This document shows, piece after piece, positions 1-64,000 of a DNA stretch of 64,000 nucleotides. The stretch is from Macrostomum lignano. Taxonomy: Eukaryota. The notes beneath the pieces were generated by a model that was not told where the DNA came from, did no database searches, and was given only the letters and a program-made list of their open reading frames with translations. Numbering within the stretch: position 1 is the stretch's first letter; the number at the start of each line of letters is the position of its first letter. Location: positions 62,001 through 126,000 of the forward strand of contig NIVC01001680.1 in NCBI GenBank assembly GCA_002269645.1, in the 5' to 3' direction. Made by a program: the position numbers and the translations under genes.

Positions 1-1002
1 GGCGGCTTGCAGACCTCCATGAGGTCCTGCGCAATCGCTTCAACGATATTAGAGTCCGAGCTGGCAGCAGCATCAGCCTTCCGCTTGCGAATCCGCGGCA
101 ACTTCTTCGGCGGCGGCATCGTCCTTGGCGCATCAGCAGCAGCAGTCGATACATTTGACTTGTCTGGCTCCCGGCTGGCGGACTCGGGCACTGCGGCTCG
201 CGGGCCATTGTTGTCCCTCTTGGCCAGGCGTAAACCTTCCATTTGGCGGGAGACTATGCGGAACATCTGCATGTCATGCACGCCTTCCATCAGCGCGGCA
301 GAGCGAAGGGTGAACAACACCTTCCACTTGTCGTTGGCACGAGGGCGGATTAAGCAAGCTGCCTGGAAGGTTAAATGATACAGTCCCGACCGATCGAACA
401 ACTCCGGCAGCTGAGCCTCGTAGTAAATCTTGTGCGTCAGATCCGCTAAGAATGTCGCACAGGCAACATTTGCACGCAGGCCGAGCCAGCTGGGCGGGGC
501 TGTTGTTCCGTCCTCCGGAATCTTTGCCTGGCGCACGAGTCCATGAGTGTCCCTCTGAGCCGTTAAAATTGCCTCAATCATTTTTTCGGCCGTTCTGAAA
601 AGCAAGCGACAGAGTTCCAAAATTGAAAAAAGTGGTTCAAAAATTAAGGAAAAGATAGTTACGTATTACAAATAACTTTAATTACCTGATGCATTCGAAT
701 GTGGTTTCACAGAACGTTTTTGTCGCGAATGTGACACTCATGCCCTCTCGGCGCCACAGCTCCGAGCCGCTGTCCGGACTGTGGCCTTCATTTCGGGTGA
801 TGCCGCGAAAGACCTCTACCGGCTTTGTGGTCTGAAAAACGAGCGGCAGCAGCTCCCGGCATGTAGAACTGGGTCTCCAGGCCAGAGTTCGCAGTCCGTT
901 TTCGTGTTTGTTCCACTTTTCTGCCCTGCCGAAGATAATTGCGGCATCCTTGCATTCGAGGGCCTCCTTCGAGACAATCGCAGCTTCAGGGAAGAACGCC
1001 AT
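1..1002 (-). CDS. Spliced ORF of unknown function, runs off the window start (exons 1002-686 and 594-<1)
   Basis: ATG at 1002. Exon ends ...TGC ATC AG|gtaatt at 686; an 89-nt GT-AG intron (685-595) ends ttgcttttcag. AG+A restores frame into an ORF with no stop down to position 1 (…RTAEKMIEAILTAQRDTHGLVRQAKIPEDG…KKLPRIRKRKAD…). TATATAAG-like motif about 50 nt upstream. No domain recognised. Confidence 0.55.
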
Positions 1003-1531
1003 CTCGGTCAGCCAGGTCGTTGTTGCTAGGCGGCTGTGGGACTAGTCCCTTATATAAGCCTCAGCAAATGGCATGCAGCTGTAGCCCGGATGAAAAAAAC
1101 AACATTCCGCATGCTTTTACCAAAATGTCAAAGGGACAACCCGCGCCCAGATTTTTTTCAAGTTTTGCATGCAAGTAGCAAGACGAAAGTTTTATTCCTT
1201 TTAATGGCGAATGACAGTTGGTCTTCTAAATCCTGTAAATAGCAATGGCCTACTAATGGAAAGGGGGATGATAAATGCTGTCAAAGCTGAAACAGTTGGT
1301 GCCAAGGCTGAAAATGCCGCTAGGGGAACTGTGTCAGCTGTTGTGTAACTCTGTTGTGAAGAATAAAGACGGTAAATATAGCCAATCCTAAACAAAGAAC
1401 TTCACTTTCGATATAAGCTTAGACGGCAAGGGAGCTGTATCCGAGAGGATGCCGGATACACTCTAAAAAAGCGCAATCTCTATTGTATAGCAATATCAAT
1501 ATAGCTTAACTTCTTAAATTTTGTTTGAGTT

Positions 1532-2415
1532 ATGAGCGAGAATCTAAATCATTTCGGACGCGCTGCTGAAGCTGTTAACGACCCTAGACGGGGCCGTTCG
1601 CGTTCGCGAAATGGACACCATATAGATACTTTATATTTTAATAGTTCGTCGCAATTTCCGGAGTTTGACGAGTTTCCGGATGCCGACTACTTAAATGAAC
1701 TATGCCGGATCCCTGAAGAGGGTAAGTTTGGTACCTGCTTGGTTATGTTTTAATTTATCCTCATTGAAATAAACATCTAGTGTTGCGACTTTCCTCCGCA
1801 GATGCCATCAGTCCTGAACCGCAGGGTGATCATGGACGCTGGGCACCGTGGACGTGGGTGTCGAGTGCGTGGACGTGGGCGAGGGCCCTGTGGAGTAATG
1901 GCGCTGCGGGCGGAGACAGCGATGTTGAATCTAGCCTTCAAAGTGATTCTGGCGAGGATGTTCGACCGGCCCCTGCGATGCTAGAGTCTCCCGTCCTGGG
2001 CGAGGGTGCCGTGGGCGGTGGAAGCGCTGTGCAATCCGACTTGGAAAGCGAGCCTTCTAGACCAAGCGAGAGCGTCGCGGGGGGCGGCAGCCATCGTGAG
2101 ATTGGCTCCGTCGAGGCTCGTGTTTGTCGACAGTCACGGGATGGACCTAGCCGGAGCGAAGGCGCTATGAGCGGCGACAATCCTCGCTGGTACCCATTTC
2201 TTAACCATCGTCACGCATCTCACGTCTACGCCCGACATCGCCCTCTTGATGGGCGCGGGCATGGACGGGTGCGTAGTAACGGCGAGAATTGGGTAATCAT
2301 CGCCGAAGAGCCTTCGCTTTATGGTCCATTGCGCATACTAGTTAGAGAGAATATGCCTGGTCCGCCTATTCGACGGGCGAGTTTTGACTCGGACTCGGGC
2401 CTCTGTGAATTTTAA
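1532..2415 (+). CDS. Two-exon ORF (274 aa) of unknown function, Ser/Gly/acidic-rich (exons 1532-1721, 1781-2415)
   Basis: Donor GAG G|gtaagt at 1722, 59-nt intron, acceptor catctag|. G+TG joins the 1532 and 1780 ORFs in frame. AATAAA at 2512-2517. No recognisable domain. Confidence 0.5.
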
Positions 2416-3369
2416 GCATTGTGTTTACGCGCCCGCCTAATAACTAATAACGTTACAGCCGTTACAGAGAATGCAAGCCCGTTGCATTGAGCATGTGTGA
2501 ATGTATGTGAAAATAAATATTAATCGTTTCAGTGTTACTTCAATGCGTTTATAATATTTGTGCTGGGGGCGGGGGTGATAAGGAAAAGTCGTAAAACCCA
2601 CTGACTGCGAGAGGATGGGCTAGTGGATGAGAACGAGCCTCTAGCCTAAGAAGACGAAACGGACTAGCTGCAGTTAAGACAAAACGCTTAGAAGGAAGGA
2701 ATGATGCGAAAACTTGTAATTTTTGAACAAACTGGTATAGGGCGGGTGTGAGAGGCGAGCCTGGAAAAAGAAAGAAATCCAGATTTAAGACAAACCATAC
2801 TAAGCTTATTTTTTCCATCTGCGGATCAGTGCTAGTGCAACACGGTCTGAATTGGGAGGTGTTTGGTATTGGGACTTCAGCGTGGAGGCAAACATAACTG
2901 ATGCAGGGTGGCAGTGACTAGTCCTAATAGCAAATTGTTTCTGAAGATGCGCATGAACATTGAAAAGACTTCCAGAAACCCCAAGTTCTGTTGTGCTATC
3001 AGAACAAAAAAGAATCAGTTAAAGCGGAATTTCCCAGCTCCCGAACACGCGCGCCTTTAGCCAAAGCGTCGAACTACATCACTATAGCAAAGCAAAAGTT
3101 AGGAATCTAGGAGAGAGTGGCCGCGAGCCTAGCAATAAAGTGGTGGGGAAAAGTGGTGGGGACGAGATTAGGCAAACGCGCCTGGGTAGGATAGAAATTC
3201 ATCGTCTAGTGGCTGGGACTTCCTATTGGTTTTGCTATGCAAAAACAGGCTATGCGTGTATCCCCATTGAACTAGTGCTTGGAACTTCCTATTGATTTCG
3301 CCATGTAAAAACGAGCTATGGGCGTAAAAAACGCTTACTACTTACGTAGCAGCGCTCATCAGCATTAGC

Positions 3370-5390
3370 CATTAGCTGAATGCTTTCAGGTTCAGACTTA
3401 GTAAGCGAACCTCAACCTCAGCTCACAATCGGCTCTACTGTTGGGACAGACAGATGAACCTTTCTGATTGCCTTTCATTATGCATGAGAAACGCGTGCAC
3501 AGCTCAGTAAGGGAACGGAAAGGGGGGGGGGCTTGGCAGTATATATTTTTGATCCAGTTGCTGCGCACAGGCCATTGAGACCCTCTCTCTATTCTCGGTG
3601 TAATAATAGAGGCAGAGATTTTGCTCTTCCCTGCGTTACCAGGGTTTCCACAATATGACGGGCTCCGGACCATTCATGACCTCATCCCTCATTCCTCATC
3701 CCCTCATCCCTCATCCCTCATGGCCCTTATTCTACCCTGCTGCCTACAGGCTTGGCCGCAAAAAGTTGCAGGCAGCGCAGCACTGAAGCCCTTTGTATCT
3801 GCGCTTTCTATGGCCAGAGCCACTGTTGATAAAGAGCCCCGACAATAAAGCATGCTCTATCCTTTAGTCCTCAATTAAGCGCAAAATTTGAAACTACAGA
3901 GATAGGAGGTGAATTCAAGCCTACTTGAGGAAAACTGCATAAAGCGAGCCCATTTTATCGAACTCAGCCAGCGGGACCTGCGCTATGATCGATTTCACGA
4001 GGCAAACAACGCTTACGGGAAGAATTGCTGAGATGTGAAGGCTCACTGTGGACATAGCTGAGATATCAGGGCTCATGGAGGAGTTGCTGAGATGTCAAGG
4101 CTCATAGGGGGCATTGCTGAAATGCTTGACTCATGAGAGGCTGCTCGAATGCTTTGAGCCAAAGCTCATAGAGGATCCGATATCTCAGGCTAAATCGCGG
4201 GCTTTCAGGGCAGATGCTTTTATGCTTTAAAAATCAATTTTGTCTGAGAAATTACTAATGGTGACTGTACCAGGTCATGAAATACATTTACACGTAGTTT
4301 TATCAAAAAATTATTGCCATCCCAACGAGGGAAAGGTGCAGATTGTTAGAAAGTTACAAAAACTTTTATATATTTTAAGTGTTAAGCTGTGTAGATCAAA
4401 TGATAGAAAGAAATTTAGGACACAATAATTTTTATAATTATTCACTAACTGAGAAGAGGTAAACAGGCACAAGTTGGAGTTCATAAGCATCATAAGCATT
4501 AATTGTCGAAAATTAAAAATGAAGGACTCAAAAATATTTAAACAGGCAAGTACCAAGTACTGATAGAAACGTACGTTGCACTGCGGTACACAACAGTTTA
4601 TAGAACTACACTTTACGCTGTAGTAATTAAAGTGTAAATGTTTCATTGACCACGCTTTCAGTCGCATTGAAACGTTTCCTACAACATTTAAAAGAACTCA
4701 TTAAAAAATCAATTATATTATAAAATGATGGAGAGCAAAAGTACAGGTGCGCCTTAACTGGCCTCACACTGACAGGCAACAGAATTAGGCTTGTTACATT
4801 CGCTAGTGTGCTCGCGCTCAGTGCACTTCTTTACAAAGCCACTAGGAAAAGAAAAGTTTTCACGAACACTTCGATAGCAAAAGGTGCAGGTGCCGACGCC
4901 ATTGGGAATTTCCGGGACGACTTGATCCGTCTGTTGAACACCTGGAAACAGCTAATAGAGTGCAAAAGCCAGCAACTACCTACATGTTATAGTGCGCCTT
5001 AAATAGAAAAAACAAGAAATACAAGAGATTCGGCACGATCTCAACAATCGAGGCAAGCATTAGTGCAGACAAAACCAGTTAACTGTATTCCTCAGGACCA
5101 GCAACTACGAGCGTACGAGCTAAATGCAAGCTCTGAATAGAGAATTCACTGGTTTCACAAGAAATTCTCAATCCGAGATGCATTGCCAAGTGTCCCACAT
5201 GAAGCGATTTGTTCCAAAAAAAGTGGTCCATTAAAAATTTGTTAAAAAGAAATTGAAACTTGCACTGCGCATTTTGTATTAGAGTTTTCTAATCCATTTT
5301 TAACCCACTTCTCGCTGTTAAAAAGTGCCCATTAGACTAGCTTATAACGTGTCAAAGTGACATCCAGCGAGCTCCCAGCACTGCAAGTTG
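3370..5390 (-). repeat. Duplicated module, copy A (3' flank of FkbM copy 1)
   Basis: The reverse complement aligns by eye with 14758-16490 plus 18065-18990 and with 25585-26950. Example: 3960-3985 ccagcgggacctgcgc vs 16268 gcgcaggtcccgctgg. Another: 4920-4950 vs 14965 and 26005. Confidence 0.75.
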
Positions 5391-5392
5391 CA

Positions 5393-6544
5393 TCAGCCAT
5401 TCCTGGCAACTTGAGCCACAAAGTCGTTTCTGACCCACAGTCCGTCCCACTCGTTGAATGTAGCGATGTTCTGCACTTGGAAGCTCATGGACAGCAGAGA
5501 GAAGTTCCTCGAGGTCATGAAGTGCGTCACAAACTCGTAATGCTTAGACAATTGCGGTCCGTTACTGAGTTTTTTCCGCCAAAACTCCATCTGCAGCGCC
5601 ATGATGTTGAGCTCTCTAAACAGCTTCTCGCCAGTCTTCATGAACAGGTGCTCACCGGACTCGATGTCCATCTTGACGACCACATTCTTGGTGCCGATGT
5701 GCGCTCGAAGCTCGTCCGCTTTGACAGTGGTCACGGGAATCGTGTCCTCGATTAACTTCGTAACCTGCCGTTTCCAGTCAGCCAATCCGCCCGAGCCGCC
5801 TCCAACATTGCAATTCATGCCGTCAGCGTCCCAGCTGATCCGCTTGACCGCCACCTCGTCACTGATGAAGCCCCAGAAGAGCTTCAGCTTGTCGTCAAGC
5901 AACTTCAGCTGCTTCGCTGACATCTGCAGTCTGACCAGTGTGCGAATGTTTGCATCGATGGCCACCACGGGATACCCGAGCTCTCTGGCCTGCAGGCTGT
6001 AGATGCCAAGGTTGCTGCCGATATCGAGGAACGTCGCAGAGTTTTTCGGAAGCTTCTGTAACAGGTTGAGCATCGTCCGAATAGAGCCAATTTCCCATTC
6101 TCCGTTTTTTAGCAATTTCCCGGAAATCATGTCCTCCTTGCCGAAGGTGAATATCGGCATTCGGCCGCCGCCCATCGCTCGGGTCACATTGGCCACAGGA
6201 GACCCTTGTCTGACAATGGTGTACAACTGCTGCGGTAAGTTCCTGTTCAGCTCGCACAGGGGAAACTTGCCCCTGACTAACTGGTAGGCCGGCGTCTCCT
6301 GACACAGCCGGTGCTGCAGGCTGGGGTTCGTGAAGTCGACGTTTCGGAGCTCATTGAATGGAGGACAGTTTTTGATCATCTCGACATCGCTCAGTGTTGG
6401 TAGCGACTCTGCGGCGGCCAGGCCTTTGTTTCGAATGAGATGTACTTTTGAAGTGGCCAAAATTTTGGGCCACATTAGAAACGCCACCGCAAATAAAAAA
6501 ACTACAGCGCAGGCCAGCAGTACCAAATTATGCTTTGTTCTCAT
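5393..6544 (-). CDS. FkbM-family (Methyltransf_21) SAM-dependent methyltransferase with N-terminal membrane anchor, copy 1 (383 aa, intronless)
   Basis: Intact ORF. SAM-binding motif I FLDIGSNLG, acidic AIDAN, and the FkbM-type VVKMDIESGE motif. Short basic N-tail followed by hydrophobic LVLLACAVVFLFAVAFLMW. Confidence 0.88.
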   Translation of the reverse strand: MRTKHNLVLLACAVVFLFAVAFLMWPKILATSKVHLIRNKGLAAAESLPTLSDVEMIKNCPPFNELRNVDFTNPSLQHRLCQETPAYQLVRGKFPLCELNRNLPQQLYTIVRQGSPVANVTRAMGGGRMPIFTFGKEDMISGKLLKNGEWEIGSIRTMLNLLQKLPKNSATFLDIGSNLGIYSLQARELGYPVVAIDANIRTLVRLQMSAKQLKLLDDKLKLFWGFISDEVAVKRISWDADGMNCNVGGGSGGLADWKRQVTKLIEDTIPVTTVKADELRAHIGTKNVVVKMDIESGEHLFMKTGEKLFRELNIMALQMEFWRKKLSNGPQLSKHYEFVTHFMTSRNFSLLSMSFQVQNIATFNEWDGLWVRNDFVAQVARNG

Positions 6545-6641
6545 TGAATTGACTAGTGTGCAGCAGAGCAGAGTTAATTGCGTTTAGTTCTAGTTTAACT
6601 TCTTGAGATTTAGTGATTGGGACTCAGTGCTGGCAGTCCAG

Positions 6642-6649
6642 CTTATATG
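6642..6649 (-). promoter_or_regulatory. TATA-like CATATAAG about 100 nt upstream of FkbM copy 1
   Basis: GGATCTCAGTGCATATAAG. The same motif lies at a similar distance upstream of copy 2 (23326-23332) and copy 3 (28350-28357), although the surrounding sequence has diverged. Confidence 0.45.
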
Positions 6650-6889
6650 CACTGAGATCCTCAAATGAAAGCAGCCCCACCAAGATCGCCTGGCCAACTA
6701 GAATTGGTCCTCATTCAGAAGGCGGGTGCGCGAAAGAGTATGCACTATCGTACAGTTTAAAGTTTCTTCACTTGGGACTGGATGAAACAGAGTTCCAGGC
6801 CACCAGACTGTACGGATACAGAATATAGATTAGAGCTATGATTGGCACACGGTGTGCCATTCACACGCTTGCCGAGTGTTCCAACCCTC

Positions 6890-7270
6890 AGAATCATTAC
6901 CAGCTGAATCATTCCCGTGAGAATCATTCTCCTTCTGTATCATTCCTCCTGAGCACCATTCTCCCTCAGGATCATTCCCCTTCAAAATAGTTTGCCCCTC
7001 AGCGTCATCATCCTCAGACTTTTGTCCCTAGAATCGTTCCTCTTTAGGCTAATTTCTTATGAAATCATTCCCACATGTCTCCATTCCTCCTGAGCAACAT
7101 CTTCTGACTCTTAGCATCATTCCCTTCAGAATCAATCCCTCAGAATCGCCCCCCCCCTCAGCATCATTCCTCTCAACAGTATTCCCCAATGAGCACCATT
7201 CCCCCTCAGCATCATTCCTCTCAGCAGTATTACCCAATGAGCACCATTCCTCCTTAGCATCATTCCCCCT
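6890..7270. repeat. Degenerate tandem repeat (CATTCCTC/CCCCTCAG-rich)
   Basis: Recurring cattcctcctgagcaccattccccctcagcatc-like units. Confidence 0.6.
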
Positions 7271-7320
7271 CAGAAGTAATACGTTATTGAAATCACCAAA
7301 AGAACGAAGTGAACCTTCGT

Positions 7321-7436
7321 GGGAGGAGCAGCAGTTTCTGGTTGCTCAAACACGAGTGGGAGGAGCAGCAGTTTCTGGTTGCTCAAACACGAGTGGGAGG
7401 AGCAGCAGTTTCTGGTTGCTCAAACACGAGGGGAGG
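7321..7436. repeat. 37-bp tandem repeat, 3 copies
   Basis: gggaggagcagcagtttctggttgctcaaacacgagt repeated at 7321, 7358 and 7395. Confidence 0.9.
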
Positions 7437-8079
7437 CCACCAAAGCTTGAACTGTCATCAAATTGGCGCGGTGATTTTACTCGTAACACACCTAAATGCC
7501 CGTATCAAAAAATTGAGACGTGAATTTAGACTTTACTTGACCTACTTGACCAATGCGATTCCTGTTGACGTCATCAACACGCAAAAACACATTGAGAGCT
7601 GCACATTGAGATCAATGAAGTTTCGCGTCGTTTTCCCAAATGTGAACCAATTTCTGCGTTTGTAACCACCATTACTTACCGCGCTGAAGTAGACAGATCG
7701 CCAAACTTTTTTCCAAATTGCATACTGTGGCTGCTTACCACAAATTGCGTGCTGGGTAAAGCGTAGTAGTGCAAAGTTTTCGATGGAATTGTAATAAAGG
7801 CCCCATTTTTTACTTAATGCTTGTAGCTAACTTCTCAATGGTTTTTAGATCATCCGATCACGTGACTAGCGTTTTGCATGTCTAATGCATATTACTGTTG
7901 CGTAGCCGATTGTTTCACTACCGCGCTTAATTTGAAGTTTGGTTTATCTTTGTCTGGTTTATCTAACCCATGTAGCTGTATGCAAATTTTCAATAAATTC
8001 TATGGGGGGATTGTTGAAATGCTGTGGCTCATGGGGATTGCTGAAATGCTGTGGCTCATGGGGATTGTACCATGACCTT

Positions 8080-11056
8080 TGTGCCCGCTGGGCACTTATT
8101 CTTGCCTTTTAATGCCATAGACTACATTTAAGCCCGCTTGCAGGAGTCAAACTTACTTTAATTCAAATTAGCGGGCAGTTAATGACATTTAACGCCCGAT
8201 GGTCTATTTCAAACTTACTTTAATTCAAATTAGCGGGCAGTTAATGACATTTAACGCCCGATGGTCTATTTCAAACTTACTTTAATTCAAATTAGCGGGC
8301 AGTTAATGTCATTTAACGCCCGATGGTCTATTTCAAACTTACTTTAATTCAAATTAGCGGGCAGTTAATGACATTTAACGCCCGATGGTCTATTTCAAAC
8401 TTACTTTAATTCAAATTAGCGGGCAGTTAATGTCATTTAACGCCCGATGGTCTATTTCAAACTTACTTTAATTCAAATTAGCGGGCAGTCAATGACATTT
8501 AACGCCCGATGGTCTATTTCAAACTTACTTTAATTCAAATTAGCGGGCAGTTAATGACATTTAACGCCCGATGGTCTATTTCAAACTTACTTTAATTCAA
8601 ATTAGCGGGCAGTTAATGACATTTAACGCCCGATGGTCTATTTCAAACTTACTTTAATTCAAATTAGCGGGCAGTTAATGACATTTAACGCCCGATGGTC
8701 TATTTCAAACTTACTTTAATGCAAATTAGCGGGCAGTTAATGACATTTAACGCCCGATGGTCTATTTCAAACTTACTTTAATTCAAATTAGCGGGCAGTT
8801 AATGACATTTAACGCCCGATGGTCTATTTCAAACTTACTTTAATGCAAATTAGCGGGCAGTTAATGACATTTAACGCCCGATGGTCTATTTCAAACTTAC
8901 TTTAATGCAAATTAGCGGGCAGTTAATGACATTTAACGCCCGATGGTCTATTTCAAACTTACTTTAATGCAAATTAGCGGGCAGTTAATGACATTTAACG
9001 CCCGATGGTCTATTTCAAACTTACTTTAATTCAAATTAGCGGGCAGTTAATGACATTTAACGCCCGATGGTCTATTTCAAACTTACTTTAATGCAAATTA
9101 GCGGGCAGTTAATGACATTTAACGCCCGATGGTCTATTTCAAACTTACTTTAATGCAAATTAGCGGGCAGTTAATGACATTTAACGCCCGATGGTCTATT
9201 TCAAACTTACTTTAATGCAAATTAGCGGGCAGTTAATGACATTTAACGCCCGATGGTCTATTTCAAACTTACTTTAATGCAAATTAGCGGGCAGTTAATG
9301 ACATTTAACGCCCGATGGTCTATTTCAAACTTACTTTAATTCAAATTAGCGGGCAGTTAATGACATTTAACGCCCGATGGTCTATTTCAAACTTACTTTA
9401 ATTCAAATTAGCGGGCAGTTAATGACATTTAACGCCCGATGGTCTATTTCAAACTTACTTTAATGCAAATTAGCGGGCAGTTAATGACATTTAACGCCCG
9501 ATGGTCTATTTCAAACTTACTTTAATGCAAATTAGCGGGCAGTTAATGACATTTAACGCCCGATGGTCTATTTCAAACTTACTTTAATGCAAATTAGCGG
9601 GCAGTTAATGACATTTAACGCCCGATGGTCTATTTCAAACTTACTTTAATGCAAATTAGCGGGCAGTTAATGACATTTAACGCCCGATGGTCTATTTCAA
9701 ACTTACTTTAATTCAAATTAGCGGGCAGTTAATGACATTTAACGCCCGATGGTCTATTTCAAACTTACTTTAATGCAAATTAGCGGGCAGTTAATGACAT
9801 TTAACGCCCGATGGTCTATTTCAAACTTACTTTAATGCAAATTAGCGGGCAGTTAATGACATTTAACGCCCGATGGTCTATTTCAAACTTACTTTAATTC
9901 AAATTAGCGGGCAGTTAATGACATTTAACGCCCGATGGTCTATTTCAAACTTACTTTAATTCAAATTAGCGGGCAGTTAATGACATTTAACGCCCGATGG
10001 TCTATTTCAAACTTACTTTAATGCAAATTAGCGGGCAGTTAATGACATTTAACGCCCGATGGTCTATTTCAAACTTACTTTAATGCAAATTAGCGGGCAG
10101 TTAATGACATTTAACGCCCGATGGTCTATTTCAAACTTACTTTAATGCAAATTAGCGGGCAGTTAATGACATTTAACGCCCGATGGTCTATTTCAAACTT
10201 ACTTTAATGCAAATTAGCGGGCAGTTAATGACATTTAACGCCCGATGGTCTATTTCAAACTTACTTTAATGCAAATTAGCGGGCAGTTAATGACATTTAA
10301 CGCCCGATGGTCTATTTCAAACTTACTTTAATGCAAATTAGCGGGCAGTTAATGACATTTAACGCCCGATGGTCTATTTCAAACTTACTTTAATGCAAAT
10401 TAGCGGGCAGTTAATGACATTTAACGCCCGATGGTCTATTTCAAACTTACTTTAATGCAAATTAGCGGGCAGTTAATGACATTTAACGCCCGATGGTCTA
10501 TTTCAAACTTACTTTAATGCAAATTAGCGGGCAGTTAATGACATTTAACGCCCGATGGTCTATTTCAAACTTACTTTAATTCAAATTAGCGGGCAGTTAA
10601 TGACATTTAACGCCCGATGGTCTATTTCAAACTTACTTTAATTCAAATTAGCGGGCAGTTAATGACATTTAACGCCCGATGGTCTATTTCAAACTTACTT
10701 TAATGCAAATTAGCGGGCAGTTAATGACATTTAACGCCCGATGGTCTATTTCAAACTTACTTTAATGCAAATTAGCGGGCAGTTAATGACATTTAACGCC
10801 CGATGGTCTATTTCAAACTTACTTTAATGCAAATTAGCGGGCAGTTAATGACATTTAACGCCCGATGGTCTATTTCAAACTTACTTTAATGCAAATTAGC
10901 GGGCAGTTAATGACATTTAACGCCCGATGGTCTATTTCAAACTTACTTTAATTCAAATTAGCGGGCAGTTAATGTCATTAACTGCCCGCTAATTTTTGTT
11001 CCACTTTGTTAAGGACACAAATGTCTATGGCACAATAATAGTAATACCCATGCTTT
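8080..11056. mobile_element. Putative non-autonomous element carrying the 62-bp array (MITE or Helentron/HINE-like)
   Basis: Subterminal inverted repeats tgccatagactacattt (8113-8129) and aaatgtctatggca (11019-11032). Short hairpin gtgccc-gct-gggcac at 8081-8095. It appears to interrupt a partial copy of the 3370-5390 module (7985-8075 and 11060-11240). No TSD established. Confidence 0.4.
8149..10995. repeat. 62-bp tandem array (~46 units), each unit with an internal inverted repeat; ends in a perfect hairpin
   Basis: Unit caaacttactttaat(t/g)caaattagcgggcagttaatgacatttaacgcccgatggtctattt, with no spacers. Terminal 20-bp perfect inverted arms at 10955-10974 and 10976-10995. Confidence 0.97.
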
Positions 11057-11632
11057 GCGGGCGTTAATGAGAAATCCTCGGGCGCCTAAGAGAGGCGTCA
11101 AGGCTTATAAGATGTCAAGGTTTATGGTGAAGGGAATCGCTGAAATGCTCAAGAACATTATGCTTTATACATTTAGTTTAAACATTATTTTCCTCGATAA
11201 ACTAACAATAGTGACTGTACAAGGTCAAAAGCTACTTGTGATTTATTCAAAAGGCTTCTATTCCTTTCTTTGTTGACTCACCAATGGGGGACGCATGTGG
11301 CCTAGAAAAAATTCTACTCTCTTATTTTTCCATCAATTTCCCGCTCTGAATCAGCTAATTTCTATTTAAATGCAAGCTACGAGTACATTTATACCTGCTT
11401 ATGTTGTAGTTCCGCTAACCATAAGGCACTCGGCCCTGCATCAAAGTTGATCCCATTCATGCACAGTTGTTGCGAATTTCAACGCTAAAATATCAATTGT
11501 AAATCCCTTTACTTTCAGGTCAAAATTTTATTGTTGCTTTTTATTATAAAATTAAGATTTAGACAAGGTTATTATTTAATTTAATAATGTTATTTTTAGA
11601 ATTAATTTTTGTAAGTTCGCCTCTGCTTCACT

Positions 11633-12514
11633 ACACCTGGGATTCATGACACCTGGGATTCATGACACCTGGGATTCATGACACCTGGGATTCATGACAC
11701 CTGGGATTCATGACACCTGGGATTCATGACACCTGGGATTCATGACACCTGGGATTCATGACACCTGGGATTCATGACACCTGGGATTCATGACACCTGG
11801 GATTCATGACACCTGGGATTCATGACACCTGGGATTCATGACACCTGGGATTCATGACACCTGGGATTCATGACACCTGGGATTCATGACACCTGGGATT
11901 CATGACACCTGGGATTCATGACACCTGGGATTCATGACACCTGGGATTCATGACACCTGGGATTCATGACACCTGGGATTCATGACACCTGGGATTCATG
12001 ACACCTGGGATTCATGACACCTGGGATTCATGACACCTGGGATTCATGACACCTGGGATTCATGACACCTGGGATTCATGACACCTGGGATTCATGACAC
12101 CTGGGATTCATGACACCTGGGATTCATGACACCTGGGATTCATGACACCTGGGATTCATGACACCTGGGATTCATGACACCTGGGATTCATGACACCTGG
12201 GATTCATGACACCTGGGATTCATGACACCTGGGATTCATGACACCTGGGATTCATGACACCTGGGATTCATGACACCTGGGATTCATGACACCTGGGATT
12301 CATGACACCTGGGATTCATGACACCTGGGATTCATGACACCTGGGATTCATGACACCTGGGATTCATGACACCTGGGATTCATGACACCTGGGATTCATG
12401 ACACCTGGGATTCATGACACCTGGGATTCATGACACCTGGGATTCATGACACCTGGGATTCATGACACCTGGGATTCATGACACCTGGGATTCATGACAC
12501 CTGGGATTCATGAC
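11633..12514. repeat. 16-bp tandem array (ACACCTGGGATTCATG)n, ~55 apparently identical copies
   Basis: Direct reading; no variant unit seen. Confidence 0.97.
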
Positions 12515-13524
12515 TCAGAGCAGTAAATTGGCTTGCGTTGCCAAGTCCCAACAGAGCGCATGGGGGCATAGCGCGACTTCAGCGCGCTATGCTGCATGCC
12601 CTCACAAGCCCGTGGATTTCTGACGGAATCAATCGATATTTGCGACCCCCCTCCCCCCACCTCCTGCTCTGCGCCTCATTGCTGTCATTGCTTTGTGAAG
12701 AGAAAAAGTGGGCGTTTTCGTGTGCACGGCATTGAGAGGGAAGCATTTTTAAAGAATGAAATGGAAAAGAGAGATAAAGTAGGGTTGAGGCTAAGGTGGC
12801 TGATTGGGAGGCCTGTGTTAGTCGGTCTCATCCCTCCCTTTAGTCTGCGTGTTCCCCCGTTTCTCGCGAACAAGAGGCTGGAGAGGAAAATGACGGAACA
12901 GAGGAGGCATGGCAGGGACGGAACTGTGGCAATGCATTGTCTGCTCAATTTTCCCTCTAATGTGCAACTTCTATTGTGAGGCAGTCTCCCAATCCAACTA
13001 CAAGCGCTCTGGCTGATGCAGCCGCCTTCAAATCAGTCAAGCAGTTCCACCCTGCCGCTGCAGTCGCATCCGCAGCATCAGCAACTGAAAGCAGCCAAAA
13101 CGGAAGCAGAAAAATAGGGGCGCTGGGACCTCGCTGGGCTAATCCGAACAAAATCAGTGAGGAATAAAAAAGGAAGAGACAGGGAATGAGAGACAGCCAG
13201 GGGCACTGAAGGGCGCCAAGAACTGTGCAATTGACGCAAGTCTTCGGTGAATGCCTTCAGCGCCGAGTGCAAAGTGGCTCCCCAGTTTGTATCAGCTGCA
13301 TGCATGTGGAATTCCCATACATCACGGAGACGGCCGCTATTATAAAGACCGGTGTCGTCAGACACTTGACAACTCACTGCCTGACACGCCGGCTCTCCGT
13401 CTGTCTTCACTTTCGTATAGAAGCCCCCTGCTCTGCTCCACACGGCCTCTAACAGTTGCTACGCGCTCTAGGCCGGGGCTCAGCATCGGCACCGTCCCCA
13501 TTGTTTAATTTCTCCAGCTCAGTG

Positions 13525-13815
13525 GCGCGGGGAAATGAGGGGTACCCAACAGGGAAATAGGGGAGTATTGGTGCGGTGAAATGAGGGGTACTGGGACAGG
13601 GAAATAGTGGAGTATTGGTGCGGTGAAATGAGGGGTACTGGGACAGGGAAATAGTGGAGTATTGGTGCGGTGAAATGAGGGAGATTGGGACAGTAAAATA
13701 GGGGGGTATTGGCGCGGTGAAATGAGGGGTATTGGGACAGGGAAATGAGGGAGATTGGCGCGGGGAAATGAGGGAGATTGGCGCGGGGAAATGAGGGAGA
13801 TTGGCGCGGGGAAAT
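13525..13815. repeat. G-rich composite minisatellite (ggaaatgagggg…)
   Basis: Repeated gcgcggggaaatgagggagatt and ggtgaaatgaggggtactgggacag units. Confidence 0.8.
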
Positions 13816-13959
13816 GACGAATATTCTGTCGAAAGAAGCCGGACGATGGGGGAATATTGAAGCAGGCAGGGAGACACAGGGAGAAGCGGAAGGCGTAAAG
13901 TCTGCCCAGCATCCCATTGTTGTACTCTGCACCCCCCTTTCTCGGCTCTGGAGATATGT

Positions 13960-14330
13960 CTCTGGAGAGGGGAGAATGGAGAGGGGAGAAAGTAGAGAGA
14001 AGAGAGATGGGGAGCGGAGAGCAGAGAGATAAGTAAGAGGAGAGAGAAGAGAAGAGAGAGGAGAGAGAATTGAGAAGAGTTTAGAGAGTTTAGAGAAAAG
14101 AGAGAAATGTGAAGATATAAGAGAGCAGAGATAAAAAAAGAGAAATGAGAGATGAGAGCAAAGACGAGAGAGAAGAGAGGTGGGGAGGAGACGAAAGAAT
14201 AGGCGAGAGAGGAGAGAGGAAAGAAGAGATGACAGGAGAGACAAAAGACGAGAGAGAAGAAAGGAAACAGAATCGAAGATAGAAGTTTCAAAGGATCCGA
14301 GGGACGTAGAGAGAGGCAGAGGCAGAGGTC
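13960..14330. repeat. AG-rich low-complexity tract
   Basis: Nearly pure purine (GA)n-like sequence. It explains the Leu/Ser-rich antisense ORFs. Confidence 0.85.
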
Positions 14331-15859
14331 AGAGTTTTCCAATACATGTTCGATGTTTTAGATCGACATTTGTCTAATATTCTGCGCAGCAAACCCAGCC
14401 AACGAGATCAATGCTTGCCTCAAATCTTAATTTTACATGAATTTACTCCATTTTATGTTCGTCTTCATCCTAACTATTAAAAGTTTTTGTTTGAGTATGA
14501 CTTCAAATTTTAGAATCCGTGCAAAAATAATTCCAGGGATTGGAATTCCGGGGTTCAAAATCCGCAGGTTTTAACAGCTAACAAGTGCTTTTATAAAAAC
14601 TGTTTCTAAAATTAAAACTGTAAAAAAGAAAATAGGTTTTTCAAACAACTTTTTTTGGAAAATCCAAAGTGAAAAAACTGTAAGTGGGGGGCCACAGGGG
14701 GCCGTGGCCTAACGGGGGGCTCAGGCCCCCCTGCCCCCCCTCTTGGACGCGCCACTGCTCTGATGAGAATTGCCTGCAACACCAGCAAATTCGCTACACC
14801 GAGATTGCATGCAGCTTGTTCCTGGGGAAGAAAGTTGCCAGACATTGCCTCCCAGCACTGCCTGACCGGATTGTCGAGATCATGTCGTATCTCTTGTTTT
14901 TCTTGTATTTCATTTAAGGGGCACTATACCATGTAGATAGTTGCTGACTGTTGCACTCTATCAGCTGTTTCCAGATGTTTCAACAACAGACGGATCAACT
15001 TGTCCGGAAATTTCCCAATGACGTTCGCACCTGCACCTGCACTCGTTGCTATCGAAGTGCTCGTGATAACCCTTCTCTTTTCTCAGTCGCTTTACAAGTA
15101 AAAAATGCTCTGAGCGAACAAACGTATCAAGCCTTAATTCTGTTGTCAGTCAGTGTGAGGCCTGTTCTCTCTAGATTTTTTTCGTCCCATGCGTTTTAAT
15201 TTTAATGAAAAAGTTCTCCAAATGAGTTCTTTTAAATGCTGGAGGCAAACGTTTTAAGGCGGTTGAAAGTGTGATCAATTTCACATTTTAACACCTTGGT
15301 TACTACAGCGGGCAGTGAAGTTCGTCTATAAACTGTTGTGTACCGCTGTATGCTGTGTTCCTATCAACTCTTGATACGCGTAGTTCTAACACCTGTTCAA
15401 TTCTTTGTTTCGCTCATTTTTACTTTTTGATAATTAATGATTTTGATTCACGAACCCAGCCTGTGCCTGTTTGCCTCTTCTCAGTTTGCAAAAATTTATA
15501 AAACATTTTGTTTCCTCATTTGCTTTCTCATCTTTTATCTTCACAGATTAGCGCTGAAAATTATCCTGAAAACTTTCTCTTTGTAACTTTCTAGCAATCT
15601 GCGCTTGCTTCCGTTGGGGAGGCAACAAAAAAGAAATGAAAATAGTTGAATATAGTTTAAATAAACTACATTTATTGTAACTTAGTAAACTCAACATAGG
15701 TAATTTCTTAGATAAATGATTTATTAATCAGAAAAGCATCAGCCTTAAAAACCAGAGACTTAGCCTGAGATATCGGATCCTCTATGAGCTTTGGCTCAAA
15801 GCATCCGAGCAACCCCTCCCTCATGAGCCAAGCATTTAAGCAGTTTTCCCCATGAGCCT

Positions 15860-16235
15860 TGGAGCGTTGACATCTCAGAAATTCCCCCCGTCAGCTCTGA
15901 CATCTCAGAAATTCCCCCCGTCAGCCTTGACATCTCAGCGATTCCCCCCGTCAGCTCTGACATCTCAGAAATTCCCCCGTCAGCTCTGACATCTCAGAAA
16001 TCCCCCCGTCAGCTCTGACATCTCAGAAATTCCCCCCGTCAGCCTTGACATCTCAACAAGGCCCTCGTCAGCCTTGACATCTCAGAAATTCCCCCCGTCA
16101 GCTCTGACATCTCAAAAATCCCCCCGTCAGCCTTGACATCTCAACAATGCCCCCGTCAGCTCTGACATCTCAGAAATTCCCCCCGTCAGCCTTGACATCT
16201 CAACAATGCCCCCGTCAGCCTTGACATCTCACCAA
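15860..16235. repeat. ~29-30-bp minisatellite (gacatctcagaaattccccccgtcagctct)
   Basis: About a dozen units. It is an expanded version of the degenerate repeats at 4020-4140. Confidence 0.85.
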
Positions 16236-16490
16236 TTCTTCCCGTGTCCTGGTTTGCCTAATGAAAGCGCAGGTCCCGCTGGCTAAATCCGATACAAAGG
16301 GCTCGTTTTATACACTTTATGCAGCTTCCCTCAAATTGGTTTAAATTCAACTCCTATCTCTGTACGCTCGTAGTTGTAAATTTCAGCGCTTGAGTTGGGA
16401 CTAGAAGGACAGGCAAGCTTCATTGTTTGGGCTCTCTGTCGACAGTGACACTGCATGGCTACAGAAAGCGCAGAGACAGATGGTCTCAGT

Positions 16491-18064
16491 CACGGACCCC
16501 TGAATAGTAGAAGGTCTGGACAAGAAACAGAAAAGGAAAATTTTAAATTAGCGTACGACATACGGCCAAGGCCAAAGCGAATGAGTGCCTTTTGGTCTTT
16601 ATGTGGGTGGGGTGGGGGAAGAGACGAAGTACAGGTTCATTTTAGTGCGCTTCGGAACCAAGTCTTAGTTAAAAAGCAAGCAAGGGAAGCAAGTGCATAT
16701 AATACAAGGCTTATAGGGATTTCAGTGTACAGATTGGGCTTCGTGTCACTCGACCCCAGCATGCCCGTTCATATCCCACTCTCATTCCTTTCTTTTTTTC
16801 TGTTCGTGAATGTACTCTCATTCTTTCTGTGCCCTCTTATACGAGCATAAAGGAGAAAATGATAGGAATATATCACCGACAAAGAAGTAACAGACAGACT
16901 TCTTGGTCTGTGGTCTGTGGAATTGTTCTCCTGCAATCTGCAAATCCTGCAATCACAATCTAATTCAATTTTTTAATTGTACCTCATCAGTCGTCCGTAT
17001 TACTAAAAGAGCATGTGTTACAACTGTGTTTTGCATTTGGCTGCACAAGTGGCTGAAAAAATCATCCACCGAGACAAAGGTGATATTTCATTATTTTCCG
17101 AATAATGAAGCTCTTAAACTTAAAGCTTTATGGATGAAAGCCAAGCCAAGACTTTGTTCCTTCCAAGCACCCGAGAATGTGCTCCCTGCACTGCACTTGT
17201 GCAAGTGACTTCATCGAGGAACATCCCGACAACAATTTTCGCAGATTGAAGAACTTCACCACGAAGGAGCTGATGAAAGGGTACTTAAAGAAGGATGCAG
17301 TGCCCACTATCTTTGCTAACGCACTGTATACTATCTGTCCTCAAAGCCAGCCGCTGTTCGACACTCCGCTTACATTCGATTGCTACTGCCTCCGGTCGGC
17401 TAGAGAAGGAAGTTTAACGCTTGGAAGCCTTGGGAGAGGCGTTTGAAGATGAAGTTAATATCAGCTCTCCTCTGAGCCTGGAGGAAGTGAAAGGTCGACT
17501 GGCTGAGAAGAGGATAAAGCCTGAAGAATTTCAGCTTGTCATCATGAACGAAATTTTAATAACCTATTTCTTAGCGTAAACGTGCCTGTCAGCGCTCTTT
17601 CGGCGCCATAGGCACTCATTTTGGCGCCGTAGGCACTCATTTTGGCGCCGCAGACACTCGCCGAGAAGAGGAGAGAAGGGAGAAGAAAGATAGAGAAAGG
17701 AGAAAGATTACAGAAAGGAAATCTGAGAAAAGACACAAATCGGATTGCTTTTGTGCTATTGTGAAGTTTCAAAGGACCCGAGGGCCGGATAGCGAGGCTT
17801 CGCAGGCCAAAGTTTGCCGACCCCTGCATGCTTTACCATCACACCTTGCTAAATACTTTTTCTGCTCTACAGAATAAATCTCTCATCTCTGGCATAAATT
17901 ATGCCCATTTTCCATGGATTTTCCAGAAGGCACCGTGGGGTTTTAAGCTTTAGCTCTTGAAAATTTTCTTTGAAATTAACCTTAGAGTAAAAATCTTGGG
18001 CCGCATCTCGTACACCCCAAATATCTGTTTCTTGTCCAGACCTTCTACTATTCAGGGGTCCGTG
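16491..18064 (+). mobile_element. Non-autonomous P-superfamily (Galileo/1360-like) DNA transposon with decayed THAP domain
   Basis: Perfect 41-bp TIRs CACGGACCCCTGAATAGTAGAAGGTCTGGACAAGAAACAGA at 16491-16531 and 18024-18064. 7-bp TSD TCTCAGT at 16484-16490 and 18065-18071. The paralogous empty site at 3782-3788 has a single copy. Confidence 0.85.
17013..17314 (+). pseudogene. Frameshifted THAP zinc-finger domain
   Basis: C-x4-C start recoverable as CVAFGCTSG with a frameshift, then FHYFP, an invariant W (ALWMK), CSLH, and terminal LKKDAVPTIF. These are the canonical THAP motifs, spread over several frames. Confidence 0.8.
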
Positions 18065-18145
18065 TCTCAGTGCTGCCCTGCCTGTAACTTTCTGCCAAGC
18101 CTGCAGGCAGCAGGCGAGAATGAGGAGATGAGGGTTGAAGGTTGA

Positions 18146-18726
18146 GGGGATGAGGGGTGAGGGGATGAAGGGTGAGGGGATGAAGGGTGAGGGGATGAGG
18201 GGTGAGGGGATAAGGGGTGAGGGGATGAAGGGTGAGGGGATGAAGGGTGAGGGGATGAAGGGTGAGGGGATGAAGGGTGAGGGGATGACGGGTGAGGGGA
18301 TGAGGGGTGAGGGGATGAAGGATGAGGGGATGACGGGTGAGGGGATGAAGGGTGAGGGGATGAAGGGTGAGGGGATAAGGGGTGAGGGGATGAAGGGTGA
18401 GGGGATAAGGGGTGAGGGGATGACGGGTGAGGGGATGAAGGGTGAGGGGATAAGGGGTGAGGGGATGAGGGGTGAGGGGATGAAGGGTGAGGGGATGAAG
18501 GGTGAGGGGATGACGGGTGAGGGGATGAAGGGTGAGGGGATGAAGGGTGAGGGGATAAGGGGTGAGGGGATGAAGGGTGAGGGGATAAGGGGTGAGGGGA
18601 TGACGGGTGAGGGGATGAAGGGTGAGGGGATAAGGGGTGAGGGGATGAGGGGTGAGGGGATGAAGGGTGAGGGGATGAAGGGTGAGGGGATGACGGGTGA
18701 GGGGATGAGGGGTGAGGGGATGAGGG
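18146..18726. repeat. 15-bp G-rich tandem array (GAGGGGATGAAGGGT)n, ~39 units
   Basis: Direct reading. Each unit has one G4 run and one G3 run. Confidence 0.95.
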
Positions 18727-20269
18727 GTCTGGAGCCCGTTGTATTGAGGAAGCCATGGTAACGCTGGGAAGAGCAATACCACTGCATCTATTGTTATGCT
18801 GAGAGATGTAGAGTCCCAATGGCCTGTGCACAGCAGCTGCAGCAGACTGTATGCTGCCAAGCCTCACCTTTCCGCTCCCTTTCTGAGCTGTGCACAATGA
18901 TCTCATGCATAATGAACGATAATCAGAGAATCTGCCCCAACAGCAGAGCTCATTGCGGGGTGAGGTTGGAGGTTCGCTTCCTATATCTGAGTCTGAAAAG
19001 TATTTGGCAAATAGATAGCATTACTACTATGTAGCGATTGTGTAACAGTTATCACGCAGGTATTCGAGTAGGCCAAGGACTACTTAAAACAGTCGAATAT
19101 AAGAGATATTAAATTTATTCGTCCTTGATGTCTGATTCATGTAGGCATCAGGCGTGTATGAATTTTAGACATTTTTTCTTTAATGGTGCACATAACGTTT
19201 GCAGGCAGGATTCTTTATAAACAGACTATACTGCCATTTGTTCATGCCGTTTTCCCAGCGTCCAAGGAACTCTGGAGATGCTGGAACAGGAGATGCTGGA
19301 ACAGGAGATGCTGGAGCATTTGTCTGCTGATTGAGTCTCAGGTCTTGCCAAGCGTTCCAAAGCTACTAACTCTACTTAGAGTAGGTAAACGAACTCTCTA
19401 CTTCTCAACTCGTTCTCACATTTACCTAATTCTCTAAACGGGGAATCAAAAATATGCATTTGTTGTATTTGCAGTGCCTTGTAATTAAGCATCAGAAATG
19501 CTTGCCTAAACGATAGTAGCAGTTAATTCACTTTAAACCACAGATACTATATAACTAGATAGGTCACTCAGTTAATTTACTCTCACACTACTCTTAGGAC
19601 CAGCCATCAGTAGCGAAAAATAGCCAAAATAGGAAATCAATTTTAGAAAAATAACTCAGCTCAGGTCTGCGGGCCGAAGAGAGAGGAAAGGAGAAGGAAT
19701 AGAAGAGAGGAGAGAGAGGAGATGAGAAAAGATATGAGATTGAGAGATTATCTATGAGATAGATAGAGGCTTCCTGGGTCGGAGTTTACCAACACAGCTG
19801 ATTTGCACACAGCAGATGCGCGAGTTTCAGAACGGCTTCTCTTAGATGTGGCATGACTTCTGTTTGCAGCAAGATCATCTCTGTTTTCTTTTAAAACTGA
19901 GTAAAAAAAACTCATGATTCGCAAAGCATGAGCTGTTCTCCGAAAACGCAACTAATGCTCCTAACTGAAGACCCCATCGTTTGCCTCATCTTCTGAAGAA
20001 TGTGAGGAACCAAGCGAGCTGCTCTGTCAGAGTTTGACTCATGCCAGCTCTGACAGCTCAGCGATCGTCTGCATGCATGTTGTTGACTGACTGAGACTCT
20101 CGGTAAAAGTGCGAATGTTCTTCAAGCGGCCTTTTGCAACAGCTCGGCTATCCAGCTGAAATTCGACTTGAGTGTTCGACAGAGTATACGACCGAGTTCT
20201 CCAGTTCTCTGTGAATCTTGGTAAGTTTATTCAATATTCAATGTCAGTTGTGTCAGCAAATGTGTCAGT

Positions 20270-21470
20270 TAAATGAGAAAACCCTGGCGGACGCCTACGC
20301 CAGACGGCAGCAAGCCGCTGTTGACGATGCCATTCGAAGCGGCATATCGTCGCGGTCCCAAAAAGCCAGGCACGACACGGAAAGAGGAGAACGGGGGGAT
20401 TTCGCTCATGTCCTGCGCCGCGAAGCTGTTCAGCCGGCGTGCTGCTAGCTCGGTTTCAGCCTGTGCTGGACCAGTTTCTGCGCCCTGAGCCCACATCGCG
20501 GTACAGTGACGCAGATCCTAGCCCTCCGCCGCATCATCGAGGAGGCGCGCATCCACCAGTCAAGTCTCGTGGTGATCTTCATTGACTTCCTCAAGGCTTT
20601 CGACTCGTTGGATCGCGGCGCGCTGTCTCTCGTGCTTCGCGCATACAATGTACCGGAGCAACTGATTTCCGCCATCATGGCGATGTACCAGGATACGACC
20701 GCTTCGGTGATGACGCCAGATGGACTGTCGGACCAATTTAGCACGTCGTCAGGCGTGCTGCAATGTGACACTCTGGCGCCTTTACTGTTTGTTCTGGCAC
20801 TGGATTGGGTGCTGAGGACCGGCCTGTCCAACACGGATGACGGCTTCCTGTTGAGAAGACGCACGAGTCGGCGACACCAGGAAAAGCGGCTCTCCGTTCT
20901 CGGCTATGCGGACGACCTCGCGCTGCTTTCATCGTCGGCTGAAGGCGCTCAGCGGCTGCTAGATGGCCTGACGGCAGCAGCATCGCGATTCGGCCGCATG
21001 CTGAAAGCGCGGAAGACGGTAGTCTTCACGGTTCCCTCCGACCTGCCTGCCGAGATCTACTACCGAGACGCTGCCGGGGAGGCAATCATGCTTACCCGTT
21101 GCCAGCGGTTCCTGTACCTCGTTGGCCTCGTGCCGGACGTTGCCGACGGCCTATTGTGACGACGAGGACCGGCCTGGGCCGCGTCTCATTCTGTGCGCTC
21201 CGTGCTCTATTCTGAGGCCTTGGATGACGGGCTCAAGGCTCGGCTGTTTCAGGCAGACGTTGAGACTGTCTTGTTGTACAACGCCGAGACCTGGACCCTG
21301 ACGGACGCTTTGGAGAGGCAGCTGGACGCTGCGCATGCGGCCATGCTGTGTGCGGCGTTCGGAGTGCGCAGCGGTCCAGGCAGCGAGACCAGTGCCGCGC
21401 TCTGCACAAGGGCACGCCTGATGCGGCCTTTTGACCTGCTGCGCGGTCGGCAACTTCGACTTTGCGGCGA
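20270..21470 (+). mobile_element. 5'-truncated, degenerate non-LTR retrotransposon (RTE-like) reverse transcriptase
   Basis: GISLMSCAAKLF, QILALRRIIE, FIDFLKAFDSLDR, GVLQCDTLAPLLFVL, YADDLALL, and thumb region VETVLLYNAETWTL. Contains frameshifts and stops. Confidence 0.9.
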
Positions 21471-22223
21471 CAAGCCGGGTGATTGCGCAAAAATTGGCCT
21501 TTCTGCTCGACCATGAGATGCTAGTCAAGGCCAAGGGTCTACGAAAATTTGACCGCGTCCTGTTTCACCTCCGAAATTATTTGACCGCCCCAATTTCGCC
21601 GTGGCAATTTCACTTTTTTCAGAAGGTTTTGACGAAATCGCAGCATTTTCTAGCTCGCATTTGTTGATTTTCAATCAATATCGCTGATACAATGAATAAA
21701 GTCACAGCCTTGATAATTCATATCCACATAATTGTATTCATACACTGTACATTTCACATCCAATCACATCAAAGCGGATATATATTAATATGGAATCATT
21801 TTTCACACCTAAACTCAGTGACAACTTTGAGTCGGGAAAGTTTTTTCGGATAAAAAACTTGTAGAAAGTCTATATAGTATACTTAAAAATAAAATAGTAG
21901 TCTTAAATACGAGCCGTATTACAAATCTTAAATGGAAGCACTGTGATGCTCGATTATCATTTATTTATTCCCTTTTCGTTTACTCATACCAGAAGACCTT
22001 CTGGTAGAACGGAAGATCTTCTTCGAAACCTTTCCGTTGAGTATAGTATAGTCAGTATGAATTTTAAACTACCTGGAAATGCCACTTCCTCAAAAAGTCG
22101 CAAGCATCATAGGAATATTTAGCATATGCACAGTTTTAAAGAATGACCACCCTCGCCGCAGAAAATAGGGTGATCAAACTGTTGGTGCCGAATAGCGCGG
22201 CAAAACTGCAGCGGCGAAATTGC

Positions 22224-22610
22224 GGTGGTCAAATTGTGGCTGTTAAATTTTAGTGGTCAAATTGTGGTGGTCAAATTGTGGTGGTCAAATTGTGGTGGTC
22301 AAATTGGGGTGGTCAAACTGTGGCGGCGAAATTTGGGTGGTCAAACTGTGGTGGTCAAATTGTGGTGGTCAAATTGTGGTGGTCAAATTGTGGCGGTCAA
22401 ACTGTGGTGGTCAAATTGTGGTGGTCAAATTGTGGTGGTCAAATTGTGGCGGTCAAATTGTGGCGGTCAAGTTCTGGTGGTCGAATTGTGGTGGGCAAAT
22501 TGTGGCGGTCAAGTTCTGGTGGTCGAATTATGGTGGGCAAATTGTGGCGGTCAAATTGTGGTGGTCAAATTGTGGTGGTCAAATTGTGGCGGTCAAATTG
22601 TGGTGGTAGT
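22224..22610. repeat. 14-bp minisatellite (GGTGGTCAAATTGT)n
   Basis: Direct reading. Confidence 0.9.
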
Positions 22611-22800
22611 CGAGCGAGTCACTGGCGCAGCACTACCTGGCGACCTGTTGGGCCATGAGCGACTCCAGCTGGCAGGCCACATCATCTGCGCCGGAGTCGC
22701 ACTGCCCATAGACAGTGTAGGAGCTGCTGCTGCTGCAGGCACCCTACCAGCGAGGACATGCAGGCGCGTTTTTGGTCGGCGACGCGGCCTGTGGATAAAA
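22605..22800 (+). mobile_element. Second fragment of an RTE-like LINE (C-terminal RLQLAGH segment)
   Basis: DLLGHERLQLAGHII…ESHCP*TV*ELLLLQAPY. It overlaps in homology with 21410-21470 (DLLRGRQLRLCG), so it is probably a separate copy. Confidence 0.5.
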
Positions 22801-23424
22801 TAATGCTTGGAGAGAGCGCCCCGCAAACCCGCGATATAAAAGCTTCGATCGATTCACGCTAAGCATTAACGGCCAAACAAATCAGCGACAAAGCATGGAA
22901 AACCTCAAATCTCTCTGCGTGCTAAACCTCCCCCTCCTTCACTTTGCTTGGCCAGGAGAACTGTAGGAAGAAATGGAAAGATTCGCGTGCAGTTTGGTAC
23001 TGAAACTGCACACGCCGCCGACCTTCACTCAGTCAACCCTCACTAATGTACTTGTATTTAGAAAGCTAGCATTGGGAAAGCATGAAAATGGCAGACTGTG
23101 CACCAATCATAGTTCTACATTCTGTATCAGTACAGTCTAGTGCTCCAGACCTCTGTCCTAAACGGTTCCAGTGGAAGAAATATTAGTACACTACTACTAT
23201 ACCGTACATTCTCTTTCCCACATCATCTCGTCTGCCTCAAAAACTCTTCTCCCCAAGCCTACAGAATTCCGAGAGCTGGCCTGGCAATCCGAGGACGAAA
23301 ATTTGAGGATTAAGGGATCTCAGCGCATATAGAATCCCAGCACCAGCGTGAGCAAGAAAGCAAGAGAACAAGAGCCGTGATTTAACTGTGACTAACTCTG
23401 TTCTGCTCCATTCTAGTCAATGCT

Positions 23425-25584
23425 ATGATAACAAAGCAGTATTTAATACTGCTGGCCTGCGCTACAGTTCTTTTAATTACTGTGGCGTCTATAATGTGGC
23501 CCAACAAGTTGACCGCTTCAAAGTCGGCATCAGAGTTTCTGCCAACTCTGAGCGATGCCGACATGATCAAAAACTGTCCTCCATTCAATGAGCTCCGCAA
23601 CTTCGACTTCACGAACCACAGCCTGCGGCACCGGCTGTGTCAGGAGACGCTGGCCTACCAGTTAGTCAGGGGCAAGTTTCCCCTGTGCGAGCTGAACAGG
23701 AACTTACCGCAGCAGCTGTACACCATTGTCAGACAAGGGTCTCTTGTGGTCAGTGTGACCCGAGCGATGGGCGGCGGCCGAATGCCGATATTCACCTTCG
23801 GCAAGGAGGACATGATTTCCGCGCATATGCTAAAAAACGGCGCGTGGGAAATTGACTTTATTCGGAAGATGATCAACCTGTTACAGAAGCTTCCGAAAAA
23901 CTCTGCGACGTTCCTCGATATCGGCAGCAACCTTGGCATCTACAGCCTGCAGGCCAGAGAGCTCGGGTATCCCGTGGTGGCCATCGATGCAAACATTCGC
24001 ACACTGGTCAGGCTGCAGATGTCAGCGAAGCAGCTGAACTTGCTTGACGACAAGCTGAGGCTCTTCTGGGGCTTCATCAGTGACGACGTGGCGGTCAAGC
24101 GAATCAGCTGGGACGCTGACGGCATGAATTGCAATGTTGGAGGCGGCTCGGGCGGATTGTCTGACTGGAAACGGCAGGTTACGAAGTCAATCGAGGACAC
24201 GATTCCCGTGACCACTGTCAAAGCGGACGAGCTTCGAGCGCACATCGGCACCAAGAATGTGGTCGTCAAGATGGACATCGAGTCCGGTGAGCACCTGTTC
24301 ATGAAGACTGGTGAGAAGCTGTTTAGAGAGCTCAACTGAAGAGTTTATCGGGTGGTGATCAGTCACTCGAAAACTCCCACTTCCAGACCTCAGGCCTGGG
24401 AACAGAATTCAGTAATAACTTACTGATGCGGGCTCCTCTTCTTTGTCGGGCAGGTGTTCGGAGCTCGTTTCTTCGAATCTTCTTCCTCTGGAGTAGTCTG
24501 CTTGAATTCTAAAAATCGGCCGAATAAGAGAGCTTAATAACTTAGTCTGTCGACGTCAATGTATTCCTCGAGTGCAGAAACCAATATATTCCTTGAGTTC
24601 AGAAATCAATATATTCCTCGAGTGCAGAAATCAGAGATGCACCCTAATAACAAAGTCAACTCTAAAACAATGACGAGGGCCTCCAGAAAGGGCATCTTCT
24701 TTTAGAAATAACGGAATCGGAGTGGTGTGCTCCTTTTGGTTACTCTAGGGTACCAAAATCAATCAATCAGTAATCGACTAAGAGTATCGGAATCGGTCCG
24801 CAGATCCTATCCAATCCTTTAGGAATATGGAGGCCTCAAATTCAATAACTCAGTAGAATTCGACTGATCAGTAACGGCCGGCAATGACACAGCTCTCAAT
24901 AATTCAATAAAGAAGATTCAAATAACAAAGACTCTAACAAAGGCTTACCAATTGGTGTTTGTCTCTCTCAGAGATATAGTTTTACTTGGTAGCTCTGGCT
25001 AAGCGCAAGATTTCTTAAGGCTGCTCCGAGTCTGAGGTTTCAGCTCGGATTTTTCGCTTCTATTTATACACGATTTCATTCGAACTTGAGCTTCAAAGCG
25101 GTTTTATTGATAAGAATCAAAAGATGGACTTTGTCTCTTGAACGGTGGGGTTTTACATAGAAAAGGTGAAGCTTGGGTCGCATTTAAATTGAGATTTACC
25201 ATGTAGGTTTAAAACCAGTTTTTTCGGACCATGTGATTGTCACTCGTTGTTTACATGATATTGCAGGTATAACTAAAAATAGAGTATGACGCATGCTAAT
25301 TTTTAAATGGTATTCATGTTTTTATCTTACTACTTTTAGTAATCTGCTAAGCTTGGAGATCTCTACACAACATCATGGCGCTGCAGATGGAGTTCTGGCG
25401 GAAGCTCGGTCAGCGACCGCAATTGTCCAAACATTACGAGTTTGTGACGCACTTCATGACCTCGAGGAACTTCTCTCTGCTGTCCATGGGTAGCTTCCAA
25501 GTGCAGAACATCGCTACATTCAACGAGTGGGACGGACTGTGGGTCAGAAACGACTTTGTGGCTCAGGTTGCTAGGAAAGGCTGA
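23425..25584 (+). pseudogene. FkbM-family methyltransferase copy 2, interrupted by a solo LTR (coding parts 23425-24336 and 25372-25584)
   Basis: Near-identical to copies 1 and 3. The reading frame stops at a TGA formed by the first three bases of the insertion and resumes as ATC ATG GCG CTG CAG… after it. Confidence 0.85.
24337..25367. mobile_element. Solo LTR (1031 bp), probably Ty3/Gypsy-type
   Basis: TG…CA termini with short inverted ends (TGAAGAG / CTCTACA). 4-bp TSD CAAC at 24333-24336 and 25368-25371; copies 1 and 3 have a single CAAC. TATAAATA on the minus strand near 25061-25068. No ORF. Confidence 0.8.
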
Positions 25585-26950
25585 TGCAATTTTGAGTGCT
25601 TGGAGCTCGCTGGATCTCACTTTCTCACGTTATAAACAAGTCAAATGGGCACCTTTTAAAGGCGAGAATCGGGTTTTGAGCCAGTAGAATTCTCATACAA
25701 AATGATCTGCACTGTAAGTTTCATTGTACTTTTAACAAAATTTTAATCGACTAATTATTTAGAACAAATCGCTTCATGTGATGGATTAGACCATGCATCT
25801 CGGATTGAGACTTGCCTGTAAAAGCATAATTTAATGTGGCTATGAGTCCATGTCGATACACAAAGCTTGAACTTTGTCAGTTTACAGGCCGATTCCTGGG
25901 TTCGTACGTGTCGGATCTGATGCAGCCTCTATTGCTCCAATTCTTGTTCTTCATGCTAGGCGCCCAGTGATATGTAGGCAGCTGCAAGTTTCCCGCTTGG
26001 ACAGCTGTTTCCAGACGTTTAACAGACGGATCAACTCATCCGGGCATTCTTCCAACTCCATTTTCCAAACTGCGTCCTCACTTTCAACTGCAGTTCAGTT
26101 ACTCGTATTGTATTTTCATTTCGTGTCCTCCCATGCTGTTATAGTTTAAATTTAAAGTATATCTCAAAGGAGTACTTTTAATTGCTGGAGGGAAAGCTTT
26201 TAACGTGGATGAAAGCGTGGTCAAAGTTTCAATCGCCTATCGCTTTTCGTTCTAGCTACAGCGTGCAGTAAGTTTGTGTCTTAACTATTTGTACACCTGC
26301 TTTGTTGTTTTTTAATCTGCTCAAGCAAATTTTTGGGTGATCACTTTACTTCTTTTGCTTTCGTCAAATAATGCGTGCTCGTGACCAGCCTGTTTTCCTC
26401 TTATCGGTGAGTGCAGTATGCGAATAAATATAAGATTTATCTCTGCATATATTTGCGTTTCTGTCATCGTTTCTGCGCAGCTTTTTTATGAAGCCATTCT
26501 AACTGTAAACTCCTCCGCCTGTTGATCGTCTCAACAGCTTGGCTTGACTTTGTTTTTGCCTCCAGAGATTGTTAATGAGGTCACTCTGGTTAAATTAAGT
26601 GACAATTCGGCTCGTAGCCCGAATGCAGAACATGCAGCTTGTGCCAAGCCTTCAGGCACAGGCGAGTATGCGGAATAAAAAGGCTGTGGAATGAGGGATG
26701 TTAGATGAAGGGATTTGATATGAGGGGTGTGGGATGAGGGAATGTGAGGTGACGGGTTGAGGGATGAGGGGATGTGAGATGAGGAAATGTGGGATGAAGG
26801 GATGTGGGATGAGGGTTTGTGGGATGAGGGGATGTGAGATGAGAGGATGTGCGATGAGTGGATGTGAGATGAGGGTGTGGGATGAAGGGGTGTGATATAA
26901 GAGGATGTGAGTATAAGGGGATGAGTGGATGAGGGTTGTGCTTGTTTTAC
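25585..26950 (+). repeat. Duplicated module, copy C (3' flank of FkbM copy 2), internally deleted
   Basis: Shares the 3' flank with copy 1 (gagctcgctggat…cacgttataa…aatgggcac). 25980-26600 matches 14960-15600, and 26630-26700 matches 18090-18130. Confidence 0.7.
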
Positions 26951-28454
26951 GCGAAGAAGCCACTTAAGACTTGTTCATCCGCCATCAAACGAGCTATCAA
27001 ATCACACTACTAACGTACTAAACGATGGAAAGTAAAGTTCATGGGCTCCTCCACAGCAGAAGGCCTCTGACTAGTCAAAAGGCAGTAGGCGGCATTCGCT
27101 GCCCTTCGCCCCCCCACCCCGAATGCGGGTTCCTCTGCCTCGGATCGGCCTATTGTCCTGGAGCAGCCAGCCAGCTGCCTGGGCAGGCGGGTCCGTTCCA
27201 CTTCCCAGTCGGCCCTGCTCCAAGGGGTTGGGCCCAGCTGGGACTTCCTGTCCTCTTTGGGTGAGCTGGTGCGCCTGGGCGTCCCAGCGACCCCTTACCT
27301 TAAGTCGGCTGATTTTGGCAGTGCGGACCGCTTCAGCTGCACGACTCGGCGACCCGGGCAGATTTGGGCGCAGGACTCCGGCCTCCGTTCCGGCAGGTTC
27401 CGCATCCCGCACGCCCTGCTCTTTGCCCGTGGGAGCATCGGACTCCTAGGATCCGCAGCTTTGAAAGGCCCGACTTTGTGCGGGTAAAAAATGAGGCTGT
27501 TGTGCGGGTTACGCCGCATCCAGGCGTCGGACAGCCCCAGGATGGCTGTGAAGAAGGTTCCGTCGGCGAGCTTTCGGGTGTCGTACATCGTTAGGCTCGA
27601 GGCAGAGCTCTCGGTTGACTGCAAGCAGTCCGTTCGGGAGCTCTTTATGCGGAGGTGACGACGCTCCTGGCCAGAACCCAAATTCTATGCCTCTTGGTCC
27701 GGGGCGCTCATCTTCCCTGCAAAAAGCTAGACTGAGGTCTCAGCTCTGCTCGGGCAGCAGCTAAAGGAGCCGCCGTCCCGAGTAAGCACCACTGGGCCAA
27801 ATAAGAAGCCACGAGACCCTCGTCGCATTCAAGGGAATTTTTAGGCCTTTCAGAGAGTTCTCCAAGTGGTGGAACGCAGCGTTTATTTTTTTTCTGCAAG
27901 TTCCTCATTTATATAAGAGTACTAGGTTTGGCCACTACATGTATTTATAACAAATGTACTCATCATTTTCATATTCCTAATGTTTTGAGAATTAAACAAA
28001 ATTCGGAAAAAATTTAGCAATCGATTTTCTTAGAAACCCAACCCTCACCAATGTATGTTTTTCAAAAAGCTTGTTAGCATTGGTCTAAATCAAAACCAAA
28101 TGCGAAACGCGAATATGAATCGATCATAGTCTGATGACCATTCGACATTCTGCAGCCGACAGTCTGGAATTGCTCCAGTGTAAAAGGTATTACGCTCGTA
28201 ATACACTGTACGCTCGTGCATAATCTTTCACGCACCATCAAGTCTGCTGAAAAAATTCTCTCCAAGCCTTCCGAAGTCTACGAACTGCGTCATTTTTACC
28301 AAGCTAGGCAATCCGGGTGTGGTGCTTTATGGATCAGAGGATCTCTGCGCATATAAGCTGGGCAGGTCCGCACTGATACCAGCGCAAAAGGGAGCAAGAA
28401 TTTAAACTGTGACTCAGTGCAAGAACTTCTGTTTGCTTTATACTAGTCAATGCA

Positions 28455-29579
28455 ATGATAGCAAAGCAGTATTTAATACTTCTGGCCTGCGCTACAGTTC
28501 TTTTCATTGCGGTGGCGTCTCTATTGCGGTCCAGCAGTTTGACCACCTTAAAGACAGCTACAGAGTTGCTGCCAACACTGAGCGATGCCGAAGTGATCAA
28601 GAACTGTCCTCCGTACAACGAGCTCCGCAATGTCGACTTCACGAACCCCAGCTTGCGGCACCGGCTGTGTCAGGAGACGCTGGCCTACCAGTTAGTCAGG
28701 GGCAAGTTTCCCCTGTGCGAGCTGAACAGGAACTTACCGCAGCAGCTGTACACCATTGTCAGACAAGGGTCTCTTGTGGCCAATGTGACCCGAGCGATGG
28801 GCGGCCCTTTAATGCCGATATTCACCTTCGGCAAGGAGGACATGATTTCCGGGAAATTGTTAAAGAACGGCGCCTGGGAAATTGGCTCTATTCGGACGAT
28901 GATCAACCTGTTACAGAAGCTTTCGAAAAACTCTGCGACGTTCCTCGATATCGGCAGCAACCTTGGCATCTACAGCCTGCAGGCCAGAGAGCTCGGGTAT
29001 CCCGTGGTGGCCATCGATGCAAACATTCGCACACTGGTCAGGCTGCAGATGTCAGCGAAGCAGCTGAACTTGCTTGACGACAAGCTGAGGCTCTTCTGGG
29101 GCTTCATCAGTGACGACGTGGCGGTCAAGCGGATCAGCTGGGACGCTGACGGCATGAATTGCAATGTTGGAGGCGGCTCAGGCGGATTGGCTGACTGGAA
29201 ACGGCAGGTCAAGAAGTCAATCGAGGATACGATTCCCGTGACCACTGTCAAAGCGGACGAGCTTCGAGCGCACATCGGCACCAAGAATGTGGTCGTCAAG
29301 ATGGACATCGAGTCCGGTGAGCACCTGTTCATAAAGACTGGCGAGAAGCTGTTTAGAGAGCTCAACATCATGGCGCTGCAGATGGAGTTCTGGCGGAAAA
29401 AACTCAGTAACGGACCGCAATTGTCTAAGTATTACGAGTTTGTGACGCACTTCATGACCTCGAGGAACTTTTCTCTGCTGTCCATGAGCTTCCAAGTGCA
29501 GAACATCGCTACATTCAACGAGTGGGACGGACTGTGGGTCAGAAACGACTTTGTGGCTCAAGTTGCAAAGAAAGTTTGA
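28455..29579 (+). CDS. FkbM-family methyltransferase with N-terminal membrane anchor, copy 3 (374 aa, intronless)
   Basis: Intact ORF with FLDIGSNLG and VVKMDIESGE motifs and N-terminal YLILLACATVLFIAVASLL. Confidence 0.88.
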   Translation: MIAKQYLILLACATVLFIAVASLLRSSSLTTLKTATELLPTLSDAEVIKNCPPYNELRNVDFTNPSLRHRLCQETLAYQLVRGKFPLCELNRNLPQQLYTIVRQGSLVANVTRAMGGPLMPIFTFGKEDMISGKLLKNGAWEIGSIRTMINLLQKLSKNSATFLDIGSNLGIYSLQARELGYPVVAIDANIRTLVRLQMSAKQLNLLDDKLRLFWGFISDDVAVKRISWDADGMNCNVGGGSGGLADWKRQVKKSIEDTIPVTTVKADELRAHIGTKNVVVKMDIESGEHLFIKTGEKLFRELNIMALQMEFWRKKLSNGPQLSKYYEFVTHFMTSRNFSLLSMSFQVQNIATFNEWDGLWVRNDFVAQVAKKV

Positions 29580-30278
29580 ACATATTTTAAACGCGGGCGT
29601 TACGAGCTACCTAATTAGAAATTAACATGTCAAATAATTTCGATATTTTGTATTGTACGTTCCAATTTTATTCTTCTAATTTTTGTCGAATTGTCAAAAT
29701 GTCGATAATAGCTGGATGTGTCATGCAGTTGGGAGTGTAGTGGCTTATTATATTTCTTGCCTTGCGCAATTAAGGGAAACAATTGCAAAAGCCACCTACA
29801 GCTGGTACGTGGTTCCTAACCTCAGTAACAGCAAATGTCTGCACTCTTTTTACCAGACATTGCCAGATACATGTAGCTCTTAGGCGCTGATCGCTGCTGT
29901 CAACGGCAAGAGTGAACCTTCTTAGGGAATTTTTTCTCAAATTTAGCTAATTGTGCAAAGTCTCTAATGCGATTTTATAACAATGTCTAAAATATTTGTC
30001 TCGAGCGCCAGGGCTGGCGGAGTGATCATAATTAATTGCATAGCATTTCTCTCCTCGTTCACGCTGGTACAATGGTACTTTCACCACTAGTGCATGTTCT
30101 GACGATGTTGATGGAAAACTTGGTTTTTTGTGCCCTGCTGCCCGCATCGAATTCACAATACAACATTGTTACTTGTGTGGCTAATTTTAAATCTTAACTG
30201 TTCATAGTTTAATTTTTACATTTGATCAAAAATTATCATAAGTTCACTTGATTGGCTATATACGTGAGGTATTATATT

Positions 30279-31562
30279 CAGTGTTGGGCACTTCCGTTAC
30301 CGAGTAACTTGTAAATGGTAACGCAAGTTACTTTTTCGTAAAGCGTTCCTTACGCAAGTTACTTTCCTATTTTGGTAACGGAGTAACGGTAAGTTACTCA
30401 AATTTCGGAAGTCCGTTACAGTTACTTTGCAACAATCGCAATATTTAAATTTAAAACTGATATGCTTAGCTATTACTCTAGTTGTCACATTTTTAGCATT
30501 TTTCATTCCTAAATTCAAAACTAAGTGAATAATATCATACGGTATTACGCTGTAATTAATAAAGAAAAACTTGAAACATGTTTTTACTTTGTTATTTTCG
30601 GTAAAATATTTTTGCTTTTCGTTTTTAAGTTAATAAAAATATTTTGTTTAGTTCTTAGAAACAAAAAACCAAAGAAAGAAATTCATCTGTAGTCTCCACA
30701 AATCCACTCAGTGATCGACGTAGCCAGGAATTTTAATTGGGGGGGGGGGCGGGTTGGCCTGGCTGGCCATGCCTCATGCCATTGCCACTTTTAGCGCCGC
30801 AGGCACTCATTTTAGCGCCGCAGGCACTCATTTTAGCGCCGCAAGCACTCATTTAAGCGCCGCAGGCACTCATTTAAGCGCCGCAGGCACTCAATCGCCT
30901 CATGGTTTTTGGTACCCGCCACGCCCAACCCCACCCCCCCCCCCCCAGGTGGGGTGTCTTGCAGGTGGGGTGAAGTTGCCGCCCCAACGATTGTTAAGGC
31001 GGCCTCCCTGGCTACACCACTAAAGTCCACTGGCACTGCACTGCACTGCACAATAATTTAATATTAATGATAATAATTGAAAATAAATAAAAAGACTAGT
31101 AAAGCAGACTATAGAGTGGAGTAAAGCCAGGTACTTATTACGAGCGATGTATTATCAAGGACAACTGAAGTTACGTTAAGTTGTCCTTGTGTATTATAAC
31201 TTATAATGTTATTAAAAATTAAATTGCGTTTTGCCTTTAACGTTTCTGACCTTCAGCTTCTTTTCTTTTTACGGAAAGGGCCTAAAGTGATTAAAATTTA
31301 ATACAGTTACTGAAATTAATGTTGTTGTATTCTTCCTCCTGGCTTTCGCGATCATTTGTGCTGTTCCAGCGCATTTGCAATGTTAAAAAAGCAGAAAATT
31401 TTGTTAATAACATAGGTAACGGAAGTAAGTAACGGAAGTAACTTAAAAGTTACCGGGTTTTTGTATAAAGTTACTAGGCTAACGTAAGTTACTTTTTGAA
31501 AAAGTGGTAACTTGAGTTACAGTAACGCAAGTTACTTTTTTTGAGTAACTTGCCCAACACTG
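30279..31562. mobile_element. hAT-type MITE (1284 bp including a nested element)
   Basis: 12-bp TIR CAGTGTTGGGCA. Perfect 8-bp TSD ATTATATT at 30271-30278 and 31563-31570. Subterminal GTAAC/GTTAC repeats. Confidence 0.9.
30709..31022. mobile_element. Small nested MITE with an internal 21-bp tandem repeat
   Basis: Imperfect TIRs cagtg…gtagccagg / cctggctacaccacta. Flanking 9-mers aaatccact / aagtccact differ by 1 base. Confidence 0.55.
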
Positions 31563-34550
31563 ATTATATTGCTTTAAGCTTTTAATACTGGCTATATTCT
31601 TATAACGTTCTTAAAACACCTATCATAGCTTTCTGCTCAAGAAAATGCCAAATGCTTTCTTGGAGATAGTTCATCGTGCACAGCATTTGTAGCTTAGCTT
31701 GCTGCTGCTATTGAAATGTTGGTTTATAATTTCTTATTTGACATATCTACTGGTAATTCTTGGCGCTTCAGATCGCAGATAGATAATTGTAAATTCTGGT
31801 ACGTGCTACTGGCAGTGTGAATTTTTCGGTCGCATTTTACTTTTCTTAGTCTCCGTCATGGGACCACTTTAGAAAGAACCTGGTGAAGACTTCGCTTTAG
31901 CACACGAGAGAGGAGAGAGAGGAGATAGAGAAGAGAGAGAGAGAGAATTTAGACTTGTGTCTAAACCACAGACCAAGAAGTAAGACTAGACTGCACATGG
32001 AGTGTGCCTCTTTCCCAGTTATAAAAATGGCACCCAGCCAACCCCTCATCCTCGGTCGATAGTGGGTGAAGAATTTCACTTCCATTTCTAGCTGTGACGT
32101 TGCCAGTTTCAGTAGCCCCGCCAAGGGCCGTTTTTACATGCGGTACCATCTTTAATATTACCAGTTTCGTATTCTCACGTCTGCTTAAAGTAGTGCCCTA
32201 AGAATTTTAATCAACTGCGTACAACTGTAAACTCTGCGTACAGCGCGCGATCGATAATTTCTATTCCTGTTTTTCTCAGTCGGCCAATAGAAATGCACCG
32301 CATTAATTATACTAATTTCTCTCGCGCGCCACCCTGGGGCCCGGTCCTTATCAGTTCTGTCTGGCCGTGCGCTCGGGGTTTTTCACTCCTTCGCTTTGCC
32401 TTTTCACTTTCGCTCCTCCCGTCTGCCTCATTGCCTTTAGCTCCGCTCTGACTGCCTTTACTTGGTCACTTGCCTTCTCTCCGCCACGGTTCTAGCCACG
32501 CCTCTGCCACTTCCAGCCACGCCACTTCTACTTAAGCCGATTACTTTATTGTTGTGTAGCCGCCAGTGCATTGTTGTTAATCAAAGTACAAGACGTAACA
32601 ATAAATTAAGTATGCAGCCAGCGTTTGTATTAATGCTAATCCAAATTACTGCCAAGTGCTACCGCTACAATTCCGCCTCTGCCACACTCATTTGTCTTCG
32701 CTCGTTCGCGAGGCCGCCACGCCAATATCGTCACACTTAGCCACTCCCGCTCGTCTGCTTTCGGTTTCTACAGGGCATAGAGTGACAATCACAAATAAAA
32801 ATATGGTAATTAATTGTAGCCTCATCATTGCATCATTGCCTGTAAAAAAACTTGCGGAAATAAAAGACTGAGTTAAACTTACAAGGTAACCACTGAAATA
32901 GGCTAAACTACAGGTTAGAAAATATCGCCGCTTGTAGAAGCTTTTGCCTCTTCCATGATTTCCATGAGCAGCGCCATGATGCGAATCAAATGCAGTTTAT
33001 TGTGCCTGTGGGATTCAGTGCCAATGCTGGCAGTCGCGGAATGCATGTCGAGTTCGGGAAATGCATTAACTGACATGCGCAGCATCTGGACAACCGGTCA
33101 CATTGCTATGAAATTGTTTCGGCATGAAGCAGAACTCCCAATACATAGCTGCTTGGAAAAACCAATCCCCCCGTTCCGGCCTTCTTTATTCAGCACATTT
33201 TTCATGGTTACAAAGAGAGCAGGGCAACAGCGCGTAAAGCCGCTGACATTTCAGTGCTGCAATTGAGTGCTGATCGCTGCACGATGCGCATTCGATTAAT
33301 TTAAGCATATGCGTATGTAAATGTAACATGTAAAGTTCATATACATTTAAAGGTCAACAATTATTGGACGTTACGTTAGTGGTGTAATTTAAATTAACAA
33401 CAATGACCCTTTTACCTTAAATTGAATATGCATCCGTCATACGAACGTTCTTTTACCTTTATGTTATTTATCCCTCCAATAATACAAAAATATGTTGTAC
33501 ATGCATTGTGCATATGTACCATACATTGATTCTGATATAAAATGGGACAATTTAGAACAAAAAGTAACAAAAAAAGCAATTAAAACTACTTCGCGTTTGC
33601 AGAACAGATGAGAGGGTAAGTTCATGGACAAGTGAGTCCGGAACGTTTCAGTGGGGTGACAGTACTTCATTGGCCACGCCAATAAATTAGACTCCAATGA
33701 AGTCCTAACCATCTAGAAAGCCTATAGAGGTAGACATACATTTTTTTCTATTTAGGTCTGGATAGTTTACAATAGTTTTATTTATGCTAGTCTATCTCTT
33801 TGTACCATACTTTGTTTGTAATAGTGTCAGTCAGGAAGCTCATGGAGTTTTCACTCGTCGGTTAGAATAAAACAAATCACTATTTTAGCAACTCTAAAAT
33901 TTTCCGCGCTGTGTGTCTTAACAAAAAGGGCTATCTAGAGTACCGTTACTTAAATAAACTCGTCTTTTGTTGAACATATATTGAGAAAATATATAAAACC
34001 AATCAGAAAAGACAGACTGAGAATAATAAAATTTGTTGTGGTATATTTCTTGGGAAAAAAGCACACTTTTGATGATGCACTGGCGACTGGCCTATGTCAA
34101 GACCTGGAATTTTCGCTAAGTTCAGTCTACAAATTAAGCCTATATTGATAAGAAAATTCTACTTATACTGGTCATTTCCTGGCTGTACACACATTGGTCG
34201 CATTGATTTTGGAAATCGTTAGCTTTGATTATTGTTATTTAGCCTGTATTTCGGCTATTTTTAGGCTAGGTGCCTATTAACAAATAAATGGTTAACCTTT
34301 TTGACTTGAAATAATCAGTTATTTACATAAAGAATATTTGCTCCGTGCTGTCTGTGGTAGGCTTAGCCTCGACAGTAGAGACTACTTACTGTCTTGATTG
34401 TGTACTGTCAGAAAACTATTTATTTAAGTCACTTTCCTTTGAATTTGTAGGCCTGACTGCCCTGACTCTTTAATCATTACAAAGGTGTAGGCCCCTATTT
34501 ATTAGTTTGTCACATTATTTAGATACAAATTAAATTAAATAACCTTGAAA

Positions 34551-37500
34551 ATGGCTGGACAGGGACAGGCTGGTAACTCTGGAATGGAGCAGCTTATTTT
34601 GATAATGAATAAGCTGCAAGATGCTTGTTCTTCATCTGGAACTGCCCAGAAATTTGATTTGCCACAGATAGCTGTTGTTGGAAGTCAAAGTGCTGGAAAA
34701 AGCAGTGTTTTAGAAAACTTTGTTGGAAAGTAAGTATATTATAATAAGTTAATTATGATTTTATGAGCTATGCCTATGGTAGGCCTAATTATTAATGATT
34801 TTTATAACTAAATCAAATCAAATAAAGGAATACTCATTTTAGAAGCAACTATTTTAAATAGTGATGGACCAAATATAGATTTTTGCTTGTTTCTGAAACT
34901 GAATCTAAATGTACAAAAAATTCCAAATCCAAATCTAAATATCCAAATGTGTTTCCAAATGTAAAAAAGTAAAAGGTAAACAGCGAGAGTAACTATTGAC
35001 ACCTTTTAGTGACTAAAATGCCTCATCATCTAATTAGTAATTGTATTAGTGCTGTATATTAATTTACTGACAAGATTCAATCTATCTTGGACTTACACTA
35101 CAGTATACTATATCTATCTAGTATCTGAATTGAAGTGAACTTAGAATTGAACTTAATTCTTATATATCTAATCTAACTACTTATTCCAATTACTAATCTA
35201 AATATACTAAATCTATATACTAAAAATGAACCTCGTTAGTTGACCAACTTTTCGTAAATTTATACTGTTAATGATTTTTCACAAATATTAACTGATATTA
35301 TGTTTCTGCAATTTGATAACTTTACCATGTACAGTGTACATAAAGTCTAATGCATTTGAATTTTGAAAAAACAAAATAATGATTTAACAATTAAACAATG
35401 ATTACCTAAAAATGTTTCTGCGACTTTAGGTTGAATGCCTCAAAGGTCCTAAAGTTAAGTAACCTTAAATAAACATTATTGTAAAAACAGACAATGATAA
35501 AAACAAACCATATGACATAAAATTTTGTGTTTTTGTTTTTTTTAATTTACTGTACTTTTTTCAAGTTGTATTTCTTTTACATTTGCATAATTTTGTTTTT
35601 GTTTTTTGATTTTTTCATATTTGAAAGCACATTCAGAAATTCAGAAGAAAAAAATTTATGAATCCAAAACATTTGGATTTCTAAAAGAGTTAGACTTTTT
35701 TTTAGATTTGGATTCCAAATCCAAATATTCAGATTTCATCACTAATTTTAATTGCCTAGACTCTGGAAGGTTACATGTATGCTAGAAAATTCTGGCATAT
35801 AAATGACCCTTTTCAAAGTTAGCATACAAATTTTAGCATTCAAATTTATGCAATTTTTTGGCGTACAAATTTTGGCATATAAATTTTTGCCATTTTTGCA
35901 TACAAAATTGGTTTGGTTTTGTGTAAGATGTTTTTTCCTAACTTTAGTGAAATTTGGGCACTTAGTCACAATCTACCATATAATCTACACATGTCTTGTG
36001 TAAATTATTTTGCTGTTAGTATAATACTAATGGTCAAATTTGTAAAATTGGTCTGCATCTAGTCTTTCTTGTCTAAGATGTTTTTTCCTAACTTTAGTAA
36101 AATTTAGGCACTTAGTCACAACCTACCATATAATCTACACATGTCTTGTGTAAATTATTTTGCTGTTAGTATAATACTAATGGTCAAATTTGTAAAATTG
36201 GTCTGCATCTAGTCTTTCTTGTCTAAGATGTTTTTTCCTAACTTTAGTAAAATTTAGGCACTTAGTCACAATCTACCATATAATCTACACATGTCTTGTG
36301 TAAATTATTTTGCTGTTAGTATAATACTAATGGTCAAATTTGTAAAATTGGTCTGCATCTAGTCTTTCTTGTCTAAGATGTTTTTTCCTAACTTTAGTAA
36401 AATTTAGGCACTTAGTCACAATCTACCATATAATCTACACATGTCTTGTGTAAATTATTTTGCTGTTAGTATAATACTAATGGTCAAATTTGTAAAATTG
36501 GTCTGCATCTAGTCTTTCTTGTCTAAGATGTTTTTTCCTAACTTTAGTAAAATTTAGGCACTTAGTCACAATCTACCATATAATCTACACATGTCTTGTG
36601 TAAATTATTTTGCTGTTAGTATAATACTAATGGTCAAATTTGTAAAATTGGTCTGCATCTAGTCTTTCTTGTCTAAGATGTTTTTTCCTAACTTTAGTAA
36701 AATTTAGGCACTTAGTCACAACCTACCATATAATCTACACATGTCTTATATAAATTATTTTGGTATGCATTTACAATTTAGTTTTGTCATAGTTTTTATA
36801 AGACATTTATTTCTATAGATGCTGGGGTAGTAAAGATGTAGTTTTGGTCTGCATATTCTTTTGGGTCTATAATAATTGCCCATAGACAAATTTCCTACCA
36901 AGATTTGCCTGCAAAAGATGTCTACTGAGATTTGCCCACAGTGCATTTTGCCCTATTAGGCATACCCTACCATGCTCATAAAAGAGCCAGGCAACCTAGT
37001 TTATGGGATCAAAAGCCTAGTTTATGTCCATGAACTTAGGAGTTTTCCATTGCTCTGAGTTTCAAATAGAAACTTTCATTTTGCTTTAATATTATTGTGA
37101 AATTATGCCAATTGTATCAAATAATAATATATTCAAACCAAAATATTGGTAGAGCCAAATGCTTGAAGTAGATAAGTAACAAATAAGAGGCAATAGGCAA
37201 TAGAATAGTCCATTTGTTCAATAATGTAGATTCTTTTTAGCTATCCTATGTACTAAAATTTATCTAAAAAAACAATCAATACAAATTTTAGAGACTTTCT
37301 GCCTCGTGGTTCTGGCATTGTCACCAGGCGCCCGCTGATACTCCAGTTGTTGTACAATCCATCAGGTAGGAAGGCTTATTTGACACAATAATAATTTAAT
37401 AGTTAGTTACTGGTACTGTTCCGTGAACTCTTACTGTTAGCAATCTAAGAGTTGCCCACATATTCCATCCCTCCCCCTGACCCAATGCCCTCTTCAAGAC

Positions 37501-40500
37501 CTTCCCTTACCCCATCGCCATCTCAAAGACCCGCCCCTGACCCCACTGCCATCTTCAAGACCTTCCCTGACCCCACCACCATCTTCAAGACCTTCCCTGA
37601 CCCCACCACCATCTTCAAGACCTTCCCTGACCCCACCACCATCTTCAAGACCTTCCCTGACCCCACCACCATCTTCAAGACCTTCCCTGACCCCACCACC
37701 ATCTTCAAGACCTTCCCTGACCCCATCACTATCTTCAAGACCTTCCCTGACCCCACCACCATCTTCAAGACCTTCCCTGACCCCACCTCCATCTTCAAGA
37801 CCTTCCCTGACCCCACCACCATCTTCAAGACCTTCCCTGACCCCACCACCATCTTCAAGACCTTCCCTGACCCCACCACCATCTTCAAGACCTTCCCTGA
37901 CCCCACCACCATCTTCAAGACCTTCCCTGACCCCACCACCATCTTCAAGACCTTCCCTGACCCCACCACCATCTTCAAGACCTTCCCTGACCCCACCACC
38001 ATCTTCAAGACCTTCCCTGACCCCACCACCATCTTCAAGACCTTCCCTGACCCCACCACCATCTTCAAGACCTTCCCTGACCCCACCACCATCTTCAAGA
38101 CCTTCCCTGACCCCACCACCATCTTCAAGACCTTCCCTGACCCCACCACCATCTTCAAGACCTTCCCTGACCCCACCACCATCTTCAAGACCTTCCCTGA
38201 CCCCACCACCATCTTCAAGACCTTCCCTGACCCCACCACCATCTTCAAGACCTTCCCTGACCCCACCACCATCTTCAAGACCTTCCCTGACCCCACCACC
38301 ATCTTCAAGACCTTCTCTGACCCCACCACCATCTTCAAGACCTTCTCTGACCCCACCACCATCTTCAAGACCTTCACTGACGCCGCTGCTATGTCCAACA
38401 CCCGCCCTGACCCCACTGCCATCTCCAACACCCGCCCTGACCCCACTGCATTGGCAGCCGAGTACGCCGAGTTCGGGCACCAGCGCGGCCGGAAGTACAC
38501 CAACTTCGAGGAGGTCCGCCAGGAGATCGAGGCGGAGACGGACCGGCTCACGGGCCGCAACAAGGGCATCTCCAATGTGCCAATCATGCTGCGCGTGTTC
38601 AGTCCGCACGTGCTCAATTTGACCTTAGTTGACCTGCCCGGCATGACCAAAGTGGCCGTTGGCGACCAGCCGCCCGATATCGAGGTGCAAATCCGCAACA
38701 TGCTTCTGGAGTTCATCACCAAGGAGAACTGCCTGATTCTGGCAGTCAGTCCGGCCAACTCGGACTTGGCCAACTCCGATGCGCTCAAACTTGCCAAGGA
38801 GGTTGCCTTGTTTAAGCCAATTGTTTTTGTTGTCAAATATCGGGGCCATATTAATTTTGCAGGTGCAAAGTTATTAATCTGCTACTGCTCGCTCCCGCCA
38901 GGTGGACCCCGCTGGCACCCGCACCATTGGCGTAATCACCAAGCTGGATCTCATGGACCAGGGCACCGACGCTAGGGAGGTTCTGGAGAACAAGCTGCTG
39001 CCGCTTCGCCGCGGCTACATCGGCGTGGTCAACCGGTCCCAGAAGGACATCGAAGGTGAGACTGCTCACTGCTCAGACTCTACTCCACTGACTGCTCAGA
39101 CTCTACTCCACTGACTGCTCAGACTCTACTCCACTGACTGCTCAGACTCTACTCCACTGACTGCTCAGACTCTACTCCACTGACTGCTCAGACTCTACTC
39201 CACTGACTGCTCAGACTCTACTCCACTGACTGCTCAGACTCTACTCCACTGACTGCTGAGACTCTACTCCACTGACTGCTCAGACTCTACTCCACTGACT
39301 GCTCAAACTCTACTCCACTGACTGCTGAGACTCTACTCCACTGACTGCTCAAACTCTACTCCACTGAGTGCTCAGACTCTACTCCTCTGACTGCTCAGAC
39401 TCTACTCCACTGACTGCTCAGACTCTACTCCACTGACTGCTCAGACTCTACTCCACTGACTGCTCAGACTCTACTTCACCCTATAATGCCCATAGGCCTC
39501 ATCTACACAGCTCCTTGCTCCCCTCTGAAACGTCACCCCAGGCCGCAAAGACATCAAGGCAGCCATGGCGGCGGAGCGGAAGTTCTTCCTGTCGCACCCG
39601 TCCTACAGGCACATGGCGGAGCGCATGGGCACCCCGTACCTGCAGCGCTGCCTTAACCAGCAGCTCACCAACCACATCCGGGAGACGCTGCCCTCCCTGC
39701 GCAGCGAGCTGCAGACCAAACTGCTAGCCCTGGAGAAGGACTACCAGGCCTACGCTAATTTTAGTCCCGACGATCCCAGCATCAAGACCAAGGCGATGAT
39801 GACGTAAGCCGCTGTTTGCCAGCTGTCTGGGGTTTTTCCATTGGGCTGCCCGCGTTCATCTTTCATCCATTCCTATGGGAAGTTGTTGGGGTTTTCCATC
39901 GAGCTGATGCACTCATTCCAATAGGAAGTGTGGGGATTTCCATCGAGCTGATGCACTCATTCCAATAGGAAGTGTGGGGATTTCCATCGAGCTGATGCAC
40001 TCATTCCAATAGGAAGTGTGGGGATTTCCATCAAGCTGATGCACTCATTCCAACGGGGGTTAAATGTGGGGGGTTTTCCATCAAGCTGATGCACTCATTC
40101 TAACGGGGGTTAATTGTGGGGGGTTTTCCATCAAGCTGATGCACTCATTCCAACGGGGGTTAAATGTGGGGGGTTTTCCATCGGGCTGATGCACTCATTC
40201 CAATCGGGGACTGCTTAGGCGATCGCATGAAGCAAGCCAGAGTGGCCATCTTGCAGGATGATCAACCAGTTCACTGACGAGTTCACCCAGTCCATCGAAG
40301 GCTCCGGCGAAGTCAGCACCAAGGAGCTGTCCGGCGGAGCCAGAATCAATCGCATCTTTCACGAGAGATTCATGTACATGCTGCATCAGGTAAGATAATT
40401 AGCAGTGCGTGCATACTGAGCTGTCACCTTGTCAAGTGCTTTATACACTTTTATAACTTGAGCCCATCTTAGCTGTTCAATGTTTAATTTACCAGTGCTG

Positions 40501-43500
40501 GAGTACAAAGATTTAATCGCTACATGTCGGATTCTTCCTAAAATGTGTTTAGTAAACTGACCAATTAAATATTTTTATAGCCAGAATAATATAAGAACAA
40601 TGGATTCGAGATTTGAGCAGAAGGCACTGAGCCAGAGTAGAAGCAGAGGGCACTGAGCCAGAATTTAAGCAGAGGGCGCTGAGCCAGAATAGAAGCAGAG
40701 GGCACTGAGCCAGAATAGAAACAGAGGGCGCTGAGCCAGAATAGAAGCAGAGGGCACTGAGCCAGAATAGAAACAGAGGGCGCTGAGCCAGAATAGAAGC
40801 AGAGGGCACTGAGCCAGAATAGAAACAGAGGGCACTGAACCAGAATAGAAGCAGAGGGCGCTGAGCCAGAATAGAAGCAGAGGGCACTGAGTCAGAATAG
40901 AAGCAGAGGGCACTGAGCCAGAATAGAAGCAGAGGGCACTGAGTCAGAATAGAAGCAGAAGGCACTGAGCCAGAATAGAAGCAGAGGGCACTGAGCCAGA
41001 GTAGAAGCAGAGGGCACTGAGTCAGAATAGAAGCAGAGGGCACTGAGCCAGAATAGAAGCAGAGGGCACTGAGCCAGAATAGAAACAGAGGGCACTGAAC
41101 CAGAATAGAAGCAGAGGGCGCTGAGCCAGAATAGAAGCAGAGGGCACTGAGCCAGAATAGAAACAGAGGGCACTGAGCCAGAATAGAAGCAGAGGGCACT
41201 GAGCTTGAATAGAAGCAGAGGGCACTGAGCCAGAATAGAAGCAGAGGGCACTGAGCCAGAATAGAAGCAGAGGGCACTGAGCCAGAATAGAAGCAGAGGG
41301 CACTGAGCCAGAATAGAAGCAGAGGGCACTGAGCCAGAATAGAAGCAGAGGGCACTGAGCCAGAATAGAAGCAGAGGGCACTGAGCCAGAATAGAAGCAG
41401 AGGGCACTGAGCCAGAATAGAAGCAGAGGGCACTGAGCCAGAATAGAAGCAGAGGCACTGAGCCAGAATAGAAGCAGAGGGCGCTGAAAACTTAACCGCT
41501 GCGGGAAAAGCTCACAAATAAGCAATTTAAACCGCATAGCATGCCACTAACTCATTCTATTGTCACTTTTAAGCGTTTCGAAGCTCATTTCTAGGCATCC
41601 CTGTTTGTAGGACTTCATTCTAAGCAGAGAGTGCGTATTTATACAGTGCACTGATCCAAAAGATCCAAAAGAACTCTGCTTTTAATGCTTTGCATTGCCA
41701 CCCATTCCAATGTAGCGTGTAAACAAATATTTCTAATGCAGAAACTAACAGATTGTGTTTCAATTGTTATTGAATTTTAATCATTAGCCGTATCTAACTG
41801 CCCGTTGTTCACTGCAATTAACGGTGCGGCACTATTGGATAAAAACTAGTTGTAGCAGTGCTGTTAGATTGCTAATCCCCTGCTCTTTTCCTAGCTTTGT
41901 TCTGACACCATCTCAGCCACATAGGGTGATGTACAGCATTGAGACATTGTCTGGGTAGACAGACAGTTGTGCATACACTGAGACACAATTGGGCAGACAC
42001 TGAGACAGACAGGCAGACACTGAGACACAATTGGGCAGACACTGAGACAGACAGGCAGACACTGAGACACAATTGGGCAGACACTGAGACAGACAGGCAG
42101 ACACTGAGACACAATTGGGCAGACACTGAGACAGACAATTGGGCAGACACTGAGACAAACAATTGGGCAGACACTGAGACAGACAATTGGGCAGACACTG
42201 AGACAAACAATTGGGCAGACACTGAGACAGACAATTGGGCAGACACTGAGACAAACAATTGGGCAGACACTGAGACAAACAATTGGGCAGACACTGAGAC
42301 AGACAGGCAGACACTGAGACAGACAATTGGGCAGACACTGAGACAGACAATTGGGCAGACACTGAGACAGACAATTGGGCAGACACTGAGACAAACAATT
42401 GGGCAGACACTGAGACAAACAATTGGGCAGACACTGAGACAGACAGGCAGACACTGAGACAGACAATTGGGCAGACACTGAGACAGACAATTGGGCAGAC
42501 ACTGAGACAAACAATTGGGCAGACACTGAGACAAACAATTAAGCAGACACTGAGACAGACAATTGGGCAGACACTGAGACAAACAATTAAGCAGACACTG
42601 AGACAAACAATTGGGCAGACACTGAGACAAACAATTAAGCAGACACTGAGACAAACAATTGGGCAGACACTGAGACAAACAATTGGGCAGACACTGAGAC
42701 AAACAATTGGGCAGACACTGAGACAGACAGGCAGACACTGAGACAGACAGGCAGACACTGAGACAGACAATTGGGCAGACACTGAGACAAACAATTGGGC
42801 AGACACTGAGACAGACAATTGGGCAGACACTGAGACAGACAGGCAGACACTGAGACAGACAATTGGGCAGACACTGAGACAGACAGTTGGGCAGACACTA
42901 AGACAGACAATTGGGCAGACACTGAGACAAACAATTAGGCAGACACTGAGACAAACAATTAGGCAGACACTGAGACAAACAATTAGGCAGACACTGAGAC
43001 AAACACAAAAACACAAAAGGACAAACACAAAGATGCACTTGTAGACACTTAAGCAGACACCAACACAAAACGACAGATAGACGAACAAATAGAGACAAAG
43101 ACAGGCAGAAATAGTTCTCTATCAGAGGCTGTGTTCTCACGCCATTAACGCACGCACAAATCGATTTTTGAAATTTTGAGTAAAAGTGCATTTCCAGCCG
43201 CACAGTCAAAATGGCCTCAACTTCGCTCCACTGCAGACCGAATCCGATGAGCGCGAGCTGCGCAAGGAGATCAGCTACACTATTCGCAATGTGCACGGCA
43301 TCAGGTAGGAGCTCTGCTCTTTTCATCTGGTAACCGGTGTTTAGTGCCGGAGTCCTCTAAATCTATAATGGGATCCTTTTACTTTTTCCTTAATGCTTTC
43401 CGCACTAAAATCTAAAATGCATTCAAAACATTTTATCTTCCCGTGACTAACATCCCATTTCCCATGTTGAGAATCCCATTTCCCATGTTGAGAATCCCAT

Positions 43501-46500
43501 TTCCTATGTTGAGAATCCCATTTCCCATGTTGAGAGTCCCATTTTCCATGTTGAGAATATCATTTCCCATGTTGAGAATCCCATTTCCCATGTTGATAAT
43601 CCCATTTCCCATGTTGATAATCCCATTTCCCATGTTGATAATCCCATTTCCCATGTTGAGAATCCCATTTCCCATGTTGAGAATCCCATTTCCCATGTTG
43701 AGAGTCCCATTTCCCATGTTAAGAATCCCATTTCTCATGTTGATAATCCCATTTCCCATGTTGATAATCCCATTTCCCATGTTGATAATCCTATTTCCCA
43801 TGTTGATAATCCTATTTCCCATTTTGAGAATCCCATTTCCCATGTTGAGAGTCCCATTTCCCATGTTGAGAGTCCCATTTCCCATGTTGATAATCCCATT
43901 TCCCATGTTGATAATCCCATTTCCCATGTTGAGAATCCCATTTCCCATGTTGAGAGTCCCATTTCCCATGTTGAGAATATCATTTCCCATGTTGAGAGTC
44001 CCATTTCCCATGTTGAGAGTCCCATTTCCCATGTTGAGAGTCCCATTTCCCATGTTGAGAGTCCCATTTCCCATGTTGAGAATCCCATTTCCCATGTTGA
44101 GAATCTCATTTCCCATGTTGAGAATCTCATTTCCCATGTTGAGAATCCCATTTCCCATGTTGAGAGTCCCATTTCCCATGTTGAGAATATCATTTCCCAT
44201 GTTGAGAATCCCATTTCCCATGTTGAGAGTCCCATTTCCCATGTTGAGAGTCCCATTTCCCATGTTGAGAATCCCATTTCCCATGTTGAGAATCCCATTT
44301 CCCATGTTGAGAATCTCATTTCCCATGTTGAGAATCTCATTTCCCATGTTGAGAATCCCATTTCCCATGTTGAGAGTCCCATTTCCCATGTTGAGAATAT
44401 CATTTCCCATGTTGAGAGTCCCATTTCCCATGTTGAGAGTCCCATTTCCCATGTTGAGAGTCCCATTTCCCATGTTGAGAGTCCCATTTCCCATGTTGAG
44501 AGTCCCATTTCCCATGTTGAGAATCCCATTTCCCATGTTGAGAGTCGCATTTCCCATGTTGAGAGTCCCATTTCCCATGTTGAGAATCCCATTTCCCATG
44601 TTGAGAATCTCATTTCCCATGTTGAGAGTCCCATTTCCCATGTTGAGAATATCATTTCCCATGTTGAGAGTCCCATTTCCCATGTTGAGAATCCCATTTC
44701 CCATGTTGAGAATCTCATTTCCCATGTTGAGAATCCCATTTCCCATGTTGAGAGTCCCATTTCCCATGTTGAGAGTCCCATTTCCCATGTTGAGAATCCC
44801 ATTTCCCATGTTGATAATCCCATTTCCCATGTTGAGAATCCCATTTCCCATGTTGATAATCCCATTTCCCATGTTGAGAATCCCATTTCCCATGCAGAAA
44901 ATCCCACACTGGGTGCACCCGATCCCCGCAGGACCGGCCTGTTCACTCCCGACATGGCATTCGAGCGCATCGTCAAGCAGCAGATCATGCGGCTGAAAGA
45001 GCCGACGCTGAAATGCGTGGACATGGTGATCGAGGAGCTCATCAACGTGGTGCACAAGTGCACGCAGCAGATGGCCAGCTACCCCAGGCTGCGCGAGGCC
45101 GTGGAGACCACCGTCACCAACCGGATCCGGGAGCAGGAGACCCGGGCCAAGACCCAGCTGATGCTGCTGGTGGACATCCAGCTGGCCTACATGAACACCA
45201 ATCACGAGGACTTTATCGGCTTCGCCAAGTGAGTCTCGGGTTGCGTGGCCCGGATGCGAACACAATTCCCATTGCCGAATCAGTCATTGCGATTCTCACT
45301 TTTACCTTCAGCGCCCAGCAACGGACTGAGAGCACCAGGAAGGAGCGAGTGGCGAATCAGGTGCGGCAGCTTATGCTGGGGTTGGGATAATAAAGATGGG
45401 GGATTCGAGATGTGCTAGAGATGCGATGTGTGGGATATGCTAGAGGTGAGGTATGGGATATGCTAGAGATAGGGGTATGGGATTTGGGATATGCCAGAGG
45501 TGGGATATGGGATATGCTAGAGATAGGGGTATGGGTATGGGATTTAGGATATGCCAGAAGTGGGATATGGGAAATAGGATCCATGAGATATTAGAGATGA
45601 GATCTCTGGAATTCTAGAGATAGGATCTCTGGGATGCTAGAGATGGATCATGGGACACTGTAATAGTTTATACTAGACTGGATCAGAAAATTAGGTGAGA
45701 CAAAATGGTTTGGTTTGCTGCTGTCACAATTATCATTATTATTCCTCTCTGTAAAACCGTCAAAGTGTCTGAATCTCAGCTGAGCAAATACCACTGAGAA
45801 TAAATATTCTGATTTATGGAATTTGTCTGCGCCCTGTGTACTTCAGCTGTGAGTACAGCCGTTTTTACTGAGGCCCAGCAAAATGTGAATCAATGAGAGG
45901 ACTCAATCTGAGCTCATTATATATTTTTTGTTTTCGCGAGGCCTATATGCAGAAATCAGGCAGAGTTGTTCGCTTTTGCGCAGTGCATTTTACCGGCTCA
46001 CAGTCATTCAAGTCGCCTCTCCTCTGTCCAGGTGATTCGCAAGGGCTATCTCACGCTCAACAATGTCTCCCTTATGCGCGGCGGCTCTAAGGAGTGCTGG
46101 TTTGTGCTCACCGCTGAGTCGCTCATGTGGTTCAAGGACGAGGAGGTGAGCTGACCGGCTGACTAGCTGACCCACTGATTCCTCAATAACCCACTGATTC
46201 CTTCCCTGACCCACTGATTCCTCAATAACCCACTGATTCCTTCCCTGACCCACTGATTCTTCAATGACCCACTGGCTCCTTCCCTGACCCACTGATTCTT
46301 CAATGACCCACTGGCTCCTTCCCTGACCCACTGATTCCTCAATAACCCACTGATTCCTTCCCTGACCCACTGATTCTTCAATGACCCACTGGCTCCTTCC
46401 CTGACCCACTGATTCTTCAATGACCCACTGGCTCCCCTTCCCTGACCCACTGATTCTTCAATGACCCACTGACTCCTTCCCTGACCCACTGATTCTTCAA

Positions 46501-49500
46501 TGACCCACTGACTCCTTCCCTGACCCACTGATTCTTCAATGACTCACTGATTCTTCAATGGCCCACTGACTCCTTCTGAACCACTGACTCTTCAATGACC
46601 CACTGACTCTTCAATGACCCACTGACTCCTTCCCTGACCCACTGACTCCTTCCCTGACCCACTGATTCTTCAATGACCCACTGACTCCTTCCCTGACCCA
46701 CTGATTCTTCAATGACCCACTGACTCCTTCCCTGACCCACTGATTCTTCAATGACCCACTGACTCCTTCCCTGACCCACTGATTCTTCAATGACCCACTG
46801 GCTCCTTCCCTGACCCACTGATTCTTCAATGACCCACTGACTCCTTCCCTGAACCACTGATTCTTCAATGGCCCACTGACTCCTTCTGAACCACTGACTC
46901 TTCAATGACCCACTGACTCCTTCCCTGACCCACTGACTCCTTCCCTGACCCACTGACTCCTTCCCTGACCCACTGACTCCTTCCCTGACCCACTGACTCC
47001 TTCCCTGACCCACTGACTCCTTCCCTGACCCACTGATTCTTCAATGACCCACTGGCTCCTTCCCTGACCCACTGATTCTTCAATGACCCACTGACTCCTT
47101 CCCTGAACCACTGATTCTTCAATGGCCCACTGACTCCTTCTGAACCACTGACTCTTCAATGACCCACTGACTCCTTCCCTGACCCACTGACTCCTTCCCT
47201 GACCCACTGATTCTTCAATGACCCACTGACTCCTTCCCTGACCCACTGATTCTTCAATGACCCACTGACTCCTTCCCTGATCCACTGACCAACCATTTTT
47301 TCCGCAGGAGCGTGAGAAAAAGTACATGCTGCCCCTTGACGGCCTGAAGATTCGAGACGGCGAGTCGCGCGGCCTGTTCGGCAAGAAGAACGTCTTCATG
47401 CTGTTCCACTCTGAAGGCCGGTGGGTGTTATGCAAGTTTTAGTACAAAGGCGTTCTGTATGCAGTTTACAACTCAGCCGCTTATACCTAAGCTGTGATAT
47501 GATAAGCATCAGCCCTCCCATCTCCATCCCCCAGCAACACGTACAAAGACTACAAGACGCTGGAGCTGGCCGCCGAGTCCGCAGACGAAGTGGACAGCTG
47601 GAAGGCGTCGTTTCTGCGTGCCGGCGTTTATCCCGAGCGGGAGAGCCGCGAAACGGATGAGGTAAAGCTGCGTCTGGCATGAGTGGCTAGCTGGGTATAT
47701 TTTGTCAATAATTGCTACTGTCAAGTAGTGCAAAGCGAGTCTTTGTTAAACAGTGTTAGTGTCGCGTGGGGTCTGTCTGGTTGCAAACATGCAGTTGGCT
47801 GAGTTCGACGAGCCAATTGGTCACGTGATCGTGCGGTCATACGGTCACCAAATTATCAAGTAGATGTAGGGCCCTATTGTACTTTTATTACTCGAATTCG
47901 GTCGTTGGTGTACTTTTATTGCTCATTAGTCTCTGTCAGATAGTCGCACATCTCTTTGTTGCTCTACTAGTACCTAAAGCAGCTATGATTGGCTATTGCT
48001 CTCACTCACTGGTTACACTGAGAATGCTCAGCTATAATTGGCTATTGCTCTCACTCACTGGTTACACTGAGAATGCTCAGCTATGATTGGCTATTGCTCT
48101 CACTCACTGGTTGCACTGAGAATGCTCAGCTATAATTGGCTATTGCTCTCACTCACTGGTTGCACTGAGAATGCTCAGATATGATTGGCTATTGCTCTCA
48201 CTCACTGGTTGCACTGAGAATGCTCAGCTATAATTGGCTATTGCTCTCACTCACTGGTTGCACTGAGAATGCTCAGCTATAATTGGCTATTGCTCTCACT
48301 CACTGGTTGCACTGAGAATGCTCAGATATGATTGGCTATTGCTCTCACTCACTGGTTGCACTGAGAATACTCAGCTATGATTGGCTATTGCTCTCACTCA
48401 CTGGTTGCACTGAGAATGCTCAGCTATGATTGGCTATTGCTCTCACTCACTGGTTGCACTGAGAATGCTCAGCTATGATTGGCTATTGCTCTCACTCGCT
48501 GGTTGCACTGAGAATGCTCAGCTATAATTGGCTATTGCTCTCACTCGCTGGCTACACTGAGAATGCTCCACCGCCTCAGCAGCTCGGCGAAGATCCCACA
48601 GACTCGGACGGTCCGGGCCAGCAGCCCGACAGCTTGCGCGACCGGCAAGTTGAAATCATTCGCAGCCTGGTCAGCAGCTATTTCCATATCTGCGTCTCCG
48701 AGCACAAAGACCTGTTCCCCAAGATCGTGGTGCACCTGCTGGTCAACTGCGTAGGGCTTGATGGGTCTTTGTGACCGCCTGTCTGGCTTCGCGGCTTGGG
48801 GGGGGGGGTATTCGCTGATGATTTCACTCTGATTCCAGCTGCGATCACGCCTATGCTCCCAGATTGACTCACGCATTGCCTGATTGGCCCGCCACCCCAG
48901 CCCGAGCAGGACCTCGGCAGCACGGATCCGCAGATGGAGCGCCAGGTGGAGACCATCCGCAACCTGGTCGAGTCCTACATGAAAATTGTGGACAAAACCC
49001 AGCGGGATATTGTGCCCAAGACTGTCATTCACATTGTGGTCAATGAGGTAATGCCCTCGGAGCCATGACTGCCGTTCCCCTTCCTAATTGTGATTCCATC
49101 AATACTATGCATTGGCTTTAACCACTCTAATGAACTGCAATTCACCAATGGATAGGGTTCTCAGCGCTTGTAGCCTTGAAAATTAGTGAACATGATTGAT
49201 TAATGTTCAGCCCACCTGGCAGTGCCAATTGCATTCGTTTCATACCTGTCATTAGCCTAATCAGAAACCGAAGTTTCCGAAGTTTAGAGAATACCCAATC
49301 TTAGCCTTATCTTGAAAAACTATGCCCAGCCTCAACTTGTACACCCAATCCCAGCCTCCAGTGTACACCCAATCCCAGCCTCCACTGTACACCCAATCCC
49401 AGCCTCCAGTGTACACCCAATCCCAGCCTCCACTGTACACCCAATCCCAGCTTCCAGTGTACATCCAATCCCAGCTTCCAGTGTACACCCAATCCCAGCT

Positions 49501-52500
49501 TCCAGTGTACACCCAATCCCAGCCTCCACTGTACACCCAATCCCAGCTTCCAGTCTACACCCAATCCCAGCTTCCAGTGTACATCCAATCTTAGCCTCCA
49601 CTTGTACACCCAATCCCAGACTCCACTGTACACCCAATCCCAGCCTCCACTGTACACCCAATCTCAGCTTCCAGTGTACACCCAATCCCAGCTTCCAGTG
49701 TACATCCAATCTTAGCCTCCACTTGTACACCCAATCCCAGACTCCACTGTACACCCAATCCCAGCCTCCACTGTACACCCAATCTCAGCTTCCAGTGTAC
49801 ACCCAATCCCAGCTTCCAGTGTACACCCAATCCCAGCTTCCAGTGTACACCCAATCCCAGCTTCCAGTGTACACCCAATCCCAGCTTTCAGTGTACACAC
49901 AATCCCAGCTTCCAGTGTACACCCAATCCCAGCTTCCAGTGTACACCCAATCCCAGCTTCCAGTGTACACCCAATCCCAGCTTCCAGTGTACACCCAATC
50001 CCAGCTTCCAGTGTACACCCAATCCCAGCTTCCAGTGTACACCCAATCCCAGCTTCCAGTGTACACCCAATCCCAGCTTCCAGTGTACACCCAATCCCAG
50101 CCTGCACTGTAGGCCAAATCCCACCTACCCGCCCCGCAGCTGAAGGACTTCCTGAAGTCCAGCATGCTGGCGCAGCTGTACGGCGGCTACGATCAGAACC
50201 AACTGATGGAGGAGTCGCCCGAGGAGGCGCAGCGCCGCGAGGAGACGCTGCGCATCTACAAGGCCACCAAGGAGGCGCTGAAGATCCTCAGTGACGTCTC
50301 GGCCAACACCACGCACACGCCGACTCCGCCGCCTGTGAAGGATGACTGGATCCAGCCGGACTCGATGCCCGCCCCGCAGCCTCCGACTCACGGCCGGCGA
50401 ACCCCTGTTGGCGGCGGCCCGCCGTCTCAGCCGCCTCCTGTAGCCGGCCGGCCCGCCGTGCCCTCGCGACCTGCGCCCTCTGTACCGCGCCCTGGAGGCG
50501 CCGGGGCTCCCGGCGGTCAGCTGCCTCCGCCAATGGTGCCACAGTAAGTGCCCAGGCCTCTGGTGTCTTGGGGGTTTGCGATTTCCTGCATCCCCTATAT
50601 TGATTGAATAGGCGATCCATGTGTTGCTTTTCTGTAGCTCGATTTGTTGCGCTTCGATTTTAGCTATTCGATTGGGCGCCAAACTGTGTTTAAAAATTCA
50701 ATGTAATTTCACTCTACAGTATTAGGACTCAGAAGCGCATATAATAAAGCGTTAAGGCACGCCAAACAGGGTGTCTGAGTAGCGCCAAACAGGGTGTCTA
50801 AGTTGTGCCAGACAGGGTGTCTAAGTTGCGCGAAACTGGGTGTTTAAATGGCGCCAGACAGGGTGTCTAAGTAGCGCCAGACAGGGTGTCTAAGTTGCGC
50901 CAAACTGGGTGTTTAAATGGCGCCAGACAGGGTGTCTAAGTAGCGCCAGACAGGGTGTCTAAGTTGCGCGAAACTGGGTGTTTAAATGGCGCCAGACAGG
51001 GTGTCTAAGTAGCGCCAAACAGGGTGTCTAATTAGCGCCAAACAGGGTGTCTGAGTAGCGCCAAACAGGGTGTCTAAGTAGCGCCAGACAGGGTGTCTAA
51101 GTTGCGCGAAACTGGGTGTTTAAATGGCGCCAGACAGGGTGTCTAAGTAGCGCCAAACAGGGTGTCTAATTAGCGCCAAACAGGGTGTCTAAATTGCGCC
51201 AAACAGGGTGTCTAAGTTGTGCCAAACAGGGTGTCTGAGTAGCGCCAAACAGGGTGTCTGAGTAGTGCCAAACAGGGTGTCTAAGTTGCGCCAAACAGGG
51301 TGTCTAATTAGCGCCAAACAGGGTGTCTAAGTAGCGCCAGACAGGGTGTCTAAGTTGCGCCAGACAGGGTGTCTAAGTTGCGCCAAACTGGGTGTTTTTA
51401 AACCGCTAAACAGGGTGTGTTAACTAGCGCCAAACAGGGTGTCTAATTAGCGCCAGACAGGGTGTTTAAATGGCGCCAAATATGGGAGTCCAAAAAGCGC
51501 CATATCGGATGTCTAAATAGCGTCAAACAGGGTGCCTAAATGGCGTCAAATAGGGCTGTTTAAATAGCGCCAAATAGGGGTGTTTAAACAGCACCAAAAG
51601 GGTGGTAAATGGCACCAAAAGGGTGGTAAATGGCACCAAAAGGGTGGTAAATGGCACCAAAAGGGTGGTAAATGGCACCAAAAGGGTGATAAATGGCACC
51701 AAAAGGGTGGTAAATGGCACCAAAAGGGTGGTAAATGGCACCAAAAGGGTGGTAAATGGCACCAAAAGGGTGGTAAATGGCACCCAAAGGGTGATAAATG
51801 GCACCAAAAGGGTGATAAATGGCACCAAAAGGGTGGTAAATGGCACCAAAAGGGTGATAAATGGCACCAAAAGGGTGGTAAATGGCACCAAAAGGGTGAT
51901 AAATGGCACCAAAAGGGTGGTAAATGGCGCCAAAAGGGTGATAAATGGCACCAAAAGGGTGGTAAATGGCACCAAAAGGGTGATAAATGGCACCAAAAGG
52001 GTGGTAAATGGCACCAAAAGGGTGATAAATGGCACCAAAAGGATGATAAATGGCACCAAAAGGGTGGTAAATGGCGCCAAACATTGGAGTCCAAAAAGCG
52101 CCAAATAGGGGTGTTTAAACAGCACCAAAAGGGTGGTAAATGGCACCAAAAGAGTGGTAAATGGCACCAAAAGGGTGATAAATGGCACCAAAAGGGTGGT
52201 AAATGGCGCCAAAAGGGTGATAAATGGCACCAAAAGGGTGGTAAATGGCGCCAAAAGGGTGGTAAATGGCACCAAAAGGGTGATAAATGGCACCAAAAGG
52301 GTGATAAATGGCACCAAAAGGGTGGTAAATGGCGCCAAACATGGGAGTCCAAAAAGCGCCAAATAAAACGCCCAGAAGCGCGCCGAAAGAAGAATCAATA
52401 AAGTATGCATAAAAAACCGAAATAGGCGGTCTCCACTTGCATGGACTCGCTTGCATTCTTTACCTACCAACCCCATCAGACATCGGTCAAAATCGCCAGC

Positions 52501-55089
52501 TCCTGAGTAAGTTGAACTGTTCTGTGGTCGCTTCCCGTTCTGTCTGTCCCGTCTGCTGTGTCCGTGCTTTGAGTGCTGCTTTGAAAACCGTTGCACTCGC
52601 TTCGTCTACTGTCAGTAGCATCACAGTTCGGGATTTTATTGTTTAGAGCCAATAAAATTTTACTTGCCAATCGTACTGGCCTCAAAGGCGCACTCGCTCG
52701 CACTGAACTCTTTGAACACGCGCTTGTGTAGGAAGCCGCTGGGCCAGCGGTCTGTTTCCACTGGCGCTTTTGGCTTTGAAGCCGCAGCCGCCGCTTCGGT
52801 GGCCGCGTCCTACCAGGCTGCCCAGCCGTTTTCAAAGCAGTAAGACTGCCGTATTGGACCGCCTGCACCACCGCAATCCCTGCTGGATTGGATCTGGACT
52901 CGGATAAATCATCTGTCTGTGTCATCTGTGCTTTATCGGTCTTGGATTTTTATATTTATAAAACTTTCAAGTTAAGATGATTATGATAAAATTCTTTACC
53001 AGACAAATACGAATATTATTGCAGAGTTTAGATTGGCATTTTTTGTGTTCCTAAATTGGCTCTGCGCGGCAATACAATTGCCAACGAATCTTTCATCCGG
53101 ACTGTCAAACTCCCCTTTCATCCCGGGAGCTCGCCAATTCGTCTCTCGGGCAGGACAAACTTTTTGGGGTCGGGATCTCGGGACAGCTCGGGACGGGATC
53201 TCGGGACAGCTCGGGGCAACTCGGGATCTCAGGACAGCTCAGGATCTCAGGACAACTCGAGATCTCAGGACAACTCGGGATCTCAGGACAGCTCGGGACA
53301 ACTCGGGATCTCAGGACAGCTCGGGACAACTCATGATCTTGGGACAGCTCCGGACGGGATCTCGGTACTTGATTTGGCCATAGTCACAATCCAGCATCCA
53401 TAATTACAGACTATTACTCCATTAGTCTACAAACAGCCTACAGACACTGTGAACCACAGGCTCAGAAGAGATATCTTATCTGCACAGCTGTTTAGCAATT
53501 TTTATTATTGCTTGAGAACAATCTTCGGCTTTCGATTCTTCAAAGATTTGTTTCTTTTTCGCCATCTCGGGCAATAATTTGGAAGCTTGCATACTACCTA
53601 AATAGTCACATTATCAAAATCTTCTCGCTCAACCATTCAAGATTTCCATGTCAGAATTCTGGATTGGGGATGGAATCCCATTCTAGCACTGCCCCGAATC
53701 CCTCTGAAGTCGCATCTGGCACTCAGCTAAGCCTTTTGCTCTCTATTTAACCGACTGATCTATGCGCTGAAACTGCTTCAACTGGATACACGCTACCTAC
53801 TACTGCCTGCTTTTCTTCAGCAGTAGTACAATACGCTTATTAGACGTATTTTTGCTATTTGTTCAATTTCCGTCACCGATTGTAGGCGAGCTGTGAATGA
53901 CAGCCACGGCCTGCCGCCGCCCCTGCTGCCTGCGTGAGTAGCGAGCCGCTGGGCCCCTCGCTTCCCTCATCGGCTTTTAATCCTCGCTCATTTTTATTTG
54001 CCTGGGTGGAATTCTGTTGCTTGATCGCATGCTCCTTTTTGCTTTACAAGCAGTCAGATTTAATTGCCAATATTTCCTTAAGTATTATTTTTATTTTAAA
54101 GTATACTTTTCACTGCATACAAACATAAAATTTTGTCTGTCTTGCATGCTCGTGTGAAAATATTTTGGCAAATATACTCACCCACTCATTACGGCTGTTG
54201 TGCCACCCTCCCAGATCCTCAGTTGCTGGGCCAGCCTCCCACATCCTCAGTTGCTGTACCAGCCTCCCACATCCTCAGTTGCTGAGGCCAGCCTCCCAGA
54301 TCCTCAGTTGCTGAGGCCAGCCTCCCAGATCCTCAGTTGCTGAGGCCAGCCTCCCAGATCCTCAGTTGCTGGGCCAGCCTCCCAGATCCTCAGTTGCTGG
54401 GCCAGCCTCCCAGATCCTCAGTTGCTGGGCCAGCCTCCCACATCATCAGTTGCTGTACCAGCCTCCCAGATCCTCAGTTGCTGTACCAGCCTCCCAGATC
54501 CTCAGTTGCTGAGGCCAGCCTCCCAGATCCTCAGTTGCTGAGGCCAGCCTCCCAGATCCTCAGTTGCTGAGGCCAGCCTCCCAGATCCCCAGTTGCTGAG
54601 GCCAGCCTCCCAGATCCTCAGTTGCTGGGCCAGCCTCCCAGATCCTCAGTTGCTGTACCAGCCTCCCAGATCCCCAGTTGCTTAGGCCAGCCTCCCAGAT
54701 CCTCAGTTGCTTAGGCCAGCCTCCCAGATCCTCAGTTGCTGGGCCAGCCTCCCAGATCCTCAGTTGCTGAGGCCAGCCTCCCAGATCCTCAGTTGCTAGG
54801 CCAGCCTCCCAGATCCCCAGTTGCTGGGCCACCGCCGCCCTCCCCTGCCCAGGGTGCCAGACCCAGCACCAGGATCAGTATTGCATGTTCGTGTTGTTGC
54901 AAAGCCAAAAAGCGGCACATTTCTCATACTAGAATTTGAGCTATCGTATACAAGGATTCGACTCTGCTTGTCTAGAAAGCTCGCATAGAAACTATCAGCT
55001 GTTCGGCAGCCGACCACCCCCCCGCACCGTCCCGCAGGCGGCCAACATCCGGCACTCCGCCCATTCCGTCCAGGCCGAACATGGGCTAA
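34551..55089 (+). CDS. DNM1/shi: Classical dynamin (GTPase-middle-PH-GED-PRD), complete multi-exon gene
   Basis: Frame-consistent GT-AG exons: 34551-34729, 37292-37365, 38458-38801, 38902-39055, 39542-39803, 40257-40389, 43237-43304, 44932-45228, 45312-45360, 46032-46145, 47308-47420, 47535-47661, [48583-48750 or] 48901-49047, 50140-50543, [52480-52506], [52732-52839], 53886-53933, and a last exon ~54999-55089. Motifs: G1 [42 protein letters not shown] (VIRKGYL…WFVLT), [13 protein letters not shown], and PRD ending [10 protein letters not shown]. Confidence 0.96.
35922..36762. repeat. 150-bp tandem repeat (~5.6 units) in dynamin intron 1
   Basis: agtctttcttgtctaagatg recurs at 36061, 36211, 36361, 36511 and 36661. 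Confidence 0.95.
37520..38450. repeat. 30-bp intronic minisatellite (ccttccctgaccccaccaccatcttcaaga)
   Basis: About 30 units ending at the exon-3 acceptor. Confidence 0.95.
39062..39478. repeat. 23-bp intronic minisatellite (actgctcagactctactccactg)
   Basis: Begins immediately after the donor gtgag. Confidence 0.95.
39880..40205. repeat. ~44-bp intronic minisatellite
   Basis: tttccatcgagctgatgcactcattccaataggaagtgtgggga units. Confidence 0.9.
40615..41487. repeat. 26-bp intronic minisatellite (gagccagaatagaagcagagggcact)
   Basis: Direct reading. Confidence 0.95.
41940..43005. repeat. 24/20-bp composite intronic minisatellite (gggcagacactgagacagacaatt)
   Basis: Direct reading. Confidence 0.95.
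43445..44895. repeat. 21-bp intronic minisatellite (cccatttcccatgttgagaat)
   Basis: About 69 units filling most of the intron. Confidence 0.95.
46160..47290. repeat. Composite intronic minisatellite (gacccactgattcttcaat / gacccactgactccttccct)
   Basis: Fills the PH-domain intron from donor to acceptor. Confidence 0.95.
47980..48570. repeat. 49-bp intronic minisatellite
   Basis: gctatgattggctattgctctcactcactggttgcactgagaatgctca, about 12 units, ending at the acceptor of the duplicated GED exon. Confidence 0.95.
48583..48750 (+). CDS. Candidate alternative (duplicated, divergent) dynamin GED exon
   Basis: cagcag| acceptor (NAGNAG) and |gtaggg donor, 168 nt, phase 0/0. Encodes …[37 protein letters not shown], paralogous to exon 48901-49047. 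Confidence 0.7.
49330..50105. repeat. 24-bp intronic minisatellite (gtgtacacccaatcccagcttcca)
   Basis: Direct reading. Confidence 0.95.
50755..52345. repeat. Two adjacent ~21-bp intronic minisatellites (gcgccaaacagggtgtctaag; aaagggtggtaaatggcacca)
   Basis: Direct reading. The spacer ggagtccaaaaagcgcc recurs at ~51485, ~52087 and ~52344. Confidence 0.93.
52480..52506 (+). CDS. Candidate 27-nt dynamin PRD microexon (HRSKSPAP)
   Basis: ccccatcag| acceptor, consensus |gtaagt donor, phase 2/2, frame-neutral. Confidence 0.6.
   Translation, partial: TSVKIASS
52732..52839 (+). CDS. Candidate 108-nt dynamin PRD cassette exon ([35 protein letters not shown])
   Basis: ttgtgtag| acceptor, |gtaaga donor, phase 2/2, open frame. 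Confidence 0.55.
53170..53365. repeat. ~18-bp intronic minisatellite (tcgggatctcaggacagc)
   Basis: Direct reading. Confidence 0.85.
54205..54825. repeat. ~29-bp intronic minisatellite (gaggccagcctcccagatcctcagttgct)
   Basis: Direct reading. Confidence 0.93.
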
Positions 55090-57532
55090 TTGTTTCTGGG
55101 CGCCTAGCAACCGATCAAGGCCTTCCTTGATTACGGGTTTCGAACATTGAAGATTTGCTTAACATAAATGATCACTTTATTGCTTATATCTACGAGCTAT
55201 TTAAAGTAATCAGAGCTGTAAACTGAAGCTGCGGCTAGTTGAAAGTATTCATTAATTCTGCTGCCAGCCTGCTGATTGTGAGCTTCTGTGTGATAATTCG
55301 ATCAAATAATTATTACTCAGCTCCCCATTTTTCAGGTTTACTATTTGTTTTGCAGAAACCAATTCTCCAATTCTGTTCAATTTGCTATCTGCGATTCAAG
55401 CAATTTATTAGATTTTCTGTTGCTAACTGAAATGCGACTTATTGAGCGTCACAATCACTTCGATTTTCGTTTGCCAATCTGTCACCATAGTAACCTGCGT
55501 ACACCTGTCGTTGTAGCCTGAGTACTCAACATAAATAACTTTATCTACTGATATTAGCAACCACCTTGATGTTAATAATTTGATGCTTACCTTGGCGCTG
55601 CCCACAAACCATTTTGCCTACGAGTTATTACGATTTGTTAGTCTTATGTTCAAGTCAGTCATTGAATTCTTTATTAAAAGTCAATTCATATATTGTACTG
55701 CAATCACTTTCTCGGTCAGTCGGTAATTAGTTTAAAAAACGTAAAAGAATGAAGCATAAGAATAGAAAATCTGTTAACATTCTGCTAGTACTACTTATTC
55801 CATGAGTAAGCGTAAGCGACAAGGCCAGGTGCATCTAGGAATTTAGGTCATTTTTGTTGACTACACATCGCGCTGTGTTGGCCCGCAATATTGATCGTTT
55901 TTTTATTCTCATGTAGGTTATTGAGTTGTTATTCTAATATGCTATCCGCTGACTGCCAGTTGTAAAAGTTGTCACCAATAACCCAAGTATACTTGTAGTA
56001 CGCAGGTGGCAATTGACTGATGCATGTAACTCCACTCGATTCCTGTAATGCACTGTGGCTAATTTAGTCGCATTTTCAATCAGTTTTGCAGTAGCCTGGA
56101 ACCCGAGACCTGCGCCATGCAGGCTTGCATATTCCATCCTAAATTCAATCGGTTCCTCATTGTAAAATGCTTAAAGATGTTCGATACTGGTGGATCCCGC
56201 TGCTTAATTAATTCATTTCGATTCCAATTGTCTGCAGGTGAAGAATGTCTGGCCAATTCTGATTATATTAGTACCGGCTATTATTATTCGGCGCCAACCG
56301 TACTTGTCTACCGTGTATTATTCCATGATATATACTTAATAATTGATACTAAATGGCTTTTCACGCTTTCGTTGTCTGCATAAATCAATCAACTCTGCGC
56401 TTTAGCTGGGCACAATGGATCTCCACTGTCGATTATAATTTGCACTAATATCACCTGTAACTCGATTCCTTGACCAACTTTCCCATTCCCTGCCCATTGA
56501 GTTTCAAGCCTGACCATCGTCAGAGAGCGCACAGTTTTCCCCAAAGTTTGTTGTTTCTACGAACGGCTAAAAATAATAGCGGATCGATCTGCGCGTGAAT
56601 GCGTACTTCTATATCTTATTTACACGCATATACACATTTATGACATGATAATTATATTAATAAATTGATTTTTCTTGCGCGCTACTTTTGCGCTTTCGTC
56701 GTGCGGTTTATTTATTTGGCGCATAAGTTCTCTCTCTCAGTTGATGCAGTTTTGAAGCTTTTTTGATATTTTGCGCATCAGCGCGGGGTGTGTAGTTTTC
56801 TTGTCCCTTTCATATAGCTTATACATCACATGTACGAGTACATGTAGTAGTTTCTTAGTAGCGGTTCTAGGGTTTTGTAGAATAGCTTTGTTTATTGTAT
56901 GTTACAAGTTGCAGATTAAAGTACTCGTGCTTTGTTTCAATGCACAATTACATGTATATCCGGGCGATAATGCAATTCAGGATCCAGGTCCAAAAAATTA
57001 CTAAAAAAATAAATCTTTCGCCATATTCTTGATTTAAAATGACAATCGGTTTGCAGCTTAAATAAGCAAAAAACAACTTCAAAAAAGGCTAAAAGCCAAC
57101 TACTACGTGCAATAGTTTGTTAGCTTTGATCAGGATCAATAACTCAGGACCACCGTAGTATAGTGTAGTATAACATGGTGGTCCTTGAGTTAACTACTGA
57201 AGAAATCTAGGAATGTATTTTCCTCATTAATGTGGATTGTCGTGGAGGTGAGTCAAAATTGTTGTCTTTGATCGTTAATAAGCAAGAAAAGATAATTAGG
57301 TCTAATCTAAAATTAAAATATAACAGATAATTTTTTACTTTTTTCTAAAATAAAATGCTTTGAAGATGCCAATAAAATAAATTAAACATTTATTTTGTTA
57401 AAGTCTACCAAAGATAAGAAAATTCAAAGCTTAAGTCTCTTTCGTCATAACTTTTTGTCACTACTGTTTTACTAATACTAGCTTGACACAAAAATTATAT
57501 TACAGTATCATTTATCCTGTGGTGTATTCAAA

Positions 57533-62990
<5,458 letters not shown>

Positions 62991-63351
62991 TAGCACAGGG
63001 AACAACCAGACTTCTCTGTCGCAATAAGTTTCAGGCCTTTCAGCTTCATGTGCAACATCTGAGGCTCTGAAGTTGATGTGTTGACAGTTTAGTGCAAAAA
63101 TTAAAACTTCCACTCTCATAGATATTTTATTAGTTAAACAAGTGCTGCATCCTGAGACTGCGGTAACTTGTGTGACTTCTAGTTGGCCCTTCGCCCTTGT
63201 TTTAGTGCCTTGTTTAGAAGCATTTGATCCCTCAGTATCGCTGACTTCCGATAGTAATTGTTGAATCGCGAATTTCATTTACCCGCGCTTCTGCTTTCGT
63301 GTTAATTAAACAAGTAATTTTTTCAGTGGGACTGTTCATCTTGGCAACGAA

Positions 63352-64000
63352 TCCACATAGCAACTGTATAGCTTTCTTAGAAACCGGCAGCCAATGGGCA
63401 GAAGTCCACATAGCAACTGTATAGCTTTCTTAGAAACCGGCAGCCAATGGGCAGAAGTCCACATAGCAACTGTATAGATTTCTTAGAAACCGGCAGCCAA
63501 TGAGCAGAAGTCCACATAGCAACTGTATAGATTTCTTAGAAACCGGCAGCCAATGGGCAGAAGTCCACATAGCAACTGTATAGCTTTCTTAGAAACCGGC
63601 AGCCAATGAGCAGAAGTCCACATAGAAACTGTATAGCTTTCTTAGAAACCGGCAGCCAATGAGCAGAAGTCCACATAGAAACTGTATAGCTTTCTTAGAA
63701 ACCGGCAGCCAATGAGCAGAAGTCCACATAGAAACTGTATAGCTTTCTTAGAAACCGGCAGCCAATGAGCAGAAGTCCACATAGAAACTGTATAGCTTTC
63801 TTAGAAACCGGCAGCCAATGAGCAGAAGTCCACATAGCAACTGTATAGATTTCTTAGAAACCGGCAGCCAATGGGCAGAAGTCCACATAGCAACTGTATA
63901 GCTTTCTTAGAAACCGGCAGCCAATGAGCAGAAGTCCACATAGAAACTGTATAGCTTTCTTAGAAACCGGCAGCCAATGAGCAGAAGTCCACATAGAAAC
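63352..64000. repeat. 53-bp intronic minisatellite, runs off the window end
   Basis: agaagtccacatagcaactgtatagctttcttagaaaccggcagccaatgggc, about 12 units. Confidence 0.95.

What the first reader, a model, noticed from the sequence alone, without database searches (positions are those of the whole stretch)
5393..29579. Cluster of membrane-anchored FkbM methyltransferases: candidate secretory-pathway glycan O-methyltransferases
Seen: three paralogues with FkbM motifs. Each is preceded by a short basic tail, one hydrophobic helix and a variable stem, and has four conserved Cys and N-glycosylation sequons (NVT in copies 1 and 3; NFS in all three). That is the type II topology of Golgi glycan-modifying enzymes. 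Established: FkbM-family enzymes O-methylate small molecules and sugars in bacteria (as I recall, rhizobial NoeI is one). O-methylated glycans occur in planarians, molluscs and nematodes, and the enzymes responsible are largely unidentified. Inference: this is an expanding family of lumenal sugar or metabolite O-methyltransferases. It is the best candidate for an undescribed system in this window.
Basis: partly seen in the sequence, partly recalled or inferred. Interest (0 to 1): 0.8.

Follow-up and report, generated by a model that had tools for sequence, protein, structure and literature searches.

The report
Membrane-anchored FkbM methyltransferase gene cluster
A flatworm (Macrostomum-type) genome segment carries two intact copies and one transposon-broken copy of an intronless gene for a membrane-anchored FkbM-family methyltransferase; its relatives are in flatworms and bivalves, which makes it a reasonable but unproven candidate for the unidentified enzymes that O-methylate animal glycans.

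Summary
Three paralogues lie at 5393-6544 (-), 23425-25584 (+) and 28455-29579 (+). Their conserved cores are about 96% identical in DNA. That insertion puts a stop codon after residue 304, and copy 2 also carries derived changes at conserved sites, so it is probably a pseudogene.

FkbM membership is now tested:
- TIGR01444 scores above its curated cut-off.
- Every family-invariant residue is kept.
- A confident AlphaFold model (pLDDT 84) has FkbM-family methyltransferases as its best structural neighbours.

A lumen-facing type II topology is supported mainly at family level. Among 104 animal homologues the N-terminal flank is more positive (+2.4 against +0.7), the hydrophobic segment has a median of 20 residues, and N-glycosylation sequons are enriched. 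The window copies alone are ambiguous: their flank charges do not favour N-in, and their two sequons are no more than chance.

The glycan substrate is untested. Support is circumstantial: every named relative is from Macrostomum or a bivalve, and animal glycan methyltransferases are still unidentified. The main rival is the Drosophila Star group, also type II FkbM-domain proteins, where Star is a cargo chaperone.

The family is already annotated as "FkbM domain-containing". I rate it a new member of a known kind, of moderate interest.

The parts
5393..6544 (-). Copy 1 (c1): intact intronless CDS of 383 aa plus stop. Signal-anchor at residues 7-26 (nt 6467-6526); FkbM methyltransferase domain at residues ~129-379 (nt 5408-6160).
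   Evidence: ORF list; alignment; TIGR01444 37.8 bits against cut-off 37.7; hydropathy.
6643..6662 (-). Conserved upstream block GAGGATCTCAGTGCATATAA, containing a TATA-like element, ~100 nt upstream of the c1 start codon.
   Evidence: Shared with c3, and in degenerate form with c2. That it acts as a promoter is inferred.
23425..24336 (+). Copy 2 (c2), 5' part: codons 1-304 (anchor, stem and most of the methyltransferase domain). It is followed directly by the TGA at the start of the insertion.
   Evidence: Derived non-synonymous changes at otherwise conserved sites, including N118S, which destroys the NVT sequon.
24337..25371 (+). 1,035-bp insertion that breaks c2. It starts TGAAGAG and the element proper ends CTCTACA (imperfect inverted termini, TG...CA). 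It is flanked by a 4-bp direct duplication CAAC (24333-24336 and 25368-25371), so it looks like a solo LTR. It is not an intron: there are no GT/AG boundaries and the stop is immediate.
   Evidence: Sequence; 4-nt overlap of the blastn break points; termini. No second copy was found in the window or in loci L001-L005, so the classification is inferred.
25372..25584 (+). Copy 2, 3' part: the last 70 codons plus stop. It is still in frame, holds the invariant ME motif and the NFS sequon, and is now detached from the 5' part.
   Evidence: Translation and alignment; tblastn 90% identity to c3.
28337..28356 (+). Conserved upstream block GAGGATCTCTGCGCATATAA (TATA-like), ~100 nt upstream of the c3 start codon.
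28455..29579 (+). Copy 3 (c3): intact intronless CDS of 374 aa plus stop. Anchor at residues 6-24 (nt 28470-28526); variable stem at ~25-48; Cys-containing conserved module at 49-115 (nt 28599-28799); FkbM domain at 120-370 (nt 28812-29564); motif I FLDIGSNLG (nt 28941-28967); KMDIESGE (nt 29298-29321).
   Evidence: AlphaFold model with pLDDT 84 and pTM 0.85.

Best explanation
c1 and c3 encode catalytically competent, SAM-dependent methyltransferases of the FkbM family. Each is tethered to secretory-pathway membranes by an uncleaved N-terminal signal-anchor.

Proposed layout: a 5-6-residue cytosolic tail; one ~20-residue helix; a fast-evolving stem of ~25 residues; a conserved Cys-containing module of ~65 residues; and a Rossmann-fold catalytic domain that faces the ER/Golgi lumen.

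Proposed mechanism: SAM imported into the lumen binds at motif I (D165-x-G167-x-N169-x-G171) and at the acidic residue ending strand 2 (D188). The invariant K282-x-D284-I-E286-x-x-E289 and E311 line the acceptor and catalytic site. A methyl group is transferred to a hydroxyl of an acceptor, most probably a sugar of an N-/O-glycan or glycolipid.

c2 is a recently inactivated copy. The cluster arose by local DNA-level duplication, one copy inverted. Each copy carried its own promoter-like region.

What is shown: the fold, family membership, conserved residues, purifying selection, the anchor, and the disruption of c2.
What is inferred: orientation, localisation, catalysis and the acceptor.

My graded confidence:
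- FkbM-family fold: ~0.97
- Catalytically active: ~0.8
- Lumen-facing: ~0.7
- Glycan acceptor, and therefore the whole statement: ~0.4
For: Family and fold:
- TIGR01444 is above its cut-off for c1 and c3.
- A profile search finds 1,991 relatives, and 17 of 19 sampled relatives hit PF05050. Nearly all word-search hits carry PF05050.
- The AlphaFold model has pLDDT 84. Its best PDB neighbours are class I methyltransferases. Its best BFVD neighbours are annotated FkbM methyltransferases, with target TM-scores of 0.75-0.82 for several.

Catalytic competence:
- D165, G167, G171, K282, D284 and E311 are invariant, and N169, D188 (always D or E), E286 and E289 nearly so, in 127 animal-type sequences. 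The same pattern holds in a set of 85 that includes bacterial FkbM proteins. The window proteins keep all of them.
- dN/dS is 0.30 in the catalytic part for c1 versus c3.

Topology:
- There is a single N-terminal hydrophobic segment of 19-20 residues.
- In 104 full-length animal homologues the N-flank charge is +2.43 and the C-flank +0.72. The N flank is the more positive in 76, equal in 15 and less positive in 13.
- Sequons number 356 against 297 +/- 15 in shuffles. The bacterial-type set shows none of this (100 against 107 +/- 10).
- A Cys at c3 position 88 is conserved in 86 of 123 homologues. Its likely partner column holds Cys in 81 of 127, although that column (position 123) is Phe in the window proteins.

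Acceptor:
- All named relatives come from Macrostomum or bivalves. Both phyla are documented to carry O-methylated glycans: planarians (PMC5936828) and molluscs (PMC8699351).
- The animal enzymes are still unknown (PMC7614267, PMC6422873).
- Three relatives also hit PF05575, the Vibrio RfbT family. From memory, RfbT methylates an O-antigen sugar.
- From memory, characterised FkbM-family members are O-methyltransferases: FkbM on FK506 and NoeI on Nod-factor fucose.
Against: - The window proteins' own flank charges are neutral or point the wrong way (c1 +2 at the N flank against +4 at the C flank; c3 +1 against +1).
- Their two sequons are no more than chance.
- The number of post-anchor Cys across the family is odd more often than even (63 odd against 41 even), so disulfides are not demonstrated. 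I could not read Cys-Cys distances from the model.
- No glycosyltransferase or sugar-related gene lies beside these genes in the window or at the two homologous loci where neighbouring genes were called (L006, L007).
- No glycomic data on Macrostomum turned up.
- The best-studied animal protein of this architecture, Drosophila Star, is known as a cargo chaperone.
- The phyletic argument rests on about 25 named proteins out of about 150 listed hits. Most hits are unnamed.
Confidence: 0.4

Rival explanations
1. The enzyme is active and lumenal or secreted, but the acceptor is not a glycan. It might methylate a small secreted metabolite, a lipid head group or a secretory protein. If the anchor is in fact cleaved, it might be released as a soluble enzyme.
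For: All the fold, motif and topology evidence for the main explanation applies equally. From memory, the founding family member FkbM acts on a macrolide rather than a sugar. Nothing in the sequence specifies the acceptor.
Against: The hydrophobic segment is 19-20 residues long, which is long for a cleavable signal peptide. Relatives with a known taxon come only from phyla with methylated glycans.
Confidence: 0.2
2. The hydrophobic segment is a reverse signal-anchor, with the N terminus in the lumen and the catalytic domain in the cytosol, as in microsomal P450s. The enzyme would then methylate a cytosolic or membrane-face substrate.
For: In c1 the flank after the helix is more positive than the one before it (+4 against +2), and in c3 the two are equal. 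The tail is very short. The two sequons are at chance level.
Against: Across 104 homologues the N flank is clearly the more positive one (76 against 13). Sequons are enriched only in the animal clade. Cysteines are conserved outside the helix.
Confidence: 0.12
3. The protein works like Drosophila Star. Its lumenal FkbM-like domain would bind and escort particular secretory cargo out of the ER, without catalysing methyl transfer.
For: PANTHER PTHR34009 'Protein Star' is defined on Methyltransf_21 proteins and is expanded in an annelid (PMC12403961). Star is a type II membrane protein that traffics Spitz (PMC2950126). The overall architecture is the same: N-terminal anchor plus a lumenal FkbM domain.
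Against: Every residue that is invariant from bacterial FkbM enzymes to the animal clade is kept, and the catalytic domain is under purifying selection. A pure binding protein need not show either. The cytosolic tail is 5-6 residues, whereas I recall that Star's is long. None of the named relatives is labelled Star-like. I could not fetch the Star sequence, so the actual distance is unknown.
Confidence: 0.1
4. The whole cluster is decaying: c1 and c3 are unexpressed or non-functional recent duplicates, like c2.
For: c2 is broken. The nearest M. lignano gene (P0002, locus L005) has an in-frame stop upstream of the KNCPP motif, so it lacks the anchor. No expression data were available. The region is packed with satellites and retroelement debris.
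Against: c1 and c3 have full open frames and all invariant residues. Their catalytic dN/dS is 0.30. They share conserved TATA-like upstream blocks.
Confidence: 0.05

Closest known systems
Macrostomum lignano hypothetical proteins BOX15_Mlig033454g1 (P0002), BOX15_Mlig013827g5 (P0001) and paralogues (P0003, P0005, P0010, P0044, P0168), labelled in UniRef as 'Methyltransferase FkbM domain-containing protein'
   Same: Same gene family and same architecture. They are intronless like the window copies. One gene (P0001) sits at four loci, two of them inverted on one contig. Identity to c3 is 84-86% in protein and 90-91% in DNA for P0002, and 72% in protein and ~86% in DNA for P0001.
   Different: None is identical, and the exact c3 protein is not on record. 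The window is therefore either a close relative of M. lignano or an unannotated paralogous locus. None of these proteins has an assigned function.
Bacterial FkbM-family methyltransferases (TIGR01444 / PF05050): FkbM of FK506 biosynthesis, NoeI of rhizobia, and the related Vibrio cholerae RfbT family (PF05575)
   Same: Same fold and the same invariant residues (motif I D-x-G-x-[NH]-x-G, acidic residue after strand 2, K-x-D-[IV]-E-G-x-E, E311). From memory, the characterised members are O-methyltransferases, and two of them act on sugars of glycoconjugates.
   Different: The bacterial proteins lack the N-terminal anchor (5 of 86 have a hydrophobic N terminus, against 97 of 119 animal ones). They also lack the Cys-containing pre-domain. 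The window proteins carry an extra, poorly predicted loop (residues ~240-258) that is a gap in most bacterial sequences (72 of 85 at positions 237 and 239). Identity is only ~20-25%.
Drosophila Star and PANTHER PTHR34009 'Protein Star' (Pfam Methyltransf_21)
   Same: An animal type II membrane protein with a lumenal FkbM-type domain. The family is expanded in some spiralians (16 copies in Alvinella; PMC12403961).
   Different: Star's established role is ER export of EGFR ligands (PMC2950126), and no methyl transfer has been described for it. As I recall, its cytoplasmic N-terminal region is long, whereas here it is 5-6 residues. Direct sequence comparison was not possible with these tools.
Uncharacterised bivalve proteins (Dreissena LOC127853728, Mercenaria LOC123552024, Saccostrea LOC134281566, and Mytilus, Sinanodonta, Crassostrea, Pinctada, Mya and Potamilus entries)
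   Same: N-terminal anchor plus FkbM domain, 23-30% identity, the same invariant residues, tandem arrays (consecutive Sinanodonta locus tags) and an intronless gene in Saccostrea.
   Different: They lack the Macrostomum-type module C-x20-C-x15-C (KNCPP...LC...FPLC). Instead they have a different conserved Cys pair (consensus CV...PIC) and a recurrent N-[VI]-T sequon before strand 4 (31 of 126) that the window proteins lack.
Plant Golgi type II polysaccharide O-methyltransferases with a Golgi SAM transporter; also C. elegans SAMT-1
   Same: A functional analogy only: a lumenal SAM-dependent methyltransferase on a single N-terminal anchor, supplied by a Golgi SAM transporter (bioRxiv 10.1101/2021.07.06.451061, listed; SAMT-1 in PMC7614267).
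   Different: From memory, the plant enzymes belong to other methyltransferase families, not FkbM. No transporter gene was found in this window.

Membership tests
FkbM-family methyltransferases (TIGR01444 / Pfam PF05050) | Scores above the curated cut-off of the NCBIfam family model TIGR01444 | tested here: met
   c3 scores 40.4 bits and c1 37.8 bits against a cut-off of 37.7, covering model positions 1-133 of 143. c1 passes only narrowly.
FkbM-family methyltransferases (TIGR01444 / Pfam PF05050) | Scores above the gathering threshold of Pfam PF05050 Methyltransf_21 | tested here: not met
   c3 scores 17.9 bits against 22.7. c1 and c2 have no hit at E<=0.01. However, 17 of 19 close and distant relatives do hit PF05050, the best at 3e-17. 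Profile searches link the window proteins to PF05050 proteins at E of 1e-24 to 1e-36.
FkbM-family methyltransferases (TIGR01444 / Pfam PF05050) | Class I Rossmann methyltransferase fold, closest to other FkbM proteins | tested here: met
   The model has pLDDT 84 and pTM 0.85. PDB neighbours are all class I SAM methyltransferases. The top BFVD neighbours are annotated FkbM family, best E = 7.5e-11, with target TM-scores of 0.75-0.82 for several.
FkbM-family methyltransferases (TIGR01444 / Pfam PF05050) | Invariant residues: motif I D-x-G-x-[NH]-x-G, D/E after strand 2, K-x-D-[IV]-E-x-x-E, and E311 | tested here: met
   All are present in c1 and c3, and in c2 if its two halves are joined.
FkbM-family methyltransferases (TIGR01444 / Pfam PF05050) | SAM-dependent methyl transfer | not testable with these tools
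   This needs a biochemical assay.
Golgi type II glycan-modifying enzymes | Single N-terminal uncleaved signal-anchor, short cytosolic tail and variable stem | tested here: met
   There is one hydrophobic segment of 19-20 residues starting at residue 6-7 and no other. dN/dS is ~1 over the first 55 codons. Whether it is cleaved was judged from its length only; no SignalP or DeepTMHMM was available.
Golgi type II glycan-modifying enzymes | N-in / C-out orientation (positive-inside rule; lumenal marks such as used sequons and disulfides) | tested here: inconclusive
   The window copies give c1 +2 against +4 and c3 +1 against +1, with sequons at chance. At family level the N flank is +2.43 against +0.72 (76:15:13), and sequons are enriched at 356 against 297 +/- 15.
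Golgi type II glycan-modifying enzymes | Golgi residence and action on glycan acceptors | not testable with these tools
   This needs localisation, enzyme assays and glycomics.
Drosophila Star group (PANTHER PTHR34009) | Type II membrane protein with a lumenal Methyltransf_21-type domain | tested here: met
   Architecture as above. The family definition is taken from PMC12403961 and Star's topology from PMC2950126.
Drosophila Star group (PANTHER PTHR34009) | Direct sequence similarity to Star, and a score against the PANTHER model | not tested
   Neither the Star sequence nor PANTHER models can be reached with these tools. None of the ~25 named relatives is called Star-like.
Drosophila Star group (PANTHER PTHR34009) | Long cytoplasmic N-terminal region, and binding and ER export of EGF-type ligands | tested here: not met
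   The cytosolic tail here is 5-6 residues. The long Star tail is from my memory, not from a tool. Cargo binding cannot be tested here.

The most novel reading that the evidence does not exclude
The anchored FkbM clade shared by Macrostomum and bivalves comprises the long-sought animal glycan O-methyltransferases. These would be the enzymes that make 3-O-methyl-mannose, 3-/4-O-methyl-galactose and similar caps in spiralians. Paralogue diversification would then explain the 'structurally selective' methylation reported in planarians.
Probability: 0.3. Interest if true: 0.85.

Novelty: new member of a known kind. Interest (0 to 1): 0.5.

Why it matters
O-methylated sugars cap N- and O-glycans in nematodes, molluscs and planarians. 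They block glycosidases and are targets of innate-immune and fungal defence lectins. Yet the papers I could read, from 2019 and 2023, still say that the animal methyltransferases are unidentified (PMC6422873, PMC7614267).

This gene family has the fold, the intact catalytic residues, a family-wide signature of secretory-pathway anchoring, and named relatives only in flatworms and bivalves. That gives the open question a concrete, cheaply testable candidate. Macrostomum can be studied by RNAi, and the genes are intronless and easy to express.

If instead the proteins behave like Star, that would also be informative. It would show how an enzyme scaffold was turned into a cargo receptor.

By itself, though, this window only adds three recent copies, one of them dead, to a family that is already annotated.

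Tried and rejected
- **First AlphaFold run.** A 5-sequence alignment gave an unusable model (pLDDT 44). It was replaced by an 85-sequence alignment.
- **PDB searches.** The sequence search gave only generic Rossmann matches plus a weak hit to the one FkbM entry, 2py6 (E = 1.2e-4). Foldseek against the PDB gave no specific neighbour (target TM-score <= 0.61). Neither gave any clue to the acceptor.
- **Intron reading of the 24337-25371 gap.** Rejected: there are no GT/AG boundaries, the stop is immediate and in frame, and a 4-bp duplication flanks the segment.
- **Bacterial contamination or very recent horizontal transfer.** Rejected for this locus. The genes lie among a reverse-transcriptase remnant, a dynamin exon and eukaryotic satellites. 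They share TATA-like upstream blocks. They have intronless homologues in the M. lignano and oyster assemblies.
- **Genomic 'glycocluster' context.** No glycosyltransferase or transporter lies next to the genes in the window, and none among the called genes at the M. lignano locus L006 or the Saccostrea locus L007.
- **Cys parity as a disulfide test.** Uninformative (41 even against 63 odd).
- **Literature.** Searches for FkbM or PF05050 with glycans in animals found nothing relevant except the PANTHER 'Protein Star' label. One search failed. Two key papers, Staudacher 2012 and Wohlschlager 2014, are not held.
- **Exact-match look-up of c3.** Nothing was found in public assemblies.

Full report
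**What is in the window**

The 64-kb window is eukaryotic and rich in repeats. Its GC content swings between 30% and 56%. It holds many minisatellites that create long spurious reading frames, a reverse-transcriptase remnant and a dynamin GTPase exon.

Three related reading frames lie at the coordinates given:
- c1 at 5393-6544 (-), 383 aa.
- c2 at 23425-24339 (+), 304 aa.
- c3 at 28455-29579 (+), 374 aa.

They are 87-89% identical in protein. Over the conserved core, c1 is about 96% identical in DNA to c2 and to c3, and c2 is 93% identical to c3 over a longer stretch. tblastn finds no fourth copy.

The best database matches are Macrostomum lignano proteins. P0002 is 84% identical and P0001 72%. 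At DNA level the nearest M. lignano locus is 90-91% identical. The exact c3 protein is not on record. The window therefore comes from a close relative of M. lignano or from an unannotated paralogous locus.

**Copy 2 is broken**

The c2 frame ends at a TGA directly after codon 304. The remaining 70 codons resume in frame at 25372 and run to a stop at 25582-25584.

The intervening 1,035 bp (24337-25371) begin TGAAGAG, and the element proper ends CTCTACA. The segment is flanked by a 4-bp duplication, CAAC, which shows up as a 4-nt overlap of the blastn break points. There are no GT/AG boundaries. I read this as a solo-LTR-type insertion. That classification is inferred, because no second copy of the element was found in the window or in the fetched loci.

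With two M. lignano genes as outgroups, c2 carries a run of derived amino-acid changes at sites that are otherwise conserved: V68F, P73H, A117V, N118S, G141A, G152D, S153F and T156K. N118S removes the NVT sequon. For c1 versus c2 the catalytic-domain dN/dS is 0.88, against 0.30 for c1 versus c3. c2 is most probably a pseudogene.

**Gene anatomy and duplication**

All three copies are intronless. So are the M. lignano homologues P0001 and P0168 and an oyster homologue.

Similarity between copies extends at least ~120 bp upstream, and motifs are shared out to about -280 bp. These include a conserved block GAGGATCTCnGyGCATATAA about 100 nt before the ATG of c1 and c3. For c1 and c2, similarity also extends ~250 bp downstream. 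The copies therefore arose by DNA-level duplication, one of them inverted, and each carried its own promoter-like region.

Synonymous divergence is 0.04-0.10 in the core. It is 0.20-0.27 in the first 55 codons, and the flanks are only 75-84% identical. This mosaic suggests gene conversion of the core, or a distinct history for the 5' end. That reading is an inference.

In M. lignano, P0001 sits at four loci, two of them inverted on one contig. Local duplication of this family therefore recurs.

**Is it an FkbM methyltransferase?**

Scanned directly, Pfam PF05050 is below its threshold (17.9 against 22.7 bits). NCBIfam TIGR01444 is above its cut-off for c3 (40.4 against 37.7) and, narrowly, for c1 (37.8).

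A profile of the Macrostomum clade found 1,991 relatives among 1.84 billion representatives. Of 19 sampled relatives, 17 hit PF05050. Nearly all of the 101 proteins recovered with a broader profile carry PF05050, including named bacterial FkbM-family enzymes.

The residues conserved across 127 animal-type sequences, and across a set of 85 that includes bacterial ones, are all present in the window proteins. D165, G167, G171, K282, D284 and E311 are invariant in the animal set. N/H169, D/E188, E286 and E289 are nearly so.

With 85 aligned sequences, AlphaFold gave a confident model (pLDDT 84, pTM 0.85) with the strand and helix order of a Rossmann methyltransferase. Foldseek against the PDB returned only class I SAM methyltransferases. 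Against predicted viral structures, the top hits are FkbM-family methyltransferases, with target TM-scores of 0.75-0.82 for several. Membership in the FkbM family is thus established, and the proteins look catalytically intact.

**Topology**

Each protein has exactly one hydrophobic segment of 19-20 residues, starting at residue 6-7. That is long for a cleavable signal peptide and fits a signal-anchor. AlphaFold draws one helix over residues 2-27.

c1 has +2 before the helix and +4 after it, and c3 has +1 and +1. Judged alone, the window proteins do not obey the positive-inside rule for an N-in orientation. Their two sequons also match what composition predicts (2.5-2.6 expected).

The family gives a clearer picture:
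- 97 of 119 apparently full-length animal hits have an N-terminal hydrophobic segment, against 5 of 86 in the mostly metagenomic/bacterial set.
- In 104 animal homologues the N flank averages +2.43 and the C flank +0.72. The N flank is the more positive in 76, equal in 15 and less positive in 13.
- Their post-anchor parts hold 356 sequons against 297 +/- 15 in shuffles, and no shuffle out of 200 reached 356. The bacterial-type set shows no enrichment (100 against 107 +/- 10).
- One Cys (c3 position 88) is conserved in 86 of 123 sequences, with a likely partner column at 81 of 127. That partner column (position 123) is Phe in the window proteins. The Macrostomum clade has its own conserved set: C51, C72, C88 and C236.

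I conclude that a lumen-facing catalytic domain is likely, at about 0.7, but not shown.

**What does it methylate?**

No tool here addresses the acceptor. Three points favour glycans:
1. Every relative with a species name is from M. lignano or a bivalve: Dreissena, Mercenaria, Mytilus, Saccostrea, Crassostrea, Sinanodonta, Potamilus, Pinctada and Mya. Flatworms and molluscs are both documented to carry heavily O-methylated glycans (PMC5936828; PMC8699351).
2. The planarian study argues that methylation occurs in the Golgi and that the enzymes must be specific. Reviews from 2019 and 2023 state that the C. elegans glycan methyltransferases are unknown, and they point to single-pass Golgi-type 'potential methyltransferases' as candidates (PMC6422873; PMC7614267).
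3. From memory, characterised FkbM-family enzymes are O-methyltransferases, and two (NoeI, RfbT) act on sugars. Three relatives weakly hit the RfbT family, PF05575.

Against it, no glycosylation genes lie nearby. No Macrostomum glycome was found. Most of the ~150 listed relatives have no species name.

**The Star rival**

A genome paper on the annelid Alvinella lists PANTHER PTHR34009 'PROTEIN STAR (Pfam:Methyltransf_21)' among its expanded families, next to carbohydrate sulfotransferases (PMC12403961). Drosophila Star is a type II membrane protein that carries the EGFR ligand Spitz out of the ER (PMC2950126).

So the architecture 'N-terminal anchor plus lumenal FkbM domain' already has a studied animal representative, and its known role is not catalytic. 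I could not obtain the Star sequence, so I do not know how close it is or whether it keeps the catalytic residues. Full conservation of those residues here, and purifying selection on the domain, argue for an enzyme. I give the Star-like reading about 0.1.

**Comparison and novelty**

The proteins are members of the FkbM family. They belong to an animal clade that is already annotated by domain but has no assigned function. They differ from bacterial members by the anchor, by a conserved Cys-containing module of ~65 residues (KNCPP[YF]NELRNVDF...LC...FPLC, specific to the Macrostomum clade) and by an extra loop at residues ~240-258. They differ from Star by their minimal cytosolic tail.

This is a new member of a known kind. 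The possible link to the missing glycan methyltransferases raises the interest, but no experiment yet supports it.

**Verdict**

Family, fold and probable secretory-pathway anchoring hold up. The glycan acceptor remains a plausible hypothesis at about 0.3-0.4. Interest is 0.5.

Noticed in passing
window 8147-10988: A large, very homogeneous tandem array with a 62-bp period. It has about 46 copies that are 97-99% identical, in a low-GC stretch.
   Followed up: partly
window 17867-18906, 22203-22607, 26682-26941, 37500-38300, 40549-41537, 41872-43088, 43433-45265, 46555-47435, 49312-50112, 51523-52596: Many separate minisatellite arrays. Each creates long open frames on several strands (up to 610 aa) that are not genes. 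Some are related to each other (26.7 kb against 18.2-18.7 kb, ~73-76% identical) and to repeats in M. lignano locus L004 (~80-85%).
   Followed up: partly
window 20506-21159 (+): A reverse-transcriptase fragment (Pfam RVT_1, E = 1.7e-15) lies between c1 and c2. It is a retroelement remnant without an obvious full-length element around it.
   Followed up: partly
window 38400-38975 (+): An exon encoding a dynamin-family GTPase N-terminal domain (Pfam Dynamin_N, E = 5.6e-28). The mechanical ORF fuses it to the upstream tandem repeat, which is probably intronic or flanking. The rest of the gene was not traced.
   Followed up: no
window 3384-5049 versus 14869-18998: Sequence just beyond the 3' end of c1 recurs in inverted orientation 10-14 kb away at 74-82% identity. 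The matches are 4011-5049 with 15955-14869, 3384-3721 with 18998-18675, and 3682-3786 with 18168-18067. This hints at an older and larger inverted duplication. No methyltransferase remnant was found at the second site.
   Followed up: no
L005 9704-10869 (M. lignano NIVC01003288.1): The nearest M. lignano homologue (P0002, 261 aa as annotated) extends upstream in frame only as far as the KNCPP motif, where a stop codon precedes it. It therefore lacks the anchor and stem, and is either a truncated pseudogene or a mis-modelled gene.
   Followed up: partly
L001-L004, L006 (M. lignano) and L007 (Saccostrea cucullata): Homologues in both a flatworm and an oyster are single-exon genes. Several relatives in the protein library have 2-5 FkbM domains in one chain (P0006 with 1,456 aa, P0007, P0011); these are either tandem-domain proteins or fused models of tandem genes. 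Family-wide lack of introns raises the question of an old retroposition or horizontal origin. I did not examine that.
   Followed up: no
window c1, c2 and c3: first 55 codons versus the rest: Synonymous divergence in the catalytic core (0.04-0.10) is two- to five-fold lower than in the 5' end of the same genes (0.20-0.27) and lower than flank divergence. This suggests gene conversion between copies, including between the broken c2 and c1.
   Followed up: partly

Follow-up and report, generated by a model that had tools for sequence, protein, structure and literature searches.

Can a helix of the dynamin stalk be exchanged through the alternative use of two duplicated exons? Dynamin polymerises through its stalk, and the vertebrate exon pair 10a/10b is, to our knowledge, the only well-studied natural variation of this element. 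A locus of the flatworm Macrostomum lignano raises the same question for the GED part of the stalk. The window analysed here, a 64-kb stretch of contig NIVC01001680.1, contains a classical dynamin gene on the forward strand. Between exons e11 and e13 of this gene lie two tandem exons, termed A and B, which encode two versions of the same helix (Table 1).

The spliced product comprises a GTPase, a middle/stalk, a PH, a GED and a proline-rich region in this order and thus belongs to the classical dynamins. Its alignment with full-length human dynamin-1 (4uud) extends over residues 8-821 and scores 1177 bits. The gene's own database protein (P0300; its locus L004 is the record of the window itself) carries PF00350, PF01031, PF00169 and PF02212. 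Its N-terminal 520 amino acids show 100% identity, and it continues, exactly like the window, via exon B, e13 and the terminal exon. M. lignano possesses at least four classical dynamin genes, and the A/B pair was seen in one of them. Exons A and B are the only duplicated exons of this gene.

Table 1. Features of the dynamin locus. Positions refer to the window; a slash marks an exon border.
Feature	Position	Strand	Description
Classical dynamin gene	34551..55089	+	GenBank PAA65118.1, BOX15_Mlig009929g1; introns all GT-AG
Annotated CDS of PAA65118.1			e1-e11, exon B, e13 and terminal exon
Exon e11	47535..47661	+	End of PH domain and start of PH-GED linker; phase-0 donor GAG/gtaaag
Minisatellite	47980..48568	.	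49-nt unit, 12 copies; occupies most of the e11-A intron
Exon A	48583..48750	+	168 nt, 56 codons, phase 0/0, upstream diverged copy; donor TGC/gtaggg
A-B intron	48751..48900	+	150 nt; G11 run
Exon B	48901..49047	+	147 nt, 49 codons, phase 0/0, canonical copy; acceptor ccccag/, donor GAG/gtaatg
Minisatellite	49338..50123	.	24-nt unit, 33 copies; in the B-e13 intron
Exon e13	50140..50543	+	Remaining alpha-S4, C-terminal GED/BSE helix and start of proline-rich domain
Annotated terminal coding exon	55038..55089	+	[17 protein letters not shown], then stop

The first-pass annotation had described A and B as tandem phase-0/0 exons for one GED/stalk helix. This description proved accurate with respect to the coordinates and the GT-AG borders, and each exon alone passes the gathering score of the Pfam GED family PF02212 (21.4 bits) with 30.1 bits for exon A and 38.2 bits for exon B. 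Both match the same profile positions, 2/3-38/39 (3-38 in exon A), and exon A joined to e13 yields 80.8 bits over positions 3-92. When the whole protein was compared with the 64-kb window by means of tblastn, the match between the two exons was the sole secondary one (E = 8e-7 and 6e-7). The product of the duplicated exon corresponds to the PH-GED linker and most of the stalk helix alpha-S4, namely its first two thirds; its final residue is 692 in human dynamin-1 numbering (segment about 645-692). In the ungapped alignment of the core, 18 of the 38 residues are identical and 20 differ, and a recount of the stretch from RQVE to VN gave the same 18 identities in 35 positions that had been reported before. 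At the DNA level the identity is 53.5%. Exon B is near-canonical when compared to classical dynamins.

The acceptor of exon A is the AG at 48581-82, and a second in-frame AG lies three bases upstream (cagcag); use of this alternative acceptor at 48580 would add one Gln. The 49-nt minisatellite ends 14 nt short of the acceptor. In the A-B intron, branch-point-like motifs (CTGAT/CTCAC) are found 16-35 nt from the acceptor of exon B. The two exons are thus adjacent and homologous, have the same phase and compatible lengths, are open, and possess intact splice sites. An open frame and intact splice sites had previously been taken as evidence for exon A. Both are indeed present; the open frame alone carries little weight, given that two of the three frames of exon A are free of stops.

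More telling is the pattern of substitutions. Exon A retains 13 of the 14 core positions that are invariant in 56 classical dynamins, the sole change being Glu to Asp. If the 20 differences to exon B were placed at random among the 38 positions, such a degree of retention would be expected with P = 1.8e-5. In addition, exon A has retained 15 of 16 hydrophobic positions, whereas neutral walks lead one to expect 11.5 (P = 0.03). The third codon positions of A and B are identical at a frequency of 0.316, which is at the level of the chance expectation of 0.330, whereas positions 1 and 2 are identical in 23/38 and 26/38 codons. For 11 of the 18 shared residues the codons are different, including that of an invariant Ser (AGC versus TCC). 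The identity between A and B has therefore been held at the level of the protein and is not the result of gene conversion. Silent sites are saturated both for A/B (pS 0.67) and for the paralogues (pS 0.66). The base composition of exon A is of the coding type, as had been noted from its GC-rich codons: the GC content at codon positions 1, 2 and 3 is 0.64, 0.34 and 0.80, the GC3 values of the other exons from e3 on range from 0.76 to 0.94, and the overall GC content of the introns from 0.42 to 0.59. Both the GC3 count (45/56) and the GC2 count (19/56) deviate from the highest intron GC of 0.59 (P <= 6e-4).

These results agree with the earlier proposal that the upstream copy has been under selection despite its divergence, and selection is evident for both copies, as exon B is nearly canonical. 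The comparison of the sequences clearly indicates past purifying selection on exon A at the protein level. Since nearly all invariant residues, the hydrophobic register, the coding-type composition, the phase and the splice sites were kept although silent sites are saturated, exon A must, over the greater part of its existence, have been translated into a functional GED helix. At the same time, its constraint has been relaxed. Several near-invariant residues were lost (N to S, D/E to S, K to S, R to K); of the 38 residues, 14 are without precedent at their position in the 56 dynamins, and the BLOSUM score is not significantly higher than in neutral walks (P = 0.13).

The first-pass annotation had further judged exon A, by its SYFxI and HLLVN motifs, to be closer to Drp1/Vps1-type GEDs than to classical dynamin. 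This claim did not hold, because exon A still scores best against classical dynamin, with 26.6 bits for dynamin-1 and 19.2 bits or less for Drp1. Exon B reached 23.5 bits with Drp1 and thus exceeds exon A. The likeness of exon A to Drp1 is limited to single residues (SYF, LVN), and in comparisons with two Drp1/Vps1-like database proteins exon A surpassed exon B by only 5-6 raw score units.

The pair is kept in a second genomic copy of the gene on contig NIVC01003740.1, which is about 96% identical. Here, exon A is open at 27047-27214 and has the same splice sites. The two versions of exon A differ by one non-synonymous substitution in 168 nt, which makes this a comparison of low power; the divergence between the copies is 1.6-3.6% in the flanking introns and 1.1% in the other exons, and the A-B intron contains one substitution in 149 aligned nt. 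Three M. lignano paralogues (locus L002, P0303 and P0320) and a trematode locus contain a B-type exon only. The paralogue at L002 is old, with a dS of about 1.6. An exhaustive search of representative sequences gave no A-like sequence among the best 150 matches; the representatives were clustered at 50% identity, a level that hides isoforms and makes this a weak indication. A word-indexed protein search with the exon A region yielded canonical B-type fragments only; the same search missed the window's own proteins, which were retrieved with the N-terminal half as query, and its absence results are therefore discounted. An exact look-up of modelled spliced isoforms gave no match, but these queries ended in 52732-52843 instead of the annotated 55038-55089. 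Likewise, unspliced reading frames around exons A and B had no exact match in public assemblies.

A tandem arrangement of the same exon might also be produced by an assembly error or mimicked by coincidental similarity. A clear example of the former is found in a dynamin model of another flatworm, Paragonimus kellicotti (KAF6779292.1), in which the same GED exon with the same borders (...VNE/) occurs in tandem three times. In contrast to the diverged A and B, these copies are identical and adjoin gaps; furthermore, the neighbouring e11-like exon is also duplicated, and the part of the scaffold considered contains 5001 N. We rejected it as a parallel case. The M. lignano pair is of a different kind: the low DNA identity of A and B does not fit a duplicated piece of assembly, the GED profile scores and the tblastn E-values attest to a significant similarity, and the arrangement recurs in the second contig and in models from an independent assembly. 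For practical purposes these observations refute an artefact or a chance match, to which we assign a negligible probability.

The existing gene models bear directly on the use of exon A. PAA65118.1, the sole RNA-seq-guided model of the window gene, contains exon B and lacks exon A, and a second model (A0A1I8FS23) also has exon B alone. In contrast, the automated UniProt models A0A1I8HWQ7 and A0A1I8GRH8, which derive from an assembly independent of that of NIVC01001680.1, splice exon A in series to exon B. Each of them represents one genomic copy, and the borders of exon A are exactly equivalent to 48583-48750. That gene finders recognised exon A at both loci counts in its favour. As the GenBank and the UniProt models disagree, at least one set misdescribes the main product. 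Both sets count against an exchange of B by A, given that the RNA-seq-guided model has B only and the two models with exon A join it to B. We nevertheless consider exon A, which was clearly kept by selection, to be probably a rarely used alternative exon.

The RNA-seq-guided model is also what one would expect if exon A had been functional for a long time and were now unspliced or spliced as mere noise, its signature of selection being historical and its decay pending. The absence of exon A from the three paralogues and the trematode locus, the loss of several near-invariant residues, a donor without a G at position -1, and the non-synonymous nature of the single difference between the genomic copies are all in line with such a retirement. 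It is less easily reconciled with a frame, a phase, splice sites and a GC3 value that are intact at two loci, or with 56 codons that have acquired neither a stop nor an indel. Moreover, GenBank gives one model per gene, and a missing exon A thus leaves room for a minor isoform. We regard retirement as doubtful, though deserving serious consideration. If, on the other hand, the UniProt models were correct, exons A and B would be constitutive or included together, and an extra GED-like helix would be inserted between the PH domain and the stalk. The joined product is in frame, the 150-nt intron is long enough to be spliced when judged by other introns of this gene, and its conservation between the copies is unusual; together with two independent automated models, one per genomic copy, this speaks for serial inclusion. 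Against it stand the skipping of exon A in the RNA-seq-guided model and the residues that exon A retains for the alpha-S4 position, which holds one helix only. Among several hundred matches listed, no dynamin with two alpha-S4-type helices was found, bar the one assembly artefact. Serial inclusion is therefore quite improbable in our judgement. Considerably weaker still is the case for exon A as an alternative end. Without use of its donor, VGLDGSL would be added before the stop at 48772-48774, just 7 codons from the donor to the TGA, and a similar read-through has been modelled at e11 (P0304, which ends ...TDEVKLRLA). The truncated dynamin would lack the C-terminal GED/BSE helix and the proline-rich domain, and with them elements required for assembly-stimulated GTPase activity. 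The position of the donor is exactly conserved relative to exon B, which argues for splicing and leaves the alternative end very unlikely.

If A and B are alternatives, their choice is not visibly enforced in cis. Neither steric hindrance nor U2/U12 incompatibility, a frame shift with NMD, or competing RNA structures could be recognised at the locus. A steric block is unlikely because this gene has working introns of 83, 100 and 112 nt, all shorter than the A-B intron, and because branch-point-like motifs occur close to the acceptor of exon B. All donors of the gene are of the U2 GT type. The lengths of both exons are divisible by three, so that double inclusion or skipping preserves the frame and NMD cannot police the choice. 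Inverted repeats of at least 12 nt were not found, and a docking/selector-type complementarity was absent apart from one weak, interrupted complement of two 7-nt blocks (E = -32.8 versus -21.9 +/- 3.1 in shuffles). A scan of the window with Rfam gave no match. The choice of exon would consequently depend on trans-acting splicing regulators. A recognisable mechanism is a supportive criterion for mutual exclusion and not an obligatory one.

It is instructive to compare the pair with known systems. As the first-pass annotation had stated, exons 10a and 10b lie in the middle domain, and our literature searches returned this vertebrate-specific pair only and no pair of GED exons. In DNM1 and DNM2, 10a and 10b are likewise tandem, homologous exons of the same phase and similar length that encode a stalk segment involved in self-assembly, and one copy is canonical and one more derived. 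The position is different: 10a/10b comprise residues 399-444 of the middle-domain stalk, whereas A/B correspond to the alpha-S4 segment of the GED. The divergence is also lower in the vertebrate pair (14 of 46 residues differ, compared to 20 of 38). Furthermore, 10a/10b occur in all vertebrates and their developmental regulation has been shown, whereas A/B are a candidate pair that was seen in a single flatworm, in one of its four or more paralogues. For the 10a/10b region, only one form is stated to exist in invertebrates (Boumil et al. 2010, PMC2916854). The swap of the 10a/10b stalk segment changes assembly, and one missense change in the pair causes epilepsy in mice via disturbed assembly (PMC2916854). 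An RNA-structure model for 10a/10b (Suyama 2013) is cited in PMC5740500.

The sequence features used by WebScipio to predict mutually exclusive exons, which are a neighbouring location, the same frame, a length difference of at most 20 amino acids, no in-frame stop, GT-AG borders and similarity (Hatje et al. 2017, PMC5740500), are all present in A/B. The human atlas of these authors contains 1,722 intronic exons that were newly predicted, and mutually exclusive use was validated for 654 of them (38%); they emphasise that for many neighbouring exons of similar sequence splicing is not exclusive (PMC5740500). None of the mechanisms treated there (steric, U2/U12, frame incompatibility) applies to A/B. 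Alternative exons within the dynamin superfamily are also known from Drp1 (DNM1L), whose alternative splicing tunes assembly and targeting (PMC3691453). The Drp1 exons insert cassettes into the GTPase and variable domains, whereas in M. lignano an exon of the stalk is duplicated and would be replaced.

Taken together, we give roughly even credence to the proposal that exon A is a minor alternative exon that replaces exon B and thereby alters the surface of the stalk. The pair originated in an old tandem duplication of the exon for the PH-GED linker and the initial two thirds of alpha-S4, and exon A would still be used as a minor or condition-specific alternative. A replacement is suggested by the four-helix stalk, in which there is a single position for alpha-S4. 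The isoform with exon A would differ from the B form only in the linker and in the surface of alpha-S4. Exon B encodes MKIVDKTQR where exon A has FHICVSEHK, and the last residue is Glu in B and Cys in A. Alpha-S4 is part of interface-2, and interface-1 is located near residue 692 in the numbering of a dynamin-2 model (PMC7584598). Because alpha-S4 contributes to the stalk dimer interface-2 and ends beside interface-1, the swap might tune self-assembly, co-assembly with B-type dynamins, or autoinhibition by the PH domain. A more far-reaching version, which we consider unlikely, is that the pair is an independent flatworm counterpart of vertebrate 10a/10b on the GED side, where a regulated swap of alpha-S4 would create stalk interfaces mismatched with those of B-type dynamins, and thereby pools of dynamin that assemble separately within one cell or tissue. 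If true, mutually exclusive exons would for the first time be described in a GED, and interfaces 1 and 2 would have undergone a natural helix-swap experiment.

As a model species, M. lignano is amenable to transgenesis and able to regenerate, and the idea is therefore directly testable in this organism. For structural biologists, exon A would offer a useful natural variant of alpha-S4 in which nearly all invariant residues (13/14) are kept while the helix is re-surfaced. As a second, independent stalk-exon pair, A/B would indicate that exon duplication is a recurrent route to a diversified assembly of dynamin.

The positive strand of the window, which stems from the free-living flatworm Macrostomum lignano (assembly Mlig_3_7, contig NIVC01001680.1, approximately positions 62001-126000), carries a gene for a classical dynamin. 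It was rebuilt exon by exon, every intron being of the GT-AG type, and the spliced model aligned with full-length human dynamin-1 over residues 8-821 (1177 bits). Over its N-terminal 520 residues this model matches the GenBank protein PAA65118.1 (BOX15_Mlig009929g1) with 100% identity; the GenBank protein continues with exon B, e13 and a terminal exon (55038-55089), all exactly matching the window. Exon A is present at this locus at the expected offset and is skipped in the protein model. The stretch 52732-52843 is not the annotated terminal exon. It has a good acceptor and the right phase, encodes KPLGQRSV...PFSKQ followed by a stop, and resembles the C-terminal exon of the paralogue protein P0184; it is a candidate alternative C-terminus. 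The UniProt model P0302 contains one further proline-rich exon.

Base composition breaks sharply inside the gene (34551-37365 versus 38458 onward): GC3 is 0.29 in e1, 0.56 in e2 and 0.76-0.94 in all later exons, and intron 1 has a GC content of 0.28. Most longer introns consist largely of a minisatellite of their own (periods of 20-69 nt, 12-72 copies), which fits the 15% of simple and tandem repeats reported for the M. lignano genome. The downstream neighbour is a gene for a mitochondrial-type (DnaK-like) Hsp70 (about 57533-64000, positive strand), which the same record also annotates, with Pfam HSP70. On the upstream side of the dynamin gene lie a reverse-transcriptase-like fragment and three copies of a repeat that contains long open frames (MPRLLPISRNVAEFF...), presumably transposable elements.

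Positions of exons, repeats and neighbouring features in the window
Feature	Position	Strand	Remark
Exon e11	47535-47661	+	
Exon A	48583-48750	+	56 codons, phase 0/0
Exon B	48901-49047	+	49 codons, phase 0/0
Exon e13	50140-50543	+	
Intron minisatellites	37400-38440, 41930-43040, 43416-44906, 46167-47289, 47980-48568, 49338-50123, 50760-52363		
Reverse-transcriptase-like fragment	20449-21156	+	
Repeat with long open frames	5348-6350, 23392-24408, 28406-29606		three copies, both orientations
Exon-like stretches of the Hsp70 gene	61593-62048, 62679-62990	+	

A tblastn search of the window with the complete protein shows exons A and B, separated by an intron of 150 nt, to be the only duplicated exon of the gene (E about 7e-7). 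Each alone passes the Pfam GED profile at the same profile positions, A with 30.1 bits and B with 38.2 bits (gathering score 21.4 bits). The gene rebuild, the tblastn search and these scores bear out the first-pass annotation, which had proposed two adjacent phase-0/0 exons for one GED/stalk helix; its count of 18 identical residues was correct on realignment. Its view of exon A as Drp1/Vps1-like fails over the exon as a whole: the scores against dynamin-1 and Drp1 are 26.6 and 19.2 bits for A, and 60.6 and 23.5 bits for B. A tandem acceptor cagcag precedes exon A (48577-48582), whose upstream AG would add one in-frame glutamine. On the negative strand, an open frame of 163 codons (48541-49032) covers both exons and the intron between them; in all likelihood it is no gene but a consequence of the high GC3 of the coding strand.

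Five concordant lines of evidence from sequence comparison show that exon A has been under selection for most of its history; the first-pass annotation had argued for selection. In the 38-residue ungapped alignment of A and B (the core), third-position identity is 0.316 versus 0.330 expected from base composition alone, and silent sites are therefore saturated; first and second codon positions are identical in 23 and 26 of the 38 codons. Of the core positions, 14 never vary in an alignment of 56 classical dynamins (flatworm, mollusc, arthropod and vertebrate). Exon A retains 13 of these, the fourteenth having changed only from E to D, yet it differs from B at 20 of the 38 positions (P = 1.8e-5 if 20 changes are placed at random). 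The residues common to A and B are differently encoded in 11 of 18 cases (for the invariant serine, A uses AGC but B uses TCC), so that identity has been held at the protein level and does not stem from gene conversion. The GC contents of exon A at codon positions 1/2/3 (0.64/0.34/0.80) follow the pattern of the coding exons (GC3, P <= 6e-4; introns, GC 0.42-0.59), which confirms the GC-rich codons noted earlier. The postulated hydrophobic register is likewise conserved, with 15 of 16 positions kept (P = 0.03 versus neutral walks); the BLOSUM score was not significantly above such walks (P = 0.13). The open frame, also adduced earlier, carries little weight because two of the three frames of exon A are open. 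Several nearly invariant residues are lost in A, and 14 of its residues were unseen at their position in the 56 homologues; constraint has been looser on A than on B.

A copy of the gene that is ~96% identical lies on contig NIVC01003740.1 of the same assembly (L003), as expected from the recent duplication of the M. lignano genome (PMC5730564). There, exon A is open and has identical splice sites, the sole difference being a one-base change (CAT to CAG, H to Q), and exon B shows no difference at all. All other exons combined differ at 27 of 2462 positions and the introns flanking the pair at 15/921 and 27/746 (1.6-3.6%). This comparison, which is of low power, fits exon A behaving as an exon. 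The A-B intron (48751-48900 versus 27215-27363 in L003) is as conserved as the exons (1/149 positions differ); this may reflect splicing-regulatory constraint or chance. Minisatellite copy number varies strongly between the two copies, the e11-A intron measuring 921 nt in the window and 1656 nt in L003. In L003, an extra T in a T-run of e11 (25263-25390) causes a frameshift, owing to which the GenBank model PAA50015.1 stops early; it is either a homopolymer assembly error or beginning pseudogenisation of that copy.

No trace of exon A was found at the locus of an old paralogue (L002; BOX15_Mlig002684g1, a PAA-type model; dS about 1.6), where only a 668-nt CT-rich intron separates e11 from a single B-type exon. 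The paralogue groups P0303 and P0320 and the trematode Paragonimus kellicotti also have one B-type exon each. Silent sites are saturated in the A/B and the window/L002 comparisons alike, so that A may have arisen either before or after the paralogue split. A triple GED exon in P. kellicotti was rejected as an assembly artefact, on which the model KAF6779292.1 (LOND01000373.1, 7230-18800) is built: the peptides of the three GED exon copies do not differ from one another, nor do those of the twofold preceding exon, and 5001 N lie beside them. The classical dynamin genes of M. lignano fall into at least four diverged groups (P0184, P0300 of the window gene, P0303, P0320); the two full-length paralogues are 73-84% identical to the window protein, and the third was examined at L002. 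For most invertebrates, a single classical dynamin gene is described.

The evidence on the use of exon A in mRNA is indirect and mixed. The annotation of Mlig_3_7 rests on RNA-seq data processed with StringTie, TACO and TBONE (PMC5730564), and the RNA-seq-guided model contains B only. That exon A, selected for so long, was recently retired is possible, at a probability well short of even. Two UniProt models, one per genomic copy (A0A1I8HWQ7, A0A1I8GRH8), reproduce exactly the borders first proposed for exon A and join it to exon B. Serial inclusion of both exons would stay in frame, as would double skipping, because both lengths are multiples of three; with a single place for the helix, we consider it unlikely. 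Read-through from A to a truncated protein is very improbable.

None of the known mechanisms of mutual exclusion is visible at A/B. Every donor has the usual GT. The A-B intron exceeds in length three introns that the gene does splice (83, 100 and 112 nt), and motifs resembling branch points lie 16-35 nt before its 3' end; inverted repeats of at least 12 nt are absent from the three introns. A duplex scan yielded one weak candidate, an interrupted pairing (GGCTACA/CTGAGAA versus TTCTCAG/TGTAGCC) of 48549-48568, in the last minisatellite unit just upstream of the A acceptor, with 49155-49176 downstream of B (energy -32.8 versus -21.9 +/- 3.1 in shuffles). This weak, single-species pairing could mask the A acceptor or loop out both exons. 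In a human atlas, mutual exclusion was borne out for only 38% of comparable intronic predictions; of the confirmed clusters, 9% were steric, under 1% U2/U12 and 60% frame-incompatible, and a substantial share fell outside these mechanisms (PMC5740500). The lack of a cis mechanism thus does not settle the matter.

The nearest precedent is the exon pair 10a/10b of vertebrate DNM1/DNM2, whose swap of stalk residues 399-444 is regulated during development and influences self-assembly; conservation of the pair extends from lamprey to human, and the same authors state that this region exists in only one form in invertebrates (PMC2916854). In contrast, the flatworm pair concerns another helix, has diverged much further and is so far known from a single paralogue in one species. 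The literature searched contained no account of a duplicated GED exon, in agreement with the earlier statement that no such pair was known; exon A itself is already contained in public protein models.

The exon covers the variable linker between PH domain and GED together with the greater part of stalk helix alpha-S4, ending at the equivalent of residue 692 of human dynamin-1. Alpha-S4 belongs to the four-helix stalk and to dimer interface-2; in the numbering of a published dynamin-2 model, which need not match that of dynamin-1 exactly, interface-1 is located close to residue 692 (PMC7584598, PMC9653092). Compared to B, exon A keeps buried and invariant positions, is re-surfaced from MKIVDKTQR to FHICVSEHK, and ends with C instead of E. 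Exon A is a genuine and old duplicate of an exon for the dynamin stalk, maintained by selection, and a sound candidate for alternative use. As the stalk has a single place for alpha-S4, for which A has been kept fit, the best reading, to which we assign roughly even chances, is a minor alternative exon that replaces B; the swap might modify assembly, co-assembly with B-type dynamins, or autoinhibition by the PH domain.
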